Origin: an uncultured Planctomycetia bacterium
GTDB lineage: Bacteria; Omnitrophota; Gorgyraeia; 2-02-FULL-51-18; JAGOUK01
Length of the DNA: 64,000 nt
Assembly: GCA_964430735.1 (NCBI GenBank)
Contig: CAYSFB010000002.1
Location: 222,027 to 286,026, forward strand
Direction: 5' to 3'
Positions 1-64,000 of this stretch are shown here, piece by piece. Position numbers and translations under genes: made by a program. Below the pieces are notes generated by a model. The model did not search any database and was not told where the DNA came from. It was given only the letters and a program-made list of their open reading frames with translations. Numbering within the stretch: position 1 is the first letter of the stretch; the number at the start of each line of letters is the position of its first letter.

Positions 1-307
1 CCGTAGGGTCGGCAAGCATCGGGTATTTGATTTTCTTGATCGTGTCGGAGGCCGTATGCCAGGCCTTGTGGGTGAAGTGCGTGTCCGTGCTGACCGAGTA
101 GACTTCGACGCCCATTTTCTGGAATTCGGCGTATTTGTCCGCCATGTCGCCGAGCTCCGTCGGACAGACAAAGGTGAAGTCCGCCGGGTAGAAGAAGAAA
201 ACGGACCACTTCCCCTTGAGGTCCGCGTTCGTCACCGTGACAAACTTGTCGTTGTGATAAGCCTGAACCTTGAAGTCGGGGATGGTCGTATTGATGATCG
301 TCTGCAT
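1..307 (-). CDS. ahpC: Peroxiredoxin AhpC (alkyl hydroperoxide reductase C), 5' part only; the gene continues past the window start
   Basis: Minus-strand translation reads [75 protein letters not shown]..., carrying the AhpC FTFVCPTE peroxidatic-Cys motif. A GGAGG RBS sits 7 nt upstream of the ATG (complement of 305-307). Confidence 0.85.
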
Positions 308-410
308 GGTCGTCGTTGCCTCCTGTTGTGATGAAAAAGTAAATCCGTCCAACGACACCCATCCTACCGGAAGCGGTGCATTAGTTGAAATTGATTGTTG
401 TTATGTTATT

Positions 411-432
411 GATAGTTAAATACTATTGATAG
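411..432. promoter_or_regulatory. Candidate OxyR-type (LysR-family) operator half-sites ATAG-N7-CTAT-N2-ATAG in the ahpC upstream region
   Basis: The sequence gATAGttaaataCTATtgATAG lies in the AT-rich 308-483 intergenic region upstream of the minus-strand ahpC. ATTGAT is repeated three times (about 391-430). Confidence 0.3.
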
Positions 433-483
433 CTAGGGATGGCGGAACGCGGCGGAATCAAAACAACGGCCGGGCTCGAGAAA

Positions 484-1305
484 TCAACGGGCCAAAATGC
501 GTTCGCACTCCTGAATGAGCTCGGCGGGGTCGTCGGATTCCACGGCGCGGCTGGCGCCGGACTTTTCGCAGATCTGGTCGAGGACGGTGCGGTCGGTTCC
601 GGCGAACTTCGAGTTGTACAGGACGACGGGGATGCTGGAGGTGGCGGCGTAACCGCGGATGCGGCGCGCAACCAGGTCGCCGGACAGGTCGCGAAGCGGG
701 ATTTTGGCCAAAACGAGGTCCGGCACTTCGCGCTTCACGCGCTCGATGCCTGCGGCGCCGGATTTTTCGGCCGACACCGTAAAGCCGGCGGCGGCAAACT
801 GCGCCACGATCGCCGCAAAAGGCTTTTCGGCGTCCTCAATCACAAGAATGTGGCGCGGAGCGCGGGACGAGCCGGAGGCCGGGACGGACCCGGCGACCGC
901 GGCGGATTTGGCAGCTTGGGGGGCGCGGGCCTTTCTCACAAGGATTGCGTCAACTTCTTCAAGAAACTGATCGTTATCGAACGGCTTGGTCATGAAGCCG
1001 TCGACGTCCAGATCGCGAAAAAGCTGTTCGAGTCCCGCCCGCGCCGTCAGAACGAGCACCCGCGGCTCAGGCCTGCCCTTCCCCGACCGGCGGCTGATTT
1101 CGTTGTAGAACTCGACGCCTCCCATCTTCGGCATATTCATGTCGAGCACGATGAGATCAGGCTTCTCAGTCTTAAGAACTTCCAGTCCTTCGAGTCCATT
1201 CGAAGCCGTGAGTGTCCGGTGCCCGCGGCTCTCGACCGCGGCCGACAGAAGCATCGTCAGGTCCGGTTCGTCGTCGATAATGAGAACCAGTTTGGAATCG
1301 CTCAT
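484..1305 (-). CDS. Response regulator with two tandem receiver (REC) domains and no output domain
   Basis: Two REC-like halves (LVLIIDDEPDL...LDMNMP...KP and ILVIEDAEKP...). It overlaps the upstream gene by 4 nt (ATGA). Confidence 0.8.
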   Translation of the reverse strand: MSDSKLVLIIDDEPDLTMLLSAAVESRGHRTLTASNGLEGLEVLKTEKPDLIVLDMNMPKMGGVEFYNEISRRSGKGRPEPRVLVLTARAGLEQLFRDLDVDGFMTKPFDNDQFLEEVDAILVRKARAPQAAKSAAVAGSVPASGSSRAPRHILVIEDAEKPFAAIVAQFAAAGFTVSAEKSGAAGIERVKREVPDLVLAKIPLRDLSGDLVARRIRGYAATSSIPVVLYNSKFAGTDRTVLDQICEKSGASRAVESDDPAELIQECERILAR

Positions 1306-2492
1306 GATTGCGCTCCTTTCGGCGTCGCCTTGACGGGCAGGCGAAAGATGAAGGCGCTCCCCTTACCCATTTCGGATTCGGCCCACAGACGGCCGCCGTG
1401 CTGTTGAACGATCTCGCGGCAAATGGAAAGCCCCAGGCCGGTCCCGCCGACACGGTCTTCCGCGCTGCCGAGCTGGCAGAATTTTTCGAAGATCTTCTCG
1501 AGGCTTTCGGGGGGCATGCCGCGGCCGGTGTCGCGAACGGCGACTTCGACCTGCCCTTCGGCCGGCACATTCCGTGTCTCCACGGTTATGCAGCCCCGTT
1601 CGGTGAATTTGACAGCGTTGTTGAACAGGTTGTTCAGCACCTGCTGGAGCCGGTCGGCGTCCACTTCCGCCTGCGGCAGCGAAGGGTCGGCCTTGACGGC
1701 AAACTCCAGCCCTTTGCCGCGCGCCGCCAGCTCCTGCACTTCGGCCGCCTCGCGGACGATGCGGTTCAGGTCGTCCGGCTTGCGCACCAGCGGATCCGCT
1801 CCCGCCTGCAGTTTGCTCAATCCCAGGATGTCGCTGACGAGGCGTGCCAACCGGTCGACGTTCTTCCGCGCGATCTCGAGGAACTTAGTCGACTGCGCAT
1901 CCGCCGCGGCCGCTGGACGGGCGCCCGCCAGATCGACGGCCATCCGGATCGCGGTGAGCGGCGTTCGCAGTTCGTGCGAAACGGTGGATGAAAAATTCTT
2001 TTCCTTTTCATACGCCTGCCGGATGGCGGCGTTCGCCGACGTCAATTGTTCGTTCTGGAGACGGGTCACCTCGGTGAGCCGGCGGTTTTCGACGACGAGA
2101 TCAAAGTTGCGAATGGCGTCGCGCACCAGAGCCTTGAGCCCCTCGTCGTCCCAAGGCTTGGCGACATACCGGTACACCTCCCCTTTGTTGATCGCATCCT
2201 GCGTGGCCTGGATGTCGGCGTAGCCGGTAAAGAGGATGCGAACGGCATCGGGCCGCACCGCCTTGGACTTCGTGAGCAGCTCCACGCCTGTCACCTGCGG
2301 CATGCGCTGATCGCTCACGATGACCTTGATGTTCTCTGCAGCCATGATCTCGAGCGCGCGCTTGGGATCGGACGTCGTCACGACCGAAAAGGGCTCGTCC
2401 ATAAACAACCGGGTCAGGGACCGCAGGATGTTTTCTTCGTCGTCGATGAAAAGAACGGTCGGTCCGGTGGAAGCGGGTGCGGGGTTCGTCAT
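1302..2492 (-). CDS. Hybrid signalling protein: N-terminal REC domain fused to a HisKA/HATPase_c histidine kinase core
   Basis: REC part: VLFIDDEENILRSL...VSDQRMP...KPW. H-box: STVSHELRTPLTAI. N/G boxes: NLFNNAVKFT, DTGRGMPPE, GGTGLGLSICREIV. It overlaps both neighbouring genes by 4 nt. Confidence 0.85.
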   Translation of the reverse strand: MTNPAPASTGPTVLFIDDEENILRSLTRLFMDEPFSVVTTSDPKRALEIMAAENIKVIVSDQRMPQVTGVELLTKSKAVRPDAVRILFTGYADIQATQDAINKGEVYRYVAKPWDDEGLKALVRDAIRNFDLVVENRRLTEVTRLQNEQLTSANAAIRQAYEKEKNFSSTVSHELRTPLTAIRMAVDLAGARPAAAADAQSTKFLEIARKNVDRLARLVSDILGLSKLQAGADPLVRKPDDLNRIVREAAEVQELAARGKGLEFAVKADPSLPQAEVDADRLQQVLNNLFNNAVKFTERGCITVETRNVPAEGQVEVAVRDTGRGMPPESLEKIFEKFCQLGSAEDRVGGTGLGLSICREIVQQHGGRLWAESEMGKGSAFIFRLPVKATPKGAQS

Positions 2493-3097
2493 TTGGAACC
2501 TTTCCGGCTCAACAGGCGCGTCACGCGCATCTTGAGCTCTTCTTCTTCGAACGGCTTGGGCAGGAAGTCGTCGGCGCCCTGGGCGATCGTCCGCTCGCGC
2601 TCCGCCGCCGGTATCAGCGCCGACATCACGAGAACCTGGATGTGTCGGGTGTCGGGATTTTGCCGGATCTTGGCCAGCACGCCGAATCCGTCGAGCTTGG
2701 GCATGAGAACGTCGAGCAGGATAAGGTCGGGTTTGAACGCGGCGATCTTGTTGCCGGCGTCAAATCCATCTTCGGCAAACTCAAAGTCATATGCGTCGGC
2801 CGGATACGCCAGCGCCCGGCGGATGGAACGGCTGATGGAGGGTTCGTCGTCGACGATGAGGATACGGGGGCGGGTCAGGTGCCGGTGCTCTTCGGCCAAC
2901 GGAATCTTGTGCGCCCGGAGAAATGTCAAAAAGTCTTCTATGCAAACGCGCTTGAAGCCCGTCACCGGCAGCTCATAGGCTTTGAGGATGCCCTCGTCGA
3001 TCCAGCGATTCACCGTCCGCGGATCAACCCGGCAAATTTTGGCAATCTGCCCAGTCGTGAGAATCTCGGCTACACTATTTTTTTGCTTGTCTAACAT
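2489..3097 (-). CDS. Response regulator with an N-terminal excisionase/MerR-type HTH (HTH_17-like) followed by a REC domain
   Basis: HTH: LTTGQIAKICRVDPRTVNRWIDEGILKAYELP. REC: ILIVDDEPSISRSIRRAL...LILLDVLMPKLDG...KPF. Confidence 0.75.
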   Translation of the reverse strand: MLDKQKNSVAEILTTGQIAKICRVDPRTVNRWIDEGILKAYELPVTGFKRVCIEDFLTFLRAHKIPLAEEHRHLTRPRILIVDDEPSISRSIRRALAYPADAYDFEFAEDGFDAGNKIAAFKPDLILLDVLMPKLDGFGVLAKIRQNPDTRHIQVLVMSALIPAAERERTIAQGADDFLPKPFEEEELKMRVTRLLSRKGSK

Positions 3098-3211
3098 CGT
3101 TTTTCCTCAAACTACGCATTCTGCGCATACTCCACATCTAAGGGATGTATGGCATGCCAAACCGCAAAATTCAAGAGCCTGAGAAGATTGTTGGAGATGG
3201 GAAAGGGATTT

Positions 3212-6200
3212 TTAGGAGATCGAGCAGTACGAGATAGGGAGAAAAACCGTGAACTTGGTACCCTGGCCAACTTGGGTGGAAACTTCGATGCGGCCATTGT
3301 GCTTTTTGACGATATCGTAACTGATGCCCAGGCCAAGGCCCGTCCCCTTGCCCACCTCCTTGGTGGTGAAGAACGGGTCAAAGATATGGTCAATCACGTG
3401 GGCAGGAATACCTTCGCCGGTATCCTCGATTTCGACCTCCACCGCGTCTTGGGTCGCCCGGGTCCGGACCGTGATGGTTCCCCGTTCCGGGATCGCTTGG
3501 GCCGCGTTCACCAGCATATTGATAAAAACCTGACCGATCTGTTGCGGGTTGCAATTGATCTTGGGGAGGGGCTGAAGCTCTTTGACGATCTCCGCCTTGT
3601 ATTTGAGTTCGTTCCAGACAATGCCGACGGCGGATTCCAAGATCTGGTTCAGATCCGCAAGATCCATTCCTTCTTTGCTGTCGGCGCGAACAAAAGTCTT
3701 GAGGTCGATGATGATTTTTTTGACGCGGTCGAGGCCCGACTGCGATTCCTGAATTAGCGGCGCGATGTCAGTGAAGATGTAATCCACCTTGAGCCGCTCC
3801 CCGAGCGCGGTCACCTCGTCCGCGAGCCGGAGAACTTCGCCCGCCGCCGCGCCGGCGCGTATGCCGTCGAGCAGCTTTTGAACCGCCTCACGGTATGACG
3901 CCAGCGCCGTTCCGTACTTGCCGAGTGTCGAAAGGTTGCTGTTCACGAAGCCGATGGGGTTGTTGATCTCGTGCGCGATGCCGGCGGCCAGCTGACCGAT
4001 CGCGGACAACCGATCGGCTTGAATGAGCTGCGTCTGGGTGCGCTTGAGCTCCTCGTTGGCGACGCGGGCCTGGTCCAACGCGCCCTTCAACTGGGCTTCA
4101 GCCGCCTTGCGGTCGGAGATGTCGTGAATGAACGCACTGAAGATCACGCTCGGCCCCTGGCGGACAGGCCAAATCGTAAGCTCAATCGGAAACTCTCCCT
4201 TCGTCCGATGGAGAGCCGAGATTTCGATACGCTTGTTCAGCACCGGGCCCGCCCCGGTCTGCATAAATTTGAGCATGCCGGCCCGGTGCGCGTCCCGGAA
4301 CTGATGCGGAACGATCGTATTGGCAAGGCTCTTGCCGATCAATTCGCTCCGAGGCCATCCGAACAACACCTCGGCGTTGTGATTGATGTCGAGGATGTCG
4401 CCCTTCGAATCGATGGTGATGAAGGCGTCGTTGGCCGTTTCGACAATGGATCGGCTGCGCTCGGCGAGCTGCTCGTACCTCGCGGTGTGCCGCAACAGCA
4501 TCCACAGATAAGCCGCCAGCCCCAGCGTCAGGAAGAACCCCGAGGCAAACGTGATCCAGGCGTTCGTATCTCTCCAGGGATCGGGCATGTCAACCGGCGT
4601 CACGGTCAACTCCCAGCTCCGGTCGCAGAACCTGAACCGCTCGGTGATTTGCCACGCGCCGCCGGCCCTTCTGCCCGCGGGCAGCGGAAGACCGGAGTTC
4701 TTCTCGCCGGAATCTTGGGTCGACAGGATGGGGAACGCAAGCCGGGTCGTGACGTCGCTCAGGTCGAACCTCATATTCGCGGGATCGAAGCCCTGAAGCG
4801 AAGTTTGTAGAAGATCGTCGATATTAAAAACGCCGGTCAGGATCCCGGTAAATTCGCGTCCGGGACCGCTAAAAAACGGCTTCAGGATAAGGACGTCGGA
4901 CTGCGCGACCTTTCGCCCGTTCTCAAAGAAAATGCCCGGCGTCACCACCTCCGCACCGGTCTCGCGCGCCTTGAGGATGGCCGCACGCCGCACCGGGTCG
5001 GCCCCGTGGTCGTACCCGATCAGGATGCGGTTTTTCTCCACCGGCTCGGTGTAGATGACGGGATAGTAATCCGGCCGCGCAGCCGCTGGAACGAGCCGTC
5101 CGCCGGCGTCGAGCTCCTTGATTTCAAATCCCTCATAGCCCTCGGTTCGCAACTCGGCTTCTAGGGATGCGCGGTCCGCGGCATCGACCCGGGGAACCCA
5201 TTGGAGGCTCTTGATTTCCTGATCCTTTTCGAGAAACGTCCGGGTGAAGGTTTTAAACCCGTCCCTGTCGACGGCCGGCGACGACGCGTAGAAGGATTCG
5301 ACGGTGGTGAGGATTTGGAGGTGCTCCTTGAGCGTCGCCATGAACCAGTTGATCCGTTCGGTTGCCTTGAGCCGGAAGGCCTGCTCGCGGGACTGGTCCT
5401 CCCGCACGTGGACCCTCCAGGCGGCGAACGACGAGAGCGCCATCCCGAAGACCAGCACGAGCACGAGCGACGAATACCGCTTGAGCGTGATGGAAAAAAG
5501 GGCGATGAGCAGAATAACCAGCGTGAGGCCGGCCACACCGAGGCGCTTTTCGAGAACCGCGGCCTGCATCCGCGAGGCGTCGTAATCGACCCCCAGAACC
5601 CCGATGACGCTGCCGTCCTCGCCGCGCAGAGGATGAAACGCACTGACCCAGGTTCCCCACGGGTCGGTGTAAGGCACGCCGTCGAACACGCTCCGGCCCT
5701 CGAAGGCCTTGAGCATGGCCGGACTGGCCTCGTACGGTTCACCAATCGGAGTCCGGCCCTCGCGCTCGCCAGCGAAGCTGCCGTCGCGGTCGTAATCCGT
5801 CTCGGAATCGATGAGCAGCACGACTGAGCCATCCGGCTTACGCATGAAGGTATAGATATCATTGACGGCGGGGTTGAGTTCGAGCCACTGTTTCTGGAGT
5901 TCGATGAGGCGTAGATAAAGGAAATCGTCGGCGGAAGTCTGGAGCGAGATTTTTTCGATGCCTTCGGAGACCATCATGCGCGCGTAGCTGGGTGCGTAGC
6001 CGGAAAGGGACTCGCGGATGCGTGTGTTTTCCGTCTTCCCGTTGAGCTCCATGAGCACGCCCGTCAGAGCGGCGATCACTAGCCAGGCCCCGGCGATCCG
6101 GGCGCCGATGCGCTTGCGCTCCTCGGGCTTCCGGCTCCAAAAAAGAGCCGCGCCCAATGCCGCTACAATCACGGCAAAGAGAAGCAGGTCCAACCGCCAG

Positions 6201-6220
6201 GCCAAAACTAAGCTCAACAT
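3212..6220 (-). CDS. Multi-domain sensor histidine kinase: TM-Cache-TM-TM-CHASE-TM-PAS-HisKA-HATPase_c, with two separate periplasmic sensor domains
   Basis: Cache-like segment: [20 protein letters not shown]...[15 protein letters not shown]...[15 protein letters not shown] hallmark: LQWVPRV...[24 protein letters not shown]: [20 protein letters not shown]-box: [15 protein letters not shown]. ATPase: [16 protein letters not shown]. Four predicted TM helices. Confidence 0.85.
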
Positions 6221-6253
6221 AGAATACTATTGTACGTCTTTTTAGGAGAGAAA

Positions 6254-6327
6254 TGGTTGGGGAACTAGGGCTCGAACCTAGACTAAGTGATTCAGAGTCA
6301 CTCGTGCTACCATTACACTATTCCCCA
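6254..6327 (-). tRNA. tRNA-Gln (anticodon CUG)
   Basis: Folded by hand: acceptor UGGGGAA/UUCCCCA with the U1:A72 pair typical of bacterial tRNA-Gln. U8 is present. D-stem GUGU/GCAC. Anticodon stem AGUGA/UCACU with loop CUCUGAA (anticodon CUG). T-arm CUAGG-UUCGAGC-CCUAG. Discriminator A followed by an encoded CCA. Confidence 0.85.
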
Positions 6328-6368
6328 ATGAAGGCAGGAAATTTTTCCGGCGGCGGCCGGTGCGTCGG

Positions 6369-7679
6369 CTAGACGGCGGCGGACTTGAGCTTTTCGGCGG
6401 CGGCGCGGAGGCGTTTGACGACGCGGTCCTTGCCCACCAGCGAAACGGTCTCGAAAAATCCGGGGCTCACCATCCGGCCCGTCACCGCGATGCGGCACGG
6501 GTGGATGAACTGCTTGCCGGATACTCCGATCGAGGTCATGAACTCGCGCGAAGCTTTTTCGACGGATTCGTGTCCGAAGTCCGAAAGGCCTGCCAGACAG
6601 TCCGCGTATTTTACAAAAATTTCGGGCAATTTGGCATCTTTCTTCAGAACCGCGTCCCCTTCCTCGCCCCAGGGAGCATCGTCCTGGAAGAAGAAGGTCG
6701 TGTCCGCCGGCAGGTCCTTCATTACGAACACGCGCTCACGATAGAGGGCCGTAAACCGGTCCATCCACTCCGCGGCCGGCTCCTCCTGGATCAGACCCGC
6801 CGTCTTGAGCGCTTCGACGAAGAGGCGCTTGAGCTCCGCGGGCGCAAACGCCCGGATGTACTCGCCGTTCACCCAATCCATCTTCTTGATGTTGAAGATC
6901 GCGCCCGTCGACTGCACGCGCTCGAGCGTGAACTTTTCGACCATCTCCTGAAGTCCGATGATCTCCTGGTTGTTCCCGGGCGACCAGCCGAGCAGGGCCA
7001 GATAGTTCACGATCGCCTGCGGCAGGTAGCCGGCGAGCTTGTAATCGCGCACGCTCGTCGCGCCGTGGCGCTTGGACAACCGTGAGCGGTCTTCGCCCAG
7101 GATCAGCGGAATATGCGCGAACTTGGGCATTTCGAAGCCCAGCGCCGCGTAGAGCGGAATCTGTTTGGGGGTGTTCGAGATATGGTCCTCGCCGCGGATG
7201 ACGTGCGTGATGCCCATCTCGTGGTCGTCGACGACCACCGCGAAGTTGTACGTCGGCGTGCCGTCGGACTTCATGAGGACGAGGTCACCCAGAAGCTTGC
7301 CGTCAAACTCGATGCGGCCGCGGATCACGTCGTCCCAGCCGATCGTCACTTGAGGGCTCTTGAACCGCACTGCCTGGCCTTCGCCTTCGCGCACGGCCTT
7401 GCCTTCCGCGATCAGCTTTTCCGCGTACTGCTTGTACACGTCCAGCCGGCTCATCTGGTGCACGAGCGGCGCGTCCCAATTCATGCCGAGCCACTTGAGC
7501 GACTCGATAATCTCCTCTTCAAACTCCTTTTTGGAGCGCTCGCGGTCGGTGTCCTCGATGCGCAGGATGAACTCGCCGCCGTGATGGCGCGCGAACAACC
7601 AGTTAAAAAGCGCCGTCCGGGCGGATCCCATGTGAAGGTAACCGGTCGGGCTGGGGGCAAAACGCGTTTTGACTTTCAT
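6369..7679 (-). CDS. gltX: Glutamyl-tRNA synthetase (glutamate--tRNA ligase)
   Basis: RFAPSPTGYLHMGSARTALFNWLFAR (HIGH region), IEDTD and KLSKRHG (KMSKS-type motif). Overall GluRS length and order. Confidence 0.9.
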   Translation of the reverse strand: MKVKTRFAPSPTGYLHMGSARTALFNWLFARHHGGEFILRIEDTDRERSKKEFEEEIIESLKWLGMNWDAPLVHQMSRLDVYKQYAEKLIAEGKAVREGEGQAVRFKSPQVTIGWDDVIRGRIEFDGKLLGDLVLMKSDGTPTYNFAVVVDDHEMGITHVIRGEDHISNTPKQIPLYAALGFEMPKFAHIPLILGEDRSRLSKRHGATSVRDYKLAGYLPQAIVNYLALLGWSPGNNQEIIGLQEMVEKFTLERVQSTGAIFNIKKMDWVNGEYIRAFAPAELKRLFVEALKTAGLIQEEPAAEWMDRFTALYRERVFVMKDLPADTTFFFQDDAPWGEEGDAVLKKDAKLPEIFVKYADCLAGLSDFGHESVEKASREFMTSIGVSGKQFIHPCRIAVTGRMVSPGFFETVSLVGKDRVVKRLRAAAEKLKSAAV

Positions 7680-7711
7680 GATGGGCCTTATTTAAGGAAA
7701 AGGTTACAGGG

Positions 7712-10700
7712 TTAGCCGAGTTCGCAGTCGATCCGGCGGATCTGGCCGTCGCGCAGCGCTTTGGCATGAACCGGGCCGAGCGTGTTGCCGTCGACGATGA
7801 CCTGCTTTTTCTGGGCGTCCAGGAACACCATGCGCTTGACGACCGCGCGGCGCGGGCCGAACGTGCTCGCGTGCTTGGGGTTCATGTACGTGATGAGCGT
7901 CTGGCTCATGAAGACGAAGGCGTAGGCGTTTTTCGGCAGCGTGATCGTCTGCGTCGAGCCGTCGCGCAGCTGGATCCGGCGCGGCGTCTCCTCCTTGGTG
8001 AACATCCAATCCGGGAGGACGGGGTTCAGACTGAATTCGAGCTGGCCCTTGGCGTCCAGGCGGAACGGCTCATGCCCCAGGTTCATCCGCAGCCACATGT
8101 CGAGGAATTCGGCCGTCGAGCCCGAAAGGCGCGCGACGAAGCCGGTTCCGTGAACCTTGCGGTTGGAGAACGCGGAGCTGGCGATGAACGAGCTGTTCTC
8201 GAAGATGCTGCGGCCGTAGACCTTGGGGTCCTGGAACGGCACGAGCGCCGCCTGCAGGTCCGTGAAGAACTCGCTGGTGAGCCCGCGCTTCAGCGTCTCG
8301 AGCAGCCATTTGTATTCCATGTGAAGGAAGACGGACTGGTTCTCGAGCCAGCCGGGGCTGAAGATGCGCGCGCGGCCGATCTCGGGCGATTCCTTCTCGA
8401 GGTTGGACGTGACCGTGTACATGCTGAGCTTGCGATCGAAGAGGTCGGAGCTGCGCACGTGATCGTAGATCTGTTTGGCGCGGACCGGATCCTTCTCGAC
8501 GCGCAGCGCGTGCATCGGACCCTCGAGGAAGGCCGCCAAACGACGCTGGCGGAACTTCTTCGGCACGATGACCTCGCGGCCGCCCTTCTTGCCCGGAACG
8601 GTCTTGTACTCGACCATCTCGTTTTCAAAATACGTGGGGCAGGTTTCTTTGGCCGGGTCGTACGCGCGGCCGATGCCCTCTTCGAGCTTGGCCGAGAACG
8701 CGGCGAGCATTTTCTTGAGCGCCTTGAACGGGATCTTGACCTCGCGTCCCTGGAAGCCCAGTCGCGTCGCGGCCCAGTATTTTTCCTTCGCAGTGTGCGT
8801 CGCGTCCCAGAAGTCCTGATGTTTGGACGGCGCCTTGGAGGCCAGGCAGCGGCGCGCGAGAAGTTCGTTCTTGCGCAGCAGCTCGGCGAGTTCCGCCGGG
8901 ACCGCCACCCTGGCTTCGCGCGCCTTGACGCGCGAGCGCCGAAGAGCGCTCTCGAGGAAACGCACCCAGCGGAGCAATTCGTACGTTTCCGACAGCGAGG
9001 AGCCGAGCAGGCCCGGAAGACCGTTCAGCGCGTCGTACCAGTCGGGCTTGTCCGATTCCATTTCGACACCGGCGCCGAACGGATCGAGCGACGCGAACTT
9101 GTTGGCGATGACGCAGAGCATCTTGGCGGCGAGCGTCGAGTGAGCGACCTTGCCCTTGCCGCGGTTCAGCCGAACCTTGTGCGGCTCCGACGCGCGCGAA
9201 CGGATGAGCTCGGCTTTTTCGGCGTCGCGGGCCGTCGCGCCGAACTGGCGGATCTTGTCCCCGGCGATTTTGACGTATTTCTGGCTACGGGGCCGGACGA
9301 TGTGGTCACTCTCGTAATAGGTGTAGCTCGCATCGCGCCAGAGCGCGTTGTCGAGTTCTTCCGGATAAACGGCCAGATAGCTTTCGAGAAGATCCAGGTT
9401 GTAGGTCCAGTGGTCGATCCAGAACCCTTCGCCGTGGCGGGCGGTGTCGAGGCGCTTGAGCGACCCGAAGATCACGGGCAGCGCCGCGTCGCGGGACTTG
9501 GCGACGGACGGAAGCTTTTCGGCGAACTTGGCAATCTCGCCGGGCGTGCGCGGCTTGGCGAGGAAGGCCTCGAGCTCCGCAAGTTCGGCTGCGGCGAGGA
9601 TCTTACCGGCGGCCTTGCGGAAGTCGCGCGGAGATTCGAGCGTCAGCACGAGCTGTTCGACGACGAGCGGATTGTACCCGTCCGGCTGGATCAGGTTGAA
9701 AAAGGTGCGGACGTTCAAGTCCTTGACCTTGGGCTCGAACCACACGTCGCTGCGGCGGTTCTGGTTCACGTCGCGGAAGTTGCCCTCTCCTTGAGAGAAG
9801 TAGGTCGGCTGCACGACGAAGCGGTTGTAATCGCGTTCGAGGTCACCGTGCTTGCGCGAATAAATGTGGAACACGAAGTCGCCCGACGGTCCCGTCATCC
9901 GGTGCGGGAAGCCGCCGCGCAACACGTTGTCCAAAAAGGTCTGACGGCAGTAATCGTCGAAGCGGCTCGATCCGCTGACCGTGGTGATCGGGTCCTGCAG
10001 GCGCTGCACGACCTCGCGCGCCTCGCGCTCCTTGGCGGCGAAGAACTTGGGATCGCGCACGCGGGCGATGCCCTTGGAGAACTTCGTCCCTTCGGCGGCC
10101 TCGCCGATCAGCGTGTACAGGGTGACGGTCTCTTCGGGCTCGAGGGTGAGCTTGTAGAAGCTGAACGCGCACGGCGTCTTGTTTTCGAGCACCTGCGCGT
10201 CAGGCGCGAACGGCGTGCGGCCGATGAATTCCTGCGGTTCGGTGAAGTCCAGGCGCGTGCCGAACAGCACCTCCGGATCGACGATGATGGACGGCTGGAA
10301 CAGCTTGCCGCGGTGCTTGAGCGACGAGCTCTCGCCGAACGAGGTGTAGAAGTGCGTGCCGTCGACGGCCTGATATTCGGGGCGGTCTTCGGGGTCGGCC
10401 TTGAGCTTGAAGTGCGCGACGGGATCCTTGCCGGGCGTGATCTCGCATTTCATCCACGCTTCGACGGTGCGGCTCATGTCCTTGAGGAACCATTCTTTGA
10501 GGCCAAACGGCACGACGGCCGGCAGACCGTCGGCGATCTCGATCTCGGTCGGAACGACGAGCTTGTTCTGGATCACGACTTTGCGCGCGAGGGCCGCGAA
10601 CGGCTCGCCGGGCACGCCGAAATAGCTGACCTTGATGTCGAGGCCCAGCGACTGGTTGCTCTCTTCGATCGAGAACCCCTGCGCCTGGACGCGCATGGCC

Positions 10701-11047
10701 TGGCGCGTGTCGTACTTTTGCTGCGGGATCGTGTTCTGGAACGGCTCGTAGTAATGCGTCTCTTTGCGCTGATTCACTTTGAGGAAGGTGCGGAAGCCGC
10801 GCAGCGACGTCATCTCGTAAGAACGGTTGGCGGGATAAAACTGCAGGATCGCGTGGTCCTTGTCCGAAACGCCGAAGCTCGCGATACCCTGGCCGCGATT
10901 CACATAAAACGCCCACAGCGGAATTCCGAACGGACCGGCGACGCCGGGCAAAAAGTTCGAAAACGGCTTCGCCTCGTTGTAATTTTCGATGACAAACGAG
11001 CCGTTCGGTTCGGACGCGTACTGGGGTTTCTTGTCTCGGGGGTTCAT
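7712..11047 (-). CDS. Large cytoplasmic protein, 1111 aa; candidate GH94-superfamily (GH94/GH149/GH161-like) glycoside phosphorylase or six-hairpin glycosidase
   Basis: Long unbroken ORF with no signal peptide. The DWYDALNGLPGLLG segment resembles the catalytic DWND(A/G)LN region of GH94 phosphorylases. The size matches ~1100-aa GH149/GH161 enzymes. The family assignment is tentative. Confidence 0.4.
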   Translation of the reverse strand: MNPRDKKPQYASEPNGSFVIENYNEAKPFSNFLPGVAGPFGIPLWAFYVNRGQGIASFGVSDKDHAILQFYPANRSYEMTSLRGFRTFLKVNQRKETHYYEPFQNTIPQQKYDTRQAMRVQAQGFSIEESNQSLGLDIKVSYFGVPGEPFAALARKVVIQNKLVVPTEIEIADGLPAVVPFGLKEWFLKDMSRTVEAWMKCEITPGKDPVAHFKLKADPEDRPEYQAVDGTHFYTSFGESSSLKHRGKLFQPSIIVDPEVLFGTRLDFTEPQEFIGRTPFAPDAQVLENKTPCAFSFYKLTLEPEETVTLYTLIGEAAEGTKFSKGIARVRDPKFFAAKEREAREVVQRLQDPITTVSGSSRFDDYCRQTFLDNVLRGGFPHRMTGPSGDFVFHIYSRKHGDLERDYNRFVVQPTYFSQGEGNFRDVNQNRRSDVWFEPKVKDLNVRTFFNLIQPDGYNPLVVEQLVLTLESPRDFRKAAGKILAAAELAELEAFLAKPRTPGEIAKFAEKLPSVAKSRDAALPVIFGSLKRLDTARHGEGFWIDHWTYNLDLLESYLAVYPEELDNALWRDASYTYYESDHIVRPRSQKYVKIAGDKIRQFGATARDAEKAELIRSRASEPHKVRLNRGKGKVAHSTLAAKMLCVIANKFASLDPFGAGVEMESDKPDWYDALNGLPGLLGSSLSETYELLRWVRFLESALRRSRVKAREARVAVPAELAELLRKNELLARRCLASKAPSKHQDFWDATHTAKEKYWAATRLGFQGREVKIPFKALKKMLAAFSAKLEEGIGRAYDPAKETCPTYFENEMVEYKTVPGKKGGREVIVPKKFRQRRLAAFLEGPMHALRVEKDPVRAKQIYDHVRSSDLFDRKLSMYTVTSNLEKESPEIGRARIFSPGWLENQSVFLHMEYKWLLETLKRGLTSEFFTDLQAALVPFQDPKVYGRSIFENSSFIASSAFSNRKVHGTGFVARLSGSTAEFLDMWLRMNLGHEPFRLDAKGQLEFSLNPVLPDWMFTKEETPRRIQLRDGSTQTITLPKNAYAFVFMSQTLITYMNPKHASTFGPRRAVVKRMVFLDAQKKQVIVDGNTLGPVHAKALRDGQIRRIDCELG

Positions 11048-11252
11048 TGGGGTTCTCCCTAAAGTCCCCTATTATACGGAAAAAGTTCGTAATTTCTACG
11101 ACAAAAAGCGCTCATAAGTCATTCAAAATCAAGCAGATAAGTCATTATTTGTTATTTTTTCATGTGATTATTGAATCTTTGATAATCTTGATGTATGGTT
11201 CATGTTGTTAGATACAGGAGTAAACGATTGATAACTAAGGATGGGTTGAGCA

Positions 11253-11762
11253 ATGAAGAAACTAAATATTGCAGCATTAACAACTCTCGCCCTTTTCCTG
11301 ACGGTGCCGGCCCTGGCCAATAACACCACCGTCAGCGTCAACGTCTCCTGCACGATCCTCCCCTTATTTGAGATGGAAGTGATCAGCCCCGTCAACGGGA
11401 TCGAATTCGGCGCGATCCAAAAGAATCCGGACGCCAACGTAGATGTCAGCGCGCCGGAAATCACCATCCGCGCCAAGACCAATATGGGCCAACCCTATAT
11501 CATCAAGCACGAACTTCTGACGCCCCTCGCCAGCGATAACGGCGCAATCCTTCCGGACGGCTCCATGAGCGTTGATGCCACCAGCGGCAACGGCTCAACG
11601 GCGCAAGGCCAGGCGGTCGGCACCGACCCGGAGGTTTTGTACCAATCCGACGCCAACGGCCAAAGCGATACGATTACGGCACGCTACAACCTGAACGTGC
11701 ATCCCGATCAGGACGCCGGTCAGTACCAGTCCAAACTGCTCTATACGATTGTGACGGCCTAG
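11253..11762 (+). CDS. Secreted spore-coat-protein-U (SCPU)/Csu-pilin-like subunit, 169 aa
   Basis: Signal peptide MKKLNIAALTTLALFLTVPALA. N-terminal TVSVNVSCTILP matches the SCPU V-x-a-x-V-x-x-C-x-i motif. C-terminal GQYQSKLLYTIVTA matches the SCPU G-x-Y-x-(S/D)-x-x-T-(Y/F)-x-I motif. RBS AAGGATGGG. Confidence 0.6.
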   Translation: MKKLNIAALTTLALFLTVPALANNTTVSVNVSCTILPLFEMEVISPVNGIEFGAIQKNPDANVDVSAPEITIRAKTNMGQPYIIKHELLTPLASDNGAILPDGSMSVDATSGNGSTAQGQAVGTDPEVLYQSDANGQSDTITARYNLNVHPDQDAGQYQSKLLYTIVTA

Positions 11763-11775
11763 CGGACGCTAGGTT

Positions 11776-12570
11776 TTAAGCGGAGACGGGCTCGAGACGA
11801 ACCGAACTTCCCTCGCGGAAGCTTCGGGCATCGCCCTCGAGGATGGAAGCGGTCGAGATACGCTCGTACAATGTTCCGATTTGAACCCTGCCGATCTTGC
11901 GATCCCCTGCAAATAAGTCGAATTTGGAATCCTGCTTGAGGCCGTTCTGCGAGCCCTGGCTCAGCACCACAAAACGGTGCTGTTCGTTCACGGTCAGGAC
12001 CTGGGCGCCGCTCTCTTTGAGTGAATCGAAGAATTTGGTCGGAGCGGGCGTCGCCACCGGCGCGGCCGCAATCGCGGCCTGCTGCATGACGGCCGGCATC
12101 GCCTGCTGTTCCACCTGAACCTGCCGAAGACCGGCGGCCGGGGCCTTCATCATGGCTGCGGCGGAACCGGCGCTCATCGGGCTTTGGGCCGTGATGTTGC
12201 GCAATTCGTTCTGAACCCCGTCCCAGGCGCCCGGCTGCTGGGTCCGAACCATCACCTCGCCCAGATCAACCGAACCCGAACCCGAAAGAAGTTTGATCAT
12301 CTCGGCCAGCAGACGGCGGATATGCTCGTCGCGCTCGCCCATCTGCTGGATCAGGAAACGCTTTTCGTTATTGGCCGCTTCGGCTTCCTGTTTCGCTTCG
12401 GCGAGGTCAGCCTGGCTCTTCACGAGCTGTTCGGAGACGGTTTTTAATCTTTTTTCAGCCTGGAGACGGATCTGTTTTTCGTATTTCCAGAAGAAGCCGG
12501 CGGAAAGAATGAGGACGATCGGAAGGATGCGGGCGATCATGAGGTAGGACGACCGATTCATCAATGACAT
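11776..12570 (-). CDS. Membrane-anchored coiled-coil protein with a small C-terminal beta domain; pilus-locus accessory protein of unknown function
   Basis: N-terminal TM helix ILPIVLILSAGFFW. Coiled coil QIRLQAEKRLKTVSEQLVKSQADLAEAKQEAEAANNEKRF. Ala/Gln-rich linker. It ends 31 nt downstream of the 12602..15526 outer-membrane protein gene on the same strand. Confidence 0.55.
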   Translation of the reverse strand: MSLMNRSSYLMIARILPIVLILSAGFFWKYEKQIRLQAEKRLKTVSEQLVKSQADLAEAKQEAEAANNEKRFLIQQMGERDEHIRRLLAEMIKLLSGSGSVDLGEVMVRTQQPGAWDGVQNELRNITAQSPMSAGSAAAMMKAPAAGLRQVQVEQQAMPAVMQQAAIAAAPVATPAPTKFFDSLKESGAQVLTVNEQHRFVVLSQGSQNGLKQDSKFDLFAGDRKIGRVQIGTLYERISTASILEGDARSFREGSSVRLEPVSA

Positions 12571-12601
12571 GCTCCTTTATATCACCCGCTCAGGCCTGTG
12601 G

Positions 12602-15526
12602 TCAAGAAACGGTGACCGGCAAGTCCTCGGAGCGCTGCGCCGGCGCAGCCGTAAACGTGAGATCCTTTGCAAAATCCGTCGTATAACCCGGCGCGGATCC
12701 GGGAACCAGCGTGAGCGTGTGCGTTCCGGCGGGAACGCGTTCGAACAAATAATATCCCTCGTCGTCCGCTTCAGCCTCCAGCGCGCCCAGTCGCACCTTC
12801 GCCTTCGCGACACCGGCCTCTTCCTTTTCCGCGTGGTTATTGCCGTTCGCGTCGACAAAGACGCGGCCGTTCACCGTGCGTTCGGCGGTCACCGCAAAGT
12901 CGAACCGGTACTGGACGCCCTCGCTCAACTCCAGCTGCTTGCGGATGGAGCCGACCGGCAGGTACCCGATGGGCAGCGACTTCAAGTCCAGTGTCATCGC
13001 GTGCGGGCCGGTCGCGACTTCGTCGAACCGGAAACGCCCGGACGCGTCAGAAACGCGCTGTTCCTTGCCGTCGAGGATGACTTTGACGCGGCCGACGGCC
13101 GTGTCGGTCGGATCGTACTTGCCGTTGCCGTTCAGGTCGTTGAACACAAGGCCCGCGATCGACGAACGCGACACGAGGCCAAAGTCCACGGACTTTCCGG
13201 CTTCGGCCAGTTCGACGTCGCGGCGCAGCGACCCGGTGACGGTATGTCCGTACGGAATTTTGTTGGGATCCAGGATGATCGTGGCGCGCTTGCCCCCGAT
13301 CGACGGCGTCTGGTAATTGCCCTGGGCGTCCGTCGTCACCTCCGTCCCGTTCGCGCGCACGATGAGGCCCGGCACGCCCGCTTCTTCCGGCTGGCGGCGT
13401 CCGTCGCCGTTCTTGTCCAGGTACACCGCGCCGAAGAATTTGGCCTGCGGCTCCCACCGGATCCCGGTGTCGTAGAGATACCGGACGCCGGTGACGATTT
13501 CGGCTTCGGCGCGCGCCTCGTTGATGCGGTTTTCGCCGCGCATGGCCGCGTACCGGCCGTCCAGGAAGAACTCCATATTCTCGAGCGTGTACGTCACCGA
13601 CCCCTGAAGCTCGAAGCGGTCTTCGCCGATCATGAAGCTGCGAAGGGATTCCGTCTCTTCCTCGTCGGTGTAACGCGCCGTGAGATCGGTCGTGAACGGC
13701 GTGTCCGCCAGCCGCGACCGGCGCGAAATCGCATACACCATCGACCGCGGGTGCGACACATCGTGGTTCAGGGTTTCTTCGAGCAGACTGATGTTGTGCT
13801 GATACGAAAAATACGTGTCCTTGAACAGCAGCGTCTGCATGCCGAGTCCGAGCGTGTTGCGGCGGTAGTTTGACTCCGGGTTCGACAGACTCTCGGTGTC
13901 GTCGTTCGAGAACCGGCTGTACAGCGAAACGCGGCGGTCGCCGATCGGGATGCCCTGCGTGTACGTGAGCGCCTGGCTCTTGGTGCGGTACGGGGAGATG
14001 AGGGCCGTTTCCTCATAATCCTTGAGGTCCGCCTGCAGCGACGACAAAGACGAAATCCGCCACTGGAGACTCGCGTCCTGCCGGGTGTTGAACCGGTCGT
14101 ACTCCGACGGCAGGAAAAACTGCCGGTCGCGGTACACGTCGAGCGCGAACCGCGCGTTGACCGAATCCGAAATATTCCACAAGAGGTCCGAGTTGATGCC
14201 CTGCTCGCCCTGGCCGCCGGGGTTGCCGACGACGGTGAAAAAACGCTTGGATGTGTCGCGCAGCTCGGACTTGAACTGCAGCCCCGGATAACGCCACGTC
14301 CCCGCGACGCGGTTCGAAAAATGGTCGCTGTCGTATCCCGTGTGGGTCGTCACGCCGAAATGGTCCGTCACCTTGTAGGCCTGGTCAAATTCAAAAGCCA
14401 TGTCGTTCAAGTCCTCCACCCGCGACTGGCCGTGCGCCTGCACGTAACCGAAGCGGTACTTGGCCGCCGGGTTGAGTTCGTAATCCACGAACCCGCCGCC
14501 CGCGTACGAATCGAGCGTCTCCTGCCCTCCGCCGAGACCGGTCGTCCCGAGCGTTCCCAGAATGCTGGTGAGTTCACGGCCGTAAAACGCGGTGTAGATA
14601 AACGGCTTTTTTTTGGGACGGTGATCCCATTGGACGCCGCGGAACCGGTACTGGGGCAAAATGAGCATGTCGGTCCTCATCTGCGTGTCGATCATCGACA
14701 GATCCGCGTCCTCGATCGCACCGTAATGAAAATCACTGATCCGCGCGGAGATCTGGCTGAGCTCGGGCTTGTTGTCGATCTCGCGGATTTCGGCATTGCC
14801 CGAAAATGCGCCGACCGGCGTGTCGCCGGTGACCTTGAAGCCCTGGCTGTAAGCAAGCGAGCTCTGGGCCAGCGTTTCGAAGTCGTTGCCCTGATAGTAC
14901 TGGGAACGGTTGTTGGTGTATTCGACCTTGAAGCTGTCGGCGCGTTCGATACGCTCTTCACGGCGTTTGACATACTGGGCGATGGATTTTTGCGGGATGA
15001 CGCGGATTTGGAGCGTCACGCGTCCTTCGACTTCCCAGATATGGACCACGGTGGTTCCGATCGCGGTGGCCTTCATCTGAAGCGCGCCCGGATTGATCAG
15101 GAAAAATTCGACTTTGTCTTCCGTCGTCGCGAGATAACGCTGAATGCCCCGGCCTTCGACCGTGGCGACCTGACCCAGCTCGAGGTCCAGCGGCCGCGTC
15201 ACGTTGCGAAGCTCGTCCATCGAGACCGTCACCGGATCCGGAACGCGGATGACCATTTCGTCCTGGTCGGCTTCGGTGGGCTCGAAGTATTTGGCGATGG
15301 GTCCGGAGGACTTCGTCTTGGTGCCTTCAAGAAACCCTTGAGGCCGAGTTTCGGCGGCTTCTTCGGGACCGCCGGAAGAGAACCGGTCGTTCCAGACGCT
15401 GTCCATTTTAAAAAACCGGGTGTTGGAGTCGGCAAAAGCGGGCCTTGCGGCGGCCAGAACCAAAAGGAACAGGAACGCAGCCGTTGAAGGAAGAAACAGC
15501 CGGAGGGGCCGGTGTTGCTGGATCAC
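12602..15526 (-). CDS. Large outer-membrane protein (usher-like candidate) with three C-terminal Cna-B/CarboxypepD_reg-like repeats
   Basis: The likely start is a GTG whose TG overlaps the chaperone TGA stop (GAGTGATCC), immediately before the signal peptide RPLRLFLPSTAAFLFLLVLAAARPAFA. The track's ATG at 15625 would overlap the chaperone gene by 100 nt. The middle region is beta-rich. The C-terminus has repeats GLVFNDLNGNGKYDPTD...GRVKVIL, GRVFVDANGNNHAEKEE...AKVRL, and YLDKNGDGRRQPEE. Confidence 0.6.
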   Translation of the reverse strand: MIQQHRPLRLFLPSTAAFLFLLVLAAARPAFADSNTRFFKMDSVWNDRFSSGGPEEAAETRPQGFLEGTKTKSSGPIAKYFEPTEADQDEMVIRVPDPVTVSMDELRNVTRPLDLELGQVATVEGRGIQRYLATTEDKVEFFLINPGALQMKATAIGTTVVHIWEVEGRVTLQIRVIPQKSIAQYVKRREERIERADSFKVEYTNNRSQYYQGNDFETLAQSSLAYSQGFKVTGDTPVGAFSGNAEIREIDNKPELSQISARISDFHYGAIEDADLSMIDTQMRTDMLILPQYRFRGVQWDHRPKKKPFIYTAFYGRELTSILGTLGTTGLGGGQETLDSYAGGGFVDYELNPAAKYRFGYVQAHGQSRVEDLNDMAFEFDQAYKVTDHFGVTTHTGYDSDHFSNRVAGTWRYPGLQFKSELRDTSKRFFTVVGNPGGQGEQGINSDLLWNISDSVNARFALDVYRDRQFFLPSEYDRFNTRQDASLQWRISSLSSLQADLKDYEETALISPYRTKSQALTYTQGIPIGDRRVSLYSRFSNDDTESLSNPESNYRRNTLGLGMQTLLFKDTYFSYQHNISLLEETLNHDVSHPRSMVYAISRRSRLADTPFTTDLTARYTDEEETESLRSFMIGEDRFELQGSVTYTLENMEFFLDGRYAAMRGENRINEARAEAEIVTGVRYLYDTGIRWEPQAKFFGAVYLDKNGDGRRQPEEAGVPGLIVRANGTEVTTDAQGNYQTPSIGGKRATIILDPNKIPYGHTVTGSLRRDVELAEAGKSVDFGLVSRSSIAGLVFNDLNGNGKYDPTDTAVGRVKVILDGKEQRVSDASGRFRFDEVATGPHAMTLDLKSLPIGYLPVGSIRKQLELSEGVQYRFDFAVTAERTVNGRVFVDANGNNHAEKEEAGVAKAKVRLGALEAEADDEGYYLFERVPAGTHTLTLVPGSAPGYTTDFAKDLTFTAAPAQRSEDLPVTVS

Positions 15527-16329
15527 TCGATCGTAATCTTTTTTTCCTCGACCAGCAGCGCGCCTTCGCCCATGTCGAAGGTGAACACGCCGTCGTAAAC
15601 TCCGGGAGCGAGGCGGCCGGCCCATTCGGTTTCTTGCGAGACGACGGCTCCGGCGCGGGCGTAGATCGTGGTGAGTTTGCCGCGGGCTTTCACGCCGCCC
15701 TCGAAGTCCATCAGGACGAATTCACCTTCCAGAGCGACCGCCGTGTTGCCGGTGTTGTGAAAAACGGTCTTGATCACCGCGGGACGGTTGCCTTTTCCGG
15801 GTGTGAGGGTCAATTCCTTGATTTTTCCTTCGCGCCGGATCGAGCCGGCGATGTCGACGTAAAAGAGCGATCCGATGCGTCCCGCGACCGTGACGCTTGC
15901 GCCCTCTTCGTTCTGCCCCATGCCGAGCGACGTCTCGAAAAACAGGATCGAGTACCGGGTGCCCGTCGAAGCGTCCGCGTCCGCCGGAACCGCGACGGTG
16001 TAATCGACGGTCTGCCGGCCGAAGGGTTCGATGGTCAGCTGACTGGGGTTGTAGGTGATCCAGGGCGAGGCGCTGTTCGGAAGCGTGCCGGCCGGAAAAA
16101 AGTCCTTGTCGCCGTTTCCGGTGTCGAGATATTCCCAGTCTTCGGTATAAACCTTCACGGTCACCGTGCCGTCGGTCGGATTCGAAATATGGATCTGTCC
16201 GGTTTTGGTTTCTCCGGCGGCGGCCTCGATCCGCACGCGCGCCTCGTCGATCCGGATCGTCGCCGCTTGCGCGGACGAAGCAGCCCACAGCAGGACCGCA
16301 AAAACCGCAAATATCCGATGTCGCATCAT
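15523..16329 (-). CDS. PapD-like periplasmic pilus-assembly chaperone
   Basis: Start chosen at ATGATG after a GGAG RBS, giving signal peptide MMRHRIFAVFAVLLWAASSAQA. The track's longer ORF starts at 16428. N-domain pattern RIDEARVRIEAAAGETKTGQIHISNPTDGTVTVKVYTEDW and IGSLFYV resembles PapD/FimC (..RVIF...L.I.N......L.Q.W...KLFYRP). It has two Ig-like halves. Confidence 0.55.
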   Translation of the reverse strand: MMRHRIFAVFAVLLWAASSAQAATIRIDEARVRIEAAAGETKTGQIHISNPTDGTVTVKVYTEDWEYLDTGNGDKDFFPAGTLPNSASPWITYNPSQLTIEPFGRQTVDYTVAVPADADASTGTRYSILFFETSLGMGQNEEGASVTVAGRIGSLFYVDIAGSIRREGKIKELTLTPGKGNRPAVIKTVFHNTGNTAVALEGEFVLMDFEGGVKARGKLTTIYARAGAVVSQETEWAGRLAPGVYDGVFTFDMGEGALLVEEKKITIE

Positions 16330-16408
16330 GATGAATCTCCTTATAAAACTTAAGTGCATTTTAGCAAAAATACACCGGTCATACACGGAGCAAATCGGGT
16401 CCAAAAGG

Positions 16409-16443
16409 AGAAGCGCCCCCCGGACCATTCCGGGAGGCGCTTC
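16409..16443 (-). terminator. Strong near-palindromic hairpin followed by a short U-run after subunit gene A1; candidate attenuating terminator ahead of the chaperone gene
   Basis: GAAGCGCCCCCCGGA-CCAT-TCCGGGAGGCGCTTC forms a 15-bp stem with one mismatch. On the minus strand it is followed by CCTTTTGG. It lies 52 nt after the A1 stop and 80 nt before the chaperone start. Confidence 0.4.
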
Positions 16444-16494
16444 TGGGTTACCCCCAGGGCCGCGGTTGCGGCCGAAGGAGAGAGTGGAGTTGCG

Positions 16495-17094
16495 TTAGGC
16501 CAGTGCGATCGTGTAGGTCGCCGAGGCGCTGTAGCTGCCCTGAGCCTGATCGAGCAGGATGGGCTGCCAACCGGTGAACGGAGGAGTGACACCGCCGCCG
16601 CTGATACCGTAAACGAGCTGGATCGTGGCCGCAGTACCCGCCGTGTTGGAGGTGTAGATCGTGGTGTTGTTCATCACCGCGTTCTGACCGCCGGCCGGGA
16701 ACACGTCACCCGTGATGTCGTTGTTGCCCGACTTGGCCGAAACCACCGTGCAGACCATCGCATGAGGAAGGGTCTGGGCGCCATTGGTCAGAGCCGGCAT
16801 CGTCGCCTTCACCGTGTAGGCACGGCTGGACGTGTTCGTGGACAGGTACACCGTGTAAGGATCCGCACCGCGCATGACACCGTTGACCGTATCACGGACC
16901 AGCTGGCCGAAGGGCATCGACGAACCGAGATTCGCACCGGTGGGAACACCGTTCGCATCCAGCTTATAGGTGGCCATCGTGATGTCGAGGACCTGATCCA
17001 CGCTCGCCGCAGCCGTCACCGTCTGGGAAGTGGCCGCCAGAGCGGGCATCGAGATCGCAAGAGACGTCGCAAGAATCGCAATTACCTTCTTCAT
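16495..17094 (-). CDS. SCPU/Csu-like secreted fibre subunit, type A (copy A1)
   Basis: Signal peptide MKKVIAILATSLAISMPALA. C-terminal GSYSASATYTIALA. About 50% identical to 18179..18781. GGAGG RBS. Confidence 0.6.
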   Translation of the reverse strand: MKKVIAILATSLAISMPALAATSQTVTAAASVDQVLDITMATYKLDANGVPTGANLGSSMPFGQLVRDTVNGVMRGADPYTVYLSTNTSSRAYTVKATMPALTNGAQTLPHAMVCTVVSAKSGNNDITGDVFPAGGQNAVMNNTTIYTSNTAGTAATIQLVYGISGGGVTPPFTGWQPILLDQAQGSYSASATYTIALA

Positions 17095-17146
17095 ATGAAC
17101 CTCCGTTATTCTTTAATGCCTGATTTTTTAACCGCTTAAATTGGGT

Positions 17147-17194
17147 ATAAAAAACCGGGCTGCCTAACCGTTTGATTGGCCTTGGCAGCCCGGC
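17147..17194 (-). terminator. Hairpin plus U6 (intrinsic-terminator-like) 53 nt upstream of the A1 start; candidate leader attenuator, or a terminator for B1
   Basis: Minus strand reads CCGGGCUGCC-N20-GGCAGCCCGG-UUUUUU. A putative sigma70-like promoter (TTGATA-N17-TATACA) lies further upstream at about 17380-17420, immediately after the B1 stop. That promoter would put this hairpin inside a ~250-nt 5' leader. Confidence 0.4.
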
Positions 17195-17421
17195 TGACCT
17201 TGAACACCTCAAGGTTCCTGGAGCTTTGCGTCCCACCCTTACGGATGGTTTGCCTTTTCAGTCCCGTATTCGTCTTTTGAATGAACCGCTTTGCTTACGA
17301 ACCGGACGAATATCTGTTTGAAGTCTACCCTACGCGATACGAGATTTCAAGAGTCTACAGAAACTTTTTTTATATGTTATATGATAAATGTTTGTATAAA
17401 TGTCGATTAACACGATATCAA

Positions 17422-18027
17422 TTAAGCGGTCAATTCGATCTGAAAGGTAATGGTCGAAGAGTAGGTGCCGCCGGCCTGGTCAAAAGGGACGAATTCCGTG
17501 GCGCCGGCATTAGGATCGTTGGTGATGGCGTAGGTAAAAGCGACCGGGGTATAGCTGCCGGCCGGTTCACTCTGATAGATGATTTTGTTGTTGGCGATGA
17601 AGCTTCCGCGGGTACCAATGGAAGCGCCGGCAGGATAAGCTTGGCCGTCCTTATTGACGGGCCAAGGAGTCACGATGCAGGATCCGGCCGGAAGGGTCTT
17701 GGTGCCGTTGCTGAGGGCCGTCGCGGACTGGGTGAGGCGGAAGGGGCGGCCGGAAGAATTGGGATGTAGATAAACGTCGAAGTAATTCTCCCCTCTCATC
17801 GGGCCCTGGCCGGCGTCGGCCTTAAGGGTGCCGAAATTCATGGCGCTGGCGCCCCAGTTCGTCACAACCCCATCCTTATACTGGCGGATTTCGACGCCCA
17901 ATTCCAACACCGACTGGACCGTTGCCGAAAGCGGCACGGTGACCGAGCCTCCCGCCGCGTGGGCGGAAGCAGCCAGGAACAGCGAGGCTGCGAAGAGTTG
18001 GAGGGTTTTGAGCGTCTGCTTCATCAT
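17422..18027 (-). CDS. SCPU/Csu-like secreted fibre subunit, type B (copy B1)
   Basis: Signal peptide MMKQTLKTLQLFAASLFLAASAHA. C-terminal GGTYSSTITFQIELTA. About 60% identical to 18848..19480. Confidence 0.6.
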   Translation of the reverse strand: MMKQTLKTLQLFAASLFLAASAHAAGGSVTVPLSATVQSVLELGVEIRQYKDGVVTNWGASAMNFGTLKADAGQGPMRGENYFDVYLHPNSSGRPFRLTQSATALSNGTKTLPAGSCIVTPWPVNKDGQAYPAGASIGTRGSFIANNKIIYQSEPAGSYTPVAFTYAITNDPNAGATEFVPFDQAGGTYSSTITFQIELTA

Positions 18028-18098
18028 GACTTCCTTGGTTGAAGATAAATCCTAACGGAAATCTACATGACGCAGGGACCTGTTTCAAGACCGTCCCA

Positions 18099-18136
18099 AA
18101 ATAAAAACACCCCCGGGGTCGCCCCCGAGGGTGTTT
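18099..18136 (-). terminator. Rho-independent terminator after subunit gene A2
   Basis: Minus strand reads AAACACCCUCGGGGGCGACCCCGGGGGUGUUUUUAUUUUGGG: a GC-rich stem followed by a U-rich tract. It lies 43 nt after the A2 stop. Confidence 0.65.
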
Positions 18137-18178
18137 AAAGTTCCGGAGTTTTTCCGAAGAAAACCCCGAATCGACCGT

Positions 18179-18781
18179 TTAGAGGGTCGCGATCGTGTAA
18201 GTGATCGTGGACGAGTAGCTGCCAGCGGCCTGATCCGGCTGCACGGGCTGGAAACCCGAGAACGGAGCGGCGCCGCCCGCGGCGAAGCCCGCGATACCGT
18301 ACCACATTTCGATCGTGGCGCCGGTGCCGGAAGTGTTCGAGCGGTAGATTTCGACGCTGCTCATGATCGCGTTGCGAAGCGAGATCATGGTGTCGCCGGT
18401 GATATCGTTGCCGAGAGAGTCCTTCGCCGAAACGATCGACGCACCCATCGCCGGAGGCAGGGTGTTCGCGCCGCTGGTGAGGGCCGACATCGAGGAAACG
18501 ATGTTGTACGGACGGCTGGACGTGTTGGCGCCCAGGTACACGGCGTAGTTCTTCGGGCTCACAAGGGCGCTGAAGCCGTTGTTCACGAGCTGACCGAAGG
18601 CCATGGAAGCCGCCGGGGTGGTCAAGGGCAGGTCGGTGCCGACAGCGCGCTCGAACACACCCATCGTCAGGTCAAGGGTCTGACCGACGCTGGCTGAAAC
18701 GGCAACGCTTTGGGTGGTGGCCGCGAACGCCGGCATCGTCATCGATACCGCCGCTGCAAGCGCGATAAGGGTCTTCTTCAT
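18179..18781 (-). CDS. SCPU/Csu-like secreted fibre subunit, type A (copy A2)
   Basis: Signal peptide MKKTLIALAAAVSMTMPAFA. C-terminal GSYSSTITYTIATL. Paralogue of A1. Confidence 0.6.
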   Translation of the reverse strand: MKKTLIALAAAVSMTMPAFAATTQSVAVSASVGQTLDLTMGVFERAVGTDLPLTTPAASMAFGQLVNNGFSALVSPKNYAVYLGANTSSRPYNIVSSMSALTSGANTLPPAMGASIVSAKDSLGNDITGDTMISLRNAIMSSVEIYRSNTSGTGATIEMWYGIAGFAAGGAAPFSGFQPVQPDQAAGSYSSTITYTIATL

Positions 18782-18847
18782 TTCATTCCTCCTGGTGTAC
18801 TGACTAAGGTCCGTGACTGTTTAAAACAAACTTTTCCGAAACGGCCG

Positions 18848-19480
18848 TTACGATGCCAGCTCGATCTGGAACGTGATCGAGGACAGATAATTGCCCCCCG
18901 CCTGGTCCGCAGGGACGATCTGCGTCGATCCCAGCCCGCTGTCGCTCGTCACCGCGTAGGTCATCGCCACCGGTGCATAAAGCCCTGACGGGCCGCTCTC
19001 GTACAGAACTTTTCGCGTCGAAACAAAACTTCCTCGGCTGCCGATCGTCGCGCCGGACGGATACGCGGCGCCGTTCTTGTCCACCGGCCACGGCGTCACG
19101 ACACAGGCGCCGGCAGGGATCGTCGTCGTCCCGTTGCTGAGAGCCGCGGCGGCCTGGGTCAGCCGGTAAGGCCGCTGGGACGAATTCGGGTGCAAATAAA
19201 CGTCAAAGTAATACTCGCCGCGCATAGGGCCGTTCGTGACGTCGCTTTTCAGCAGGCCGAAGGCGATCTGCGATGCGCCGTAGTTGATCACGGTTCCGTC
19301 TTTGATCTGACGAATCTCGATCCCCAGCTCCAGCTGGGACTGAATGCTGGCCGACATCGGAACCGTGACGGTATCCGCTGCCAAAACGCATGCGCTGCTG
19401 TTCAGAAATAAGCTGAAGGCAGCAATTCCGGAACAGATTAAAAAAGCTCGATTAAAAGGGGTCAACATTAGCTTCATCAT
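18848..19480 (-). CDS. SCPU/Csu-like secreted fibre subunit, type B (copy B2)
   Basis: Signal-peptide-like N-terminus. C-terminal GGNYLSSITFQIELAS. Shares the internal motifs MRGE(N/Y)YFDVYLHPNSS and TPWPV(N/D)K(D/N)G with B1. An AT-rich promoter-like region lies upstream at 19481..19612. Confidence 0.6.
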   Translation of the reverse strand: MMKLMLTPFNRAFLICSGIAAFSLFLNSSACVLAADTVTVPMSASIQSQLELGIEIRQIKDGTVINYGASQIAFGLLKSDVTNGPMRGEYYFDVYLHPNSSQRPYRLTQAAAALSNGTTTIPAGACVVTPWPVDKNGAAYPSGATIGSRGSFVSTRKVLYESGPSGLYAPVAMTYAVTSDSGLGSTQIVPADQAGGNYLSSITFQIELAS

Positions 19481-19612
19481 TCAATTTGGAGATAGGGCAT
19501 TCTACTGCTTCGCCCCAAAAATAACAAGAAAATCTATTTTCTAAATAGTCATGTTATTTGGATAAATACTAAACTCGGTCGGAGGGATATTGGGGGTCAA
19601 ACAGGCTGCGAA

Positions 19613-20998
19613 CTACGAGAGAGAAGAGAGGGAGTACGTGGTCTCGGAGGTGTACTCGCCGCCGCTGGTGTCGCGGGGAAGCGTGAGGGTGTAATCGATC
19701 ATAAAATCGTCCGAACTGCCTTCCGAATCGGAAGTAAAGATGGCGGTGTCCCCTGCCTGAACGGGCTTCACGCTCATGACGGCCATTTCGCCCGTCCGGG
19801 CGCCGCTCATCACCAGCGTGAAGTTGTCCGGCGGCAGAATGCGGCCGCTTTCGTTGGTGAAGAGGCGCGACACTCGCTGAATCACCTGGTAGCGCTGCCC
19901 CGTATTGTTGTGGGCCTGAATATGCACCCGCCGAGTCTGCGCATCCCCTTCGTTCTTGAATTTGCCGAAGTTGAGGCCGCCGGCTGATTCATGCTCCACG
20001 TCGAGATAAAACAGGGTTTCGATTTCGAGGTCCAACGGCACCGTCACCGGCACGGCGAAGTCGGCCGATGCGTCGGATTCGACAAAGAATTCGATCGTGG
20101 ACCGGTACGGCCCGGCCGTAGCGGAAGCCACTTCTTCGCCGGTCCGGTACGCCACAGTAAAGGAGGCGGCGGAACCAGCGTCATCCGATTCATAAACCAG
20201 CGTCTGAGTTGTCGACAGCGGCTGCTCCTGTGCGACCACCTGCCCGGCATCCGCACGGGAGGCCAGCGCCAGGATGCCGCCCTCATTCATAGCTTGGCCC
20301 ATGGGACCGGACAGGCGGTCCGTCAGCCGCTGATACACCCGGTAACGGCCGCCGAGTCCGGCTCCGATGCGCACTTCGAGAGCGCCCGTGCCTTCCGGCC
20401 GCTGGCGCGTGATCCGGCCGAGACTCAAGGAGGATCCGCCGTTGACATTTTTGACGTCGAGGAAAAAGTCGGGACGAACTTCGGCGGTCACCTGAAGCAC
20501 CCGCGTCACCGTGGAGGCGCCTCCGTCGACGGGCTCCATCTGATACACGAGCTCGGAGCGGTAAACGCCCGCGGCATCCGTGGGTTGGGATTCGAGCGCG
20601 AAGACGAGCGCAAATGTCTCGGCCGAACCGCCGTTGTCGGAATCGAAGATCACCGTCTGACCGGGTTCCAACGCCGTCGGAAAAATGATCCCGAGACGCC
20701 CCCCGACCGAGCTGGGGCTGAACACCTTGACCGCTCCCGGAGACAGGGTCTGGCCGCGCTCATTGAGGAAAGGGCTCATCTGCTGCTGGACGATCCGGTA
20801 GCGCCGGCCCTCGTCGTTGGCGACCGTCAGTGTCACTTCTTCGTTGCGGGTGGGCTGGCCGGGTTTGGCCGGGGTAAAACGGACATCGCGTCCCCCGCGG
20901 TCGGGAAGGACCGAAAAGTCGAACTGCGCCCATGCCGTCTGGGCAAAGCCCGCGCAGGCGCACAGCAGAAGCAGGAGGGATTTGAAAGGAAGCTTCAT
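19613..20998 (-). CDS. Secreted protein built from three tandem SCPU-like domains; candidate tip adhesin or pre-polymerised subunit
   Basis: Start at MKLPFKSLLLLLCACAGFAQTAWA after an AAGG RBS; the track ORF starts 12 codons earlier. There are three ~150-aa repeats. Each carries an RYR(I/V)(V/Y)Q motif and ends in an SCPU-like G-x-Y-x-S motif (AGVYRSELVYQME, AGPYRSTIEFFVE, GGEYTSETTYSLS). Confidence 0.55.
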   Translation of the reverse strand: MKLPFKSLLLLLCACAGFAQTAWAQFDFSVLPDRGGRDVRFTPAKPGQPTRNEEVTLTVANDEGRRYRIVQQQMSPFLNERGQTLSPGAVKVFSPSSVGGRLGIIFPTALEPGQTVIFDSDNGGSAETFALVFALESQPTDAAGVYRSELVYQMEPVDGGASTVTRVLQVTAEVRPDFFLDVKNVNGGSSLSLGRITRQRPEGTGALEVRIGAGLGGRYRVYQRLTDRLSGPMGQAMNEGGILALASRADAGQVVAQEQPLSTTQTLVYESDDAGSAASFTVAYRTGEEVASATAGPYRSTIEFFVESDASADFAVPVTVPLDLEIETLFYLDVEHESAGGLNFGKFKNEGDAQTRRVHIQAHNNTGQRYQVIQRVSRLFTNESGRILPPDNFTLVMSGARTGEMAVMSVKPVQAGDTAIFTSDSEGSSDDFMIDYTLTLPRDTSGGEYTSETTYSLSSLS

Positions 20999-21041
20999 GA
21001 CTACAACCTTACCTTGTAAAAGGCCGGCTTGCAAGGGAGGA

Positions 21042-23897
21042 CTAGAATTCTCCGTCGAGGCTGAAGCGGAACAGATGCTCCGTGTCGACCGTGGGAAGCG
21101 AGAAGGTAGTGACGGAATAGGCGGACACCGGAAGCGCGTCGGAGCCTTCGTAGAAGGTCTGGCCGAACACGCCGTACTCCATGGTCAGACGCGTGTTGGT
21201 GTTGATCCGATAACGCAGACGCGTGTAAATGTTGTGGTTGTCCTCGAATTCAAGCTCGGTGTAACCGGACGCGATCAGCTTGGGGATATCCCCCAGATGG
21301 CTGTGGGTGTAATCGAAGAAAGCCGACCACCGGTCGTCGATCTGCCAATCGATGCTGATTCCCTGATGTTCGACGTTATCGTCGATCGGACCCCAGAGCG
21401 TGTACGTGTTCTGCGCCGCGTGGAAGATGAACTGCAGGTCTTCGGTATGGCGGTACGTGATGCGCTCCTTGACGATCGAGAAGTAGTCGTAGGGAGGCAG
21501 GTCAAAAATGTCCTGACGGTACAAAAACGCCTGGTTGCGGTACAGCCACCAGCTGGGCGTGTTCGGGTCCTGGAACATCGTGGTCGCGTACACGTTGTTG
21601 AGCAGGCCGCGCGGAAAGTCCGGAATGTCATTGGTGTATTCGAAGGTTCCGGAGAGCGTCCACTGATGGGTCGGCTCCCACTGGAGCCCCTGGCCGAAGG
21701 AACGGCGGTTCGCGTTGAGACCCGGATCGATCATGCTGTTCTCGTAGTAGATCCCCTCCTTGAGCGCAGGGTCGTTCAGCGCCGGCGAGTTGAAGCCGGA
21801 GATAAAAGGCTCGCGGTCGCTGAGCGTCTTGGGAAGGATGTGGAAACGCATGAAGTTCTTGAACGTCCAGTCCTGCGCGAACTTCCAAGTGGTCTCGTCG
21901 CGGATGACGTTTTCGATGAAGCTGTTGGAATCGGTGTCGCGGACGTGGCGCAAGTCGAACAGGTTGTCCACGCCTTTGTCCGGGCTCGACGTCGCCAGAT
22001 TCAACCGCGCGACATAACGGCCGTAATCGACGCCGGTTCCGATCTTAAACGGTTCGACGTCGGGCGGAATCTTCGCCCAGGTGATGTGCGTCCCCCAGAA
22101 TTCGTCGTCCCGGAGCGAAGTGTAATTGGACAGCGTTTCTTTGAACTCCGTGTCCACCCACGTGAAGTCGCCGTTGACACGGGTGATGCCGGATTTGGAA
22201 TCGCCGACGTGCGAAACGAATCCGCCCACATAAGCCTGGCCTTCGTAAGCCGTCTGGAACGAGCTCAAGCGGTCGAGGTCGTCGCGCGAACCGGCCATCT
22301 GGCCGTACATGTAATCGGTTTCGTTGGTGTAATACTTGGTGTCGATCGAAATCACCTGGTTGTACGCGTCCGGTTCCCGGTCGATCAATCCCACCCGGTA
22401 GGTGTAGGTCGATCCGAGCATCCACTGCTCGGTGACCTGATGCTTCAGCCGCACCACGCCCGGAATGTTATCGAATTCCTGATAATCGTCCCACAGGCCG
22501 TACCGGGACGCGATCATCATTCCCAGATAAGTTCTGCCGAAATCGGCTTCGACCGCACCGCCGCGGAGCAGCGTCAGGTAATTGCCCTCGGAATCCTTGG
22601 CATAAAACGCTTCTTCGTCGCTGTAATAGCCGCGGCGGATCACCGGAGACCGGGCGATCGGCACGCCGATCGGGTTGAACTTTTGAAGCGGCTCCCACTG
22701 TTCCAACCACGCCGAGTGCTCCCAGAAGTCTTTGCGGTTCGACAGCTGCAGCGGATCGTCCGTCGTCATCACCTGGTTCTGATCCGCCAGCGCGAAGAGC
22801 CGCACATGCCAGATGTCGCCCTCGTGATCCCACCAGGCCTTGCGCAGCGGACGGAACTCGTAGTCGATATCCTGGGCCGGCACGTTGTACGTGTTGAAGT
22901 TGCTGCCGATCCCGAACGCGTCGTAAATACCGTGGACGGTGTAGGGCTGAGTGGCGCCGTTTTCGGCCTCGAGCTCCGGCGTCGCCATGGAATTACCGGC
23001 ACGGCTCTTGACGATCGTGGGGATCGTGGAGTTGTTGGGGCCCCAGTATTTCTGTTTGATGCGGAAGGAATCGGCTCCGCCGACGCTGGGGACTTCGATT
23101 TCGCTGGTCTGACCCACATACGACCAGGGATCGGCGACGATCTGGACAAAAACGGAATCCTGCTTCGTCACCTGCGAGTCGATGTCGAGACGGTACTGGC
23201 TGTAAATCGCCGGATCGAAGGTGTTGTACTGGCGGTCGCCGAACAGGTAGTGGAAGTCGCGGTCCTGAAGGTCGGAGTTGGAATCGTTGAGCGAAAAGTT
23301 CCGGTTGCGGCCCGCGCCGAACGCCGCGCGGTAAGTTCCCGAAACGCGCGTGCGGGAAGCGATTTCGCGGTCGATCGCGTCCATGTCTTCATAGTTCTGG
23401 TCGATCACTTGCTTGGGATCGGGCGCAGGCACGGCGGCGGCAGGCTTGGCGGCGACAGGATTGACTGCGGCCGGCCTGACTGCGGCCGGGGCCTGGACGT
23501 TGCGGACCGGAGCGGATTCCGTCGCCGGACTCTTGGCCGGCGTTATATTAGAGGAGGAGGTGGCGGCTGTCGACTTGGGCGCAACCGCGGGCGATGCTGA
23601 TTTGACCGAAACCGGCGTACCTTGGCTTGCAGCCGGCGCGGAAGCGGTTACCGCGGGCTTGCCAGGCTGTGCCGCGGTGTGTTCGGGCTTCCAAAATGCG
23701 GCTTCACGCGCGCGCTTGAGATGATCCTGAATTTTGGAATCGAGGTCGTTGAGCTCTTTATCGAATTCTTCGAACTCGGCGTTGGATTGAGCCGCTGAGA
23801 CGGGAGCGGCACCGACTGCCTGCCACAGGAAACAGGCCGCCAGCAAGAAGCTGAAAGATTTGAGCGGACGAATGGAAAAAGAAGTTCCGGAGTTCAT
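21042..23897 (-). CDS. Large outer-membrane beta-barrel protein, ~951 aa, with an N-terminal coiled coil and an Ala/Pro/Ser-rich linker
   Basis: Start chosen at MNSGTSFSIRPLKSFSFLLAACFLWQAVGAAPVSAAQS (signal peptide). The track's 23941..24071 extension would overlap the upstream gene. The C-terminus ...FRFSLDGEF ends in Phe, as outer-membrane barrels usually do. The protein is rich in aromatic/Gly beta-strand patterns. Confidence 0.55.
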   Translation of the reverse strand: MNSGTSFSIRPLKSFSFLLAACFLWQAVGAAPVSAAQSNAEFEEFDKELNDLDSKIQDHLKRAREAAFWKPEHTAAQPGKPAVTASAPAASQGTPVSVKSASPAVAPKSTAATSSSNITPAKSPATESAPVRNVQAPAAVRPAAVNPVAAKPAAAVPAPDPKQVIDQNYEDMDAIDREIASRTRVSGTYRAAFGAGRNRNFSLNDSNSDLQDRDFHYLFGDRQYNTFDPAIYSQYRLDIDSQVTKQDSVFVQIVADPWSYVGQTSEIEVPSVGGADSFRIKQKYWGPNNSTIPTIVKSRAGNSMATPELEAENGATQPYTVHGIYDAFGIGSNFNTYNVPAQDIDYEFRPLRKAWWDHEGDIWHVRLFALADQNQVMTTDDPLQLSNRKDFWEHSAWLEQWEPLQKFNPIGVPIARSPVIRRGYYSDEEAFYAKDSEGNYLTLLRGGAVEADFGRTYLGMMIASRYGLWDDYQEFDNIPGVVRLKHQVTEQWMLGSTYTYRVGLIDREPDAYNQVISIDTKYYTNETDYMYGQMAGSRDDLDRLSSFQTAYEGQAYVGGFVSHVGDSKSGITRVNGDFTWVDTEFKETLSNYTSLRDDEFWGTHITWAKIPPDVEPFKIGTGVDYGRYVARLNLATSSPDKGVDNLFDLRHVRDTDSNSFIENVIRDETTWKFAQDWTFKNFMRFHILPKTLSDREPFISGFNSPALNDPALKEGIYYENSMIDPGLNANRRSFGQGLQWEPTHQWTLSGTFEYTNDIPDFPRGLLNNVYATTMFQDPNTPSWWLYRNQAFLYRQDIFDLPPYDYFSIVKERITYRHTEDLQFIFHAAQNTYTLWGPIDDNVEHQGISIDWQIDDRWSAFFDYTHSHLGDIPKLIASGYTELEFEDNHNIYTRLRYRINTNTRLTMEYGVFGQTFYEGSDALPVSAYSVTTFSLPTVDTEHLFRFSLDGEF

Positions 23898-23940
23898 GGA
23901 TATTGAGAATTTTACAACAGTGTTCGGAATAATGCGATAA

Positions 23941-25890
23941 CTATCTATCGTCAAAAGGGTTAAAACCCTTCCACGCAAAAATGCCGTACGCCGTGCCCGC
24001 GACGGAACCGGTGCGGTTGCCGGCCGGCGTACGCCAGCCGTGGCCCGTTTCGACGTCTCCGGCAGTGGCATATGGCAGACATCCGCGGCCCTGGCCGACG
24101 CGCGACAGGCTCGAGATGATCATTTTTTGCAATTCGTTGAGATAGAAGTTGATTTTGTCCCGGTAATACGCCGCTTTTTCCGCGTTGCCCGCCGCTTCAA
24201 AATATTTTTCCAGAATCCGGAACGTGACGACGGCCTGCGCCGTCCACTCGGACGACACGACGCCGCCGCGGCCCTGGTTCTGCGGCTTGGCGAAGTCGAA
24301 TCCCGTGACGCGCACCGAGCGTCCGTCAGGCCGGTCAAAGTTGACCTCGACGCGGCAATGCTCTTCCGCGAATTCCATGATCCCTTCCGGGTCGAACTGC
24401 GCTTCGGCCAGCCGCGCCGGGCCGATCGCAGCGATCGACCAGCTGAACGTGTCAGTCGCAATGGTTGCGTCCCCTTTACCGCGCTTGAACGCGCCGCTCG
24501 TGCGGTCGGCCGCATGCTTCATCAGCCACGCGAACAATTCCTCCTGCGCCTTGAGATAACGCGCGTCCTGCGTGAGCCGGTGCAGCATCCCGAAAAACGC
24601 GTACGCGTCCAGGTTGTGCTCGGTGCTGAACCACTCGGTCTTCGGCCCGCCGCGCAGTCCGCGCTCCGGGTCGCGCGCCTGCAGCTCAAGCAGCCAATTC
24701 CCGATCGACTGCGCCAAGCCCTGAAACGCGGTGTCGCCCGTCATCCGCTGGTATTGCAGAGCGGCGATGCCGATCCAGACGTTGGGACCGACGTGCACAT
24801 TCCACTCGACCGGCTCGCCCGAGGGAGCGTCGTACGACGAGATATAAGCTCCCTCGGATTTCTTGGCGCGATCCCGGTAAAACGTCAGAATGCGACGCGC
24901 GTTGTCATTTTTTTGAAAAAGTGTGAACGCGATCGCCGCGACGGCCTGGTCATAGGTGTACGCGATCCCCTCGAGCTTCGGATCCCCTTCGTAGCTGGGC
25001 AAAAGACCTGTCTGCGTGTTCGCGTGGCGCTCAAGCCAGGAAACAAGCTGGGTGAGAACGGCTTCCTCTTTAAGACCCGAGGATTCGGACGCGGAATGGA
25101 GCGTGACGCGTCGGTCGGCGCTTTCTTTCTGGATCAGCGTGAGCTGGTTGCGCAGATCACTCTCGCGCTTGAGCGCCGCTTCGAGTTCCTGGTGAAAAAA
25201 TTCCGCCTGGTCTTCCGTCACGCCCTCCGCCGACATCGCCTGCGTGCTGCGCGCCTGCTGTTCCTTGGCCGCCTTGAGATCGAGCGCGAGTTTGCGCTGG
25301 CGCGACGCCATTTCTTCGAGCCCGCGGATGAGATCGTCGCGCCCTTCGGCCGACGTGACGATCGAAGAGACGAGGCGGCGGTTTTCCATCAGCAGATGAA
25401 TCTGGTTGAACGCCTGTCCGACGACGACCGCGCACAGGAACAGCACCGTGCCGATGAAAAACCGCGGGATGAAGCGGCGGATGCGCGCGTAACGAAAGAT
25501 TTTTTGGGCGACCCAGGATTCGGCGGTTTCGTACTGGACGCCGACCAGGTGGACGGAGCGGCCGTCTTCGTCTTTGCGGGAGAGCCATGCGACATGCGAA
25601 GTGACGGCGATGGGTTTGGGCCGGAACGGGGCGTGAACCAGGAGATCGAGCGTTGCCTGCCGCGATTCGAGGTCGGCGGCTTCGGTCGGCGGAAGCGAAC
25701 GGAATTCGAGCATCATGCCGCCAAGACTGACGTTGCGCGTAAAGCCCTGAAGCGAAACGGACGGCGCGGACTGACGGGGATGCCGGAGAACCATCTCGAC
25801 GGGAAAAACGGTGTCCATCCGGACATACCGGCGGCGCTCGGGTCCGGAGGCGTTGGGGTCGATCGCGCGCGGCTCGTCGGAGGTCGGCAT
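23941..25890 (-). CDS. PilZ-domain (c-di-GMP receptor) protein fused through one TM helix and a coiled coil to an (alpha/alpha)6 glycoside-hydrolase-like periplasmic domain
   Basis: PilZ motifs RRYVRMDT and NVSLGGMMLEF (RxxxR ... D/NxSxGG). TM helix FFIGTVLFLCAVVVGQAF. Coiled coil at residues ~180-260. The C-terminal 380 aa have a six-hairpin glycosidase-like pattern (GIAYTYDQAVAAIAF, WIGIAALQY, NLDAYAFFGM). The exact GH family is unresolved. Confidence 0.6.
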   Translation of the reverse strand: MPTSDEPRAIDPNASGPERRRYVRMDTVFPVEMVLRHPRQSAPSVSLQGFTRNVSLGGMMLEFRSLPPTEAADLESRQATLDLLVHAPFRPKPIAVTSHVAWLSRKDEDGRSVHLVGVQYETAESWVAQKIFRYARIRRFIPRFFIGTVLFLCAVVVGQAFNQIHLLMENRRLVSSIVTSAEGRDDLIRGLEEMASRQRKLALDLKAAKEQQARSTQAMSAEGVTEDQAEFFHQELEAALKRESDLRNQLTLIQKESADRRVTLHSASESSGLKEEAVLTQLVSWLERHANTQTGLLPSYEGDPKLEGIAYTYDQAVAAIAFTLFQKNDNARRILTFYRDRAKKSEGAYISSYDAPSGEPVEWNVHVGPNVWIGIAALQYQRMTGDTAFQGLAQSIGNWLLELQARDPERGLRGGPKTEWFSTEHNLDAYAFFGMLHRLTQDARYLKAQEELFAWLMKHAADRTSGAFKRGKGDATIATDTFSWSIAAIGPARLAEAQFDPEGIMEFAEEHCRVEVNFDRPDGRSVRVTGFDFAKPQNQGRGGVVSSEWTAQAVVTFRILEKYFEAAGNAEKAAYYRDKINFYLNELQKMIISSLSRVGQGRGCLPYATAGDVETGHGWRTPAGNRTGSVAGTAYGIFAWKGFNPFDDR

Positions 25891-25906
25891 GCGTTTATCT
25901 TAACAT

Positions 25907-25924
25907 TGGTATAATGCGGCCATG
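25907..25924 (+). promoter_or_regulatory. Extended -10 promoter (TGgTATAAT) only 6 nt upstream of the ATG of the DUF481 gene; predicted leaderless mRNA
   Basis: ttGGTATAATgcggccATG. There is no Shine-Dalgarno sequence. The spacing from the -10 element to the ATG fits a transcription start at or next to the start codon. Confidence 0.4.
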
Positions 25925-26905
25925 CAAATCATTTTGATCCAAAAAATCCGCCGCGCGGCGCTGGCGGCGGCATGCTCCGCACTCCTCTGTTCCGGAGCGG
26001 ACGCGGACGAGATTTTTCTTCAAAACGGTGATCGGATCACCGGCGAAGTGGTCGAAGCGACCGACACGACGGTGACGCTCCGGACCGAAAGCCTGGGGAC
26101 CGTGGTGATCGACCGGGCTTTTGTCCGCGAAGAGCTGCCGGCCGCGGAACACGAGATCCCCGACCCGCCGGCGGACCCCGCTCCCGAACCGGAACCTCCC
26201 GCTCCCGCCGCACCGTCAGCCGAGACGCCCGAAGTCGTCGTCGAAAAGCCCTGGCACGGCAGCGTGTCCGCGGGCATCAACGCGCGCAAGGGCAACACGT
26301 CCAGCGAATCCGCGTCGGGCCGCTTCAACCTGAGTCGCCGCAAAGGGCCGGACGAGCTTTTTCTCAACGGTGACACTTACTTCGCGTCGTCCGAGCGCCG
26401 GATGACCGCGCTCAAGATGCTGGGCGGCGTGCGGTATGACCACTATTTTGAACCGGGCAACCGCGGCTGGTACGGGCTGGGCCGGTTCGAAGCGGACCAG
26501 GACCGCTTCGCGGACATCAACCAGCGTCTCATTCCGGGCGTGGGGCCGGGCTACGCTTTTTTCAACAGCGAGGACTTCAAGATCAAGTTCGAGACGGCGG
26601 CGGGTTTTTCGCAGACCAATTTCCGCGACACGACGGACAACCGGTTCGAGGCGATCCTGATCCCGCGGTTTTTCTTCGAATCCCGGATCTACGGCCAGTC
26701 GCGGTTCACGCAGGACGTGAACGTCTATGCGCCGCTCAACGAGGCCAACGGCTACCGCGTCCGGTCCGAAAGCACCGTGGAGGCGCCGTTCTTCGACCGG
26801 CTCAAGATACGCCTCTCGCTCATCGACGACTACAATTCCAACCCCTCCGCCGGCGCCGAAAAAAACGACATCCGCCTCATCTCCTCCGTCGCCTACTACC
26901 TCTAG
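25922..26905 (+). CDS. DUF481-family (YdiY-like) outer-membrane beta-barrel protein
   Basis: Signal peptide; Pro-rich linker PDPPADPAPEPEPPAPAAP; an acidic/aromatic beta-strand-rich C-terminal 230 aa typical of DUF481. Confidence 0.55.
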   Translation: MQIILIQKIRRAALAAACSALLCSGADADEIFLQNGDRITGEVVEATDTTVTLRTESLGTVVIDRAFVREELPAAEHEIPDPPADPAPEPEPPAPAAPSAETPEVVVEKPWHGSVSAGINARKGNTSSESASGRFNLSRRKGPDELFLNGDTYFASSERRMTALKMLGGVRYDHYFEPGNRGWYGLGRFEADQDRFADINQRLIPGVGPGYAFFNSEDFKIKFETAAGFSQTNFRDTTDNRFEAILIPRFFFESRIYGQSRFTQDVNVYAPLNEANGYRVRSESTVEAPFFDRLKIRLSLIDDYNSNPSAGAEKNDIRLISSVAYYL

Positions 26906-26958
26906 AATAAATAGGGACACGTACTATTTAAATTAAATAGTACGTGTCCCTATTTATT
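26906..26958. terminator. 53-nt perfect AT-rich palindrome (26-bp arms) starting right after the DUF481 stop codon; bidirectional terminator and/or operator
   Basis: AATAAATAGGGACACGTACTATTTAA-A-TTAAATAGTACGTGTCCCTATTTATT. Every position pairs. It is followed by TATAAT at 26963-26968 and the helicase ATG at 26974. Confidence 0.5.
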
Positions 26959-26962
26959 TGGC

Positions 26963-26976
26963 TATAATTTTGCATG
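26963..26976 (+). promoter_or_regulatory. -10 element TATAAT 5 nt upstream of the helicase ATG; predicted leaderless start
   Basis: ggcTATAATtttgcATG with no Shine-Dalgarno sequence. Confidence 0.4.
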
Positions 26977-28992
26977 CCCCCTACCTTTAAATACGATCCG
27001 TTCCAGCAGCAGGCCATCGACGCGGTCAACCAGAACATCTCCGTTCTCGTTTCCGCGCCGACCGGCTCGGGCAAAACCGCCATCGCCGAACACGCGATCG
27101 AGCGGTCGTTCCGCCGCGGCGAGCAGGTCGTGTACACCGCGCCGATCAAGGCGATCTCGAACCAGAAGTTTCGCGAATTCAACGCGATGTTCCCGGGACA
27201 AGTCGGCATCCTGACCGGCGACGTGGCGATCGAGCCCAACGCGCCGCTGCTCATCATGACGACCGAGATCTACCGGAACCAGCTTTTCGAAAATCCCGAG
27301 ATGCACGACAAGACGGCATGGGTCATCTTCGACGAAGTTCACTACCTCGACGATTACGAGCGCGGCACGGTCTGGGAAGAGGCGATCATGTTCACCCGCC
27401 CCAACACGCGCTTCCTCGCGCTGTCGGCGACCGCGCCCAACATCCAGGAACTCGCCGACTGGATCAAGTCGATCCACACGCACCCCGTCACGGTCATCCT
27501 CGAGAACCACCGGCCGGTACAGCTGACACAGCTTTTTCAATGCCAGAACGAGGTCTACACGGACCTGCGCGACCTCAAGAAGCACGGTTATCACAACCTG
27601 AACATCTGGTCGACTCCCCGAGGAATGCGCGGCGGCCATCACCAGAGCGGACATGCGTCCGGCGGCCGCCACGCGCGCCAGCACAACCGCGGTCCGCGCA
27701 ACTGGCAGCAGGAATTGCGCGCGAAGCCCAACTCGACGCGCGACCTCATGGTGCACCTCATCCAGTCCGACCGCATGCCGTGCCTGTACTTCGCCTTCGG
27801 CCGCAAGCGCGTCGAAGAGCTCGCGCAGGAACACACCGGCCTGCGTCTTCTGTCCAAGGAAGACCAGGTCGAGAACCTGAGGATTTACGACGAACTCATC
27901 GCGCAATTTGACCTGGGCAAGGAGCAGTCGGCCATCCAGATGGGCGAGCTCGTCGAGCACGGCATCGCGTACCACCACGCGGGCCTCCTGCCGACGCTCA
28001 AGGAAGTCGTCGAGCGGATGTTCACGATGAAAAAAATCCAGCTCATCTTCACGACCGAAACGTTCGCGCTCGGGATCAACATGCCGGCGCGCACCGTCGT
28101 GTTCGACGAGCTGCGCAAGTTCTACGGATTCGGGTTCGACTTTTTGACCAACCGAGACTACTTCCAGATGGCCGGACGCGCGGGCCGCCGCGGCATCGAC
28201 ACGGTCGGCTTCGTGTACGCGCGCACCAACCCGCACCTCATCCGCTTCGACGTGATCGAACGGATCATGTCCGGCAAGATGGAACCGATCATGAGCCAGT
28301 TCAACGCGTCGTACGCGACGCTGCTCAACCTCTACAAGAAGCTGGGAAAAAAGCTCATCGACATTTATCCGCGCTCCTTCCACTACTTCCAGTCCGGACA
28401 GAAGAAGCACAAGCGCGCCGTCGCTCTCATCGAGCGCAAGATCGACCTCCTGCGCGAAATGGGCTACCTGAACGACGACGGCCTCACGGAAAAGGGCGAA
28501 TTCGCGTCCTGGATGTACGGATATGAGCTGATGCTCTCGGAATTATGGGAGGCGGGCGATCTGGACCGGCTGAACCCGATGGAGCTCTGCGTGCTGCTCA
28601 TGGCGCTCGTCTACGAACCGCGCAAGAACGACACGATGACGTCGGTGCCGAAGAATTACAAGTATCTGGAAAAGAAGTGCCGCGAACTGCACCATCACAT
28701 TTATCAGCGCGAGGAACACCACCACGTGTTCCCCTTTGTAAAAAAGCCTTACTTCAACCTGTCGGAAGCCACCGAGGCCTGGGTCGGCGGCGCGCAATTT
28801 CATGAACTGTTCCGCCACACCGACGTGGACGAAGGCATCATCATCCGGTATTTCCGCATGGTGATCCAGCTCCTGCGCCAGCTCAAGACCGATCCGGGTC
28901 TCCCGCCCCAGCTCAAAGCCACGATCTCGAAGACGATCCCGCTCATCGACCGCGACATCGTCGACGCCGAACGCCTGCTCCGCGCCGCTTAA
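26974..28992 (+). CDS. Ski2-like (HelY/Mtr4-family) DExH-box RNA helicase
   Basis: Walker A APTGSGKT, DEVH box (FDEVHYL), SAT motif, HAGL, QMAGRAGRRG, and a C-terminal Ski2-type extension. Confidence 0.8.
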   Translation: MPPTFKYDPFQQQAIDAVNQNISVLVSAPTGSGKTAIAEHAIERSFRRGEQVVYTAPIKAISNQKFREFNAMFPGQVGILTGDVAIEPNAPLLIMTTEIYRNQLFENPEMHDKTAWVIFDEVHYLDDYERGTVWEEAIMFTRPNTRFLALSATAPNIQELADWIKSIHTHPVTVILENHRPVQLTQLFQCQNEVYTDLRDLKKHGYHNLNIWSTPRGMRGGHHQSGHASGGRHARQHNRGPRNWQQELRAKPNSTRDLMVHLIQSDRMPCLYFAFGRKRVEELAQEHTGLRLLSKEDQVENLRIYDELIAQFDLGKEQSAIQMGELVEHGIAYHHAGLLPTLKEVVERMFTMKKIQLIFTTETFALGINMPARTVVFDELRKFYGFGFDFLTNRDYFQMAGRAGRRGIDTVGFVYARTNPHLIRFDVIERIMSGKMEPIMSQFNASYATLLNLYKKLGKKLIDIYPRSFHYFQSGQKKHKRAVALIERKIDLLREMGYLNDDGLTEKGEFASWMYGYELMLSELWEAGDLDRLNPMELCVLLMALVYEPRKNDTMTSVPKNYKYLEKKCRELHHHIYQREEHHHVFPFVKKPYFNLSEATEAWVGGAQFHELFRHTDVDEGIIIRYFRMVIQLLRQLKTDPGLPPQLKATISKTIPLIDRDIVDAERLLRAA

Positions 28993-29013
28993 AATCTAAA
29001 AAAATCGAACCGG

Positions 29014-30066
29014 TCAGTCTTCTCGGCAATTCGAAGGCGAATCGCCGCAGCTGTCGGGAAGGAAGCCGTCGCCGCCGTCTTCGGAGACGTGGCGGGACGC
29101 GTGGGTGTGGAAGGTGTGGATGAGGTCGAACAGTTCGGCCGGAGTCGTGGCCAGGTTCACGCGGCTGCGCAGCTCGGCCGCTCCCGGAAAGCCCTTGAAA
29201 TACCAGCACGCGATCTTGCGGCACTTGAGGACGCCGAGCATCGGGCCTTCGTTCGCGATTTCGAGTTCCGCATGCTGGATGAAGGCCTGCTTGCGCTCGG
29301 TCAGCGTCGGCGCGTCCGGCGCCGGGCGGCCGTCGAGCACCGCCTGCACTTCGCGATAGATCCAGGGGTTGCCGAGCGCGCCGCGGCCCAGCATCACGCC
29401 GTCGCAGCCGGTGATGTCGAGCATCCGCTGCGCGTCCGCGCCCGAATTCACGTCGCCGTTGCCGAAGACCGGGATCTTGACCGCACGCTTCACGCGGCCG
29501 ATCGCCTCCCAGTTGGCCTTGCCCGTGTACGCCTGCTCGCGCGTGCGGCCGTGCACGCTCACCGCGGCCAAACCCTCGTCTTCGGCGATCTTCGCCATCC
29601 GGATCGCCTCGTCCCCCGAAGGATCGGCGAAGCCGAGACGCATCTTGGCCGTGAACGGCAAACGCTTCAGGTTTTTTTGGATCGCTTTAAAAATCTCGCG
29701 CGCCGTGTCCGGTTCCTTCAAGAGCGCCGAGCCGCCGCCGGGGCCGGTGATCTTGGGGACGGGGCAGCCGATGTTGATGTCGATGAGGTCGTAGCCCATG
29801 CCCTCGGCGATCGCGGCCGCCTCGCCCATCGCGTCCGCGCGGCAGCCGACGAGCTGGCAGCCCAGCGGCCTGTCCTTCTCGACGGTCTTCATGAGCTCGA
29901 GCGCTTTTTTATTGTTCCGCACCAGCGACTCGCACGAAATCATTTCCATGAACGCCATTTCCATCCCGTGCTCGCGCGCGACCAGGCGGAACGCCAAATC
30001 GGTGCAGCCGGCCATCGGCGACTGGATGATATTCGTCTTGAGTTGGAGGTCTTTGAGCTGGAGCAC
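29014..30066 (-). CDS. tRNA-dihydrouridine synthase (Dus family, DusB-like)
   Basis: SPMAGCTDLAFR, IDINIGCPVPK, and an FMN-binding TIM-barrel pattern. It is translationally coupled to nadA upstream, with a 3-nt gap. Confidence 0.8.
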   Translation of the reverse strand: MLQLKDLQLKTNIIQSPMAGCTDLAFRLVAREHGMEMAFMEMISCESLVRNNKKALELMKTVEKDRPLGCQLVGCRADAMGEAAAIAEGMGYDLIDINIGCPVPKITGPGGGSALLKEPDTAREIFKAIQKNLKRLPFTAKMRLGFADPSGDEAIRMAKIAEDEGLAAVSVHGRTREQAYTGKANWEAIGRVKRAVKIPVFGNGDVNSGADAQRMLDITGCDGVMLGRGALGNPWIYREVQAVLDGRPAPDAPTLTERKQAFIQHAELEIANEGPMLGVLKCRKIACWYFKGFPGAAELRSRVNLATTPAELFDLIHTFHTHASRHVSEDGGDGFLPDSCGDSPSNCRED

Positions 30067-30069
30067 GGA

Positions 30070-30996
30070 CTAGCCGATGGCGATCATGCGCTCGATGGAC
30101 AGACGGGCGCGGTCGGCGATTTCCTTGGGGACTTTGACTTCGGTGCGCATCGTTTCGAGGGAGCGGGCGATCTTCTCGAGCGTGTTCATCTTCATGTACT
30201 CGCAGGTCGCGCGGTCGCCGACCGGGCGGAAGATTTTTTCGGGATTGTGGGCGGCGAGCTGCTCGACGAGGCCCGTTTCGGTCGCGATGAGGAATTCTTT
30301 TTTCGGCGACTGCTCGACGTGCTTCACCATGCCGCCGGTCGAGAGGATCTTGTCGGCCAAGTGCATCGACTTCGTGAGACAGCCGCACTCGGGGTGCATG
30401 AGCAGCTCCGCGTCGGGATACTGCTTCTTCACCTGCTCGATATGCTCGCTGTTGATGCGCGCGTGGACGTGGCAGAAGCCGGGCCAGAGATGGAGCTTGC
30501 GGCCGGTCTGCCGCTGGGCGTAAAGGCCGAGGAAAAAATCCGGGATGAACAGGATGTCCTTGTCCGCCGGCAGCGACGAAACGACCTGCACCGCGTTGGC
30601 CGACGTGCAGGCGTAGTCACTCTCGGCCTTCACTTCGGCGGAGGTGTTCACGTAACAGACGACGAGTCCGCCGGGGTGTTCGTTCTTCCATTTGCGCACG
30701 TCCGGCGCCTGGACCATGCTCGCGAGCGAACAGCCCGCGTCCGGATCCGGCATGAGGACGGTTTTTTCGGGTGCGAGGATGCTGACCGTTTCGGCCATGA
30801 AGTGGACGCCGGAGAACAAAACGACCCGATTCGGGAGCTTGGCGGCGACGCGGGCCAGGTACAGGGAATCCCCGACGTGGTCGGCGACGCGCTGGATGTC
30901 CATCGTCTGGTAGTTGTGGGCCAGAATGACCGCGTCACGCTGCTTTTTGAGCGCGGCGATTTCTTCTTCGATGGTGTTGTAGAGGCGTTTTTCCAT
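30070..30996 (-). CDS. nadA: Quinolinate synthase A
   Basis: NadA pattern: ILAHNYQ, FMAETV, MPDPDAGCSL, CYVNTSAEVKA, HPECGC. Confidence 0.85.
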   Translation of the reverse strand: MEKRLYNTIEEEIAALKKQRDAVILAHNYQTMDIQRVADHVGDSLYLARVAAKLPNRVVLFSGVHFMAETVSILAPEKTVLMPDPDAGCSLASMVQAPDVRKWKNEHPGGLVVCYVNTSAEVKAESDYACTSANAVQVVSSLPADKDILFIPDFFLGLYAQRQTGRKLHLWPGFCHVHARINSEHIEQVKKQYPDAELLMHPECGCLTKSMHLADKILSTGGMVKHVEQSPKKEFLIATETGLVEQLAAHNPEKIFRPVGDRATCEYMKMNTLEKIARSLETMRTEVKVPKEIADRARLSIERMIAIG

Positions 30997-31002
30997 CGGA
31001 AG

Positions 31003-31040
31003 AGTATAGCAAAAAATCCATTGCGGTTCCGCCGGAACCG
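31003..31040 (-). promoter_or_regulatory. nadA promoter region: extended -10 TGcTATACT 6 nt from the ATG (leaderless), overlapped upstream by a perfect 8-1-8 palindrome CGGTTCCG-C-CGGAACCG that could be an operator
   Basis: Minus strand reads ...CATACGGTTCCGGCGGAACCGCAATGGATTTTTTGCTATACTCTTCCGATG. The palindrome covers the -35 region. No Shine-Dalgarno sequence. Confidence 0.4.
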
Positions 31041-31096
31041 TATGATAATATTGTTATAAAGTACTTAGTTTTTACTAATAAAGAGGAACGCGTATT

Positions 31097-31915
31097 ATGA
31101 AAATCTGGTCCAAAACTTTGGCCGTCCTGGCGGCCTTCCTCATCGGCGGCTCCCCCTGCGTCCTGGCCGAGAACGAAGGCGCCGACCTGCGCATCCTGAA
31201 CGCCAAAAAAATCTTCAACGAGATCGTTTCCTCGAACAAGCCCATTCCCAAAGAGATCCTGGCCGACTCCAACGTCATCATCATCTTCCCCCGGCTGGGC
31301 AAGGGCGGCTTCCTGTACGCGGGCCGGTTCGGCCTCGGCGTCGTCATGGTGCGCAACGCCGACAGCGGCCAGTGGAGCGCTCCGGCCTTCGTGCGGATCT
31401 CGGGCGGCAGCTTCGGCTTCCAGGCGGGCGCGCAGTTCACCGAACTCATCCTCGTCGGCAAGTCCAAATACAAGTTCGACAAATTCAACGGCGGGCCGGC
31501 GCTCAGCACCTCGATGTCGGCGACGGCCGGCTGGTGGGGACTGCATTCCGAAGTCGGCACCGGCTGGGAAGCGCCGAACAACATGCACTGGTACTCCCGC
31601 AACCAGGGGCTGTTCGGCTCCCTCTCGCTCGACGGCAACATCATGTCCTATGACCAGGGCGCCACGTCGGCCTACTACGGCCAGGGCGTGATCGCGCAGG
31701 ACGTGCTCTTCGGCAACGAAGTCCGTCCGTCCCCGACCGGCCAGATGCTGATCGACGACGTCAGCAAATACGAGGGCAAAACGACCGCCCAGGGTCAGTT
31801 CGGCAAAATGATGCAGATGGTTCCCAAGATCAGCTTCGCCCAACCCACCGAAGACCAAAAGCAAAAAGCCCAGCTCCGAGTCCCCAGCTGGATGCCCAAG
31901 TTCGGCAAAAAGTAA
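31097..31915 (+). CDS. Secreted SYLF (Ysc84/DUF500) lipid-binding-domain protein
   Basis: Signal peptide MKIWSKTLAVLAAFLIGGSPCVLA. SYLF-like pattern: IIIFPRLGKGGFLYAGRFGLGVVMVR...SGGSFGFQAGAQ...GKSKYKFDK. RBS AAAGAGGAA. Confidence 0.6.
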   Translation: MKIWSKTLAVLAAFLIGGSPCVLAENEGADLRILNAKKIFNEIVSSNKPIPKEILADSNVIIIFPRLGKGGFLYAGRFGLGVVMVRNADSGQWSAPAFVRISGGSFGFQAGAQFTELILVGKSKYKFDKFNGGPALSTSMSATAGWWGLHSEVGTGWEAPNNMHWYSRNQGLFGSLSLDGNIMSYDQGATSAYYGQGVIAQDVLFGNEVRPSPTGQMLIDDVSKYEGKTTAQGQFGKMMQMVPKISFAQPTEDQKQKAQLRVPSWMPKFGKK

Positions 31916-31946
31916 CACCGGCCGCAGCCGTCCGGAGGCAGGAGAA

Positions 31947-31968
31947 CCCTGTCTTCGCAGGGCTTTTT
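31947..31968 (+). terminator. Short hairpin plus T-run after the SYLF gene
   Basis: CCCTG-tcttcg-CAGGG followed by CTTTTTGT. Confidence 0.4.
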
Positions 31969-32112
31969 GTCCGAGGAGGCGTCCCCGCCGACGAGGACAA
32001 ATGGAGAAGGCGCGCCTCGTCTTAGACAGCGCGCCTTCGGCTATGCCCATTTCCGCACGCGAAGCGTGCAGGCGGCAGGATTTTTCCTGCCTCCGGACCG
32101 ATCGTATGCGGG

Positions 32113-33132
32113 TTATTTATTCAGAACGTAGCTGAAGATCAGCGGTGCGACGATGGACGCGTCGGACTCGATGATGAACTTCGGCGTGTCGACGTCCAGC
32201 TTGCCCCAGGTGATCTTCTCGTTGGGAACGGCGCCCGAATAGGAACCGTACGAGGTCGTGGAGTCGGAGATCTGACAGAAGTAGCCCCAGAGCTTGCAGC
32301 CTTCCTTCAAATCCTGCTGGATCATCGGAACGACGCAGATCGGGAAGTCACCGGCGATGCCGCCGCCGATCTGGAAGAACCCGATCGTGCCGTTCGCCGT
32401 CGTCTTGCGGTAATAGTCCGCCAGATAATGCATGTAGAAGAGGCCGCTCTTCACGGTGTTGAGCGACTTCACGTTGCCCTTCATGTGCTGGGCGACGAAG
32501 ACGTTTCCGATCGTGGAATCTTCCCAGCCGGGGACGATGATCGGGAGCTTTTTCTCGTACGCCGCGAGCATCCACGAATCCTTGGGATCGATGTCGTAGA
32601 ACTCCTTGAGCACACCGCTCTCGATGAGCTGGTACATGTACTCGTGCGGGAAATAGGCTTTTCCCTCCGCTTCAGCCTTCTGCCACAACGGCAGCAGGCG
32701 GTGTTCGATGCGGCGCATCGCTTCGTGTTCGGGGATGCAGGTGTCGGTCACGCGGTTGAAGCCCTGGCCGCAAAGGTCCATTTCTTCCTGCGCGGTGAGG
32801 TGACGGTAATTGGGGACACGGCGGTAATGCGTGTGCGCGACGAGATTGAAGATGTCCTCTTCGAGGTTGGCGCCGGTGCAGCAGATCGCGTGGACCTTGT
32901 CCTGGCGGATCATCTCGGCGAGCGAAATGCCGAGTTCGGCGGTCGACATGGCGCCGGCCAGCGTGACGAGCATTTTGTCCCCGTTCTCCAGGTGCTTGAT
33001 CCAGCCTTCGGCGGCGTCGATCACGACGGCGGCGTTGAAGTGCTTGTAGTTGCGCTGGATGAACTGCTTCACCGGGCCGTCGGCCTTCGAAAGTGAAGCG
33101 GTGCGGGTCAAAGTCTCTTGCTTGGTTGCCAT
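32113..33132 (-). CDS. Deoxyhypusine synthase-like (DHS/homospermidine-synthase family) protein
   Basis: 339 aa with the Rossmann-like, NAD-binding layout of DHS-family proteins: ICCTGANLEEDIF, GGGIAGDFPICVVPMIQQD, SYGSYSGAVPNEKITWGK. Confidence 0.6.
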   Translation of the reverse strand: MATKQETLTRTASLSKADGPVKQFIQRNYKHFNAAVVIDAAEGWIKHLENGDKMLVTLAGAMSTAELGISLAEMIRQDKVHAICCTGANLEEDIFNLVAHTHYRRVPNYRHLTAQEEMDLCGQGFNRVTDTCIPEHEAMRRIEHRLLPLWQKAEAEGKAYFPHEYMYQLIESGVLKEFYDIDPKDSWMLAAYEKKLPIIVPGWEDSTIGNVFVAQHMKGNVKSLNTVKSGLFYMHYLADYYRKTTANGTIGFFQIGGGIAGDFPICVVPMIQQDLKEGCKLWGYFCQISDSTTSYGSYSGAVPNEKITWGKLDVDTPKFIIESDASIVAPLIFSYVLNK

Positions 33133-33241
33133 CGTTACCTCTTTTTAATTCTGCGGACGATTGATGTCACGAGGATTTTAAAATATGATGGCCGTAGTGT
33201 AAAGCACGAATCGCCCAAAAAACGCCAAGGCGCCCCTCATT

Positions 33242-33712
33242 ATGAAAACCGTCCAGATCCTCTCGATCCGCAAGAACACCGATCCGCATATCGCCGCGCT
33301 CGAAGCGGATTACTTGAAGCGTCTCAAACCATTTTGCGGGATCGAACTGGCCGATATCCGCGCGACGTACGCGGACACGACGCCGGTTCCGCAGATCCTC
33401 GCCAAAGAGACCGAACTTTTTCAGAAAAAAATTCCGGCGCGGTCCGTCGTCGTCGCGCTGCACGAGACCGGAAAAGCCTATTCGAGCCGGGAATTCTCGG
33501 AATGGTTCGGACGCACCCTCGGAAACGCCGACGGACCGCTCGTGTTCGTGATCGGAAGCGCTTACGGGCTGTCGGACGAGCTTCTGAAGGGCGCCCGGGA
33601 GCGGGTTTCGCTGTCGCGGATGACGTTTACACACGAATTTGCACGGCTCATCCTGCTGGAACAGCTCTACCGGGCTGTCCAGATTACCCGGGGCACGGAC
33701 TACCACAAATAG
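33242..33712 (+). CDS. rlmH: 23S rRNA (pseudouridine1915-N3)-methyltransferase RlmH (SPOUT family)
   Basis: 156 aa. GSAYGLSDELLKGARERVSLSRMTFTHEFARLILLEQLYRA matches the RlmH C-terminal signature. Confidence 0.8.
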   Translation: MKTVQILSIRKNTDPHIAALEADYLKRLKPFCGIELADIRATYADTTPVPQILAKETELFQKKIPARSVVVALHETGKAYSSREFSEWFGRTLGNADGPLVFVIGSAYGLSDELLKGARERVSLSRMTFTHEFARLILLEQLYRAVQITRGTDYHK

Positions 33713-33839
33713 TTGTCCCCTTCGGTCCAAAACGCTTCAAATAGTGCCTTTCGTCCTATTGCAAAAATAAAAAGGTGTGGTAGTGTAGGGGTTCAAATTT
33801 TGGAATTTGTCCGGAATTATCAGTAAAAGGAGTACCCAC

Positions 33840-34088
33840 ATGGTCAAAGGTCACGTCAAATGGTTTTCGAACCCCAAGGGCTACGGATTCATCCTCATGG
33901 ACGACGGATCTGAAGTGTTCGTCCATCATTCCCTCATCCAGGGCGAAGGCTACAAGACGCTCAAAGAAGGCGAAGAGGTCGAATTCGAACTGATCGAGAC
34001 CGAAAAGGGTAAACAGGCACACAAAGTGACCCGCATGGCCGGCGCCGCCGAAGAAGCCCCCGTCCGCGAGGCCTCGCTCCAGCGCTAA
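33840..34088 (+). CDS. Cold-shock protein (CspA family) with a short C-terminal extension
   Basis: MVKGHVKWFSNPKGYGFILMDDGSEVFVHHSLIQGEGYKTLKEGEEVEFE, carrying RNP-1/RNP-2-like motifs. Start chosen after the AAAGGAG RBS; the track ORF begins 11 codons upstream. Confidence 0.85.
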   Translation: MVKGHVKWFSNPKGYGFILMDDGSEVFVHHSLIQGEGYKTLKEGEEVEFELIETEKGKQAHKVTRMAGAAEEAPVREASLQR

Positions 34089-34109
34089 CCGCGCTCTTTC
34101 CCCGAACTT

Positions 34110-34153
34110 AAAAAACAAAACCCCGCTCGGCTTGCGCCGGGCGGGGTTTTTTT
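34110..34153. terminator. Bidirectional Rho-independent terminator between convergent csp and the YD-repeat gene
   Basis: AAAAAACAAAA-CCCCGCTCGGC-ttgc-GCCGGGCGGGG-TTTTTTT. The GC-rich stem is flanked by A and T tracts. Confidence 0.7.
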
Positions 34154-34165
34154 AATTCCGGAAAC

Positions 34166-35539
34166 TTAGTTGGCCGTGTTGTTCTGGCCGGCGATCGAGA
34201 AGCTTTGGCCGACAGACTGGCTGCCCGAGAACTGGATGTTCTGCTGCGGCTGGCTGGACGTCTGTTGGACCTGGATCACGGCGTTGCGCTCCGTCACCCA
34301 CGACAAGTCGCCGCCGATCGGCGCCGAAAAAGATTGACCGAGAGTGATGGGCCCGAAGGATCCGCCCACAACGACGTGCGAGGCGCTGTCCATGAGAAGC
34401 GTCGCGTCCGGAGAGATGCCGATGTTCCCGCTGACGTAGAGCTTGAGGCCCTTCAGGTCCATCGTCCCCTTCGTGAGCTGCAGGTCGCCGGTCACGTAGA
34501 TGTCGTAGCCGTTGGGTTCGGATCCGACGGTGAGCGATCCCGAAACCTGCAGATTGAACTTGGAAAAATCCCAGGTCTTGGCCGAGCTGAAAACCACGTC
34601 GCCCTGAATGTTCAGGTACGCCGGGGCCAGGAGGTCTTTGAGGTCGTCGAGGATCTGAGTGGCGTCCCTGAAGCCGGCGCCGCTCAGCTCGGGGATGTCG
34701 ACCGGGACATACGCTCCTTCTTCCGCGGCATATGTGTGCGTGTATGTGACGTTTCCGGATGCGTTCAGATCATAGCTGACCGAATATTTACGGGTCACGG
34801 CACCGTCGACGACGGTCAGGTCGGCGGTCTTGGTGCGCAACTTGCCTGAGAGCTCGTACACGTCGTGCGTCTGGATGACGTCGCCGGTCAGGCGGTACGT
34901 GTACACATCCACCACGCGGCCGGACGCATCATTGATCACTTTTCCATCGGCGCCGGTGGTCCGGTAATTCCGCTCCTTGCGCGCCAGGGTGCCGTTCGTG
35001 TTGTAGGCGAATGTCTGGGAGTCCGTCATCCGCTGCACGATGCGGAACAAGTCGTAGGTCGTGTAAGTGGTGTTCTCGCTCTTCTTCCGCGATTTGGCGT
35101 CGTACTGGAAGGTCGAGGTGTAAGTCATGTGGGTCTTGCCTTTGGCGGGACGGCCGTTGGAGTCGTAGTAGAACGTGGTCCCCACGGCGTTCGTGAGAAT
35201 CCCGTTCCGGTCGTACCGCTTGGCGGTGGTGGTAGTCTGCGCGAGGCGGCCGTTGAACGTCCAGTAAAAGGGCTGATAGGTCATCACGACGGTCTGACCA
35301 AAACCCGACACCGTCAGGGTTTCGAGCTTGCCCGGCTGGAAAAGGTCGATGACGATGCCGCTCGTGAGCGAGTTCAGATTAATCTGAGATCCGACCGCGT
35401 TCAGCGGATTCAGGAGCGAGCTGTTCGAATTGTTGATCGTGATGGTGCCGGAAGAGGTCGGCGCGAGCGTGTCGATGGCGAGCGCGTTCCCGCCCATAAG
35501 AGAGAACGCCGTAAGAAGTGCCAAGATGCGCTGTTTCAT
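34166..35539 (-). CDS. Secreted YD/RHS-repeat-containing protein, ~457 aa, with a C-terminal beta-helix-like repeat region
   Basis: Start at MKQRILALLTAFSLMGGNALA after a GGAG RBS. YD-type repeats: FYYDSNGR, TFQYDAKSRK, YTYRLTGDV, YSVSYDLNASGNV. The C-terminus has V-x-G-x-L repeats. Confidence 0.55.
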   Translation of the reverse strand: MKQRILALLTAFSLMGGNALAIDTLAPTSSGTITINNSNSSLLNPLNAVGSQINLNSLTSGIVIDLFQPGKLETLTVSGFGQTVVMTYQPFYWTFNGRLAQTTTTAKRYDRNGILTNAVGTTFYYDSNGRPAKGKTHMTYTSTFQYDAKSRKKSENTTYTTYDLFRIVQRMTDSQTFAYNTNGTLARKERNYRTTGADGKVINDASGRVVDVYTYRLTGDVIQTHDVYELSGKLRTKTADLTVVDGAVTRKYSVSYDLNASGNVTYTHTYAAEEGAYVPVDIPELSGAGFRDATQILDDLKDLLAPAYLNIQGDVVFSSAKTWDFSKFNLQVSGSLTVGSEPNGYDIYVTGDLQLTKGTMDLKGLKLYVSGNIGISPDATLLMDSASHVVVGGSFGPITLGQSFSAPIGGDLSWVTERNAVIQVQQTSSQPQQNIQFSGSQSVGQSFSIAGQNNTAN

Positions 35540-35651
35540 GTTTGCTCCAATTTGGATGAATAGAAGAAGACGCAATTATACATGATAAATAAACATTTTT
35601 CTAGATCCAGCAACAGAGGGATCCAGCGCTGGAAAATGCGGTAGGACGGGA

Positions 35652-37100
35652 TTAAACGGAGAGGAGAGAGGACTGGCCGACCAGATAGAGGTCGACGCAG
35701 CGGGCGGCCTTGCGGCCTTCCTGGATGGCCCAGACGACCAGGGATTGGCCGCGAGTCATGTCGCCGGCGACAAAGACGCCGGGGACGGAAGTCATTTTGT
35801 TGGCGTCGGCCTTGACGTTGCCGCGCTCATCGAGCGCGACGCCGAGTTCTTCCAGCATGCCGTTCTTCACGGGTCCGAGGAAGCCCATCGCCAAGAGGAC
35901 CAGGTCGCATTCCAGCTCGAATTCGGAACCCGGAACTTCCTTCATCGCGGAGCGGCCGGTGGCCGGGTCCTTGGGTCCGAATTCGAGCTTTACGGCGTGG
36001 AGCTTCTTGAGCTTGCCGTTTTCGCCGGAGAACTTCTTGGTCGAGACAGAATAGAATTGTTCGACACCTTCCTCGTGGGAAGTCGACGTGCGCTTGATGA
36101 AGGCCCACTGGGGCCAGGGGTTGTCGGCCGCGCGTTCCTTGGGCGGTTCGGGCATGAGCTCGAACTGCTTCACGGAAACGGCGCCCTGACGGTTCGACGT
36201 ACCGAGGCAGTCGGAGCCGGTGTCGCCGCCGCCGAGAATGATGACCTTCTTCCCCTTCGCGGAGATCTGCTTGGTCGGGTCCTGCTTAAAGCCGCGGTTC
36301 GAAAGATTCTGCTGCGGAAGGAACTGCATCGCCTGGTAAATGCCTTCGAGTTCGCGGCCCGGGATCGGAAGATCGCGCGCCTGTTCGGCTCCGCCGCAAA
36401 GCACGACCGCGTCGTTCTGGCGGCGCAGATCCTGCGCGCTCATCGTGACGCCGATGTGGACGCCGGTCTTGAAGATCACGCCTTCGGCGCGCATCCGGTC
36501 CAGACGCCGTTCGACGACGGTCTTTTCCAGTTTGAAGTCGGGAATGCCGAGCGCCAGCAGGCCGCCGAGGACGGCGTTCTTTTCGTAAACGGTAACGGTG
36601 TGGCCGGCTTTGTTCAGCTGGTCGGCGCAGGCGAGGCCTGAGGGGCCGGAACCGACGACCGCGACCTTCTTGCCGGTGCGGTGCTTGGGCGGGTTGGGCT
36701 TGATCCAGCCCTGGCCGTACGCGTGTTCGACGATCGAGACTTCGATGTTCTTGATCGTGACGGCCGGCGCGTTGATGCCGAGCACGCAGGAGTTCTCGCA
36801 CGGAGCCGGACAAACGCGGCCGGTGAATTCGGGAAAATTATTGGTGCGGTGCAGGCGCTCGATCGCCTCTTCCCAGCGGTTGTTGAACACGAGGTCGTTC
36901 CAATCGGGAATCACGTTTCCGATCGGGCAGCCGGACATGCAGAACGGCACGCCGCAATCCATGCAGCGGGCTCCCTGCTTCTTCAACTCTTCTTCAGGCA
37001 GGAATTGCGTGAATTCGCGGTAATGCTTCACGCGCTCAAGCGGCTTCTCCTTGGAGAAGTCGACGCGGGTGAACTTCATGAACCCTTTGACGTCACCCAT
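35652..37100 (-). CDS. gltD: Glutamate synthase (NADPH) small subunit
   Basis: Fe-S Cys cluster CMDCGVPFCMSGCP...CPAPCENSC, and two dinucleotide-binding GxGxxG motifs (VAVVGSGPSGLACA, VIILGGGDTGSDC). Confidence 0.9.
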   Translation of the reverse strand: MGDVKGFMKFTRVDFSKEKPLERVKHYREFTQFLPEEELKKQGARCMDCGVPFCMSGCPIGNVIPDWNDLVFNNRWEEAIERLHRTNNFPEFTGRVCPAPCENSCVLGINAPAVTIKNIEVSIVEHAYGQGWIKPNPPKHRTGKKVAVVGSGPSGLACADQLNKAGHTVTVYEKNAVLGGLLALGIPDFKLEKTVVERRLDRMRAEGVIFKTGVHIGVTMSAQDLRRQNDAVVLCGGAEQARDLPIPGRELEGIYQAMQFLPQQNLSNRGFKQDPTKQISAKGKKVIILGGGDTGSDCLGTSNRQGAVSVKQFELMPEPPKERAADNPWPQWAFIKRTSTSHEEGVEQFYSVSTKKFSGENGKLKKLHAVKLEFGPKDPATGRSAMKEVPGSEFELECDLVLLAMGFLGPVKNGMLEELGVALDERGNVKADANKMTSVPGVFVAGDMTRGQSLVVWAIQEGRKAARCVDLYLVGQSSLLSV

Positions 37101-40100
37101 GGACGGGCTCCTTCGCTGACTGGCCGGCAGGCGCGTGGGCGGCCTTGGCGGCCTCTTCGAGCACGCGCTTGTAGTCGGTCGGATAAACCTTGGTGAATTC
37201 CTTGGCGGCGGCGGGCCAGCGGCTCAGGATCCCCTGCGCGACCGTGCTGCCGGTGAGCTGGGCGTGCTTTTCGATCAGGCCTTTGAGCTTGTTCAGGTCC
37301 GCCGCTTCGACGACGGGAACGAGCTCGACCATGCCCTTGTTGCAGCGCTTCTCAAAAGACTTGTCCTTGTCCCAGATGTACGCGATGCCGCCCGACATGC
37401 CGGCCGCGAAGTTGCGGCCCGTGGGACCGATGACGACAACGGTGCCGCCGGTCATGTATTCGCAGCCGTGGTCGCCCACGCCCTCGACGACCGTTTCGAC
37501 GCCCGAGTTGCGGACCGCGAAGCGTTCGCCGGCAAGGCCGCGCGCGAACAACTCGCCCTGAATGCCGCCGTAAAGAACGACGTTGCCGACGATCATGTTG
37601 TTTTCGGGGATGTACCGGGCGTTGCGGTCCGGGGCGACGACGATGCGTCCGCCGGAAAGGCCCTTGCCCACGTAATCGTTGGCGTCACCTTCGAGCTTGA
37701 GCGTCACGCCGCGCGACAAAAACGCGCCGAAGCTCTGACCGGCCGAACCGCGGAACTGGATCTCGATCGTGCCTTCCGGCAGGCCCTTCATCCCGTATTT
37801 CTTGGCGATGTCGGAGCTTAGGATCGTGCCGACGGTGCGGTTCGTGTTCTGAATCTTAAATTCGGCTTTGACCGGCTTCTGATGCTCGATCGCATCCTTG
37901 CAGGCTTCGAGCAGCTGCATGTCGAGCGCCTTGTCGAGCCCATGGTCCTGGCGGCCGGTGTGGCGGATCGCGACGGTCGCAGGGACGTCGGGGCGGTGCA
38001 GGATCTTGGAAAGGTCGAGGTGCTTGGCCTTCCAATGATCGACGTCGTCGCGCTGCTCGAGCCAGTCGACGCGGCCGACCAGGTCTTCAAATTTGCGGAC
38101 GCCGAGCTCGGCCATGATCTCGCGGACTTCTTCGGCGAGGTACATGAAGTAATTGACGACGTGTTCGGGTTTGCCGGTGAACTTCTTGCGGAGTTCCGGG
38201 TCCTGGGTCGCGATACCGACCGAGCAGGTGTTCAAATGGCATTTGCGGAGCAGGATGCAGCCCGACACGACCAGTGCCGAGGTCGAAAAGCCGAATTCGT
38301 CCGCGCCGAGCATGGCGGCGACCACAATGTCGCGGCCGGTCTTGAGCTGGCCGTCGGTCTGCACGCGGATGCGGCCGCGCAGGTCGTTGAGCACGAGCAC
38401 CTGCTGGGCTTCGGCGATGCCGAGCTCCATCGGAAGGCCCGCGTGCTTGATCGACGTCTGGGGCGAAGCACCCGTGCCACCTTCGAAGCCCGAGATGAGT
38501 ACGTGGTCGGACTTGCCCTTGGACACGCCCGCGGCGATGGTGCCGACGCCGATCTCGGACACGAGCTTCACCGACACGTCGGCGTGGCGGTTGGAATTCT
38601 TGAGGTCGTGGATGAGCTGCGCCAGATCTTCGATCGAATAAATGTCATGGTGCGGCGGGGGCGAAATGAGGCCGACACCCGGAGTCGTGAGACGGGTTCC
38701 GGCGATTTCTTTGGAGACCTTGTGGCCGGGCAGCTGACCGCCTTCGCCGGGCTTGGCGCCCTGCGCCATCTTGATCTGCAGCTGGTCGGCGTTGACGAGG
38801 TATTCGATCGTCACGCCGAAACGGCCTTGCGCGACCTGCTTGATGCGGCTGCGGCGCCAGTCTCCGTTGGCGTCTTTTTGATAACGCGCCGGATCTTCGC
38901 CGCCCTCGCCCGTGTTCGAGAAGCCGCCGAGGCGGTTCATCGCGATCGCGAGCGTTTCGTGCATTTCTTTGGAGATGGAGCCGTAGGACATGGCGCCCGT
39001 GGCGAAGCGCTTCACGATCTCCTTGGCCGGCTCGACCTGGTCGATGGCGATCGGCTCGCCCTTCTTGAAACGCAGGAGGCCGCGGATCGTCGCGATGTTC
39101 TGGGAATAGTTGTTCAGGACGGCGGTGTACTTTTTGAACGTCTTGTATTCGCCCGAGCGCACGGCGTGCTGGAGCAGCGCGATCGACTCGGGGTTGTACA
39201 TGTGGTGTTCGCCGTCGCGGCGCCAATGGTAGCTGCCGCCTTCTTCGAGTTCGGTCGGTCCGCCCTGCGTGTGCGGGTAGGCGCGTTCGTGCTTCAGGAG
39301 CGCTTCGCGCGCGACTTCCTCGATGCCGATGCCGCCGATGCGGGTCGGGGTCGCGGTAAAGTATTTTTCGATGAGCTTTTCGCTCAATCCCACGGCTTCG
39401 AAGATCTGCGCGCCGCAATAGGATTGGATGGTCGAGATGCCCATCTTGGACGTGATCTTGAAGAGACCTTTGCGCGCGGCCTTGACGAAGTTTTTCTTGG
39501 CGTGGGCGTAGTCGAGTTCCTTGCCGTAGTGGCCGACCTTGATCTCGTGCTCGATCGTCTCGAGCGCGAGGTAGGGGTTCACGGCGTTGGCGCCGTAACC
39601 GATGAGCGTCGCGAAATGGTGCATTTCGCGCGCTTCGCCGGTCTCGACGACGAGCGACACGCGGGTGCGGGTCCCCTTGCGGATGAAGTGGTGGTGCAGG
39701 CCGGCGGTCGCCAGGAGCGACGGGATCGCGGCGTGGCGCGCGTCGACTCCGCGGTCGGACAGGATGAGGATGGTCGCGCCGCGGCGTACGGCGTCGTCCG
39801 CGTCCTTAAAAAGCTTTTCCATCGCCGGCTCGAGGCCCTTGGTCCCCTGGTCGGCGCGGAACACGGTCTCGAGGGTCGCGGACTTGAGGCCCGGCGCTTC
39901 GAATTCGCGGATTTGCTCGAGCTCTTCGCTCGTCACGACCGGCAGCGGCAGGCGCAGGCGCCGCGCGTGCTCGGCCGTTTCGTCGAGCGTGTTCTGCTCG
40001 GCGCCGAGCATGACGTCCGAACCCATGATGATTTCTTCGCGGATCGCGTCGACGGGCGGATTCGTGACCTGGGCAAAAAGTTGCTTGAAGTAGTTGAACA

Positions 40101-41646
40101 GCGGCTGCGGCAGCTTCGAGAGCACCGCCAGCGGCGTGTCGTGGCCCATGGAACCGGTGGCTTCTTCGCCCTCGGCCATGGGCTTGAGGATGATCTTCAG
40201 GTCCTCGAGCGTGTAGCCAAACGCCATCTGCTTGGCGGACAGGTCGGCGGGCGCCGTGTGGCGCAGGTGCTTGGGCTTCGGAAGGTTCTGGAGGTCGGTG
40301 ATGTTTTTCTCGACCCACTGCTTGTAGGGCTTGCGGGTCGCAACCTCGTGCTTGATCTCGGCGTCTTCGACGATGCGGCCTTCATGCGTGTCGACGAGGA
40401 ACATCTTGCCCGGCTGCAGACGGCCGCGCGACAGGACGCGCGTCGGTTCGATGGGCAGCACGCCCGATTCGGACGCCATGACGACGAGGTCGTCGTCGGT
40501 CACGAGCCAGCGCGAGGGTCTGAGGCCGTTGCGGTCCAGGATGGCGCCGATGTAGCGGCCGTCCGTGAACGCGATCGCCGCGGGACCGTCCCACGGCTCC
40601 ATGAGGCAGGAATGGTATTCGTAAAACGCCTTCTTGTCGGCGTCCATCGACTCGTGTCCGCTCCAGGCTTCGGGCACCATCATCATGACGGCGTGCGGCA
40701 GCGAACGGCCCGAAAGGACGAGCAGCTCCAGCGCGTTGTCGAAGATCGCCGAGTCGGAACCGGCGAGGTTGAGCGTCGGGATGACTTTTTTGAGATCGTC
40801 GCCGAACTTGTCGCTGACGAACTGCTTTTCGCGGGCGCGCATCCAGTTGATGTTGCCGCGGAGCGTGTTGATTTCGCCGTTGTGCGCGATCATCCGGTAG
40901 GGATGCGCGAGCGACCAGCTCGGGAAGGTGTTCGTGCTGTAACGCGAGTGGACGAGCGCGATCGCCGAGACCATGTCCTCGTCGGACAGGTCCGGGAAGA
41001 AGCGGTCGACCTGCGGCGAGGTCAACTGCCCCTTGTAAATGAGCGTCCGGGCCGAAAGGGAGCATATATAGAAGTAGTCCCGCTGGCCGAGATTGGACTC
41101 GAGCACCTTGAGCTCGACGCGGCGGCGGATGACGTAGAGCTTGCGCTCGAATTCGAGGTCGTCACGGACGTCTTTGCCGCGGCCGATGAAGATCTGGCGG
41201 AATTCGGGTTCGACGGAGTGGGCCACATAACCGATCTGCTTGGAATCGTGCGGCACTTCGCGCCAGCCGAGGAAGCGCTGGCCTTCTTCGTGGATGACTT
41301 CTTCGAGCCACTCTTCGATGAGGTTCTTCTCGTCCTGGCGGGTCGGCAGGAACACAAGGCCGACGCCGTACTGGCCTTCTTTGGGAAGTTCGATGTGAAG
41401 CTTGGCGGCTTCGCGGCGGAGGAACTTGTCGGGCATCTGGATGAGGATGCCGGCGCCGTCGCCGGTGTTCGGATCGCAGCCGCAGGCGCCGCGATGCTCG
41501 AGATTTTCGAGGATCTGCAGACCGGACCGGACGATGCTGTGCGACTTCTTGCCCTTCAAATGCGCGACAAAGCCGACGCCGCAAGCGTCGTGCTCGTAGT
41601 AGGGATCGTAAAGGCCTTGTTTGGGGGGAAGTCCTGCGCCGGTCAT
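37093..41646 (-). CDS. gltB: Glutamate synthase large subunit
   Basis: Start at MTGAGLPPKQGLYDPYYEHDACGVGF (Ntn amidotransferase Cys). The track ORF adds 17 upstream codons. FMN and 3Fe-4S domain motifs are present. It overlaps gltD by 8 nt. Confidence 0.9.
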   Translation of the reverse strand: MTGAGLPPKQGLYDPYYEHDACGVGFVAHLKGKKSHSIVRSGLQILENLEHRGACGCDPNTGDGAGILIQMPDKFLRREAAKLHIELPKEGQYGVGLVFLPTRQDEKNLIEEWLEEVIHEEGQRFLGWREVPHDSKQIGYVAHSVEPEFRQIFIGRGKDVRDDLEFERKLYVIRRRVELKVLESNLGQRDYFYICSLSARTLIYKGQLTSPQVDRFFPDLSDEDMVSAIALVHSRYSTNTFPSWSLAHPYRMIAHNGEINTLRGNINWMRAREKQFVSDKFGDDLKKVIPTLNLAGSDSAIFDNALELLVLSGRSLPHAVMMMVPEAWSGHESMDADKKAFYEYHSCLMEPWDGPAAIAFTDGRYIGAILDRNGLRPSRWLVTDDDLVVMASESGVLPIEPTRVLSRGRLQPGKMFLVDTHEGRIVEDAEIKHEVATRKPYKQWVEKNITDLQNLPKPKHLRHTAPADLSAKQMAFGYTLEDLKIILKPMAEGEEATGSMGHDTPLAVLSKLPQPLFNYFKQLFAQVTNPPVDAIREEIIMGSDVMLGAEQNTLDETAEHARRLRLPLPVVTSEELEQIREFEAPGLKSATLETVFRADQGTKGLEPAMEKLFKDADDAVRRGATILILSDRGVDARHAAIPSLLATAGLHHHFIRKGTRTRVSLVVETGEAREMHHFATLIGYGANAVNPYLALETIEHEIKVGHYGKELDYAHAKKNFVKAARKGLFKITSKMGISTIQSYCGAQIFEAVGLSEKLIEKYFTATPTRIGGIGIEEVAREALLKHERAYPHTQGGPTELEEGGSYHWRRDGEHHMYNPESIALLQHAVRSGEYKTFKKYTAVLNNYSQNIATIRGLLRFKKGEPIAIDQVEPAKEIVKRFATGAMSYGSISKEMHETLAIAMNRLGGFSNTGEGGEDPARYQKDANGDWRRSRIKQVAQGRFGVTIEYLVNADQLQIKMAQGAKPGEGGQLPGHKVSKEIAGTRLTTPGVGLISPPPHHDIYSIEDLAQLIHDLKNSNRHADVSVKLVSEIGVGTIAAGVSKGKSDHVLISGFEGGTGASPQTSIKHAGLPMELGIAEAQQVLVLNDLRGRIRVQTDGQLKTGRDIVVAAMLGADEFGFSTSALVVSGCILLRKCHLNTCSVGIATQDPELRKKFTGKPEHVVNYFMYLAEEVREIMAELGVRKFEDLVGRVDWLEQRDDVDHWKAKHLDLSKILHRPDVPATVAIRHTGRQDHGLDKALDMQLLEACKDAIEHQKPVKAEFKIQNTNRTVGTILSSDIAKKYGMKGLPEGTIEIQFRGSAGQSFGAFLSRGVTLKLEGDANDYVGKGLSGGRIVVAPDRNARYIPENNMIVGNVVLYGGIQGELFARGLAGERFAVRNSGVETVVEGVGDHGCEYMTGGTVVVIGPTGRNFAAGMSGGIAYIWDKDKSFEKRCNKGMVELVPVVEAADLNKLKGLIEKHAQLTGSTVAQGILSRWPAAAKEFTKVYPTDYKRVLEEAAKAAHAPAGQSAKEPVHG

Positions 41647-41756
41647 AGATAGTTTAAGTCTGTCATTACTCCTGAAAAAGCAGGCATGAAAAACCAATTT
41701 GATATGAGCGGGTTATTCTACACATCCCCGAGCCGCCGACGCAAGCAAAAAGCTCG

Positions 41757-41938
41757 TTAAAACCCCTGAACGATGCCCAGCAGCTCTTCGAGATCGACCG
41801 GCTTCATCAGAATGGACGAAGCCCCGAGCTGGCGGAACCGGTCGTTCATCCGGTCGTCCCGGTAAGCCGTCATCAGGATGTACCGCGCATCCGGCCGGAG
41901 CGCCGCCGCGCGTTCCAAAAAGGCGTCCACATGTGGTT
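41757..41938 (-). pseudogene. 3' remnant of a response-regulator receiver-domain gene, truncated at the boundary of the low-GC patch
   Basis: It translates to ...AALRPDARYILMTAYRDDRMNDRFRQLGASSILMKPVDLEELLGIVQGF*, the alpha3-beta4-alpha4-beta5-alpha5 half of a REC domain ending KP...eL. There is no N-terminal half. Upstream sequence from ~41940 abruptly turns AT-rich. Confidence 0.6.
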
Positions 41939-41977
41939 GTAGTAGATATGATTCTTTTTAAAAATTGAGATCTGGGG

Positions 41978-42427
41978 CTAGGATGATGGCTGGGTCGCGA
42001 GCCTTTGACGGAGAGAATCGGCCTTAGATTTGAGAGCCTTTTGGCGATCTTCGTTCATTGTGGCAATCGAGGCGTATTCGTAATTGTCAGCGGCGTTATT
42101 TAGATCGCCCATCTCTTCGTAGGTTTGGGCGATGTAATCGAGAGCAATGGCCTGCGCAGGTCTGATTAGTGCATATTTTTTAAGGGCTTCTGTGTAAGCG
42201 CTAATCGCCATTTCATATTCACCAGTCTTTCGATAAGCATCACCCTGATGTTTTAACTCCAGGAAGCGGTCGGCTTGTTCATAATTATTTCTAAAATGAC
42301 TGGTCTTTTGATTTAAGCCGGTCGGTAGATTGGATTTTTTGTCGTTAGTCTGACTTCCGCTTGTGTTGCACCCAGCAAGAGCGCATAACTGAATCAGAAG
42401 TAGTCCGTGTATCAACCGATTTTTCAT
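41978..42427 (-). CDS. TPR-repeat lipoprotein, 149 aa
   Basis: Lipobox LCALAGC. TPR-like helices (YRKTGEYEMAISAYTEALKKYA...). Low-GC codon usage. Confidence 0.6.
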   Translation of the reverse strand: MKNRLIHGLLLIQLCALAGCNTSGSQTNDKKSNLPTGLNQKTSHFRNNYEQADRFLELKHQGDAYRKTGEYEMAISAYTEALKKYALIRPAQAIALDYIAQTYEEMGDLNNAADNYEYASIATMNEDRQKALKSKADSLRQRLATQPSS

Positions 42428-42440
42428 ACTGCCCTCTTGA

Positions 42441-42650
42441 AACCGGACACCCTCCCCTCCTAGCTAAAAAGGGAGGGATTACTGGGGAAAGTACCCGGTT
42501 TATACTTGCGGGCCATGAGGAACTCTTTTCATTATTTATATCACAGTTCATGGGCCGCGAAGGCGGGAGCTGTCACAAAATACTGTTAAGACTAGGGCCT
42601 GACTGCTGACCGCTCCCTTTTTGGGTTACTGGGGAGGGCGCCTAGTTTAC
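42441..42650. repeat. ~210-bp direct repeat, copy 1, immediately upstream of TPR lipoprotein gene 1
   Basis: About 96% identical to 43311..43520. It contains the hairpin CCCTCCC-N14-GGGAGGG and an identical 24-codon ORF (MRNSFHYLYHSSWAAKAGAVTKYC) on the plus strand. Confidence 0.8.
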
Positions 42651-42755
42651 AGTATCCATTAATTATCAAATAATTTTCAATACTTAACTTTAGCTACAAT
42701 CTATTACTTGTGGTACTTGAGTCTTTGGCTACAAGATGTGGAATCAAGCCCAATT

Positions 42756-43253
42756 TTAAATTTGGTTTGACTCTTGAGCCGATACAGAAGATCTAGATTG
42801 GCTGATGGCTTTGATTTTAAGGGCAGAAATTTTTGATTCGTACTCGGGGCGGGCGTAATCTTTTGGAGGGGAGGACTCTAAATGTTCAATAGCCTTTCCA
42901 TAATCACCAATGGCTTCATAGGAGGCCGCCAATCCTCGATGCGCTTCCCAGGCAACTCCAGGAAAAGCAAGTAAGGTTTTATAGTGCTCAATTGCCTCGA
43001 ACCATCTTTCTTGCTGCTCAAGCTCCCTGCCCTTCCGAAGTGGGGCATTCTCTTCATGAGCGGCTTGGACTAACTGAGTGAGATTGGTGGCCTGCTTTTC
43101 CGACGCGCCGCCCACGATTAAATGACTTCCTTCACCTGTGCGAGCCACATTATTTCCAGAACCAACTGACTCGCGCATATTTTCTTCTGGCAGATGCAAT
43201 GTGCACCCCGACAAAATCGACACTAAAATTATGAACGTAAGTATTTGTCGCAT
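42756..43253 (-). CDS. TPR-like lipoprotein, 165 aa
   Basis: Lipobox ILSGC. TPR-like helices (WFEAIEHYKTLLAF, AASYEAIGDYGKAIEHL). Low-GC codon usage. Confidence 0.55.
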   Translation of the reverse strand: MRQILTFIILVSILSGCTLHLPEENMRESVGSGNNVARTGEGSHLIVGGASEKQATNLTQLVQAAHEENAPLRKGRELEQQERWFEAIEHYKTLLAFPGVAWEAHRGLAASYEAIGDYGKAIEHLESSPPKDYARPEYESKISALKIKAISQSRSSVSAQESNQI

Positions 43254-43310
43254 AGCTCATTGCACCTTATCGGGATCAAGAATATACCGTTTTGATTCAC
43301 TGTCGTAAGA

Positions 43311-43520
43311 AACGGGACGCCCTCCCCTTCTAGCTAAAAAGGGAGGGATTGCTGGGGAAAGTACCCGGTTTATACTTGCTGGCCATGAGGAACTCTTTTC
43401 ATTATTTATATCACAGTTCATGGGCCGCGAAGGCGGGAGCTGTCACAAAATACTGTTAAGACTAGGGCCTGACTGCTGACCGCTCCCTTTTTGGGTTACT
43501 GGGGAGGGCGTCTGGTTTAC
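43311..43520. repeat. ~210-bp direct repeat, copy 2, immediately upstream of TPR lipoprotein gene 2 and 4 nt downstream of the TolB-like gene
   Basis: Near-identical to 42441..42650. Confidence 0.8.
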
Positions 43521-43523
43521 GGC

Positions 43524-44558
43524 TTACTCGCTCCAGTGCGGGGTCTCGTCAGTAGCCCAGCCGCGGCCAGGATCTTTAGCGTGGCTCGGGAGCTTCTTGG
43601 CGGGAGTAATTTGGACTTCTTCGCCGGTTTCAAGGTTCAGGGCATAGAGCTCAGCCCCTGCATAGGGATAGATATGTCGATAGGATACATAGCAAATCCA
43701 TTTGCCATCCGGAGAAAAAACGGCATCCTGATCACTCCAGGGACCAAAAGTGACTTGTCTAGCGTCGCCTGATTCAAAATCATAGATGAATATTTTTGAC
43801 TGCTCATGTATACGCTCGCCTTGTTGGTTTAGGGGTGAGGCGTAGGCGAGTTTCTTGCCGTCCGGAGAGAATGCACCTCCATGAGCTGCTCTAGCAATAA
43901 GCCTGTTGTCAGTGCCATTAGATTTAATAGTCCAAACGCTGAACACTCCATATTCTTTCTCGCCCATCATTGCATATGACAATAGTCCTCTCGCATCGTT
44001 GAAGTTGAGCTGTGTAATTTGCCTGCTGCCGGGCATTGGTGTTAGGTTTGATATTTTAGTTAAATTATTGTCTTGTAAGTAATAGATGTTATCGCTTCCG
44101 CCGGCGGGTTCTGACGCATCAAAACGCACGACATACGCACCGCCGCGGGTCAAGATTGCTCTACTCCCATCAAGATAGTAATTTGCCTTCTCCGGCTGTC
44201 TCAAATCAACAACACCGAACTTGCGTCCGGATCTCACCAATACTTCATTGCCCCCTGAAGTCAAACGCGGTTGTTCGTACCCCCCAAATGCTCCGCCGAG
44301 GAAAGATGGGACCCCTTGTGGCATTGGGTTTTCAGAATCACTCTTGGATAAAACCTTCTTGATGGCACCTTTCTCGAAGAGCCACACTTCCCCCCTGCCC
44401 CCATCTCGATTAGAGATAAAAACAATTTTGCCAGAGAGCTCTGCCGCTCTCGAATCCACAGCTTCTTTGGGCAATCCTTTGATCTCGGACTTATCGCTCT
44501 TGGCACATCCCGCTGTAAAAAAAATGGCGACTGCCAAAACTACTCTTAAATAAATCAT
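43524..44558 (-). CDS. TolB-like beta-propeller lipoprotein (PD40/WD40-like repeats)
   Basis: Start at MIYLRVVLAVAIFFTAGC (lipobox), 4 nt after the stop of the giant gene. PD40-like repeats FSPDGKKLAYAS and FSPDGKWICYVS. Confidence 0.65.
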   Translation of the reverse strand: MIYLRVVLAVAIFFTAGCAKSDKSEIKGLPKEAVDSRAAELSGKIVFISNRDGGRGEVWLFEKGAIKKVLSKSDSENPMPQGVPSFLGGAFGGYEQPRLTSGGNEVLVRSGRKFGVVDLRQPEKANYYLDGSRAILTRGGAYVVRFDASEPAGGSDNIYYLQDNNLTKISNLTPMPGSRQITQLNFNDARGLLSYAMMGEKEYGVFSVWTIKSNGTDNRLIARAAHGGAFSPDGKKLAYASPLNQQGERIHEQSKIFIYDFESGDARQVTFGPWSDQDAVFSPDGKWICYVSYRHIYPYAGAELYALNLETGEEVQITPAKKLPSHAKDPGRGWATDETPHWSE

Positions 44559-44562
44559 ATGG

Positions 44563-47500
44563 TTAAGATCTCTCAGTTGACTCGATCCATTTATCAATAG
44601 CATGCTTGAGATCCACAGGACTTAACAACCCATCTTCTGCATAGGCGCTTAAGTCCACCTGAAGACTATCTCTGATTATATCAGTGACAACCTCACTACA
44701 GAATTTACGTAGAGCAGGGTCTCCGAATGCCTTGGTTCTTTCCGATAGGAGGTACGCCCACCAGTACGACTGACCTATGATGGGCTTTGAGGGGTCAGCA
44801 CTCACTAGGGCGCCGGGATAGTCATAGTTAAGAATGGTGTTGGGATGCATTGTTGATTCGTCTATATACGCTTTAGACAGGTGGGATTGTATTGTTCTTG
44901 CACTTTCAATATCGATCGGCAACTCCTGCACCTCAATATCTAAATACTTCCCGTGCCAGTCATCAAATGGCATCACAACAAGATCGGTCTGCAAATCAAC
45001 TCCCATTGACTGATTGACCTGTCTGCCCGTGTTCTGAACCTCAATGATATATGGCTTTCCGTCCGACGCTGCGAATAGCATCGCCGAATGGTTGTAACCC
45101 ACTGCGTCCCGCCCCGGGATCGTCGACCCTTGTCTGATCACAAGACCTGTTGCGTCTGCTCCAACCACATGAATAACGGCCACTTTGCCTTGGGCAGCAA
45201 GAGCCAATGCTTTTTGCACATGATCATTCTTATGCTGCTTGATCTCTGATTCGGTTCTGGCCCCGTATCGGTTCCAGATCTGATTGAATATCCTCTCGTA
45301 TGATTCGGATGCAGAGAGGCCGGCGTCTTTGATTTTTTGATTAACCACGGCTAATTTTGCTGCGGCGATTTCATTTGATGCGCTCAGGTTAAGCTTGATG
45401 CGGTCGCCAAGCTTTTCCCATTCGAGCCGAAGGCCGTCCAGGTCGCTTGCTTTGATATCGGCCTGTTCGATGATTACTTCTTCCGGAGCCACCGCCCTGA
45501 ATAGCGTGTTCTGCTTGGTGATATCGCCATCCGTGATCTTGATGTGAATATCATTGGATTCGATGTCCCAATCAAGCTCGTCTTGAGGCGATTCGCTGAC
45601 AATGCTTCCGTCGGATGACCAGGCTAGATCCGAGCCTGGCGTGAAGCGGACTTCTTGGGCTGCGCCGCCCGGGACTTGGGGTGGATGCTGCATCAGAATG
45701 TGGACGATAATTCCATTTGAGACTTGATAAGTTCTCCGCGTGCCGTCCGGATCCAGATAGACCGCCTCGCCCTCCCAAAGCCGCACTTGCCCGTCAGGAT
45801 CCAGCGTCATGACGCCGCTCAAGAGACGATTGGGGCCACTCAACTCCACGATCTTATCGGTCGCGAGATCGACCAGAATATACTCGTTCGCCGCTGAGTC
45901 CGGATTGATCGAGACTTTGCGGTAGTTCCGGCCTCCGATCTCAACGCGCGTGGCTGGATCGGTCAGCTGGTAATTGATGTAGCTTTTAATGGAGTCATAC
46001 GTCTCAAGAATCCTCTCCATCAATTGCTGGCGGAGAATTGTCGTCGCGTGTTGTTCGAGAACTTCCGCAAGACCCCCTTGGGTCTTAAGTACCAGGTCTG
46101 TGAAGAGCCTAATGCCGCTCAAGCCTTGAAAAGTTTCAGCGAACCGGATCGTGAATTGGGTTACGGAATCTTTAAGACCGTCGAACACCCTTGCAAAAAC
46201 ATTCCGCTGGTCGCCGGACCCGTTTTTTACAAGACCGCTGACGGCACCCAAAAATAGCTCGGAGCCGAGCGCGCTCTCGAAGGGATCAAGGCCTGCCGTC
46301 TCACCGACCTTGTCGAGACTGATTTGAACGAGCTTGGTTGCGATGGTCCGTAATCCGTCTTCGACCGATGCGATGGTGCCGCGGATGAGTCCTGCAGGAT
46401 CGAAGATTCCTCCGAAAACGCCTCCTGCGACTGAACCAACAATGCTCGTGATCCGAGGATCGAGTCCAATGGAGCTGCCGAGCTTGTTGATGCCATAGGC
46501 TGTGAGCTCCTGCGCCAAGAACGGCCGGATCGTCGTGAATATCTCTCCGATCTTCCCCTGCCATGCTCCGCCAGCGAGGGCTCCGGCTGTGACTGAGAGA
46601 ATGTCAGTCAAAGAGGAATCCATACCTGAGGCTGATAAGAGCGTCTTGGCTCCGGCCTGGACTGCACCCCTCAATCCCGCCTGCAGAAAAAGACTCGAGC
46701 TGAACCCCGTAGGCGAGATTCCGCCTAGGAAGCCTCCGGTCAAAAACCCTGTGAGGACGCTCGAGATGCCCGGGTTTACTCCAAGGGCATCCAGTCCCCT
46801 CTGCAGCCCGTAGTTCAACCCCACCGTGATGGCCGACTTAAACAATGACCCTGCGGTCAGACTATTCAAGCTCAGGCCAAAGAACCCGCCTTGAGTGGCC
46901 GGGGCGAAGAGACTGGTCAGCCCTCCTCCGAACAGATGCGTCCCTGCGAACTTAAGGCCCGTAAAAGCCGCCTTAGCGAGAGTCCCGATACCCTGGATCA
47001 CCCCGCCCAGGATCTGCCCCAGAGAGATGATGATGTTTCCGATGATAGCCCCGATCGAGGCGATGATGCCTCCGATGGCGGCAAGGATGCCTCCGATGGC
47101 GGCGGTGATGCTCGTGATGGCTCCGATGATGGCGGGGATGAGGAAGAAAAAGGCGCCTTTGATCTCCTTGGACTCTCGGACAGAGATCTTCTGGTTGGCC
47201 AAGGCCGGCGGCGCATGGGCATCCGGAAGCAGAGAGGTTCCTTGCCAGATCTTGAGGAATTCTTCTTTGGAGAGGACTTTGACTTCCCCGTTATCCAGGA
47301 AGGTGACTTCCGACTGCGTGGCTTTGACGAGATTCACATAGTGCTTGCCGTCGACGTGGAGGACGGGTCTGGCGGAGTCGTTGTTGAGCGAGAAGACCCT
47401 AAGGTCCTCATAAGTCAGCTTGAAGCCCGAAGCGGGCGCGCCGTAGAGAGCGGCGGTGCGGCTCATTGCGAAGAGACTCACGAGCATCTCTTCGCCGGGC

Positions 47501-50500
47501 TTAAGGAACGGGTGGATCTGACCGGTGAGGATGTCGACGAGGATCATCCGGGAAGCCAGCTCCGTGCGGTCGGACTCGGTAAAGGTCTGGCCGCGTGACT
47601 TTAAGAGCTCGATCAAGGGATCGATGGCGCTTTCTGCGAAGTGAAGGGATTGGGATTCCAGAAAGGCCTTGAGCTTGGCGACTTCCGAGGCGGTGAGGCT
47701 CACCGCTTCGGCCGACGTGAGGCCAAGCGATGTTAGAACGGCTTGGCGCTGAGAAGCGTCCAGCAGCGCGTCGAGGCGGCCGAAGATCGACTGAGTGATC
47801 GCGGCCTTGCGTGACGCGCGGCTCGTGCGCTCCGAAGACTGTGTGAGAGAAGTCCTCAGCGCCGAAGGTGCAGCAGCCTGCGTTTGAGCAGCAGCCAGCT
47901 CCGACGCGGACGGATCCCGACCCAGGATCTCGCGGTACACGTGGATCGTCACAGCCTTCTTCTCCTCGGTCCGGATCGAAACCTGGGATTTGGCGAACTC
48001 CGCGTCGAGATGCGCGAAGGCGCGGTCAAAGTCGGATTCGATCTGAAGCTTTTTTTGATCCAGCGCGGCAGAAAGCGCCGCCAGCTGACGGGACCTTTCC
48101 TCTTCGATCGCGGCCTTGGCCTCATCGATTTTGCGGATCACGTCACGGTAAGCGTCGAGCGTGGCGGACTTTTGCTTCTTTCCCGCGGAACCTTTGGCCT
48201 TTTGGCCTTCGAGCTCATTCAGGAGATTCTGATAGTGATTGCGCTGGTTGTTGAGATCCGCCTGCTGGAGATCGACCTGCGCCATAAAGTCCGACGTGAT
48301 GAGGGCCGCCTCCAGCGCCTGATCGGTGAGCGCTTCGAACTTTTGTCGCTCCGCCTGGATCTTCGCGTCAAAAAGCGCCTCGTCCAGCGCCCGGCGCTGG
48401 CCTTCGTTGCGGATCTCGACGAGCGCGTCCGACGCGTCGTAGACGTACTGCGTGAGCGTGTAGCCCTTTAAGTCATACACCGCGTCGATGCGGTCTGTGC
48501 CGGGAATATACGTCAGCACCGTCTTGTCCGCACGCGCGAGCGAAACCATCCGTCCGGCCGCGTCGTATGTCGAGACGATGGGCGTTTCGGCCTTGAGGGC
48601 CGAGCCGACCTGGGACTTCACCGCCTGCCAATTGACCTGACGGAAATTGAGATCGGTGTCATACACCAGCTTCGAACGGTCCAAGGGCGCTGCCCCTGAG
48701 GCGGCGGCATGCGTCTTCGTGAGCGTGAGAGCGGTCGAAGCTTTTTCCGCGCGGAGCTCGAATCCCGACGTGCCCAGGAGCGCTGACCGGCCGGCGGCGG
48801 CTTCGGCGAAGAACACACCCTCGAGCGACTTGGGATGGTTCAGGCGAACGGTCATCCTGTCGGGGCGCGCAGCGCCCTGCGGATAAACATACACTTCCGT
48901 GAAGTCGCCTTTGGCGAAAAATTCCACCGTGTACGGCTTGCCTGCCTCGTAGCGCATTCCGGTGGCGAACCAGCCGCTGCCGCTGTCGGCGCGGACCGTG
49001 CCGTCGGCGTCGAACTGAATGGCGATGCGGTGACTTGAGCCGTTGACAACGGTGAGGTCGTAACCAACAGTGAGACGCGATTGGGCTTCGACCTGGACGT
49101 CCGCCTTGCGCGCGAGCGCGTCAAAGAATGCGAGCTCATCCGCCGAATCTTCGGTAAGCGCCCGAACTCCGGAAGGCGCCTGACCCGGGGCGACGTCGAA
49201 CCGGGCCGTCAATGCCTGCTCGTACTCGTAACGCTTCATGACAGTCAAACGCGATGTCGGGATCACGCCCAGCATTTTGCGGACGCCCGGTTCGCCGATC
49301 ACGGTTTTTTCACCGTTCTTGCGCGCCACGTAATAAAACGGAAGGTCGTGCGAAGCGACGATCGTGCCGCCGCGTTCCATGTACTCGCGGGGGATATTCC
49401 GGGTCGAAATCGACAGCGGGCTCGAAGGATCGTAAACCGTCTCGGGCATCGCGCTCTGCAGCATCATGACCGCGGTCCCCTCTCCGCGCGTCGTGAAGAA
49501 TTCCTTGAGGTCCTGCGCCGAAAGGACCTTGAAGCCCTTCGCCGTGAGAATCTGCTTCATCATCAGAGCGAATCCGCCGCCCGTGCCGCCGTAGTATTCG
49601 GGATCGAAGTAAACGTACCGCTCGGACTCCTCCGCGTGCGAGGCCAGCGCGGCATAATCCGCCAAACGCGAAGGGTCGTTGTAGTAATTGGGGTCGTTTG
49701 CGCCGCCCCAGAGATAAACGAATCCCGAATCCGGATGCGCGGGAGAAAAATTCTTCTTCCATCCCGCCGCACCTCCGTCCGCCGACGCAAAAACCTCGAG
49801 CTCCGGCTCCTCCTCGAACTGGTACGCGGATCTCCATCCCGCGCCCGGAGCGTCCGCAAAATCGTCATAAGCGATCGAACGACCGGCGGCGTCGTAATAA
49901 CGGATGTCGCTCTTCACGTTCGAAAGAATCACGGCGCCTTCGCCGACGCGCTTCAGATCCTCGATGGCGCTGCCGGACATGCCGCCCTTGCGTCCGATCA
50001 TGGCGAAGCTGTCGCGATAACCGATCCCGCGGATCTTGGCGCTGCCCAGACTCTCGATCGCCTTCATAGCGCGCTCCGTCAGGTTCTTCGAACCTTCGTC
50101 CGCGACGGCCAGGGCCACGATATCCCCCGCCGGAACGCCTTCGATGAAGTCCGCCATCCGTTCGGCGTCCTGCGGACCGACGATGTAGGGATCGAACCAG
50201 TCTTTTTTGACCACTTTGCCGGACGCGTCCAGATGGACCAGCGCCCAGCCGCGCGTGAGGGAACGGTTCTGGGTCGACGTCTTTTCGATGTCAAAAGGGA
50301 TCAGGTCCTCGCCGTTCACCGTGATGGAAGCGTTCCATCCGTCCAGATAACCGTACGAGGCGACGCGCACGTCTGACGGGAGCCCGAGTCCCGCAACAGG
50401 CACGCGCTCGCTGTGGACGGAGCGGGTGTGCGTGATATTCCCCTGCGCGTCTTCGCGGAATCCGAAGTCAGTCGTGACACCCCTCGCGGCGTCCGTGATC

Positions 50501-53500
50501 CGCAGAAGACGCCCGGTCTTGTCGTATCGATAAACCTCGACGCCGCGCGTGACGTCGATGAAGGTGACGCGGCCGGCCGCGTCGCGCAGATATTTGGCGC
50601 GCGAGCCGTCGTCATGCGTCACTTCGTCGACAAGCCCTTCCTTGAGAAGCACGTTCTGATAACGGCCCGCGTCGGCCGCGACGTCGATCGACGTTCCGTC
50701 CTTGAGCAGGATCTTTTGGACGGTGTCGTCTTTGTAAAAAAGTGTCATGCCGTCGGCGGTCTTGGCCGAATAGAGCGCATGCTCCTCAAAAACCGCTCCC
50801 GCGTCGCCGGCGAGATCCGACTTCTTGTAGCGCAGCCCTTCAGCCGTCTCGATGAAGATCAGCTTGCCGGAAGGGTCGTAGATCTTGGCGAGTCCGGCCT
50901 CGTCGGTGATGCGCGTTTCGTTCCCCTCGTAGGAATAAGTAAACTTGGAAAGCTGCCGGCCCTTCCACGTCACGGCGGAGTGAGCGATCCGGTCGCCGTG
51001 CTCGGCGGTGTAACCGTAGGTCGTCAGAAGTCCCTCGGCGTCAGCGCTGGTGAGGAGCCGTCCCGCGTCGTATCGCTTCACCTCGTGTGTTTTGGCGTCC
51101 TCGATCACGGTGATCTCGCGGTCTCCCTCAAATTCGTAAGAGTAACGGTAAAGCGCCGCTCCGGTCTCGGACGCGACCTCGCGGATCTTCCCGTATTCGT
51201 ATCGCGTGATCGTGCGCGCTCCGCCCGCGGGACGCGTCGCCGTTTCCTTCACGCGGCCGTCGGCGTCGTAGACATACTCAGTCTCGGTGCCGTCCGCGGA
51301 CATCACACGGCTCGACCGCCCGTTCGCATACGCATAGGCCGACCCGTCCGCGCGCACGGAGCTGACCGCCTCGCCCGCCGTATTCACCGTCATCCGAATA
51401 TCCGCCGAACCCGGTGCGGAGACGCGGTTGAACGCGAGAGCCCTGGCCGGCCATCCGGAACCTCCGGGAAGCCGCGACAAAGACGGTTGACCCAGAACAT
51501 TCGCCGCATCCTGAGGCGTTAGAAAAAGCTCTGACTGATGCGCCTTGGCCTGCGCGGTATCCAGTTCAAAAAATCCCGCCTGCTCGACCTTGATCGTCCA
51601 CGTATCGGCCGCCTTTTGCGGCGGAATGAAGTCGATCGCCATGCTGAAAATGGGTGTCGTGACATCGCGGTCGACCGGAATGAGGACGGTCATGGGACCG
51701 CCAGTCACCTGCACTTCCCGGGCAAGTGCATCGAGCTCTGTGGCAGAACTGCCGAACGTCGGATGAATTCTCACAGTCGAGAGAAGCGGTGCGTTCTCCA
51801 CCCGCAGCTTGACGTAGATGTAACCGCCTTTTTTGACCTTCAAGTCCTGGAAATTGTCGAATTCGAACCGGACACCGGTCCGATCCGCAGCTGCGTTGAT
51901 CATCGTGGAGGAGATGATGATTTTGGATGCGGTATCGTCCTTCGGCTGGTTCAGATAAACTGCCTTGCCGGTCCCGTCGGCCAGCCGCACGCCGCTTTGA
52001 GAGTTGTATCGCGTCAGCAGGTTCCACCCGCCCTGCCCCTTCACCGGCCAATAGCCCGGATTCGCTCGTCCGTTGATCCAATCCACGAAGTCCACGCGCG
52101 CAAATCCGTAGTTGAATGCGGCCGCGCGCGTCACGAGGCCCGACGCGTCCCTGGCGAATTCAAAGGTCGTCAATTTGCCGTTCTCGGTGATGCTCGACAC
52201 CGTTCCGGATACATCGAACCGCACCTCCGTTCCGTCCGGCCGCAGTGTGCGTTCGAGCCGGCCTTCGGTGAGCGTGTGCAAGGTCCCGTCCTCGGTCAGG
52301 ATTTGACCGGAACGGAGCCTCCCCTCCGCATCCAAGACAGGATAAAAATAAGAGATACTGCCGTTCGAGACGGATTCGAGCCCGTTCTCGCCGTATGCGG
52401 CCGTGATCCCCTCGGCTTCGTAGCACACCAACCGCGACTGCGCATCGAAGGTCCGTTTTTCGAGGCCTTGCGCCGCATGCGTCTTGAGAATGCTGCCGTC
52501 GGGCGCAGTCTCATAAGTCAGGAGCGTCACCGTTCCGCCGGCGTCGATGCTCCGGACGAGCCGTCCGTTCTCAAAAAAGGTCTTTTCCCCGGACGCGGAA
52601 GACGCCTCGGTCAGGACTTTGTTCTCGAACCGGAGCTCCCAAGATACGCCCTGAGCGTCCCGCGCAAGCAACCGGTAGTCGTCCAGATCTCCCGACGCAT
52701 CGAACCCAAGTTCCGTGAGCATGTCGCCGTTTTCGCGCGTGATGCGGAACGGTTGTCCGGTCGCAGCGTCCAGTTCGACCATGTCTCCGGAAGCCGTGCG
52801 GTATTGCGTCAACACCATCTCATAACCGCCACTTCCGTTCGCCGCCGCTGCAATCGGATGATAGTCGTATTTGCGGCCGTCGGACATGCGCGTTTGAATG
52901 GGCTTCCCCAAATCGAAGCTCGTCACCGTTCCGTCGGGCTTGCGCTCTTCGACGGGCTGTCCGTCTTGATACCGGCGAACCGAGCCGTCCGGCAACCGCA
53001 CCGAAGCGTTCCGGATCTCCGTTCCGGACGCGCCGCCGAACACGATATTTTCGATGCGCGTGCCGTCGGCTTTTTCGACGCGGACCACTTTTTGGTCCTG
53101 ATAAAAAACCGTCTGCGCTTCCGCCGTGCCGGCGCCCGTCGTCACCGAACGGATCCCGCCCTGCGCGTCGTACGCCGTCTCAAGACCCGCGCGCTTCATC
53201 GTCATTCCGGCCAGATTCCCGTAAGCGCTTTCTTCAAATAAAAAGTCCGTCGTCCCCGACTGCCCGGTCGAGCGTTTGAGCAACCCGTCCTCAAATTCGG
53301 AGATGGAACCGTCCCTCAGGACCGTCCGCAGGATCTGCCCGTCGGCGTCATAGTCGGCGGAAAGAAGCTCGGGCAGACTGACGCCGGACAAGAGGGCGGC
53401 TGACGATGCGGCGGACGCAAGCGCCGTCCGCGCGGCGGCATCGGACGCGAGGACCGGCGCGGTCAAAGTCTTCGGATCGACCGACGCGACGTTCCTGGAT

Positions 53501-55572
53501 GCTTCCGTTCGGGCTGTCGCGTTGGTGAGCGTCGCGGAAATAGCGGCGCTCGACACCAGGACCGCCGACGACATCGTCGCCGCAGCCGGCCGCGCAATGG
53601 CGGCGTCATAAACAAAAAGATTGATCTTCCCGTTCTCGATCCGGAGCTCGGCCGCATAGTCGCGGCCGGCCGAGAGCGCCTGGTTGAACGTGGTCGTCGT
53701 ATTCGTGATCTTGCCGGTCGACGTATTTTTGGACGCCTTCACCAACGTCCAGCGGCCCGAAACCCAGGTGAACGTGTAAGTATTTTGCGTGGTGCCGGAA
53801 GCCGGCTGGACAGCGGTCAGCACGATCTTGTTGGTTGAGCTCGCAGTGTCGAACTTCAAAGTCGTCTTATGAACCGGGTTGCCCGCAAGCTGTGCGGAAG
53901 TTTTTTCCGTGATCTGGACGGTCTTGGCGACGGTTCCGGCGGACGGCGTGAACGACAGGACCGACGCGTTCGTCGCGGTCATATCGAATCGGGGGTTCCA
54001 GTTCTTGGTCGTGATCCGCGCCTGCGGGACGGAAGGGCGGACTTTGCCCTGTTCATACACATAGATGCCGATGCCGGCCGCTTCCCAGCGGATCTCTCCG
54101 GTGTAGGTCTTGGTCCCGTCGAGCGTCAATCCCAGACTCTTGGCTGCAGCGGTTCCGTATTTCCAGGTCGAACCGGAACCGGGAACCAGATCCAGCGCGA
54201 TATTCGCCGCGGCCGTGTTGGCCGCGTTCACCTGCACCCGCCGTCCGGCCGCATTGTCACCGAAACGGATATTAAAAACAGCCGACGGATTGCTGCTGTA
54301 ACCGATCGCGGCCGACGTGGTGTAAGTCGCCACGTCCTGCAACGTCGTCACGGTCTCGCGACGGATCGCCGTCACCTGACCCGCAGTCGTCGCGTAATCG
54401 TACAACGCCGTCACGCCCTGAGCCGAAACGCTCTGGGCCGGATATCCCTTGTAAGTCCCGGCCGTGTGATAGGTCCAGACCGTTCCGTCCGCAGCCGTGC
54501 TCCGCAACGGGTCGCCTGCCAACGAGTACTCCGTAGTCCGCCCCTGAGAAGCCGCGGTGATCCGGTCCGCCGCATAGGTATAAACGGTCTGAATCCCCTG
54601 CGCGTCGGTCGAGCGGATCAATTGAGACGAAAGATAAACGAACACACGGCCGTCGGCAAACCGGACCTCCGCATCGGCAATCGCGCCGGACTGCCAACGG
54701 ATCGCGCGGATCTCCGTTCCGCCGGCAAGACGCACAGCCGTCACGCCCCCTTGAGCGTCCAGCGTCCAACGGTTCCCCGCCGCGTCCGTCACCGACTCCA
54801 GCCGCACCCGGACGCCGGCGCCTTCCGGCGAAGCCGCGTACTGATAGATTTTTCCACTCTCTTCAATGCGGTCCAGACGGCCGGCCGTATAAACGACCTT
54901 TTTCCCCGACGCATATGCCGTTTCGATCAAACGGTTCTGCGCGTCGTATTTGGAAACGCTGTCCGAGGATGCGGCGGTCGTTTGAGTCACGGCTCCAGAC
55001 GCATCGAGCAGGTAGGTGTACACGATCTCTTTGCCGGAAGGCAGGATCGCTTTTTCTGCGCGGCCGGCGGAATTATAAAAGATCTGCGTTCCGTCCGGCA
55101 GACTCGCTGCGATCGCAGCTCCGCCCTGGATCACCTGAATCGTGCCGTCGTTCAGCCGCAGGTTTGCATCGACGATCTTCCCGTCGGCGTCAAATTGCAG
55201 ACCGGTGAGAATGGTTCCATCCGCGCGCGTGATGCCGGTGATCGCGCCATCCTGCAGCGTGAGCAGATCTCCGGCGGATGTCTTGAGCGTCATTTCGGGG
55301 GCGGGGGCGGCCTGGGAGGCGGTCTGGCTATTTTGGGCTTCGAGATCCTGAAGGGCGGTCTGGGAATCGATCACCGCTTCGTTCTGCGATATAAGGGTTT
55401 GCTGCTGTTCGGAAGACGGAGACGGAGCTCCGGCTTGCAACTCGAGGAATTTTTTGGCGTCGTCGAGCAACTTTTGACGGGGATCCAGCGCCCACACCAC
55501 GTCCATCCAGAATACGGACAGCGCCACCGTAAGTGCGATCGCCTTGAACCGAACCGAGAATCGCTTTTTCAT
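44563..55572 (-). CDS. Giant secreted RHS/YD-repeat (teneurin-like) protein, 3669 aa, with an ILEI/PANDER-like domain, a long coiled coil, a Cys-less peptidase-C39-like domain, a glycine-zipper hydrophobic region and a C-terminal domain I cannot assign
   Basis: Signal peptide MKKRFSVRFKAIALTVALSVFWMDVVWA. Dozens of YD repeats (TYEYDADGRV, RYEYGKIREV, VYRYDKTGRLLRITD, TYIPGTDRIDAVYD...). ILEI-like segment DWFDPYIVGPQDAERMADFIEGVPAGDIVALAVADEGSKNLTERAMKAIESLGSAKIRGIGYRDSFAMIGRKG. C39-like segment RPVLHVDGKHYVNLVKATQSEVTFLDNGEVKVLSKEEFLKIWQG, which lacks the catalytic Cys. Glycine-zipper segment IPAIIGAITSITAAIGGILAAIGGIIASIGAIIGNIIISLGQILGGVIQGIG. Confidence 0.75.
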   Translation of the reverse strand: MKKRFSVRFKAIALTVALSVFWMDVVWALDPRQKLLDDAKKFLELQAGAPSPSSEQQQTLISQNEAVIDSQTALQDLEAQNSQTASQAAPAPEMTLKTSAGDLLTLQDGAITGITRADGTILTGLQFDADGKIVDANLRLNDGTIQVIQGGAAIAASLPDGTQIFYNSAGRAEKAILPSGKEIVYTYLLDASGAVTQTTAASSDSVSKYDAQNRLIETAYASGKKVVYTAGRLDRIEESGKIYQYAASPEGAGVRVRLESVTDAAGNRWTLDAQGGVTAVRLAGGTEIRAIRWQSGAIADAEVRFADGRVFVYLSSQLIRSTDAQGIQTVYTYAADRITAASQGRTTEYSLAGDPLRSTAADGTVWTYHTAGTYKGYPAQSVSAQGVTALYDYATTAGQVTAIRRETVTTLQDVATYTTSAAIGYSSNPSAVFNIRFGDNAAGRRVQVNAANTAAANIALDLVPGSGSTWKYGTAAAKSLGLTLDGTKTYTGEIRWEAAGIGIYVYEQGKVRPSVPQARITTKNWNPRFDMTATNASVLSFTPSAGTVAKTVQITEKTSAQLAGNPVHKTTLKFDTASSTNKIVLTAVQPASGTTQNTYTFTWVSGRWTLVKASKNTSTGKITNTTTTFNQALSAGRDYAAELRIENGKINLFVYDAAIARPAAATMSSAVLVSSAAISATLTNATARTEASRNVASVDPKTLTAPVLASDAAARTALASAASSAALLSGVSLPELLSADYDADGQILRTVLRDGSISEFEDGLLKRSTGQSGTTDFLFEESAYGNLAGMTMKRAGLETAYDAQGGIRSVTTGAGTAEAQTVFYQDQKVVRVEKADGTRIENIVFGGASGTEIRNASVRLPDGSVRRYQDGQPVEERKPDGTVTSFDLGKPIQTRMSDGRKYDYHPIAAAANGSGGYEMVLTQYRTASGDMVELDAATGQPFRITRENGDMLTELGFDASGDLDDYRLLARDAQGVSWELRFENKVLTEASSASGEKTFFENGRLVRSIDAGGTVTLLTYETAPDGSILKTHAAQGLEKRTFDAQSRLVCYEAEGITAAYGENGLESVSNGSISYFYPVLDAEGRLRSGQILTEDGTLHTLTEGRLERTLRPDGTEVRFDVSGTVSSITENGKLTTFEFARDASGLVTRAAAFNYGFARVDFVDWINGRANPGYWPVKGQGGWNLLTRYNSQSGVRLADGTGKAVYLNQPKDDTASKIIISSTMINAAADRTGVRFEFDNFQDLKVKKGGYIYVKLRVENAPLLSTVRIHPTFGSSATELDALAREVQVTGGPMTVLIPVDRDVTTPIFSMAIDFIPPQKAADTWTIKVEQAGFFELDTAQAKAHQSELFLTPQDAANVLGQPSLSRLPGGSGWPARALAFNRVSAPGSADIRMTVNTAGEAVSSVRADGSAYAYANGRSSRVMSADGTETEYVYDADGRVKETATRPAGGARTITRYEYGKIREVASETGAALYRYSYEFEGDREITVIEDAKTHEVKRYDAGRLLTSADAEGLLTTYGYTAEHGDRIAHSAVTWKGRQLSKFTYSYEGNETRITDEAGLAKIYDPSGKLIFIETAEGLRYKKSDLAGDAGAVFEEHALYSAKTADGMTLFYKDDTVQKILLKDGTSIDVAADAGRYQNVLLKEGLVDEVTHDDGSRAKYLRDAAGRVTFIDVTRGVEVYRYDKTGRLLRITDAARGVTTDFGFREDAQGNITHTRSVHSERVPVAGLGLPSDVRVASYGYLDGWNASITVNGEDLIPFDIEKTSTQNRSLTRGWALVHLDASGKVVKKDWFDPYIVGPQDAERMADFIEGVPAGDIVALAVADEGSKNLTERAMKAIESLGSAKIRGIGYRDSFAMIGRKGGMSGSAIEDLKRVGEGAVILSNVKSDIRYYDAAGRSIAYDDFADAPGAGWRSAYQFEEEPELEVFASADGGAAGWKKNFSPAHPDSGFVYLWGGANDPNYYNDPSRLADYAALASHAEESERYVYFDPEYYGGTGGGFALMMKQILTAKGFKVLSAQDLKEFFTTRGEGTAVMMLQSAMPETVYDPSSPLSISTRNIPREYMERGGTIVASHDLPFYYVARKNGEKTVIGEPGVRKMLGVIPTSRLTVMKRYEYEQALTARFDVAPGQAPSGVRALTEDSADELAFFDALARKADVQVEAQSRLTVGYDLTVVNGSSHRIAIQFDADGTVRADSGSGWFATGMRYEAGKPYTVEFFAKGDFTEVYVYPQGAARPDRMTVRLNHPKSLEGVFFAEAAAGRSALLGTSGFELRAEKASTALTLTKTHAAASGAAPLDRSKLVYDTDLNFRQVNWQAVKSQVGSALKAETPIVSTYDAAGRMVSLARADKTVLTYIPGTDRIDAVYDLKGYTLTQYVYDASDALVEIRNEGQRRALDEALFDAKIQAERQKFEALTDQALEAALITSDFMAQVDLQQADLNNQRNHYQNLLNELEGQKAKGSAGKKQKSATLDAYRDVIRKIDEAKAAIEEERSRQLAALSAALDQKKLQIESDFDRAFAHLDAEFAKSQVSIRTEEKKAVTIHVYREILGRDPSASELAAAQTQAAAPSALRTSLTQSSERTSRASRKAAITQSIFGRLDALLDASQRQAVLTSLGLTSAEAVSLTASEVAKLKAFLESQSLHFAESAIDPLIELLKSRGQTFTESDRTELASRMILVDILTGQIHPFLKPGEEMLVSLFAMSRTAALYGAPASGFKLTYEDLRVFSLNNDSARPVLHVDGKHYVNLVKATQSEVTFLDNGEVKVLSKEEFLKIWQGTSLLPDAHAPPALANQKISVRESKEIKGAFFFLIPAIIGAITSITAAIGGILAAIGGIIASIGAIIGNIIISLGQILGGVIQGIGTLAKAAFTGLKFAGTHLFGGGLTSLFAPATQGGFFGLSLNSLTAGSLFKSAITVGLNYGLQRGLDALGVNPGISSVLTGFLTGGFLGGISPTGFSSSLFLQAGLRGAVQAGAKTLLSASGMDSSLTDILSVTAGALAGGAWQGKIGEIFTTIRPFLAQELTAYGINKLGSSIGLDPRITSIVGSVAGGVFGGIFDPAGLIRGTIASVEDGLRTIATKLVQISLDKVGETAGLDPFESALGSELFLGAVSGLVKNGSGDQRNVFARVFDGLKDSVTQFTIRFAETFQGLSGIRLFTDLVLKTQGGLAEVLEQHATTILRQQLMERILETYDSIKSYINYQLTDPATRVEIGGRNYRKVSINPDSAANEYILVDLATDKIVELSGPNRLLSGVMTLDPDGQVRLWEGEAVYLDPDGTRRTYQVSNGIIVHILMQHPPQVPGGAAQEVRFTPGSDLAWSSDGSIVSESPQDELDWDIESNDIHIKITDGDITKQNTLFRAVAPEEVIIEQADIKASDLDGLRLEWEKLGDRIKLNLSASNEIAAAKLAVVNQKIKDAGLSASESYERIFNQIWNRYGARTESEIKQHKNDHVQKALALAAQGKVAVIHVVGADATGLVIRQGSTIPGRDAVGYNHSAMLFAASDGKPYIIEVQNTGRQVNQSMGVDLQTDLVVMPFDDWHGKYLDIEVQELPIDIESARTIQSHLSKAYIDESTMHPNTILNYDYPGALVSADPSKPIIGQSYWWAYLLSERTKAFGDPALRKFCSEVVTDIIRDSLQVDLSAYAEDGLLSPVDLKHAIDKWIESTERS

Positions 55573-55827
55573 CCTGCCCCCAATCTTCCGGCCGCTGAAT
55601 CACAAGATGCGGCGCAGAGTGAGTCAAGGTTTACCGGCAGAAGTGAAGAGATTCAAGGGGGCGATTTTTCAAAAGTATTAGAAAGAGCTTGTTAAATCGG
55701 TTCAGGTCAATTTTTGAAGAAAAGCTTAGAAAGGTGCTTGTGCGGAGATGGCGGGATGCTATCGCTGCTTAATCGGGCTTGATTAAGCTAAGAGAAATCA
55801 CGAATTACTCGGTGAGATATTAAAAGT

Positions 55828-56241
55828 TTATTCCCAATCCACTCGCCGGCGGAGGGATTTTTTCTCACCGGTGTGGTGCTTGGAATCGAGCATCTTGTCC
55901 TTGGCGCGGCGGGAACGGCGGCGCTTTTGGCGGCGGATCTTGGACGCTTCCTGCTCGCGGCGGCTGCGCTCGCCCAGGATCTGGGATTCGATTTTGTCGA
56001 CGAGAATTCGGCGGGCGATGAAGCGGTTCATCTCGCGCGAGCGCTCCTGCTGGCATTTGACCGACAGGCCGGTTGGACGATGGACGAGCTGGACGCACGT
56101 CTCGACTTTGTTGACGTTCTGTCCGCCCTTACCGCCGGACCGGGTGAAGCTTTCTTCGAAGTCAGCGGGGCGCAGGCCCAACCGGGCCATCCGCGCTTCG
56201 AGTTCCGCGATCTTCGATGGAGAGATGAGGTAGTGGGACAT
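55828..56241 (-). CDS. arfB: Alternative ribosome-rescue factor ArfB (peptidyl-tRNA hydrolase, YaeJ-like)
   Basis: 137 aa. GGQ motif ([14 protein letters not shown]) and a basic C-terminal tail ([14 protein letters not shown]). Confidence 0.8.
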
Positions 56242-56242
56242 T

Positions 56243-57076
56243 TTATTTTTTCACCGCGCAGGCCTGGAAGGCGGCGTAGAAGAACATGGCTGCGGGGTTC
56301 TTGGCCAGGGCCGACAGGTGCCGGCGCATCACGTCGACCTCGTCCGCGTCGACCTTCCCCTGCCGGCACAGCGTCTCCGCCGGTCCGCAAAAAAGATCGT
56401 GCCAGATCCGCATGAAGCGGCGGCGGGTCGCCGGACTTTTCATCCGGCGGTCCATCATCGGGCCCACGGACTCGAACGCCTCCATCTCGAACCCGGCCTC
56501 GGTCAGCAACGCCGGAAGTTTGACGCCGACGTCCGGGTCGCCTCCGAGCGTGCGTTGCTGCTCATTGAACGCGGCCCAATACTTCTCGACCACGGGGCTG
56601 TGCGGATACAGGTAGACGCCCGAATTGAATACTTCCGTCGCGTACAACCGCCCGCCCTTCTTCAGCACCCGGCGCGCCTCGCGCAGGACTTCCGGCGCGT
56701 TCGGCAGATGCTCGAGCACAAAACAGATGAAGACCGCGTCGAAGGACTCGTCCTTGAACGGCAGCGCGGCCGCGTCGGCCTTTTGCAAAATGCAGCGGCC
56801 GGTGCGCACGGCGACGCGCAACAGCCGCTCGGCGGCGGCCAGCTGCTCGGACGATGCATCGACGCCGGTCACGACGGACTTGGGCCACTTCTTCAACAGG
56901 ATCGCCGTCTGGGCTCCGACGCCGCAGCCGAGGTCCAGCACGCGCGCGCATCCGGCGAGATCTATTTTTTTAAAAATGTTGGGTTCGAGCATCCGGGCCT
57001 GCTCGAGAAGACGCGACTGCTCGGTCGCCGAAAAACCGTGAATGTACCGGGGGTTTTGGGGCTTATTGGGCCGCAC
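56243..57076 (-). CDS. Class I SAM-dependent methyltransferase
   Basis: Motif [13 protein letters not shown], and an acidic post-I residue (GVDAS). Confidence 0.75.
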
Positions 57077-58202
57077 CGGCTGCGGGCCCGTCTTGCGTGA
57101 GCGGCGCGTTGACCGCCTCGCTCATCAGGTTCCACTGCCAGCGCTGAAAAAGCGATTCCGGGCGGACCGACGGGTCCTCGTCCGAAACGATCGCTTCGAG
57201 CACCGCGTTGGTGCAGATGAGCGACGCGTCCATCTTGAGTTCTTCGGAAAGGCGCTTGCGCGCGTCCTTGAGCTTCTGCAAACGCGTTTCCTGTTCGTTG
57301 GTCCAGCGGCGAAAAACACCTTTTTTCTTGGCGCGCTGAAGCGTCGCCGGATCGGTCGCGAACGCGCGGGCGACGGCTTCCTGCAGGGAGACGGGCTTGC
57401 GTTCGCGCACGCCCATCGGCAGAACGCCGCATTCCCAGAGCGGCTGGTCCGGGTGCTGGTCGATCCACAGGGCGATCGGAATGATCTGCTCGGTCGAGAG
57501 GACCTTGAAGCGCGGGCGGTCGCGGCGCTTGGCTTCTTCTTCGCGCCAGTGCCAGATTTCTTTGACGAGCGCGAGCGCGCGGCCGCGCACGTCCTTGGAG
57601 CCCTTGATGCGCCAGAGTTCGTCCGGGTCGCTTTCGCGCGTGCGCGAAGTCTGGGCGACCATCGCTTCGCACATCTCCTGATACCAGGACATGCGGCCGA
57701 GCTCTTCGAGTTGGGCGGTCAGGATTTCTTTGATCTTGAGCAGGTAGCGCGTGTCGTTGACCGCGTAATCGAGCATCGACTGCGTGAGGGGGCGCTTGGA
57801 CCAGTCGGCCTTCTGATTGGCCTTGGAAAGCACGACTCCGAAGTGCTGCTCGACGAGCGCGGCCAGGCTCGGACGCGGATAACCCGCGAACTGGGCGGCG
57901 AGCATTGTGTCGAACACGCGGCCCGGCTCGAATCCGCCGAATTTGCGCAGCATCCGGATGTCGAAGTCCGCACCGTGGCACAGGATTTCGCGCTGGCTGA
58001 GCATCTGCGTGAGCGGCGTGAGGTCGATCCCGGTCAAGGGATCGATCACGAAGTTCTGCTCGGGCGAGCTGATCTGGATGAGGCAGAGCTTTTCGAAGTA
58101 GTGGTGCAAGCTGTCCGCTTCCGTGTCGATGGGGATCGACGGGAAGCGGGTCAGATGCGCGACCGCCGCGTTCAATTCTTCAGCGGTCGCGACGAATTGC
58201 AT
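57063..58202 (-). CDS. rnd: Ribonuclease D (3'-5' exonuclease with an HRDC domain)
   Basis: DEDDy exonuclease motifs (IPIDTEADSL, HGADFDIRML, YAVNDTRYLL) and a C-terminal HRDC-like region. ATG at 58202 overlaps the upstream stop as TAATG. The track's longer ORF starts at a GTG at 58214. Confidence 0.8.
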   Translation of the reverse strand: MQFVATAEELNAAVAHLTRFPSIPIDTEADSLHHYFEKLCLIQISSPEQNFVIDPLTGIDLTPLTQMLSQREILCHGADFDIRMLRKFGGFEPGRVFDTMLAAQFAGYPRPSLAALVEQHFGVVLSKANQKADWSKRPLTQSMLDYAVNDTRYLLKIKEILTAQLEELGRMSWYQEMCEAMVAQTSRTRESDPDELWRIKGSKDVRGRALALVKEIWHWREEEAKRRDRPRFKVLSTEQIIPIALWIDQHPDQPLWECGVLPMGVRERKPVSLQEAVARAFATDPATLQRAKKKGVFRRWTNEQETRLQKLKDARKRLSEELKMDASLICTNAVLEAIVSDEDPSVRPESLFQRWQWNLMSEAVNAPLTQDGPAAGAAQ

Positions 58203-59953
58203 TAGAACGGCCACCAGAAGGGTTTTTTCTTCTGGGGAGCGGCGTTCGGTGCGGGCTTCTGCGCGGGACGCGGACCGGACGACGGGCCACCGCGGTGTTC
58301 GCCGCGCTGCTGACCCTGTTGACCGCCGCGGCCGTGGCCGGACGGACCCTGGCCTTGACCCTGACCGCCGGAACGCGGACCGTCGTGGCGCCGGGGCTGG
58401 CCGCCGCGGTAATCGTTGCGGGGACCTCTCGGACCGCGCGGAGCGCTGTTCGGGTCGCGCGGCCCGTTGAATTCACGGGGCGCGGCCTGCTCGCGCGGAG
58501 CGGGGGCGGAAGACGGCTGACCGCCGGCCGGCGCGGCCGGTTGCTGATCGCGGGGGCCGTCATGCGGATCGCGCGGAGCGCCGCCGGAATGTTCACGGGG
58601 ACCCCGGTAATCGCGGCCGCCGCGGGACGGGCCGGATGAATGGGAGCGAGGGCCTTGGCCTTGCGGGCGCGGGCCGTCGTGACGCGAAGGACCGGAACCC
58701 TGGCCTTGACGCGGGCCCTGACCCTGGCCGCCCTGACGGGGACCGGAGCCCTGACCCTGGCGCGGACCGTCGTGACGCGAAGGACCGCCCTGGGGACGGC
58801 CGCCGCGGTACGAATCCTGGCGCGCCGGACGGGCGGCGACTTCGAATCCGGGGACCACCACACGCGGCACGTCTTTGCCGATGAGCGTTTCGATCGTGTG
58901 CACGCGTTCGGCGTCCTCGTGCGTGATGAAGCTGAGCGCTTCGCCCGACTCCCCTGCGCGCGCGGTGCGGCCGATGCGGTGAACGTAGCTGTCGGGGTCG
59001 GGAGGCATGTCGAAGTTGATGACGTGCGTGATGCCGTCGACGTCGATGCCGCGCGAAGCGACATCGGTCGCGACGAGGACTTTGACCTTGCCGGAGCGGA
59101 AGTCGAGCAGAACCTTGTCGCGCTCGGCCTGTTCGCGGTCGCCGTGGATGACGCCGACCGGAAAGCCGCGCTCCTGGAGCGCGCGGTACAGACGGTCCGC
59201 GCCGATCTTCGTGGAAACGAAGATGATCGACGAGCTCATGTCCTTCTGTTTCATGAGTTCAAGCAGCAGCTTGAGCTTGTCGGCCGAATCCACCGGGTAG
59301 AACACCTGATTGATCGTCGATGGGGGCTTGGCGATGTCGATCTTGATGTGGACGGGCTCGTGCATCACGGTCTTGGCGAGCTCCATGATCGGCTGGGGCA
59401 TCGTCGCCGAGAAGAGCAGCATCTGCTTCTTTTCGGGGAGCTTGGCCAGGATCGCCTGAATGTCGGGCCAGAATCCCATGTCGAGCATGCGGTCGGCTTC
59501 GTCGAGCACGACGGCCGTGATCTCGTCAAAACGCCAGCTGCCGTACTTATGATGATCGAGAAGGCGCCCGGGGGTCGCGACGATGATCGCGGTGCCGTCC
59601 TTGAGCGCCTGTTCCTGCAATTCCATGCGGACGCCGCCGTAGACGCAGGCGGACTTCAGGTGCGTGTGATAGCCGAATCCGAGCGCCTGCTCGTCGATCT
59701 GGCTGGCCAGTTCGCGCGTCGGCGCGAGCACGAGGACGCGGGTCTTGCCTTCCGGAAGGTCGATGATGCGGTGCATCAGGGGCAGAATAAAGGCGGCGGT
59801 TTTGCCGCTGCCGGTCTGCGCGTTGGCGATGACGTCCTTGCCTTCCATGGCCGGGGGGATCGACTGCTGCTGGATCGGAGTCGGGATCTCGTAACGCATG
59901 TCACGGATGCCCTTCATGATGTCGGGGTGAAAATTAAATTCTTCGAATGTCAT
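58202..59953 (-). CDS. DEAD-box ATP-dependent RNA helicase (RhlE/DeaD-like) with a ~200-aa Gly/Arg/Gln/Pro-rich repetitive C-terminal tail
   Basis: Q-motif; AQTGSGKTAAF; DEAD (VLDEADRML); SAT; HRIGRTARAG. The tail has repeats PRQGQGSGP and SRHDGPR, and ends ...KKKPFWWPF. Confidence 0.85.
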   Translation of the reverse strand: MTFEEFNFHPDIMKGIRDMRYEIPTPIQQQSIPPAMEGKDVIANAQTGSGKTAAFILPLMHRIIDLPEGKTRVLVLAPTRELASQIDEQALGFGYHTHLKSACVYGGVRMELQEQALKDGTAIIVATPGRLLDHHKYGSWRFDEITAVVLDEADRMLDMGFWPDIQAILAKLPEKKQMLLFSATMPQPIMELAKTVMHEPVHIKIDIAKPPSTINQVFYPVDSADKLKLLLELMKQKDMSSSIIFVSTKIGADRLYRALQERGFPVGVIHGDREQAERDKVLLDFRSGKVKVLVATDVASRGIDVDGITHVINFDMPPDPDSYVHRIGRTARAGESGEALSFITHEDAERVHTIETLIGKDVPRVVVPGFEVAARPARQDSYRGGRPQGGPSRHDGPRQGQGSGPRQGGQGQGPRQGQGSGPSRHDGPRPQGQGPRSHSSGPSRGGRDYRGPREHSGGAPRDPHDGPRDQQPAAPAGGQPSSAPAPREQAAPREFNGPRDPNSAPRGPRGPRNDYRGGQPRRHDGPRSGGQGQGQGPSGHGRGGQQGQQRGEHRGGPSSGPRPAQKPAPNAAPQKKKPFWWPF

Positions 59954-59992
59954 GTTCTGTTTACTTCTTTGCTTCGCTTCTAGCGAGTTATT

Positions 59993-60436
59993 TTATGATT
60001 GGGACTGAGTAGCAGGTGATGCCGCTTGGCTGGCGGCGATGGAACGTTCCTTGAGGTCTGTAAAGTACAGACCTGCGATGATCGTAAGCAGATAAACCGT
60101 GTTGTCGGCGGCGACGGAGTACTTGCGGGCCACGCTGATTCCGAAAATCAGCACGATCATCTGGATCGAACTGACGATCCAGGCGGTCTTGAGACGGAAG
60201 CCGCTTAAGAGCCACAGGGCCAGAAGCGCTTCGACGAACGGGATCGTGGACGCCGCGAACTCGACCACGGGCAGCGGGAGCCACGATCCGGCAAACACCT
60301 CGCGGAAGATCTTCACGATCTCGTCCATGCCGCCGGCGAACTTGTTGATGGACGCGACGCCGAAGACGACGCCCATGTTCACGCGGAGGAGGAGACAGAT
60401 CCAGCGGAGGGTTTGATTCTTGTTGAATTCTGACAA
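59993..60436 (-). CDS. DoxX-family integral membrane protein
   Basis: 147 aa with four predicted TM helices, the DoxX-like layout. Confidence 0.55.
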   Translation of the reverse strand: MSEFNKNQTLRWICLLLRVNMGVVFGVASINKFAGGMDEIVKIFREVFAGSWLPLPVVEFAASTIPFVEALLALWLLSGFRLKTAWIVSSIQMIVLIFGISVARKYSVAADNTVYLLTIIAGLYFTDLKERSIAASQAASPATQSQS

Positions 60437-60438
60437 GG

Positions 60439-60639
60439 TCAGGCTTTTTTCTTGTTCACAAAGACAAGGTCGCCCTTGTCGTTCTGGCGGATGTCGAGCT
60501 CACCCTTGGCCAGCATTTTTTTGTGAATTTGGCAGAGCAGCACCGGGAACATTTCGTCCCTCACGGGAGTGACGTTGGTCACGGTCTCGATTTCTACTTT
60601 TTCCTTGGTGCCGCAGACATCGCAGGTCTTGTCGAGCAT
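60439..60639 (-). CDS. Small CxxC-containing protein (66 aa), zinc-ribbon-like, unknown function
   Basis: MLDKTCDVCGTKEK...VLLCQIHKK. Its start lies 5 nt after the stop of the upstream small ORF. Confidence 0.4.
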   Translation of the reverse strand: MLDKTCDVCGTKEKVEIETVTNVTPVRDEMFPVLLCQIHKKMLAKGELDIRQNDKGDLVFVNKKKA

Positions 60640-60643
60640 CGGT

Positions 60644-60817
60644 CTAGAGGGTCTTGAGAGCCTCGCGAAGCGCCATGGCGTCGAGCTTGGCCACTTTTTC
60701 CTTCGACCAGCCGGCTTTGACGAGGCGCTGCATCTGAGCCTTCATGCGCTGACGGCGCAGGCCGGGCGACTTGAGAGGGCGGGCTTTAAACTTGGTACCG
60801 TATTTGATGTTTCCCAT
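60644..60817 (-). CDS. Unannotated small basic protein (57 aa; below the ORF-track length cutoff)
   Basis: Minus-strand ORF MGNIKYGTKFKARPLKSPGLRRQRMKAQMQRLVKAGWSKEKVAKLDAMALREALKTL. AAGGAA RBS 8 nt upstream. Tightly coupled to 60439..60639. Confidence 0.4.
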   Translation of the reverse strand: MGNIKYGTKFKARPLKSPGLRRQRMKAQMQRLVKAGWSKEKVAKLDAMALREALKTL

Positions 60818-60874
60818 GAGTGTTCCTTGATTTTCCTTTAAGTTAAGGCCTTTATTCTAACAGACCGGCCGGGG

Positions 60875-61822
60875 TTAGGCCAGCGCGAGCTGGTCGAGGA
60901 AGGCGTCGATCTGGCCGCGGTGCTGGAGGGGTTTGACCGCTTCGAAGCAAGGCGCGTACCGGGGGTCCCCCGCGGCGATCTGCTTCACGAACTGCTTGAG
61001 GCGGCCGACGGTCGGCTCCCCGTCCGGATAATGCCGGTCGCACAGGCCGACGAAGCGGCGCAGCAGAGCCGGCAGGTCGGTGTCCAGAGGGGCCGCTCCC
61101 CCGTTCCGGATACGGGCGAAGATCCAGGGGTCGCGCAGGATGGCGCGGCCGATCATGAAGCTTGAGCAGCCGGTCTCGGAGCGGCAACGGTCGAAGTCGG
61201 CCGGCGTAAAGATGTCGCCGTTGGCGATGAGCGGGGTTGTGAGCGTCTTCTGCAGCAGCGCGAGACGGTTCCAGTGCGCGGGCGGGCGGTACATCTCTTC
61301 CTTGGTGCGCGCGTGAACGGCGATCCAGCGGGGCTTGAGCTCGTCGACCATTCGCGCGATCGCGAACACGTCGTCGGGGTTCTCCCAGCCGAGCCGCATC
61401 TTCACCGAGACCGGAATCTTCACGGCGGCCTGCACTGCCTGAATCACGTCGCGCATGGCCTCGGGTTTTTTGAGCATCGCGGCGCCGCCTTCGTTGCGGT
61501 TCACGGTCTTGGCCGGACAGCCGAAGTTGAGGTCGATGCCGGTCGCGCCCATCCGTTCGAGGGTCTTCGAGGTGAGCGCCATGCGTTCGGGATGACTGCC
61601 GAGCAGCTGCGGAAGGATCGGCGTGCCGGCCGGCGTTTTCCAGCCGTCCTTGGCTTCGGGAACGTATTTGCGGATGACTTTTTCGGGAACGACATGGATG
61701 GAAACGCGAATGAACTCGGACACGCACAGGTCCACGCCGCCGAGCGACGTGATGAGATCGCGGATCACCACATCCGTCACGCCCTCCATGGGGGCGAGCA
61801 TCAAATGCGGCGCGGAACTCAT
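60875..61822 (-). CDS. tRNA-dihydrouridine synthase (Dus family, DusA/DusC-like); second Dus paralogue in the window
   Basis: LAPMEGVTDVVIRDL, IDLNFGCPAKTV, a Lys in the active-site region and the TIM-barrel pattern. Confidence 0.8.
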   Translation of the reverse strand: MSSAPHLMLAPMEGVTDVVIRDLITSLGGVDLCVSEFIRVSIHVVPEKVIRKYVPEAKDGWKTPAGTPILPQLLGSHPERMALTSKTLERMGATGIDLNFGCPAKTVNRNEGGAAMLKKPEAMRDVIQAVQAAVKIPVSVKMRLGWENPDDVFAIARMVDELKPRWIAVHARTKEEMYRPPAHWNRLALLQKTLTTPLIANGDIFTPADFDRCRSETGCSSFMIGRAILRDPWIFARIRNGGAAPLDTDLPALLRRFVGLCDRHYPDGEPTVGRLKQFVKQIAAGDPRYAPCFEAVKPLQHRGQIDAFLDQLALA

Positions 61823-62062
61823 TTATTCGGGTTCGCCGTACATGTCGGCCCAGTCGTTCAGGTGCTTGGCGACCATGCGGATCGCCTCGACCGTGAGCCC
61901 CGGGAATCCGGACTTGGAATAATTGGCGGTGCGGAATTCCCCTTCCTCGGACACGGCGATGAACATCAGATGTGAGAACGGCATCCCCATCTGATCGCCG
62001 AAGTTCTGGATCAGGCTTTCCGCGCTCTCACGGACGGGTTCGTTCAAAATACCTTCCTGCAT
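61823..62062 (-). CDS. Small hypothetical protein (79 aa), immediately upstream of dus
   Basis: An ORF whose stop abuts the dus start. No domain I can recognise. Confidence 0.35.
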   Translation of the reverse strand: MQEGILNEPVRESAESLIQNFGDQMGMPFSHLMFIAVSEEGEFRTANYSKSGFPGLTVEAIRMVAKHLNDWADMYGEPE

Positions 62063-62075
62063 GGACTCTCCTTGG

Positions 62076-62537
62076 TTAGGCGGACGCGAGGTCGTCGTCG
62101 GTGATGTCCTGGCGGATAAAAAACCGCCGGTCGTCGAATTCTTCGATGAGACGCAGCTCTTCTTCGACGGTGAGCGGCGCTTTGCGGAAAACGGCGGCCG
62201 GAGCCGGGACGGCCTGGGTCATGACGGCCGGAATCGAGGCGACCTGGGCGGGCCTGGGCTTTTCCATGACCAGCACCGAGAGCGACGCGATGAGCAGGCA
62301 TGCTAGAGCGCCCGCGCCGATGGAAAGTCCGACCGGCAGCTTGAAGCCCGATGCGAACCAGCGGCCCGGCTTCGGGCGCGCGGCGGCGCGGTCCGCTTCG
62401 ATGCGGCGCATCACGTCGTCTTTGAATCCTTTGAGCACGTCGGCGGGAACCGGCTTCATCCGGGCTTCCTCCAGCATTTTTTCGATCTCCCGTTCGTCGG
62501 GCCCGGGCTCGGGGGTGCGGTCAGACGGCATTTCCAA
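62076..62537 (-). CDS. Putative anti-sigma factor (single-pass membrane protein)
   Basis: Overlaps the ECF sigma gene by 17 nt. One TM helix (LPVGLSIGAGALACLLIASLSVLVM). Small N-terminal cytoplasmic domain. Confidence 0.5.
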   Translation of the reverse strand: MEMPSDRTPEPGPDEREIEKMLEEARMKPVPADVLKGFKDDVMRRIEADRAAARPKPGRWFASGFKLPVGLSIGAGALACLLIASLSVLVMEKPRPAQVASIPAVMTQAVPAPAAVFRKAPLTVEEELRLIEEFDDRRFFIRQDITDDDLASA

Positions 62538-63093
62538 GTCCCTCCCTGTTGCTGAAAAACTTCTTTAAATTCCCGATCGCCTGAAAACACGTCGCCTTCA
62601 CCGTTCCCGACGCGACTTCCATCGACGCGGCCGTGTCCTCGACGGACAGGCCCGCGAAGTACCGCAGCGTGACCGCCTTGCGCTGGTTCGGCGGCAGCTG
62701 ACTCACCGCTTCGGTGAGCGCGGTCTTGAGTTCCTCGTCACGCATCAGCTGCTCCATCGGGACCGACCCGTCCTCGACGGATTCGAAGATGCTCATATCT
62801 TCCTGCGTCGTCTCGCGGCGCCTGCGCACGAAGTCGAGCGCCTGATTCGTCACGATCCGGTACAGCCACGTCGTGAACTTGGACCGGCTCTCAAAACGCG
62901 CGAGCGCGGAGTAGGCCTTCACAAACGCGTCCTGAGCCACGTCGCGCGCGTCGGCGTAATTGCGCGTGATCGTGTAAGCGAGGCCGATCGCTTTTTCCTG
63001 ATGGCGCAGGACCAATTCACCGAACGCGGCCGTATCGCCGGACCGCGCCCGCACCGCCAATGCTTCGTCCGTGACCCGCTTCAGATCGGACAA
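62521..63093 (-). CDS. ECF-family RNA polymerase sigma-70 factor
   Basis: Region 2: FGELVLRHQEKAIGLAYTITRNYADARDVAQDAFVKAY...TWLYRIVTNQALD. Region 4: QRKAVTLRYFAGLSVEDTAASMEVASGTVK. Confidence 0.85.
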   Translation of the reverse strand: MSDLKRVTDEALAVRARSGDTAAFGELVLRHQEKAIGLAYTITRNYADARDVAQDAFVKAYSALARFESRSKFTTWLYRIVTNQALDFVRRRRETTQEDMSIFESVEDGSVPMEQLMRDEELKTALTEAVSQLPPNQRKAVTLRYFAGLSVEDTAASMEVASGTVKATCFQAIGNLKKFFSNREGLGNAV

Positions 63094-63684
63094 CTAACGC
63101 CCGTCCTGCTGCCGGCGCGGTCCGTCCCGTCTCGGGCGCGGCCGATCCTCCGGACGGGGTCCGGGGCGGTAGATCTCCTGCCGGAATTCCTGACGGATCA
63201 TACGCGGCTGCTGCAGATCCGGGTTTGCCGGACCGGAAAAGCGATATTCCGCATGACTGCGGCGCAGCTCGATCTGCTGAAATGACTCGGGGTCATGTTC
63301 GCGCATCCAATTGCGACGCTTCTCGATCAAACTCTCGCGGTGCTGCTGCATCCGCTCGAACGCTTCGGGATTTTCCTCGCGTAAATGCTCGAAGCGGGGT
63401 TTCATGCGCTTTTGGCGCCGCTCCAGCACCCGTTGATAGGTCTCCGGATCCTTCTCCTTGAGCTCATCCAACCGCTTCTGCGCGCTGTTCCGGAGCTCGG
63501 TCACCTTGGCCTTAAACGCCTCCGGATCCTTCTCCTTAAGCTCCATCAGCTCCCGCCGCCGCTCCATATAAGCCGAGCGAGCAGCTTCCCTGTTGCCCCC
63601 ATCGTCAGCTAGAGCTGTAAATGGCATGGAGACAGTTAATAGAAAAAGTATCCAGATTACTGAGGTCTTAAATTTAATCTTCAT
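63094..63684 (-). CDS. Secreted alpha-helical repeat protein, first gene of the ECF sigma operon (Spy/CpxP-like periplasmic stress protein candidate)
   Basis: Signal peptide MKIKFKTSVIWILFLLTVSMPFTALA. Repeated EKDPEAF/EKDPETY/EENPEAF/EHDPESF helical units. Basic Pro/Arg-rich C-terminus. Confidence 0.5.
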   Translation of the reverse strand: MKIKFKTSVIWILFLLTVSMPFTALADDGGNREAARSAYMERRRELMELKEKDPEAFKAKVTELRNSAQKRLDELKEKDPETYQRVLERRQKRMKPRFEHLREENPEAFERMQQHRESLIEKRRNWMREHDPESFQQIELRRSHAEYRFSGPANPDLQQPRMIRQEFRQEIYRPGPRPEDRPRPRRDGPRRQQDGR

Positions 63685-63746
63685 CTCACTAGTTTAGACG
63701 ACTTACCGGTAAAAAAGTTTACCCGCCCCAAAGCCTTATTTTGGAC

Positions 63747-63893
63747 CGCCGTCCGGAGGAAAGAACGTCGTCGAAGGGCTTTTGCTCCGACGAGACGTCC
63801 CCGCCGAGGAGGAGCAAGGAGCGAGCGCGCGTTACCTTAGGCCGCGCGCGAGCGGCTCCGCCCGGAGATGACGTTCTTTCCTCCGGACGGCGG
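63747..63893. repeat. 24-bp perfect inverted repeat (CCGCCGTCCGGAGGAAAGAACGTC) flanking a 99-bp GC-rich spacer; MITE-like or large RNA hairpin
   Basis: The arm at 63747-63770 pairs with its reverse complement at 63870-63893. The spacer holds a further palindrome GGCCGCGCGCGAGCGGC. The two small ORFs the track calls here mirror each other because of the inverted repeat. Confidence 0.6.
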
Positions 63894-63914
63894 CCGATCA
63901 CGAGCTTACGCTCG

Positions 63915-64000
63915 TTAGAGTTTTTTGCCAGTCAGCTGTTCGTACGCGCTCTTGTAGGCTTCTGAGGTCTTAGTCACGACATCCGCAGGCAACTGGGGGG
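63915..64000 (-). CDS. 3' end of a gene running off the window (possibly purC-like SAICAR synthetase)
   Basis: The C-terminal peptide ...QLPADVVTKTSEAYKSAYEQLTGKKL* resembles PurC C-termini (...EAY...LTGK). Only 28 codons are visible. Confidence 0.3.
   Translation of the reverse strand, partial: PQLPADVVTKTSEAYKSAYEQLTGKKL

Follow-up and report, generated by a model that had tools for sequence, protein, structure and literature searches.

Does the largely minus-strand gene block between positions 11,253 and 25,890 encode an archaic chaperone-usher pilus, or does it build something else? A preliminary description assigned it to the Csu/SCPU (sigma) type and read the whole block as one surface system under second-messenger control. 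We reanalyzed the block within the window, by which we mean the whole 64,000-nucleotide stretch of DNA. All of the genes and open reading frames were found where they had been placed, but the family labels did not hold; the operon logic and control by c-di-GMP were supported, while the Csu/SCPU type and the idea of a single system were not. The genes of the core cassette, together with B, which lies among them, are listed below.

19613..20998, minus strand: I, 461 aa from the ATG at 20998, secreted, three tandem subunit-like domains, proposed tip or initiator subunit
18848..19480, minus strand: H, secreted subunit paralogue, 210 aa (subunit HMM E 5e-58)
18179..18781, minus strand: G, secreted subunit paralogue, 200 aa (subunit HMM E 1.7e-54)
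17422..18027, minus strand: F, secreted subunit paralogue, 201 aa
16495..17094, minus strand: E, secreted subunit, 199 aa, first gene past the riboswitch
15523..16329, minus strand: D, 268 aa, periplasmic two-Ig-domain protein, WxLIP/DUF916-like, proposed chaperone
12602..15526, minus strand: C, 974-aa outer-membrane protein, proposed export and assembly pore
11776..12570, minus strand: B, 264 aa, membrane-anchored coiled-coil protein, found in close relatives only
11253..11762, plus strand: A, 169 aa, divergent paralogue of the subunits, encoded on the opposite strand (subunit HMM E 4.7e-33)

We consider that the core cassette, consisting of I, the subunits H, G, F and E (plus A), D and C, most likely encodes a surface fibre assembled by donor-strand complementation, and we put the probability of this reading at roughly 0.55. 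Donor-strand complementation is a mechanism that we infer from the sequence pattern and by analogy.

The five small secreted proteins (~170-210 aa) and the three domains of I proved to be paralogues of one unannotated family, with pairwise identities of 47% for E and G and 65% for F and H. The family comprised 421 cluster representatives at E<=1e-3, including three-domain members of ~460-500 aa. The preliminary description had credited the five proteins with SCPU motifs. Five secreted paralogues do exist, but the SCPU model found no match in A, E-H or I at E<=0.1 and none in 118 family members at E<=0.01. Across these 118 members the most conserved stretch was C-terminal (Q183, G186, Y188 and the last strand), with a G-x-Y...T-x-T motif that we take to resemble pilin C-termini. 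An N-terminal hydrophobic ladder was also evident, positions 26, 28, 30 and 32 being hydrophobic in 97, 87, 96 and 99% of members. Domain models of carbohydrate-binding-module families matched no subunit, the 118 members included, and the WxL domain was likewise unmatched in the 118; the WxL chain of 9i25 was not among the fold matches. DUF4402 matched a single subunit of the 118 (E 1e-5), and the Pam pilin C-domain model NF058581 weakly matched A (E 2e-4), I and 6 of the 118, scoring ~21 bits where the cut-off is 55. None of the subunits is a lipoprotein, the Cys close to the signal peptide in I being non-conserved.

AF2 modelled E (pLDDT 93.2) as a beta-sandwich in which residues 21-36 do not form a strand. 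Its fold matches to pilins were weak, and TasA fibres were among the fold matches. Given the high pLDDT of the N-terminal segment in this monomer model, the segment may simply pack onto its own domain. The claim that the locus contains a fused three-domain subunit was confirmed, since all three domains of I were matched by the subunit HMM and aligned with the family in tandem. In the alignment, the second and third domains (I-d2, I-d3) retain an Nte-like linker, and mature I-d1 begins at the first core strand. Among the subunits and I domains, the alternating N-terminal segment is absent from I-d1 only, which fits donor-strand assembly with the tri-domain protein at the tip. The position and orientation of A are the same as those of riboswitch-controlled "mini-subunits" in L005, L013, L014 and L018.

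D had been called a PapD-like chaperone, and the two-Ig-domain fold was upheld: the AF2 model (pLDDT 90.6) is a two-domain beta-sandwich whose best Foldseek match was WxLIP at 3e-13, followed by dozens of chaperone-usher chaperones at 1e-9 to 1e-7 (TM about 0.45). The fold matches included CsuC, FimC, PapD and Caf1M, and also RbmA. Membership of the PapD family was not upheld, as neither PapD_N (PF00345) nor PapD_C (PF02753) matched any of 17 D homologues even at E<=10, and hhalign of D with FimC gave a probability of 0.3%. The profile of D found 9i25_C in the PDB (E 1.2e-4), WxLIP_PGBD (PF06030) weakly matched 11 of the 17 homologues, all under the gathering score, and tblastn with D returned matches to DUF916-annotated actinobacterial genes. 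D is closest to the WxLIP/DUF916 proteins of Gram-positives by sequence and fold, and resembles the chaperone-usher chaperones by fold only. It has a signal peptide, no membrane anchor and no C-terminal transmembrane helix, and DUF3324 found no match in it.

The GTG start of C overlaps the TGA of D as GTGA, and C has 974 aa and three SdrD_B/CarboxypepD_reg domains at its C terminus, in agreement with the earlier account of a coupled outer-membrane protein of ~975 aa with Cna-B repeats. The 4-nt overlap recurred in L013 and L014, and C always followed D in the loci compared. C is laid out as a signal peptide, a PF13629-like N-terminal domain, a beta-rich core of ~520 aa, which we regard as a putative barrel, and three transthyretin-like domains. 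PF13629 was matched in 10/10 C homologues, as were SdrD_B and CarboxypepD_reg. Usher (PF00577) was matched in none of these 10 at E<=10, and hhalign of C with FimD gave a probability of 0.4%. B, described previously as a membrane coiled-coil protein, does show in its sequence a membrane anchor at the N terminus and, after it, a stretch resembling a coiled coil. It had no family match in domain-model searches and was present only in L003, L004 and L016 among the loci compared.

A survey of related genomes for synteny, which the preliminary description had proposed, showed that the core order recurs: subunit, D, C was kept in 9/9 distinct Omnitrophota-type loci examined, including the minimal locus L015. 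The conserved core consists of the tri-domain protein, the subunits, the chaperone-like protein and the outer-membrane protein, I being kept in seven loci (L004, L005, L006, L007, L013, L014, L018). Distant analogues, with a D-like protein and a large SdrD_B protein, were found in Blastocatellia and on a Deinococcus plasmid. These data support a module logic like that of a chaperone-usher operon, in which beta-sandwich subunits are secreted, a two-Ig-domain protein resides in the periplasm and a large outer-membrane protein is coupled to it in translation.

Assembly might proceed as follows. The subunits would be exported by Sec, each as a beta-sandwich with a free N-terminal strand of ~14 residues, and the soluble, WxLIP/DUF916-like D, with its two Ig domains, would cap and stabilize them in the periplasm. 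C would stand in the usher's place, with an N-terminal domain and three beta-sandwich domains in the periplasm and a large barrel. I would enter first and become the tip; its domain 1 lacks the N-terminal strand, and a strand-like linker leads into each of domains 2 and 3. The single-domain subunits would then polymerize, each inserting its N-terminal strand into the preceding subunit.

The candidate transcription-control elements of the cassette are as follows.

17322..17350, minus strand: sigma-70-like promoter match (9/12 matches) upstream of the riboswitch, the number of such sites in the region being not above chance
17181..17264, minus strand: full-length c-di-GMP-I riboswitch aptamer (RF01051), covering model positions 1-87 of 87
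17149..17193, minus strand: expression platform, terminator stem CCGGGCUGCC/GGCAGCCCGG followed by U6
18105..18136, minus strand: strong intrinsic-terminator-like hairpin immediately past G, its 14-bp stem (9 GC pairs) leading into a T-run

The aptamer scored 57.4 bits in Rfam (E 1.4e-8), above the gathering score of 35, with the consensus helices present. This match establishes an aptamer upstream of E-D-C; binding of the ligand is putative. By sequence and fold, the 5' arm of the platform terminator lies inside the 3' strand of the aptamer. Ligand binding is predicted to sequester this arm, so that the riboswitch would control transcription as an ON switch at high c-di-GMP. Subunit genes in seven other loci are preceded by equivalent aptamers (two in L004, and L005, L006, L013, L014, L016 and L018), some of them matching the GGC and UAU variant models, and none was found in the cassette-less locus L012. 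A hairpin overlapped the aptamer 3' strand in 8/8 instances, followed by at least 5 U in seven and by four U in L013, and the stem sequences differ between loci. Second-messenger control had been proposed to act through a PilZ protein; c-di-GMP was the right messenger, but its clearest link to the cassette is the riboswitch directly upstream of E-D-C. c-di-GMP riboswitches occur upstream of pilus and adhesin genes in Clostridioides and Vibrio, and ON-control by c-di-GMP typically serves adhesins and matrix, not catabolic genes. The present aptamer resembles those c-di-GMP-I (GEMM-I) riboswitches in being full-length, above the gathering score and overlapped by a terminator, and differs in that the genes it regulates are an undescribed Omnitrophota fibre module.

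Three further genes flank the cassette.

23941..25890, minus strand: K, 649 aa, PilZ domain, transmembrane segment, coiled coil and periplasmic alpha-rich domain
21042..23897, minus strand: J, 951 aa from the ATG at 23897, porin-like outer-membrane beta-barrel ending ...DGEF
7712..11047, minus strand: M, 1111 aa, cytoplasmic GH161 beta-1,3-glucan phosphorylase on the other side of the cassette

J is the second large outer-membrane protein previously noted, with 951 aa and the C-terminal Phe as described. Those of its homologues that bear a source name are all from Omnitrophota; OMP_b-brl was weakly matched in 9 of 22 J homologues, and Usher in none of the 22 at E<=10. K had been called a PilZ-glycoside hydrolase fusion. 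Its PilZ domain (PF07238) is secure, at 30.8 bits against a cut-off of 22.5 and present in 5/5 homologues (best E 2.3e-11), but the hydrolase part is not: against CAZy GH families the C-terminal domain gave non-significant hints, namely GH76/4mu9 at E 0.02-0.4 and one weak alpha-alpha-toroid match. M matched PDB 9qqk_A over residues 15-1107 (E 3.9e-231), with a GC3 of 0.87 in this frame. The riboswitch, the terminator at 18105-18136 and the GH161 gene at 7712-11047 do not figure in the preliminary description, the last lying outside its coordinates.

A GH161 gene was kept in L003, L005, L006, L012, L013, L014 and L018, and the cassette sits between J and this gene in the window and in L005, L006, L013, L014 and L018. 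L012 has K, J and GH161 together but no gene for a subunit, D or C; elsewhere GH116 was called at the locus (L013, L014, L018), along with GH2 and ABC sugar permeases in L013. These arrangements indicate a flanking glycan-utilization locus, and we read J, K and GH161, from sequence, as a beta-glucan locus around the cassette rather than as part of an assembly machine. The view that two giant outer-membrane proteins in place of an usher and a PilZ-hydrolase receptor form one system is not sustained, since K, J and GH161 stand without the cassette in L012. Conversely, the cassette lies outside a recognized glycan context in L007 and L015.

We compared the cassette with known systems. It is like the chaperone-usher pili (Fim/Pap; Csu of Acinetobacter) in its paralogous secreted subunits, two-Ig-domain periplasmic protein and large outer-membrane protein, in the alternating N-terminal strand missing from the presumptive tip protein, and in the fold, though only the fold, that D shares with FimC, PapD, CsuC and Caf1M. 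It is unlike them in that no part is a member by sequence, the outer-membrane protein starts with a PF13629-like domain and ends in three transthyretin-like ones, three subunit domains are fused in the tip candidate, and a c-di-GMP riboswitch is in control. An usher was defined by PF00577, a 24-strand barrel with plug, NTD and CTDs. At thresholds of E<=0.01 (118 subunits) and as high as E 10 (17 D, 10 C and 22 J homologues), PF05229, PF00345/PF02753 and PF00577 were all without match, and hhalign probabilities with FimC, FimD and FimA were below 2%, so the assignment to Csu/SCPU was rejected.

WxLIPs are described as surface anchors and binders of WxL proteins, not as pilus chaperones, and are predicted to insert a beta-strand into the WxL partner (PMC10599100). 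We defined a WxLIP by DUF916 (PGBD), DUF3324 (HBD) and a C-terminal transmembrane helix (PDB 9i1y/9i25). D is nearest to WxLIPs of the Firmicutes WxL/Csc clusters by profile, fold and weak PF06030 matches, but lacks the C-terminal transmembrane helix, its partners lack WxL domains, and the cassette, whose host is diderm, brings its own outer-membrane protein. The Pam pilus of CPR bacteria is a donor-strand pilus outside Proteobacteria; its two-domain chaperones are FimC/PapD-like and its tip pilin has no donated strand (bioRxiv 10.64898/2026.03.03.709456). It has no outer-membrane component because CPR bacteria are monoderm-like. The weak NF058581 matches in A, I and 6/118 subunits fall far under the cut-off. 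Pam pilins are built as NTD-linker-CTD and their chaperones are membrane-anchored, unlike the single-domain subunits and unanchored D of the cassette, and Pam membership was rejected on these grounds. TLP-1a/b are orphan donor-strand fibrils from pond water (CryoSeek, PMC11494351; PDB 9ikk). TLP-1, like the cassette subunits, is a secreted single-domain protomer of ~200 aa. AF2 monomers of TLP-1 leave the N-terminal strand without structure, and in the fibril it is donated; a similar arrangement is proposed for the cassette. There is no sequence-level link, 9ikk not being found by the profile of 118 subunit members at E<=10, and TLP-1 is known without producer or assembly genes.

The same genes could instead encode a non-polymeric cell-surface complex for glycan capture, which we regard as possible but unlikely. 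The subunits and I would be surface glycan-binding proteins, with a function like that of SusE/F or the Csc/WxL complexes of lactobacilli, exported or anchored by C with D as scaffold or holdase, and beta-glucan would be fed to the porin J, to periplasmic/cytoplasmic GH116/GH2 enzymes and to the GH161 phosphorylase. The three tandem beta-sandwich domains of I presumably recall multi-domain glycan binders. The embedding in a glycan locus, between J and GH161 and in some cases beside GH116, GH2 and ABC sugar permeases, fits such a complex equally well, D is nearest to WxLIP/DUF916 proteins, and DUF916-containing Csc clusters have a proposed role in carbohydrate acquisition (PMC1534035). Weighing against this, no carbohydrate-binding-module family matches the subunits, which are not lipoproteins, and the cassettes of L007 and L015 stand apart from any recognized glycan context. 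Moreover, a conserved N-terminal strand missing only in I-d1 has no obvious role in monomeric binders, and c-di-GMP ON-control would be unusual for catabolic genes.

Still less probable is a secreted scaffold for matrix or biofilm, built without a dedicated usher, whose subunits assemble by themselves once outside the cell, like TasA or archaeal bundling pili; D would then be an RbmA-like matrix protein, and C a porin for general secretion or for anchoring. The fold matches of D and E include RbmA and TasA fibres, and c-di-GMP ON-control fits matrix production; however, strict D-C translational coupling and the conserved order of subunit, D and C argue for a joint machine, and in a diderm the subunits must cross the outer membrane, for which the cassette encodes no candidate other than C. 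A true archaic or classical chaperone-usher system, merely diverged past easy recognition, seems very improbable. The operon logic, the fold of D, the lone DUF4402 match and the C-terminal motif, with its resemblance to pilins, would suit such a system. Against it, SCPU, Fimbrial, PapD_N/C and Usher models were unmatched in the 118, 17, 10 and 22 homologues, the hhalign probabilities were below 2%, D scores higher against WxLIP than against any chaperone-usher chaperone in both sequence and fold, and C has PF13629 and transthyretin-like domains in place of usher NTD, plug and CTD signatures.

Together these data describe a previously undescribed cassette of Omnitrophota that probably builds a fibre from parts unrelated in sequence to the classical chaperone-usher ones. 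Since the cassette lies inside a beta-glucan-utilization locus, we speculate that the fibre may bind glucan or a glucan-bearing surface.

Coding sequences in the region were arranged as follows.

25890-23941, minus strand: K, PilZ protein
23897-21042, minus strand: J, porin-like protein of 951 aa, start ATG at 23897, C-terminal Phe
20998-19613, minus strand: I, secreted three-domain protein
between I and D, minus strand: H, G, F and E, in that order, secreted subunits
16329-15523, minus strand: D, two-Ig-domain protein
15526-12602, minus strand: C, outer-membrane protein
12570-11776, minus strand: B, membrane-anchored coiled-coil protein
11253-11762, plus strand: A, secreted subunit, after B
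11047-7712, minus strand: M, phosphorylase, outside the block as first delimited; then gltX and tRNA-Gln

Several structural claims of the preliminary description were confirmed: the D stop and C start overlap as GTGA, J has the size and final residue ascribed to it, the repeats in C correspond to three C-terminal SdrD_B/CarboxypepD_reg (transthyretin-like) domains, and K carries a PilZ domain. The proteins of the block were 70-89% identical to proteins of MAGs labelled Candidatus Omnitrophica or Omnitrophota, which makes an uncultured member of Omnitrophota the almost certain host; the G+C content of the window is ~60%. Two MAGs with near-identical or syntenic copies of the cassette (loci L003 and L005) are titled 'uncultured Planctomycetia', while the other carriers are Omnitrophota; these titles are probably a binning or labelling discrepancy.

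We also recorded several features of the surrounding DNA. Divergent from K lies a DUF481 outer-membrane protein (25922-26905, plus strand), with an N-terminal region weakly similar to LA_0442-type domains of Leptospira (NCBIfam E 2e-6). The minus strand at 44563-55572 encodes a giant protein of 3669 aa that contains RHS repeats and an ILEI domain; at its downstream end it overlaps and borders DNA of unusually low G+C (42000-46000, 0.47-0.50 versus ~0.60). Two small TPR-like lipoproteins of 149 and 165 aa are encoded at 41978-43421 (minus strand); a copy of a repeated element, which reads as an ORF ('MNCDINNEKSSSWPASINRVLSP...'), stands before each, at 42345-42551 and 43257-43421.

Comparison with related loci in other genomes separated the region into two units. 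The order I, subunit(s), D, C was kept in L004, L005, L006, L007, L013, L014, L016 and L018; L003 holds D, C, B and A, L015 holds a minimal subunit-D-C set, and B and full-length A were confined to close relatives. The cassette lies between J and M, and M is syntenic with it and with K and J in many relatives. M had no Pfam match and is a cytoplasmic GH161 beta-1,3-glucan phosphorylase (E 3.9e-231 to PDB 9qqk). One relative, L012, has the order K, GH116, J, M, gltX, with K, J and M homologues 44, 40 and 46% identical to those in the window and with ABC sugar permeases, GH2 and GH94 nearby; subunit, D and C genes are all absent from it. Because L012 keeps K, J and M without the cassette, and because M is a GH161 enzyme, we assigned these three genes to a beta-glucan-utilisation locus that is a separate unit from the core cassette. 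The earlier picture of two giant outer-membrane proteins plus a PilZ-glycoside hydrolase acting as one machine is thus not supported, and no GH family could be assigned to the C-terminal domain of K, whose periplasmic part had been taken for a glycoside hydrolase. J is a porin-like barrel, with weak OMP_b-brl matches in 9 of 22 homologues and the C-terminal Phe; a PDB sequence search gave weak porin matches, none of them significant, and Pfam/NCBIfam scans of its homologues found no match to the Usher model.

Subunits A, E, F, G and H are paralogues of one another, and the same family accounts for all three tandem domains of I. An exhaustive HMMER search returned 421 cluster representatives at E<=1e-3, including three-domain members of ~460-500 aa, and among ten representatives that we looked up every named one was called 'hypothetical protein'. 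Assignment of the block to the archaic Csu/SCPU pili did not hold: Pfam and NCBIfam scans found SCPU, PapD and Usher in none of the products, and every sequence-based test for membership failed, for the classical families as well. None of 118 aligned subunit-family members matched the SCPU, Fimbrial or WxL models, one matched DUF4402 (E 1e-5), and six matched, below threshold, the C-domain model of the CPR Pam pilin, as did A and I. Comparison of the subunit profile with E. coli FimA by hhalign, using a single-sequence template, was negative, PDB sequence searches with the subunits gave nothing significant, and the profile did not find TLP-1b in a sequence search. WxL proteins were considered as an identity for the subunits and rejected, since there was no WxL match in the 118 members or among the fold matches. 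We likewise rejected I as a lipoprotein, since its Cys is not conserved. A lone family member, P0209, is encoded at 10001-10654 of L019, a phage-like 47-kb contig (JGI 3300063141) with many small ORFs and YopX, SprT-like, Metallophos and dCMP deaminase genes; D and C genes are absent from this contig, and tblastn found no counterpart of the homologue in deposited phage genomes.

An AlphaFold2 model of E built from the 118-sequence alignment is a confident beta-sandwich (pLDDT 93.2) in which no strand was assigned to residues 21-36, just past the signal peptide. Foldseek returned no significant PDB match, the best hits (E ~1e-2) being FimA and PapA in assembled rods and the TasA fibre. Sequence patterns provided the most telling evidence. 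Conservation across the 118 members was strongest at the C-terminal Q183, G186 and Y188 and in the last strand. Ahead of the first core strand, a strict ladder at positions 26, 28, 30 and 32 is hydrophobic in 97, 87, 96 and 99% of members, with Ala in 82% at position 30. When mature subunits were aligned with the domains of I, an N-terminal segment of ~14 residues was present in E, F, G, H, A and the second and third domains of I; mature I starts exactly at the first core strand of its first domain, without the segment. This pattern is the one that donor-strand polymerisation would predict if I were the distal unit and entered the fibre first. The tip subunits of chaperone-usher pili have no donated strand. 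The Pam pilus tip PamT lacks one likewise (bioRxiv 10.64898/2026.03.03.709456).

D, the proposed chaperone, had 23 relatives at E<=1e-3. Its model (pLDDT 90.6) contains two beta-sandwich domains, the first closed by a long hairpin (strands 124-139 and 145-160). Against the PDB, the D-family profile matched E. faecium WxLIP (9i25_C/9i1y, E 1.2e-4), and Foldseek also placed WxLIP first (3e-13), followed by the Vpr fibril and RbmA and then by dozens of chaperone-usher chaperones, among them CfaA, FimC, EcpB, SafB, CsuC, Caf1M and PapD at 1e-9 to 1e-7. Weak WxLIP_PGBD (DUF916) matches were obtained for 11 of 17 homologues and PapD matches for none of the 17; hhalign of the D profile with E. coli FimC (single-sequence template) was negative. 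By tblastn, D found DUF916-annotated genes in Actinobacteria and genes 27-29% identical on Deinococcus plasmids. Because the profile, Foldseek and DUF916 matches agree, and the PapD scans and FimC comparison were negative, we consider D probably a relative of WxLIP/DUF916 rather than of PapD. D lacks the C-terminal membrane helix that WxLIP (PMC10599100) and the Pam chaperones have, as would be expected if it acts as a soluble partner within a diderm periplasm. For WxLIP, insertion of a beta-hairpin strand into the WxL protein has been predicted (PMC10599100), which makes a strand-complementing role for D plausible by analogy.

The C gene always comes after that of D, with a 4-nt overlap in the window and, going by the gene calls, in L013 and L014 too. 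Besides its signal peptide, C has a domain of the PF13629 type ('pilus formation protein N-terminal'), matched in all 10 homologues (best E 2.6e-6), ~520 beta-rich residues and the transthyretin-like domains. Neither family scans of the 10 homologues nor hhalign with E. coli FimD (single-sequence template) revealed an usher signature, and a PDB sequence search gave nothing significant. If the core of C is a barrel with an even number of strands, its N-terminal domain and the C-terminal trio would both face the periplasm, a layout analogous to the NTD and CTDs of an usher.

A full-length c-di-GMP-I riboswitch occupies 17181-17264 (minus strand; 57.4 bits against an Rfam gathering score of 35), in the 327-nt spacer between F and E, directly upstream of E-D-C. 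G stands at the unpaired position that corresponds to Vc2 G20, which we take to point to c-di-GMP over cGAMP as ligand. The 3' strand of the aptamer contains CCGGGCUGCC, with which the downstream GGCAGCCCGG plus U6 pairs; because this terminator arm lies within the aptamer, ligand binding should prevent termination and the element should be an ON switch. Above-gathering aptamers were also found upstream of subunit genes in L004 (two), L005, L006, L013, L014, L016 and L018, and none was found in the cassette-less L012. A hairpin overlaps the aptamer 3' strand in 8 of 8 instances, its stem sequence varying by locus, and is followed by at least five U in seven of them and by four in L013. No further riboswitch was detected upstream of H, F or A in the window at E<=1. 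Directly behind G is a strong terminator-like hairpin with a 14-bp stem (18136-18105, minus strand), which would divide the subunit genes among separate transcription units and may determine the stoichiometry of the subunits.

In relatives, extra riboswitches occur on the opposite strand after C, ahead of 'mini-subunits' of ~87-113 aa in which the signal peptide and the N-terminal strand (SKSVTVQVSCSIP...) are followed only by a short tail with TVTA(L/V) at its end.

L005, 13661-13999, minus strand: mini-subunit
L013, 19163-19732, minus strand: mini-subunit
L018, 13540-14017, minus strand: mini-subunit
L014, 13769-14110, minus strand: mini-subunit

Each mini-subunit of L005, L013 and L018 has its own c-di-GMP riboswitch, and A occupies the same position in the window. 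We speculate that the mini-subunits, which would donate a strand and have no acceptor domain, are chain terminators or anchors.

With moderate confidence (a probability of about 0.55) we propose that the cassette encodes a donor-strand or chaperone-assisted fibre system, like chaperone-usher pili in working logic and unlike them in sequence. It is linked to Gram-positive WxL clusters through the WxLIP/DUF916-like D; its link to the CPR Pam pilus, where the chaperones are membrane-anchored, is by analogy for D and by the faint likeness of the subunits to Pam pilin C-domains. The main alternative, a non-polymeric surface complex that captures glycans, draws on the position of the cassette within a glycan locus and on the carbohydrate acquisition proposed for Csc/DUF916 clusters (PMC1534035); we consider it less likely. 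More tentatively, the proposed fibre system may be a third, independent diderm donor-strand lineage that combines a WxLIP/DUF916-type chaperone, related by descent to the WxL clusters of Gram-positives and perhaps to the Pam chaperones of CPR bacteria, with a non-usher outer-membrane assembly pore; the fibre would then be a c-di-GMP-induced, glucan- or host-binding appendage of Omnitrophota nanobacteria. Full-text searches on DUF4402, WxLIP, DUF916 and Omnitrophota donor-strand pili, and the Omnitrophota survey, gave no prior description of such a system.

A Blastocatellia MAG and a plasmid of the cultured Deinococcus sp. NW-56 both encode distant analogues, consisting of a D-like protein, a large SdrD_B protein and small secreted proteins with pilin-like C-termini.

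NZ_CP026517.1, ~310.3-315.8 kb: Deinococcus sp. NW-56 plasmid locus (L020), all genes annotated hypothetical

The D-like protein of this locus has 298 aa (HMM E 4.9e-49), and the other members are secreted proteins of 292 and 190 aa, the latter with a pilin-like C-terminus, and a protein of 1013 aa that carries SdrD_B domains. The cultured host gives laboratory access to an analogue.

Chaperone-usher pili are regarded as a single family defined by PapD-type chaperones and ushers. The cassette would show the same logic carried out by a periplasmic protein of WxLIP/DUF916 type together with another kind of outer-membrane protein, and would connect three systems so far treated apart: Gram-positive WxL/Csc clusters, CPR Pam pili and Gram-negative chaperone-usher pili. 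If it is indeed a third lineage, monoderm and diderm donor-strand systems would be tied together, and the cassette might supply the missing producers and assembly genes of orphan environmental fibrils such as TLP-1. To our knowledge, Omnitrophota is a phylum without cultured representatives. The conserved c-di-GMP ON riboswitch offers a clean, testable regulatory handle. The setting of the cassette, embedded in a beta-glucan-utilisation locus, suggests that glucans, or partner cells bearing them, are the attachment target; this would be relevant to the host-dependent lifestyle proposed for Omnitrophota (PMC10066038).

Follow-up and report, generated by a model that had tools for sequence, protein, structure and literature searches.

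What do four alternating, paralogous genes on one strand of this DNA build, and do they work as obligatory pairs? The genes, termed A1, B1, A2 and B2, lie in a 64,000-nucleotide stretch (the window), within a conserved Omnitrophota operon that is found in at least eight assemblies. A sequence-only reading had taken them for fibre subunits of the SCPU type, duplicated as an A+B cassette, that could support heteropolymeric fibres, phase variation or antigenic variation. Pilus operons commonly contain arrays of paralogous subunit genes, and the duplication is real but ordinary. The model that we favour, with a probability of about 0.55 as a whole, is that the genes encode secreted β-sandwich subunits of a donor-strand-type fibre, expressed from three transcription units under separate regulation, with B2-A2 as a module of the array.

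Subunit types and array size

The four open reading frames (ORFs) match the coordinates of the sequence-only reading exactly, and all lie on the minus strand, where the order of transcription is B2-A2-B1-A1. B2 (18848..19480) encodes 210 amino acids (aa), A2 (18179..18781) 200 aa, B1 (17422..18027; ORF and pairwise alignment) 201 aa, and A1 (16495..17094) 199 aa, with the ribosome-binding site ACGGAGG just 5′ of its ORF. B2 carries a longer N-terminal leader (FNRAFLICS...) that is kept among its orthologues (P0011, P0019, and P0021). One public annotation, P0012, starts at an internal methionine and is only 169 aa long.

Alignment separates the four proteins into two alternating types. In global pairwise alignments, A1 and A2 are 50.5% identical and B1 and B2 63.2%, close to the ∼50–60% first estimated, and the A-versus-B pairs are 31.7–38.5% identical. 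Alignment scores against shuffled controls likewise give z values of 55 and 94 within types and 18–28 between them. The four proteins are thus not equidistant; equal distances would have spoken against any pairing. The likeness between A and B spans the entire length of the proteins, and not just the terminal motifs as had been supposed; identity per 20-column window is 14–51% throughout, with maxima in the C-terminal strand (51%) and in a central NxSSRxY...ALxNG block (39%). The original inventory was right about the four genes and missed two further family proteins and a riboswitch in the B1-A1 spacer, all described below.

Phylogenetic trees of 46 and 57 family members contain two deep clades, in which the window copies fall as A1/A2 and B1/B2. 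An exclusive B1+B2 clade appears in 100 of 100 bootstraps, and the A2 and B2 clades are each supported at 100. An exclusive A1+A2 clade, in contrast, appears in just 20 of 100. A2 is as far from A1 (47% identity) as from the A-like subunits P0039 and P0040 (47–48%), the first of which is the sole subunit gene of its locus. B2 is best explained as a duplicate of a B1-like gene. Because the A1+A2 clade is weak while B1+B2 is complete, a single duplication of an A+B cassette is only plausible: the old origin, the A/B typing and the B1+B2 clade of that proposal stand, and the sisterhood of A1 and A2 is poorly supported. A2 may have evolved faster following a single cassette duplication, or A1 and A2 may have separate histories.

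The suggestion to look in relatives for one pair or two proved informative, since loci hold one, two, three, four or six subunit genes. Loci L001 and L004, from two other assemblies, contain orthologues of all four genes in unchanged order, so that the paralogue splits must be older than the separation of these organisms. B2 and A2 are adjacent in the window, L001 and L004, 45–66 nt apart (66 nt in the window, with no hairpin in the gap); both are absent from L002/L015 and L007. B2 and A2 behave as a module, the two genes being gained or lost together. The six-gene locus, L004, reads B2-A2-B1-A1-B3-A1, and the smallest locus of the close clade, L002/L015, is one B1-A1 pair. L007 reads A-B-A, L009 and L017 have two B-like genes and no A, L016 has a single B-like subunit, and the P0039 locus a single A-like one; accessory genes of these last two loci are as elsewhere.

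Such a record bears directly on the idea that one ancient B+A cassette was duplicated and that A and B must co-assemble, each pair being a functional unit. The strict B-A alternation, kept even in L004, the constant co-occurrence of B2 and A2, the single pair in L002/L015 and the B1+B2 clade all fit it, and there is a precedent in PamA and PamB, which occur in one pilus of CPR bacteria (bioRxiv 10.64898/2026.03.03.709456). However, the single-subunit loci, which keep the same accessory genes, argue against an obligatory A+B heteropolymer, as do the B-only pairs of L009 and L017 and the A-B-A order of L007. The poorly supported A1+A2 clade, the unequal divergence of the two pairs (50% versus 63%) and the separate regulation of A1 (see next section) also stand against it. 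We therefore consider that idea as a whole unlikely, and heteropolymeric fibres lose their standing as a requirement. Phase or antigenic variation finds no supporting repeats or silent copies: apart from the hairpin after A1, the locus lacks inverted repeats, and it has no slippage-prone repeats or silent partial copies.

Regulation of the subunit genes

A consensus scan places promoter-like sites on the minus strand 5′ of B2 (TTGTTA-17-TAGAAT, 19499..19527), 5′ of B1 (TTGAAA-17-TAGATT, 18060..18088) and in the A1 leader (TTGAAA-17-TAGACT, 17322..17350). The B1 and A1 sites are of the same type, a pattern with two occurrences in the window where 0.02 would be expected, and the A1 site is kept in all eight aligned leaders. 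From these pattern matches, promoters are predicted at all three genes. Terminator-like hairpins follow each A gene, as originally described. After A2, an intrinsic terminator (18105..18136, minus strand) consists of a 14-bp G+C stem and then UUUUUAUUUU; an 84-nt stretch here folds at −39.9 kcal/mol (z −4.4). After A1, a 16-bp stem is followed by UCCUUUU (16409..16444, minus strand), and this hairpin is conserved in relatives, where base changes on both arms preserve pairing. We infer three transcription units rather than one four-gene operon: promoter-B2-A2-terminator, promoter-B1, and promoter-riboswitch-A1-hairpin. A conserved TGnTAAAAT motif, resembling an extended −10 element, lies 3′ of the A1 hairpin and before the gene for a 268-aa protein, so expression of the assembly genes may be independent of the riboswitch.

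The riboswitch of the third unit is a c-di-GMP-I (GEMM-I) aptamer in the B1-A1 spacer (17181..17264, minus strand). It scores 57.4 bits with RF01051 (gathering score 35) and agrees with all strongly conserved positions of that consensus; the RF03167 ‘GGC’ variant model gives 52.6 bits, below its threshold of 59. Homologous elements in relatives score 38–64 bits, and several of them score higher with the RF03167 ‘GGC’ or RF03168 ‘UAU’ variant models than with RF01051. Given these competing scores, c-di-GMP is a putative ligand only. Every relative examined has the aptamer upstream of A1: L001, L002/L015, L004, where it occurs twice, and L007. B1 also has a riboswitch leader, of the same design as that of A1, in L002/L015 and L004, while B2, A2 and B1 of this genome are without such a switch. 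In the more distant L009, L016 and L017, the riboswitch precedes the first or only subunit gene, which is there B-like.

The aptamer is coupled to an expression platform, a terminator hairpin followed by U6 (17147..17195, minus strand; −29.1 kcal/mol, z −5.0). The structure line of the model alignment indicates that the 5′ arm of this terminator, AGCCGGGCUGCC, includes the 3′ strand of the aptamer's second helix. In an alignment of eight leaders the hairpin is invariant, and promoter, aptamer, terminator and ribosome-binding site are all conserved. The full A1 leader folds into the terminator by default. Since terminator and aptamer share sequence, ligand binding should block termination, and high c-di-GMP would then turn A1 on. 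A1 thus appears to be regulated separately from B1, through its own promoter and riboswitch.

An above-threshold aptamer with a competing intrinsic terminator behind it is the arrangement of other RF01051 riboswitches, and some of these likewise precede pilus or adhesin genes. Unlike these, the present element sits inside a paralogue array, where it controls a single paralogue, or two in some relatives. A full-text literature search returned no report of a chaperone-usher-type operon under a c-di-GMP riboswitch.

This wiring might reflect a division of labour as in Fim or Pap pili, with A as the major shaft subunit and B, the 169-aa paralogue C and a 473-aa protein (both described below) as minor adaptor, tip or terminator subunits. 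Each A gene closes its transcription unit with a hairpin, much like the attenuating stem-loops found 3′ of papA and other major pilin genes, and A1 combines a strong ribosome-binding site with its own promoter and riboswitch. C and the three-domain 473-aa protein, for their part, have one copy in each locus and are better conserved. Yet the riboswitch leaders of B1 in L002/L015 and L004, and the B-like identity of the riboswitch-controlled subunit in L009, L016 and L017, indicate that B behaves as a major subunit too, and we regard a fixed division of this kind as distinctly improbable.

Subunit fold and neighbouring genes

The SCPU label fails the Pfam profile test in every member set. Among the 169 family members tested, none matches SCPU (PF05229), Fimbrial (PF00419) or any other Pfam family, at cut-offs of E≤1 for the four window proteins, E≤10 for 41 close members and E≤0.01 for 128 diverse members; the WxL domain is likewise without a match in these sets. 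The four subunits do not match the NCBIfam Pam pilin C-terminal domain (NF058581), Escherichia coli FimA aligns with the 128-sequence family profile at a probability of just 1% (hhalign), and CsuA/B chains are absent from the top 50 Foldseek matches of the subunit model. By these searches the family, which comprises 357 cluster representatives at 50% identity, is unannotated and has no sequence match in Pfam, NCBIfam or the PDB.

The four genes are best explained as encoding secreted β-sandwich proteins of ∼18 kDa, in two old subtypes A and B. An AlphaFold2 model of B1 (pLDDT 83) is an eight-strand β-sandwich in which the mature N-terminal residues 25–42 (AGGSVTVPLSATVQSVLE) have low confidence and no secondary structure. 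Hydrophobic residues alternate within this segment, and V31, A35 and L41 of the N-terminal strand are almost unchanged among A and B proteins. The best Foldseek matches in the PDB are an archaeal bundling pilus (7ueg), CS20, PapA (5flu) and TasA (8aur). All four are donor-strand filament subunits, a weak pointer, as the matches have E values of 4e-3 to 3e-2 (none below 1e-3) and the matches to pilins have TM scores of 0.3–0.46. Taken with the gene context, the predicted fold makes a fibre-subunit reading plausible.

The operon begins with a 649-aa PilZ-domain protein (23941..25890, minus strand; PF07238, E 3.9e-7, 30.8 bits against 22.5), conserved in L001, L004, L007 and L009. Next comes an ORF of ∼975–1009 aa (21042..24071, minus strand; orthologues 971–988 aa) that overlaps the PilZ gene and probably starts 3′ of that overlap. 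It has no Pfam match, including to the usher family PF00577, and its ending, ...LDGEF, may be an outer-membrane β-barrel signal. The 473-aa protein (19613..21034, minus strand) contains three tandem subunit-like domains (hmmsearch with the family profile, E 6e-15), as do its orthologues in all loci. Its last 40 residues match the Pam pilin C-terminal domain NF058581 weakly (E 3e-4; 20.9 bits, below the cut-off of 55). The fifth paralogue, C (11253..11762, plus strand; 169 aa; family profile E 2.6e-17), lies at the far end of the operon and is present as one copy in every locus long enough to reveal it.

Two genes on the minus strand follow A1. The first encodes the 268-aa secreted protein (15523..16329), whose start agrees with public protein P0190 and whose AlphaFold2 model (pLDDT 90) has two Ig-like domains. 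Its best Foldseek match is WxLIP (E 2e-14), alongside dozens of chaperones (e.g., PapD, FimC, Caf1M, CsuC, CfaA, and EcpB) at probability 1.0 and E 1e-9 to 1e-8. In a sequence profile search of the PDB, WxLIP1 scores E 2.4e-4 and EcpB E 0.019. WxLIP is a protein of Gram-positive surface complexes rather than a pilus chaperone, and this best match by fold and sequence counts against the favoured model. The protein does not match PF00345 or PF02753, and hhalign against FimC gives 0.2%. Its predicted structure makes it a candidate chaperone or adaptor. The second gene encodes a 934-aa protein (12602..15406) in which a ‘pilus formation N-terminal’ domain is weakly matched at the N-terminus and Ig-like domains of the SdrD_B and CarboxypepD_reg families lie at the C-terminus. 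It is a candidate outer-membrane assembly platform, and it shows no usher likeness by PF00577, by a seven-orthologue profile against the PDB or by hhalign against FimD (0.1%).

The 268-aa protein raises a further alternative, in which nothing polymerises: a WxLIP-like protein would tether small β-rich proteins in a WxL-like surface complex, the paralogues being alternative surface ligands. WxLIP (DUF916 + DUF3324) binds small secreted partners encoded alongside it (PMC10599100), and the Enterococcus faecium protein is the best match of the 268-aa protein, a remote relative, by both fold and sequence. Weak matches to PF06030 (WxLIP_PGBD) in 16 of the 23 members of the 268-aa family and the failure of profile searches to find usher homology point the same way. 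WxL clusters, however, belong to Gram-positive bacteria. The Omnitrophota are diderm, and the operon has two ∼950-aa proteins that are probably located in the outer membrane. With partners that do not match the WxL domain, a subunit model that leaves a conserved N-terminal strand unpaired, and three fused subunit domains that fit serial domain-to-domain contacts, a non-polymeric complex is very unlikely.

A putative fibre and its bearing on Omnitrophota

The operon shares several features with chaperone-usher pili. Both have several paralogous ∼170–200-aa subunits encoded in one operon, and the subunits carry signal peptides, a conserved amphipathic strand at the N-terminus and a G-x-Y-x-x-x-x-T-[FY]-x-[IL] strand at the C-terminus. 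Both also have an adjoining periplasmic protein with a two-Ig-domain chaperone fold, here a predicted one, a large adjoining protein, here presumably in the outer membrane, with C-terminal Ig-like domains, and hairpins 3′ of the presumed major subunit genes. The present operon differs in lacking sequence or profile similarity to Fimbrial/SCPU pilins, PapD-type chaperones and ushers, in the weak fold matches of its subunits, in having two large, probable outer-membrane proteins, a PilZ protein and a fused three-domain subunit, and in placing subunit genes under a riboswitch. Pam pili share with it the lack of sequence relatives, recognition at the level of fold, proposed donor-strand exchange, two paralogous major pilins of low mutual identity, and PapD/FimC-like chaperones found by structure prediction only. 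Pam pilins, however, have two domains and belong to monoderm CPR bacteria, where the chaperones are anchored in the membrane and the system lacks an outer-membrane component (bioRxiv 10.64898/2026.03.03.709456), and their sole link to this operon is the sub-threshold match of the 473-aa protein's end.

We infer that the most likely product of the operon is a surface fibre, assembled with the help of a chaperone and in donor-strand fashion. In this scheme, the conserved amphipathic N-terminal strand of one subunit would complete the fold of the next. The paralogues would be alternative or additive building blocks rather than an obligatory A+B pair, and separate regulation would set their proportions. 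More tentatively, and well short of an even chance, the operon may represent a new class of donor-strand-type fibre in Omnitrophota and some other phyla, with subunits, a chaperone-like protein and outer-membrane components that show no detectable kinship in sequence with chaperone-usher, type V, TasA or Pam systems, and with riboswitches on paralogues that let c-di-GMP reprogram its composition.

The system is unannotated, and parts of the operon resemble chaperone-usher components at the level of fold only. A riboswitch between paralogous subunit genes is unusual wiring, and offers a testable way in which the level of a second messenger could change fibre composition. Otherwise identical operons with one to six subunit genes are a natural experiment that reveals which subunits are dispensable. 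Omnitrophota are uncultured and mostly ultra-small, and are suspected of host-dependent lifestyles. Type IVa and Tad pili are the only ones treated in the phylum's main genomic survey (PMC10066038), so that another adhesive fibre would be relevant to the way Omnitrophota attach.

Two homologous types of subunit gene

The four candidate fibre-subunit genes of the window lie on the minus strand, exactly where the sequence-only reading had placed them: A1 (16495–17094, 199 aa), B1 (17422–18027, 201 aa), A2 (18179–18781, 200 aa), and B2 (18848–19480, 210 aa). The array is transcribed in the order B2-A2-B1-A1, and the alternation of two types is real. In global alignments, A1 and A2 share 50.5% identity and B1 and B2 share 63.2%, in line with the 50–60% proposed within a type, and the four A-versus-B pairs share 31.7–38.5%; the proteins are thus not equally distant from each other. 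Alignment scores far exceed those of shuffled controls both within types (z 55 and 94) and between them (z 18–28). It had also been held that A and B have only terminal SCPU motifs in common. This does not hold: A–B identity is 14–51% per 20-column window over the full length, with maxima in the C-terminal strand and also in a central NxSSRxY...ALxNG block, and A and B are homologous over their whole length.

The SCPU label itself (Pfam PF05229) finds no support. None of the four subunits matches a Pfam or NCBIfam family, nor do 41 close relatives (E ≤ 10) or 128 diverse relatives (E ≤ 0.01) match Pfam; with zero matches, SCPU, Fimbrial, and other assignments from these collections were rejected. 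A word-indexed search of 5.8 billion proteins returned 42 matches to the subunit family, one of them carrying a Candidatus Omnitrophica MAG protein name, and an exhaustive profile search at E ≤ 1e-3 extended it to 357 representatives of clusters defined at 50% identity. One public annotation of B2 (P0012) begins at an internal Met (169 aa) and so loses the signal peptide; the longer ORF, with a conserved ‘FNRxFLICS’ leader common to orthologues, more likely has the correct start.

Related loci, typed by trees and read in order of transcription, hold from one to six subunit genes. L001 has the same B2-A2-B1-A1 order as the window, L004 has B2-A2-B1-A1-B3-A1, L002/L015 has B1-A1, and L007 has A1'-B1-A1. 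L009 and L017 each contain two B-like genes, L016 a single B-like gene, the locus of P0039 a single A-like gene, and L018 one divergent subunit gene outside the A/B typing. The final A1 of L004, leader included, repeats the first at 100% identity (12351–13212 and 14113–14974, 1762 nt apart), explained either by tandem duplication in the very recent past or by an artefact of the assembly; B3, a divergent B-like gene of 223 aa, lies between the two A1 copies. L005 (10001–10612) and L006 carry an orphan A-type gene (P0036, 58% identical to A1) outside any fibre operon, with lptC/lptB-like genes on one side and a LacI-family regulator on the other. Both assemblies belong to a sample series that also yielded contigs with the window's A1. 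The window's genome is present in the SRR142713xx sample series.

The sequence-only reading attributed the array to an ancient duplication of an A+B cassette, and the trees bear this out in part. The window copies fall into four orthologous groups common to other genomes. Neighbour-joining bootstrap analysis (57 sequences, 100 replicates) gives 100 for B2, 100 for B1+B2, 100 for A2, and 83 for the A1 core, so B2 is clearly the duplicate of a B1-like gene. B2 and A2 are co-present or co-absent in all cases, and by this pattern the B2-A2 pair behaves as a module. The A side of the proposal is where it weakens: an exclusive A1+A2 clade receives a bootstrap of only 20, and A2 is equidistant from A1 and from the P0039/P0040 lineage (47–49%). 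On these data a B+A cassette may plausibly have been duplicated in a single event, which would require faster evolution of A2. The only DNA repeat between the window pairs is one 43-nt stretch of 81% identity, so no recent duplication or gene conversion is seen in the window. Phase or antigenic variation, also suggested earlier, is unsupported: the window locus has no invertible or slippage-prone elements, no inverted repeats except the hairpin after A1, and no meaningful tandem repeats.

A c-di-GMP-I riboswitch between B1 and A1

The 327-nt spacer between B1 and A1 holds an element absent from the sequence-only reading, a c-di-GMP-I (GEMM-I) aptamer on the coding (minus) strand at 17181–17264. 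It scores 57.4 bits against an Rfam gathering score of 35 (the variant model RF03167 gives 52.6 versus 59 on the same aptamer), a match that places it squarely within the c-di-GMP-I riboswitch class. A sigma-70-like promoter pattern, TTGAAA-17-TAGACT, lies 5′ of the aptamer (17350–17322, minus strand); the pattern is seen twice in the window versus 0.02 expected, and its second copy precedes B1. On the 3′ side, a hairpin with 12-bp arms followed by U6 (17195–17147, minus strand; −29.1 kcal/mol, z −5) has a 5′ arm, AGCCGGGCUGCC, that contains the 3′ strand of the aptamer's second helix. Since aptamer and terminator share this sequence, and the terminator is the default predicted fold of the full leader, ligand should stabilise the aptamer and block termination; the element is thus a predicted ON switch for A1.

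Across eight leaders the promoter, aptamer, terminator, and RBS hardly vary; six of these leaders precede A1 (window, L001, L002, L004 twice, L007) and two precede B1 (L002, L004). The aptamer, promoter, and competing terminator between B1 and A1 are conserved in every related locus examined. In the more distant operons L009, L016, and L017, it is the first subunit gene, or the sole one, that has a riboswitch of the same clan in front of it. Within the window, no riboswitch was found upstream of B2, A2, or B1 at E ≤ 1. Riboswitches of the c-di-GMP-I clan are also found on the opposite strand, close to the distal operon end, in L018 (10027–10107, minus strand) and L016 (13912–13999, minus strand), one of them above threshold for the ‘UAU’ variant model. 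For the ‘GGC’ variant, the literature yielded a listing with no further description.

Each A gene is followed by a hairpin, as first proposed: a canonical intrinsic terminator 3′ of A2 (18136–18105, minus strand) and a 16-bp hairpin with a short U-rich tail 3′ of A1 (16409–16444, minus strand). The latter is kept in four relatives, where both arms vary in base and pairing is retained. The 66-nt B2-A2 spacer is without structure. Given these promoters, terminators, and the riboswitch, the array looks like three units: a promoter-like site with B2, A2, and a terminator; a promoter with B1; and a promoter with the riboswitch, A1, and its hairpin. A conserved TGnTAAAAT motif precedes the downstream gene for a 268-aa protein and may be a separate extended −10 promoter; for this reason we make no claim that the riboswitch controls the assembly genes.

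Subunit fold and operon neighbours

All four subunits carry a typical signal peptide, as read from the sequence: the MKK-type start leads into a hydrophobic stretch and then an AxA-like cleavage site. Modelled confidently with AlphaFold2 from 41 sequences, B1 is an eight-strand beta-sandwich (mean pLDDT 83). Over the first 18 mature residues, AGGSVTVPLSATVQSVLE, pLDDT is near 50 and the chain lacks secondary structure; this stretch includes alternating hydrophobic positions (V31, A35, L41) that are nearly invariant across A and B. An N-terminus of this kind would be expected of a donor strand completing a neighbouring subunit. Foldseek found nothing in the PDB below E 1e-3 for B1, and strand-complemented filament subunits dominate the top matches, all at E > 1e-3 (archaeal bundling pilus 7ueg, CS20, PapA rod 5flu, TasA fibre 8aur). 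Sequence profiles of 4, 41, and 128 members retrieved no solved structure from the PDB; what they returned was noise, for instance Fab chains matched through the signal peptide. When profiles of the operon's protein families were compared by hhalign with E. coli FimA, FimC, and FimD, probabilities were ≤1%.

The operon around the subunit genes is conserved in at least eight other assemblies (the genome-collection scan used a 17-sequence alignment). It includes a PilZ protein (23941–25890, minus strand; PF07238 above threshold) and a protein of about 975–1009 aa (21042–24071, minus strand) whose ...LDGEF ending we infer to be an outer-membrane beta-barrel signal. A 473-aa protein (19613–21034, minus strand) comprises three tandem subunit-like domains (family profile E 6e-15), and its last 40 residues give a sub-threshold match to the NCBIfam Pam pilin C-terminal domain.

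The secreted 268-aa protein (15523–16329, minus strand) is modelled as two Ig-like domains (pLDDT 90). Its best Foldseek match is Enterococcus WxLIP (E 2e-14), followed by RbmA and several dozen chaperone-usher chaperones; CfaA, EcpB, FimC, Caf1M, CsuC, PapD, and SafB match at E 1e-9 to 1e-8 with probability 1.0. By sequence profile it matches WxLIP1 at E 2.4e-4, and EcpB, a fimbrial chaperone, at E 0.019. The 934-aa protein (12602–15406, minus strand) matches a ‘pilus formation N-terminal’ domain weakly and carries Ig-like domains, SdrD_B and CarboxypepD_reg, at its C-terminus. As an usher it was rejected, with none found in the PDB by single sequence or profile; its homologue search returned only seven close relatives, the rest being Ig-domain noise. 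Mechanical ORFs for both proteins (15523–16428 and 12602–15625, minus strand) are too long, and the true starts are most likely 16329 and 15406, matching public gene calls and orthologues. The longer 301-aa version of the 268-aa ORF would begin within the A1 hairpin.

Beyond a 264-aa protein (11776–12570), a fifth, stand-alone subunit paralogue, C (11253–11762, plus strand; 169 aa, family profile E 2.6e-17), lies at the far end of the operon on the opposite strand. It occurs once per locus wherever the locus is long enough, is more conserved than A or B, and could be a tip, adaptor, or terminator subunit. A 1111-aa ORF without Pfam match (7712–11047, minus strand) has counterparts of 1111–1112 aa, also without Pfam match, flanking the operon in L002, L004, and L007. 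The window also contains a tRNA gene (6257–6327, minus strand) and a segment at about 42000–46000 with G+C of 0.45–0.53, versus about 0.60 elsewhere, which may be horizontally acquired.

A candidate surface fibre and its relation to known systems

The mechanism we favour, at slightly better than even odds (roughly 0.55), has A and B serve as alternative or additive components of a single surface fibre, in proportions set by separate regulation. Separate promoters and terminators, and for A1 c-di-GMP, would set these proportions, and the PilZ protein would add c-di-GMP input at the protein level. The two-Ig-domain 268-aa protein would help assembly, assisted by one or both of the large putative outer-membrane proteins. 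The WxLIP match of the 268-aa protein keeps alive a non-polymerising, WxL-like surface complex, to which the features of the subunits themselves lend no support. A division of labour between major and minor subunits is weakened because B-like genes elsewhere bear the same riboswitch leader. The single-subunit loci (L016 and that of P0039) argue against an obligatory A+B heteropolymer. A mixed A+B fibre may still form: three genomes alternate B and A strictly, and the paralogous pilins PamA and PamB (bioRxiv 10.64898/2026.03.03.709456) set a precedent.

As a candidate surface fibre, the system resembles a chaperone-usher pilus in its parts list and in the modelled fold of one accessory protein, the 268-aa protein, whose model is like two-Ig-domain chaperones. 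By sequence the system lies outside every known chaperone-usher family: tests for SCPU, Fimbrial, PapD, usher, Pam, and WxL membership were negative at this level, the only likeness being the chaperone-like fold of the 268-aa model. In function, the nearest counterparts are chaperone-usher pili and the Pam pili described recently from CPR bacteria. A Blastocatellia MAG (GCA_035634255.1, L010, 141–8185) encodes a protein distantly related to the 268-aa protein, near an 894-aa SdrD_B and CarboxypepD_reg protein and two proteins of ∼230–240 aa that do not match the subunit profile; Acidobacteriota may have a related system with a different subunit family. A survey of Omnitrophota discusses pili only as type IVa and Tad (PMC10066038), and a full-text search found no paper on a c-di-GMP riboswitch on a chaperone-usher-type operon. 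The duplication itself is ordinary; the system that contains it is possibly a new class of pilus.

Follow-up and report, generated by a model that had tools for sequence, protein, structure and literature searches.

The window, by which we mean the whole 64,000-nucleotide stretch of DNA analyzed here, contains a minus-strand operon in which the gene for a three-domain pilin-like protein (Tri) lies among genes for small subunits, a chaperone-like protein and large outer-membrane candidates (Table 1). The gene reported in the preliminary description exists at its position; its strand, which that description did not give, is minus, and its start codon is the ATG at 20998. The deduced sequence is identical to a database protein (P0001), and the public records for these proteins carry the word hypothetical only, with no names. 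The architecture is shared from end to end by 459 representative clusters of the Tri family, nearly all of 440 to 480 aa. Tri had been called a secreted protein, and it does carry a signal peptide with an A-x-A site (AWA|QFDF); A22 and A24 are conserved family-wide, and strand A1 begins directly after the site. A lipoprotein reading, raised by LLCAC in the signal peptide, was ruled out because the homologs have no Cys. A match to the lncRNA HOTTIP_2 at 19460 to 19640 was noise (E 0.015; 19.6 bits against a cut-off of 80).

Table 1. Features of the operon and of Tri, in window coordinates (aa, residues of Tri where ranges are given).
Feature	Positions	Strand	Remarks
649-aa PilZ-domain protein	23941..25890	-	head of the cluster; PF07238, E 3.9e-7
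951-aa protein, second outer-membrane candidate	21042..23897	-	always immediately upstream of Tri
Tri, three-domain pilin-like protein	19613..20998	-	461 aa and stop codon; ORF and translation
Tri signal peptide (aa 1-24)	20927..20998	-	signal peptidase I site A-x-A
Domain R1 core (aa 25-158)	20525..20926	-	strands A-F, without N-terminal extension; DSSP strands 26-156; HHalign against R2 and R3
Linker 1 (aa 159-178)	20465..20524	-	Gly/Ser loop and strand G1 (164-174); putative in-cis donor strand for R1
Domain R2 core (aa 179-310)	20069..20464	-	DSSP; HHalign
Linker 2 (aa 311-329)	20012..20068	-	loop and strand G2 (318-326); putative in-cis donor strand for R2
Domain R3 core (aa 330-461)	19616..20011	-	eight strands, stops after strand F; DSSP
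Small subunit S210 (210 aa)	18848..19480	-	signal peptide, N-terminal extension, single pilin-like core
Small subunit S200 (200 aa)	18179..18781	-
Small subunit S201 (201 aa)	17422..18027	-
c-di-GMP-I riboswitch aptamer, S199 leader	17181..17264	-	RF01051, 57.4 bits (gathering score 35), E 1.4e-8
Terminator-like hairpin and U6	17147..17195	-	overlaps 3' part of the aptamer; putative expression platform
Small subunit S199 (199 aa)	16495..17094	-	riboswitch in leader
268-aa periplasmic two-beta-sandwich protein	15523..16329	-	PapD-like chaperone fold (predicted)
1007-aa usher candidate	12602..15625	-	start codon uncertain; overlaps the gene of the 268-aa protein
264-aa membrane-anchored coiled-coil protein	11776..12570	-	last operon gene; ORF; ortholog in locus L010
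169-aa free-standing pilin of the repeat type	11253..11762	+	convergent to the operon; signal peptide, N-terminal extension, core

Scans of metagenomes and genomes for related loci gave three and four, respectively, and the neighborhoods were extended via exact-protein look-ups. The synteny of the operon is kept down to 36% identity, and the gene of the 268-aa protein is syntenic in all loci that extend far enough. The PilZ protein is conserved in five related loci (L002, L005, L008, L009 and L010), and the 169-aa pilin has orthologs in two (L008 and L010); the 264-aa protein gave no family match. An apparent fusion of the 951-aa protein with Tri in locus L004 was an artefact of a masked run of 100 N. 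Within the window, a promoter-like site for S210 was found at 19527 to 19499 and a strong terminator-like hairpin at 18136 to 18105, just downstream of S200. At the N-terminus, the four small subunits and the 169-aa protein are longer by about 15 residues, with alternating V, L, I and A.

Default self-BLASTP of Tri returned no internal repeats, and their detection required Smith-Waterman alignment with shuffles as well as HHalign. The repeat pairs scored 12 to 21 standard deviations above the shuffles (z = 12-21), none of 300 shuffles reached the observed score, and profile-profile comparison joined three homologous cores of about 135 aa with HHalign probabilities of 99.8 to 99.9% (E 1e-27 to 1e-34). 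The three internal repeats of the preliminary description are thus real and not a compositional artefact. The repeats were also related to the four single-domain neighbors of about 200 aa (HHalign probability 96-97%, E 2e-10 to 5e-9), and they are nearer to the fifth free subunit, the 169-aa pilin, which matched the Tri repeat profiles in hmmsearch with E 1e-21 to 1e-24 and the G2 plus R3 segment in HHalign with a probability of 99.9%. Together, the repeats and their homology to the free subunits bear out the description of Tri as three covalently linked subunit-like domains.

The sequence motifs proposed for the repeats were found with some exceptions. The signature G-x-Y-x-S-x-x-x-Y, said to end every repeat and subunit, is exact in R1 and R3, but R2 has F in place of the last Y, as do two of the small subunits, and one small subunit has A in place of S. 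Likewise, RYR(I/V)xQ is present in R1 and R2, whereas R3 reads RYQVIQ. The loop rich in Asp, Gly and Ser occurs in all three repeats as (Y/F)xSDxxGS, and its residues S120, D121 and G124 are invariant or nearly so. R2 is the most variable domain (mean column entropy 2.85 bits, compared with 2.34 bits for R1). R1 is as conserved as R3, an observation that speaks against a tip position for Tri in that a variable receptor-binding tip might be less conserved.

The two linkers resemble the donor strands of free subunits. Each holds five alternating hydrophobic residues, at positions 166, 168, 170, 172 and 174 in linker 1, where the pattern is family-wide, and at 318, 320, 322, 324 and 326 in linker 2. 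In end-to-end alignments, both fall on the N-terminal extension of the 169-aa pilin, with which they are homologous (E 7e-25 and 1.8e-31), and linker 2 is colinear with the N-terminus of the small subunits. The N-terminal donor strand is a feature of the small subunits and the 169-aa protein, and Tri has the homologous strands as linkers instead. In the AF2 model of Tri, DSSP assigned 9, 9 and 8 strands to the successive domains, with a ninth strand after R1 and R2 and none after R3. R3 is thus predicted to have the incomplete Ig-like fold that lacks a C-terminal G strand, and the free subunits end likewise. In about all of the 125 aligned members, the C-terminus lies 1 to 5 residues past strand F3, and the mature N-terminus is strand A1 without any extension. 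Since the chain stops at strand F, the groove of R3 is open. Covariation analysis of the 125 sequences gave F1 as the best partner of G1 and F2 as that of G2, both antiparallel; these ladder signals reach only about 1 sd between sequence-adjacent strands and were therefore counted as weak support. Judged by the strand counts, the homology, the TM scores described below and this weak covariation, R1 and R2 are apparently complemented in cis by the linkers.

The structure prediction and structural search proposed in the preliminary description were performed and gave a pilin-like fold whose best matches are class-5 CfaB fusions. The AF2 model of Tri had a pLDDT of 84.9 and a pTM of 0.56, so the orientation of the domains is only moderately confident. 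The top match in the PDB was CfaBBB (3f85; E 1.2e-15, TM 0.47). The TM on target with CfaBB (3f84) was 0.59 to 0.64, a value that requires two domains to be superposed together and therefore indicates a fibre-like inter-domain geometry in the model. CfaB, CfaE, Saf and CupB6 ranked first, and the best TM matches are chaperone-usher pilin structures; the Foldseek E-values are not specific for pilins, since generic tandem-Ig proteins (AgI/II, integrins) also matched with E 1e-12 to 1e-10. A search of all PDB sequences with the Tri family profile found nothing.

The AF2 model of the 268-aa protein (pLDDT 92, pTM 0.80) has no C-terminal helix. Its top Foldseek match was the Gram-positive protein WxLIP, followed by CfaA, EcpB, Caf1M, FimC, CupB2, SafB, PapD and CsuC, with E 7e-13 to 1e-7 overall, E 1e-9 to 1e-7 for the chaperone-usher chaperones and a TM on target of 0.5 to 0.6. 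More than 30 of the top 50 matches were chaperone-usher chaperone structures, with CsuC at ranks 34 to 43 of the list. The predicted two-beta-sandwich fold is thus shared with PapD-like chaperones (CfaA, FimC, Caf1M, CsuC) and with WxLIP, and both PapD-type chaperones and WxLIP complete the sandwich of a partner via a donated strand (PMC10599100). The 268-aa protein differs from classical chaperones in being about 40 residues longer and in giving no match to PF00345 or PF02753 in Pfam and NCBIfam searches; its profile found nothing among PDB sequences.

Two outer-membrane candidates of about 1000 aa are conserved across the loci, in the absence of an usher of the FimD/PapC type detectable by sequence: PF00577 matched none of five orthologs of the 1007-aa protein and none of seven of the 951-aa protein at E<=1. 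The 1007-aa protein consists of a pil_N domain, a central region of about 520 aa without a family assignment and three SdrD_B/CarboxypepD_reg Ig-like domains (in Pfam searches of the five orthologs, best E 5e-7 for pil_N and 2e-22 for SdrD_B), and it is a candidate for the usher role on its position and architecture only. The 951-aa protein had no Pfam match and ends in a conserved G-E-F, with L947, G949 and F951 invariant. Neither protein had a match among PDB sequences. The proteins of about 930 aa in two distant systems (L013 and L014) showed no link to either of them (HHalign probability below 4%) and gave no help in choosing the usher equivalent.

The S199 aptamer aligned to the RF03167 variant, and RF01051 scores in nine related loci were 42.7 to 67.1 bits. 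Aptamers lie upstream of small-subunit genes and downstream of Tri in nine of the ten scanned loci, the window included (eight of the nine related ones). The exception, L012, has a single aptamer on the opposite strand that is not upstream of a recognized subunit gene. In none of the ten loci does an aptamer precede the three-domain gene. The hairpin in the S199 leader (-29.1 kcal/mol) is present in the minimum-free-energy structure of the whole leader; its overlap with the aptamer, taken by itself, suggests that the riboswitch would be an ON switch. As with known pilin genes controlled by c-di-GMP riboswitches (GEMM-I, RF01051), the aptamers pass the gathering score and stand in leaders of pilin-like genes; here they would precede rod subunits of a chaperone-usher-like system and are repeated within one pilin array.

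On balance, Tri probably serves a divergent fibre of the chaperone-usher-like kind as a tip fibrillum or initiator made of one cis-complemented chain. We infer that such a fibre exists, that Tri pairs in cis, sits at the tip and acts as an adhesin, and that one of the large proteins is the pore. The tip or initiator role suggested in the preliminary description is accordingly the best-fitting reading, as Tri lacks a donor strand at its N-terminus and leaves the groove of its last domain open. Its alternative of a self-complemented cap holds in part: domains 1 and 2 are apparently complemented by their linkers, but domain 3 ends after strand F, and being uncomplemented it should accept the strand of another subunit rather than cap. 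In the mechanism that we propose, the first pilin-type Ig-like domain would have lost its N-terminal donor strand, and the second and third would have kept theirs as linkers. Each linker would hairpin back after strand F and fill the groove of the preceding domain, so that R1 and R2 would be permanently complemented, a state resembling that of the engineered CfaBBB. While in the periplasm, R3 would have its groove capped by the 268-aa protein with the PapD fold; at the outer membrane, the groove would take the N-terminal extension of a subunit of about 200 aa or of the 169-aa repeat-type pilin, a candidate partner for it. Because Tri would accept a strand and could not donate one, exactly one copy would be expected at the distal end. 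It would be the first unit through the outer-membrane pore and therefore an initiator, tip or adhesin. The c-di-GMP riboswitches may gate the supply of rod subunits in an operon headed by a PilZ protein.

Tri might instead be a stand-alone tandem-Ig protein of the surface or periplasm that never polymerizes, a monomeric adhesin or a scaffold on the 951-aa protein; R3 would then lack a ninth strand simply as a variant of the domain, or the chaperone-like protein would stand in for that strand permanently. The constant position of its gene directly after that of the 951-aa protein, the strong generic tandem-Ig fold matches and the failure of sequence searches to identify an usher are consistent with this, as is the top match of the 268-aa protein, WxLIP, which is a stable strand-donating partner and not an assembly chaperone (PMC10599100). 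However, the paralogous free subunits bear just the type of extension that the R3 groove needs and Tri specifically does not, and the combination of several pilin paralogs, a chaperone fold and large outer-membrane proteins is typical of fibre operons; we regard a stand-alone Tri as rather unlikely. A role at the base, anchoring or terminating the fibre as PapH or FimI do, would agree with the single copy per operon, distinct from the major subunits, and with the good conservation of R1 and R3. A terminator has to donate an N-terminal strand, though, whereas mature Tri begins at A1 in about all 125 members and retains the acceptor groove at R3, and the 169-aa protein with its extension is the better candidate for a terminator or adaptor, which makes this role for Tri very improbable.

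Membership in a described pilus class was weighed as well. The domains had been called SCPU-like, and Tri would then be a three-domain archaic (Csu-type) protein acting like CsuE. The general logic fits, with pilin-like domains, a chaperone fold and a tip-type topology; CsuC is among the fold matches of the 268-aa protein, and one of 80 Tri members matched DUF4402 (E 0.069). Nevertheless, the label did not survive the profile searches: PF05229 was absent from the window proteins at E<=1, and none of 80 diverse Tri members or 16 small subunits matched PF05229 or PF00419 at E<=0.1. No CsuA/B or CsuE structure occurred in the top 50 fold matches of Tri, which are led by CfaB, CfaE, Saf and CupB6, no usher family was matched, and CsuE is a two-domain adhesin and not a tandem of pilin units. 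A Csu-type assignment is therefore improbable. The sole hint from a curated family was a match of aa 414-455 to NF058581 (CPR_Pam_pilin_C, E 2.6e-4), which would place Tri in the recently described Pam pilus system of CPR (Candidate Phyla Radiation) bacteria. Pam pili are likewise sequence-divergent pili outside Proteobacteria, with Ig-like domains, donor-strand exchange and PapD-like chaperones (10.64898/2026.03.03.709456). The match, however, covers only the last two strands and scores 21.1 bits against a cut-off of 55. Moreover, a Pam pilin has two domains, of which the N-terminal one has nine strands and is connected to the C-terminal one by a linker (10.64898/2026.03.03.709456); as reported, Pam pilins occur in CPR only, with membrane-anchored chaperones and no outer membrane, whereas here large outer-membrane candidates occur and the model of the 268-aa protein shows no C-terminal helix. 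With a score below the cut-off and a different architecture, Pam membership is effectively refuted; the donor-strand Ig domains of the two systems may still go back to a distant common origin.

As the tip of a fibre, Tri would share several properties with known tip fibrillae and adhesins (FimH-FimG-FimF, PapG-F-E-K, CfaE, CsuE, CupB6), which are distal, lack an N-terminal donor strand and have one acceptor groove in the last pilin domain. Like Tri, they are expected to prime assembly, and CfaE and CupB6 are among its fold matches. In known tip fibrillae, the subunits come from separate genes, are linked non-covalently and each pass through a chaperone cycle of their own, and known tip adhesins combine a lectin domain with one pilin domain. 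Tri, by contrast, unites three homologous pilin units in a single chain, for which one capping by a chaperone would be enough. The preliminary description had judged this arrangement not standard for chaperone-usher systems, and it is indeed unusual there; no natural multi-pilin fusion was found in the literature. Tandem cis-complemented pilins had to be engineered for crystallization. The closest counterparts, CfaBB and CfaBBB (3f84, 3f85), are such fusions, made to emulate donor-strand exchange in the CFA/I class-5 (alternate chaperone-usher) fimbriae (PMC2650451). They too have tandem pilin Ig domains in one chain joined by the donor strand of the next unit, but they are laboratory-made, their linkers (DNKQ) are artificial, and their last unit, too, was given a donor strand. 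Tri is natural, extends over 459 sequence clusters, leaves its last domain uncomplemented and its first without a donor strand, and with 12 to 14% identity has no sequence-level homology to CfaB.

More broadly, and more tentatively than for Tri itself, we suggest that the operon could represent an unrecognized clade of donor-strand-exchange pili, widespread in Omnitrophota and related PVC-type uncultured bacteria, with pilins and a chaperone beyond profile detection, a translocon not of the FimD type, a fused cis-complemented three-pilin tip and a c-di-GMP-licensed rod. The translocon might be the protein with pil_N, barrel and three Ig-like domains, the 951-aa barrel candidate, or both. With the three pilins fused, the whole tip fibrillum would be delivered in one chaperone cycle.

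A natural and conserved tandem, cis-complemented pilin would mean that evolution reached the same solution as engineers, and Tri would offer a stable, chaperone-light system in which to study donor-strand mechanics and the priming of ushers. The riboswitch layout would clearly exemplify control by c-di-GMP of the rod subunits and not of the tip. Omnitrophota are uncultured, often ultra-small and possibly host-dependent bacteria. The attachment organelles discussed for them so far are type IV and Tad pili only (PMC10066038), and a fibre of the Tri type in such bacteria would be an undescribed one. It would extend chaperone-usher-type assembly to Omnitrophota, and with a canonical usher apparently missing, the nature of its outer-membrane pore becomes a question of interest.

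Pairwise Smith-Waterman comparisons of residues 25-175, 176-331, and 332-461 of the 461-aa secreted protein (hereafter Tri, with domains R1, R2, and R3) gave scores 12-21 sd over residue shuffles, and the observed repeat score was reached in none of 300 shuffles. When repeat profiles were built from 125 diverse family members, the R1, R2, and R3 cores matched each other with HHalign probabilities of 99.8-99.9% (E 1e-27 to 1e-34). The three internal repeats of the preliminary description are therefore real. Its motifs were also found with small variations, namely G-x-Y-x-S-x-x-x-Y/F in the F strand, RY(R/Q)(I/V)xQ, and a (Y/F)xSDxxGS loop, so that its observation on this protein is confirmed. 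The product is identical to the database protein P0001 of the same length. Tri starts with a signal peptide whose A-x-A cleavage site lies between …AWA and QFDF; a lipoprotein reading was rejected because the homologs have no Cys at that position. An indexed search yielded 14 clusters, all of 458-465 aa, 36-100% identical, and none named. An exhaustive profile search gave 459 representative clusters at E≤1e-3, including 224 at E≤1e-30. Of the best 150 clusters, nearly all were 440-480 aa long and matched in one stretch across the whole profile, and none was a two- or four-domain version; the shorter ones match part of the profile and are probably fragments. The three-domain architecture is a conserved family and not a one-off, in which R2 is the most variable domain (mean column entropy of 2.85 bits, compared with 2.34 for R1 and 2.36 for R3).

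An AlphaFold2 model of Tri built on 14 homologs was all-beta, with a confident mean pLDDT of 84.9 and a pTM of 0.56. The leading Foldseek match in the PDB was 3f85, a homotrimeric CfaB fusion of CFA/I fimbriae (E 1.2e-15, TM 0.47). The CfaB-CfaB fusion 3f84 gave TM 0.59-0.64 normalised to the target, and further leading matches were 3f83 (CfaE-CfaB), SafDAA-dsc, CfaE, and CupB6. Superposing a single domain could not give TM 0.64 on a target of two domains, so the predicted model must arrange its domains in a similar way to donor-strand-linked pilins. Generic tandem-Ig proteins (AgI/II C123 and integrin legs) also matched the model (E 1e-12 to 1e-10, TM ~0.2-0.3), and Foldseek E-values alone are not pilin-specific for Tri. 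We regard it as rather unlikely that Tri is a tandem-Ig protein of the surface or periplasm that does not polymerise. The label "SCPU-like" in the preliminary description did not hold, as neither PF05229 (SCPU) nor PF00419 (Fimbrial) matched any window protein in Pfam at E≤1, or any of 16 small-subunit homologs and 80 diverse three-domain members at E≤0.1. Tri thus appears to be a chaperone-usher pilin by predicted fold and not an SCPU protein by sequence, and true membership in the SCPU/Csu group is improbable. The sole curated-family hint was NF058581, the C-terminal domain of the CPR "Pam" pilus pilin, at 21 bits (cut-off 55), spanning just the last two strands. In the preprint on the Pam pilus, the pilin has two domains, the chaperones are membrane-anchored, and the distribution is restricted to CPR (10.64898/2026.03.03.709456). 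On account of this short, low-scoring match and of the differing pilin, chaperone, and distribution, Pam membership was rejected as scarcely credible.

DSSP assigned nine strands each to R1 and R2 of the model and eight to R3. The F strand of R1 (144-156) is followed by a Gly/Ser loop and an extra strand (164-174), that of R2 (296-308) likewise by such a loop and a strand at 318-326, and that of R3 (448-459) by the end of the protein. Across the 125 family members, strand A1 begins right at the signal-peptidase site, and the C-terminus lies 1-5 residues past the F strand of R3 in essentially all. The strands of linker 1 (G1) and linker 2 (G2), which join R1 to R2 and R2 to R3, have five alternating hydrophobic positions each in these members (166/168/170/172/174 and 318/320/322/324/326). 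In chaperone-usher pili, five alternating hydrophobic residues are the donor-strand signature and fill the P1-P5 pockets. In a mutual-information scan of 22 strands in the 125-sequence alignment, the best partner of G1 was the F strand of R1 (1.07 sd) and that of G2 was the F strand of R2 (1.22 sd), both antiparallel, versus 0.31 and 0.82 for the F strand of the following domain. This covariation, weak because of the 125 sequences and the adjacency of the strands in sequence, agrees with cis complementation, and we infer that the linker strands pair in cis with R1 and R2.

The family profile of the ~200-aa small subunits matched the repeat profiles with HHalign probabilities of 96-97% (E 2e-10 to 5e-9), indicating that the domains are homologous but distant. 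Much nearer to the repeats is a 169-aa pilin (hmmsearch E 1e-21 to 1e-24), which the preliminary description did not include and which could be an adaptor or terminator; its orthologs occupy the same position in two related loci. The free subunits have ~15 additional N-terminal residues with the periodicity of the linker strands. The 169-aa pilin aligned end-to-end with linker 2 plus the R3 core (HHalign 99.9%, E 1.8e-31) and with linker 1 plus the R2 core (99.6%, E 7e-25), its N-terminal extension falling on the linker strands, and the small-subunit N-terminus was colinear with linker 2 plus strand A3 (E 2e-4). Tri therefore reads as a core lacking an extension, followed by two extension-plus-core units, the second of which has no strand behind it.

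We consider it reasonably likely that Tri is a single-chain tip fibrillum or initiator. The linkers would complement R1 and R2 in cis, the chaperone-fold protein would cap the R3 groove in the periplasm, and the N-terminal extension of the next subunit would take this groove at an outer-membrane pore. Since its extension is most like the cis linkers, the 169-aa pilin would be the most natural first partner or adaptor for R3. Tri would accept a strand and could not donate one, so that exactly one copy per fibre, at the distal end, would be expected. The N-terminal extension of a base terminator is missing in Tri, which makes that role very improbable.

The gene order PilZ, GH116-like, 830-990 aa, three-domain gene, one to five small subunits, 265-290 aa, 935-1136 aa, and 264-aa membrane protein is common to 11 related loci and persists down to 36% identity. 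An ortholog of the 264-aa protein was seen in L010 only, and the GH116-like position is a separate gene in L009 and an unassigned 702-aa ORF in L005. The Omnitrophota contig L012, reached via the chaperone-like protein at 36% identity, keeps the order from the three-domain gene onward. The source records are Candidatus Omnitrophota/Omnitrophica MAGs or carry the automatic label "uncultured Planctomycetia". No Pfam match covers the long C-terminal region of the PilZ protein, which is encoded at the head of the operon. In L009, the separate gene encodes a GH116-family glycosidase and lies between the PilZ gene and that of the ~830-aa protein, an arrangement that may tie the fibre to polysaccharide processing. 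After the usher candidate, L012 has two extra subunit and chaperone gene pairs (213/269 aa and 203/272 aa). The distant, low-GC systems L013 and L014, with chaperones 26-33% identical and an AraC regulator upstream, encode four ~175-aa subunits, a chaperone, a 336-339-aa protein, and next a ~930-aa protein for which HHalign showed no link to either large window protein. The 336-339-aa protein is repeat-like in its C-terminal half only and therefore looks like a classical two-domain tip subunit. An apparent 1387-aa fusion of the ~850-aa protein and the three-domain ORF in L004 (~2880-2980) was rejected as an artefact of a masked 100-N run.

The 268-aa chaperone-like protein had no Pfam match and no PDB sequence match. 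Its AlphaFold2 model was very confident (pLDDT 92, pTM 0.80), and the best fold matches were Enterococcus WxLIP structures (E 7e-13), followed by CfaA, EcpB, Caf1M, FimC, CupB2, SafB, PapD, YadV, CsuC, and FaeE; the chaperone-usher chaperones matched with E 1e-9 to 1e-7 and TM on target of 0.5-0.6. WxLIP donates a strand that completes the beta-sandwich of its partner (PMC10599100). R151 is invariant and lies within the conserved GRIGSLFYV, on the N-terminal domain's long second hairpin strand. There are two usher candidates, neither of which matched PF00577 or a PDB usher sequence. One is the 1007-aa protein encoded by the gene that overlaps the chaperone gene; it combines a pil_N domain at the N-terminus (best ortholog E 5e-7) with a ~520-aa centre without assignment and three SdrD_B/CarboxypepD_reg Ig-like domains. 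The other, the 951-aa protein encoded upstream of Tri, ends in an invariant …L-x-G-E-F and matched no family.

One or two c-di-GMP-I aptamers were present in each of the nine related loci scanned. Eight of these loci have the aptamers immediately ahead of small-subunit genes, on the downstream side of the three-domain gene, whereas in L012 the single aptamer is on the opposite strand. In the window, the aptamer 3' segment GCCGGGCUGCC doubles as the 5' arm of the terminator-like hairpin, so ligand binding would prevent termination and the riboswitch would act as an ON switch. There are promoter-like sites ahead of the small subunits S210 and S201 and ahead of the riboswitch, as well as a strong terminator-like hairpin behind S200; the three-domain gene has no riboswitch upstream. 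Taken with the PilZ protein, this arrangement suggests that c-di-GMP licenses the supply of rod subunits.

Coordinates of features in the window and in related loci from other genomes or metagenomes (L002-L014, each in its own coordinates)
Feature	Locus	Coordinates	Strand	Remark
Three-domain ORF	window	19613-20998	-	461 aa, ATG at 20998, begins MKLPFKSLL
Small subunit, ~200 aa, secreted	window	18848-19480	-	directly downstream run after Tri
Small subunit, ~200 aa, secreted	window	18179-18781	-	same run
Small subunit, ~200 aa, secreted	window	17422-18027	-	same run
Small subunit, ~200 aa, secreted	window	16495-17094	-	fourth of run
c-di-GMP-I riboswitch (RF01051)	window	17181-17264	-	57.4 bits, gathering score 35; leader of fourth small subunit
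Terminator-like hairpin	window	~17147-17195	-	-29 kcal/mol, then U6; overlaps aptamer 3' part
268-aa chaperone-like protein	window	15523-16329	-	PapD-like fold matches (AlphaFold2)
169-aa pilin, free-standing, repeat type	window	11253-11762	+	signal peptide, N-terminal extension, core; convergent to operon
PilZ protein	window	23941-25890	-	operon head
169-aa pilin ortholog	L008	16225-16767	-	
169-aa pilin ortholog	L010	17415-17930	-	
Aptamers (two)	L002	12925-13006, 13851-13934		pilin gene array
Aptamers (two)	L003	1800-1882, 2658-2741		pilin gene array
Aptamer	L005	9559-9641		
Aptamer	L006	6625-6706		
Aptamer	L007	4924-5046		
Aptamer	L008	11547-11627		
Aptamer	L009	9549-9629		
Aptamer	L010	11643-11726		
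Aptamer	L012	11534-11613	-	ahead of 82-aa ORF; no recognised subunit gene
PilZ/GH116-like region	L009	3287-5440		
Extra subunit and chaperone pairs	L012	7305-10578		
Distant system	L013	8928-9938		
Distant system	L014	4115-5134		

Just past the 169-aa pilin gene is an ORF of 1111 aa (7712-11047, minus strand); ORFs likened to it by size only lie beyond the operon, in another relative position, in L009 (1085 aa) and L010 (at least 1112 aa). The sole tRNA in the window is tRNA-Gln (CTG) (6254-6327, minus strand). A giant ORF of 3669 aa was found at 44563-55572 (minus strand), and Omnitrophota genomes are noted for giant ORFs that may encode adhesins (PMC10066038). The GC content is 0.47-0.50 at 42001-46000 and ~0.60 elsewhere in the window. 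This low-GC segment covers the 5' end of the giant ORF and the minus-strand ORFs 42756-43253 and 43524-44603, and could be acquired or compositionally distinct.

Full-text literature searches found neither natural multi-pilin fusions in chaperone-usher systems nor chaperone-usher pili in Omnitrophota, and the main paper on Omnitrophota discusses type IVa and Tad pili alone (PMC10066038). The system described here would work like chaperone-usher pili, yet none of the sequence-family tests, be it for pilin, chaperone, or usher, gave a match, and on these grounds we place it by sequence outside SCPU and every established clade. Its distance from the known chaperone-usher kind depends on the nature of the translocon, be it a structural usher or not.
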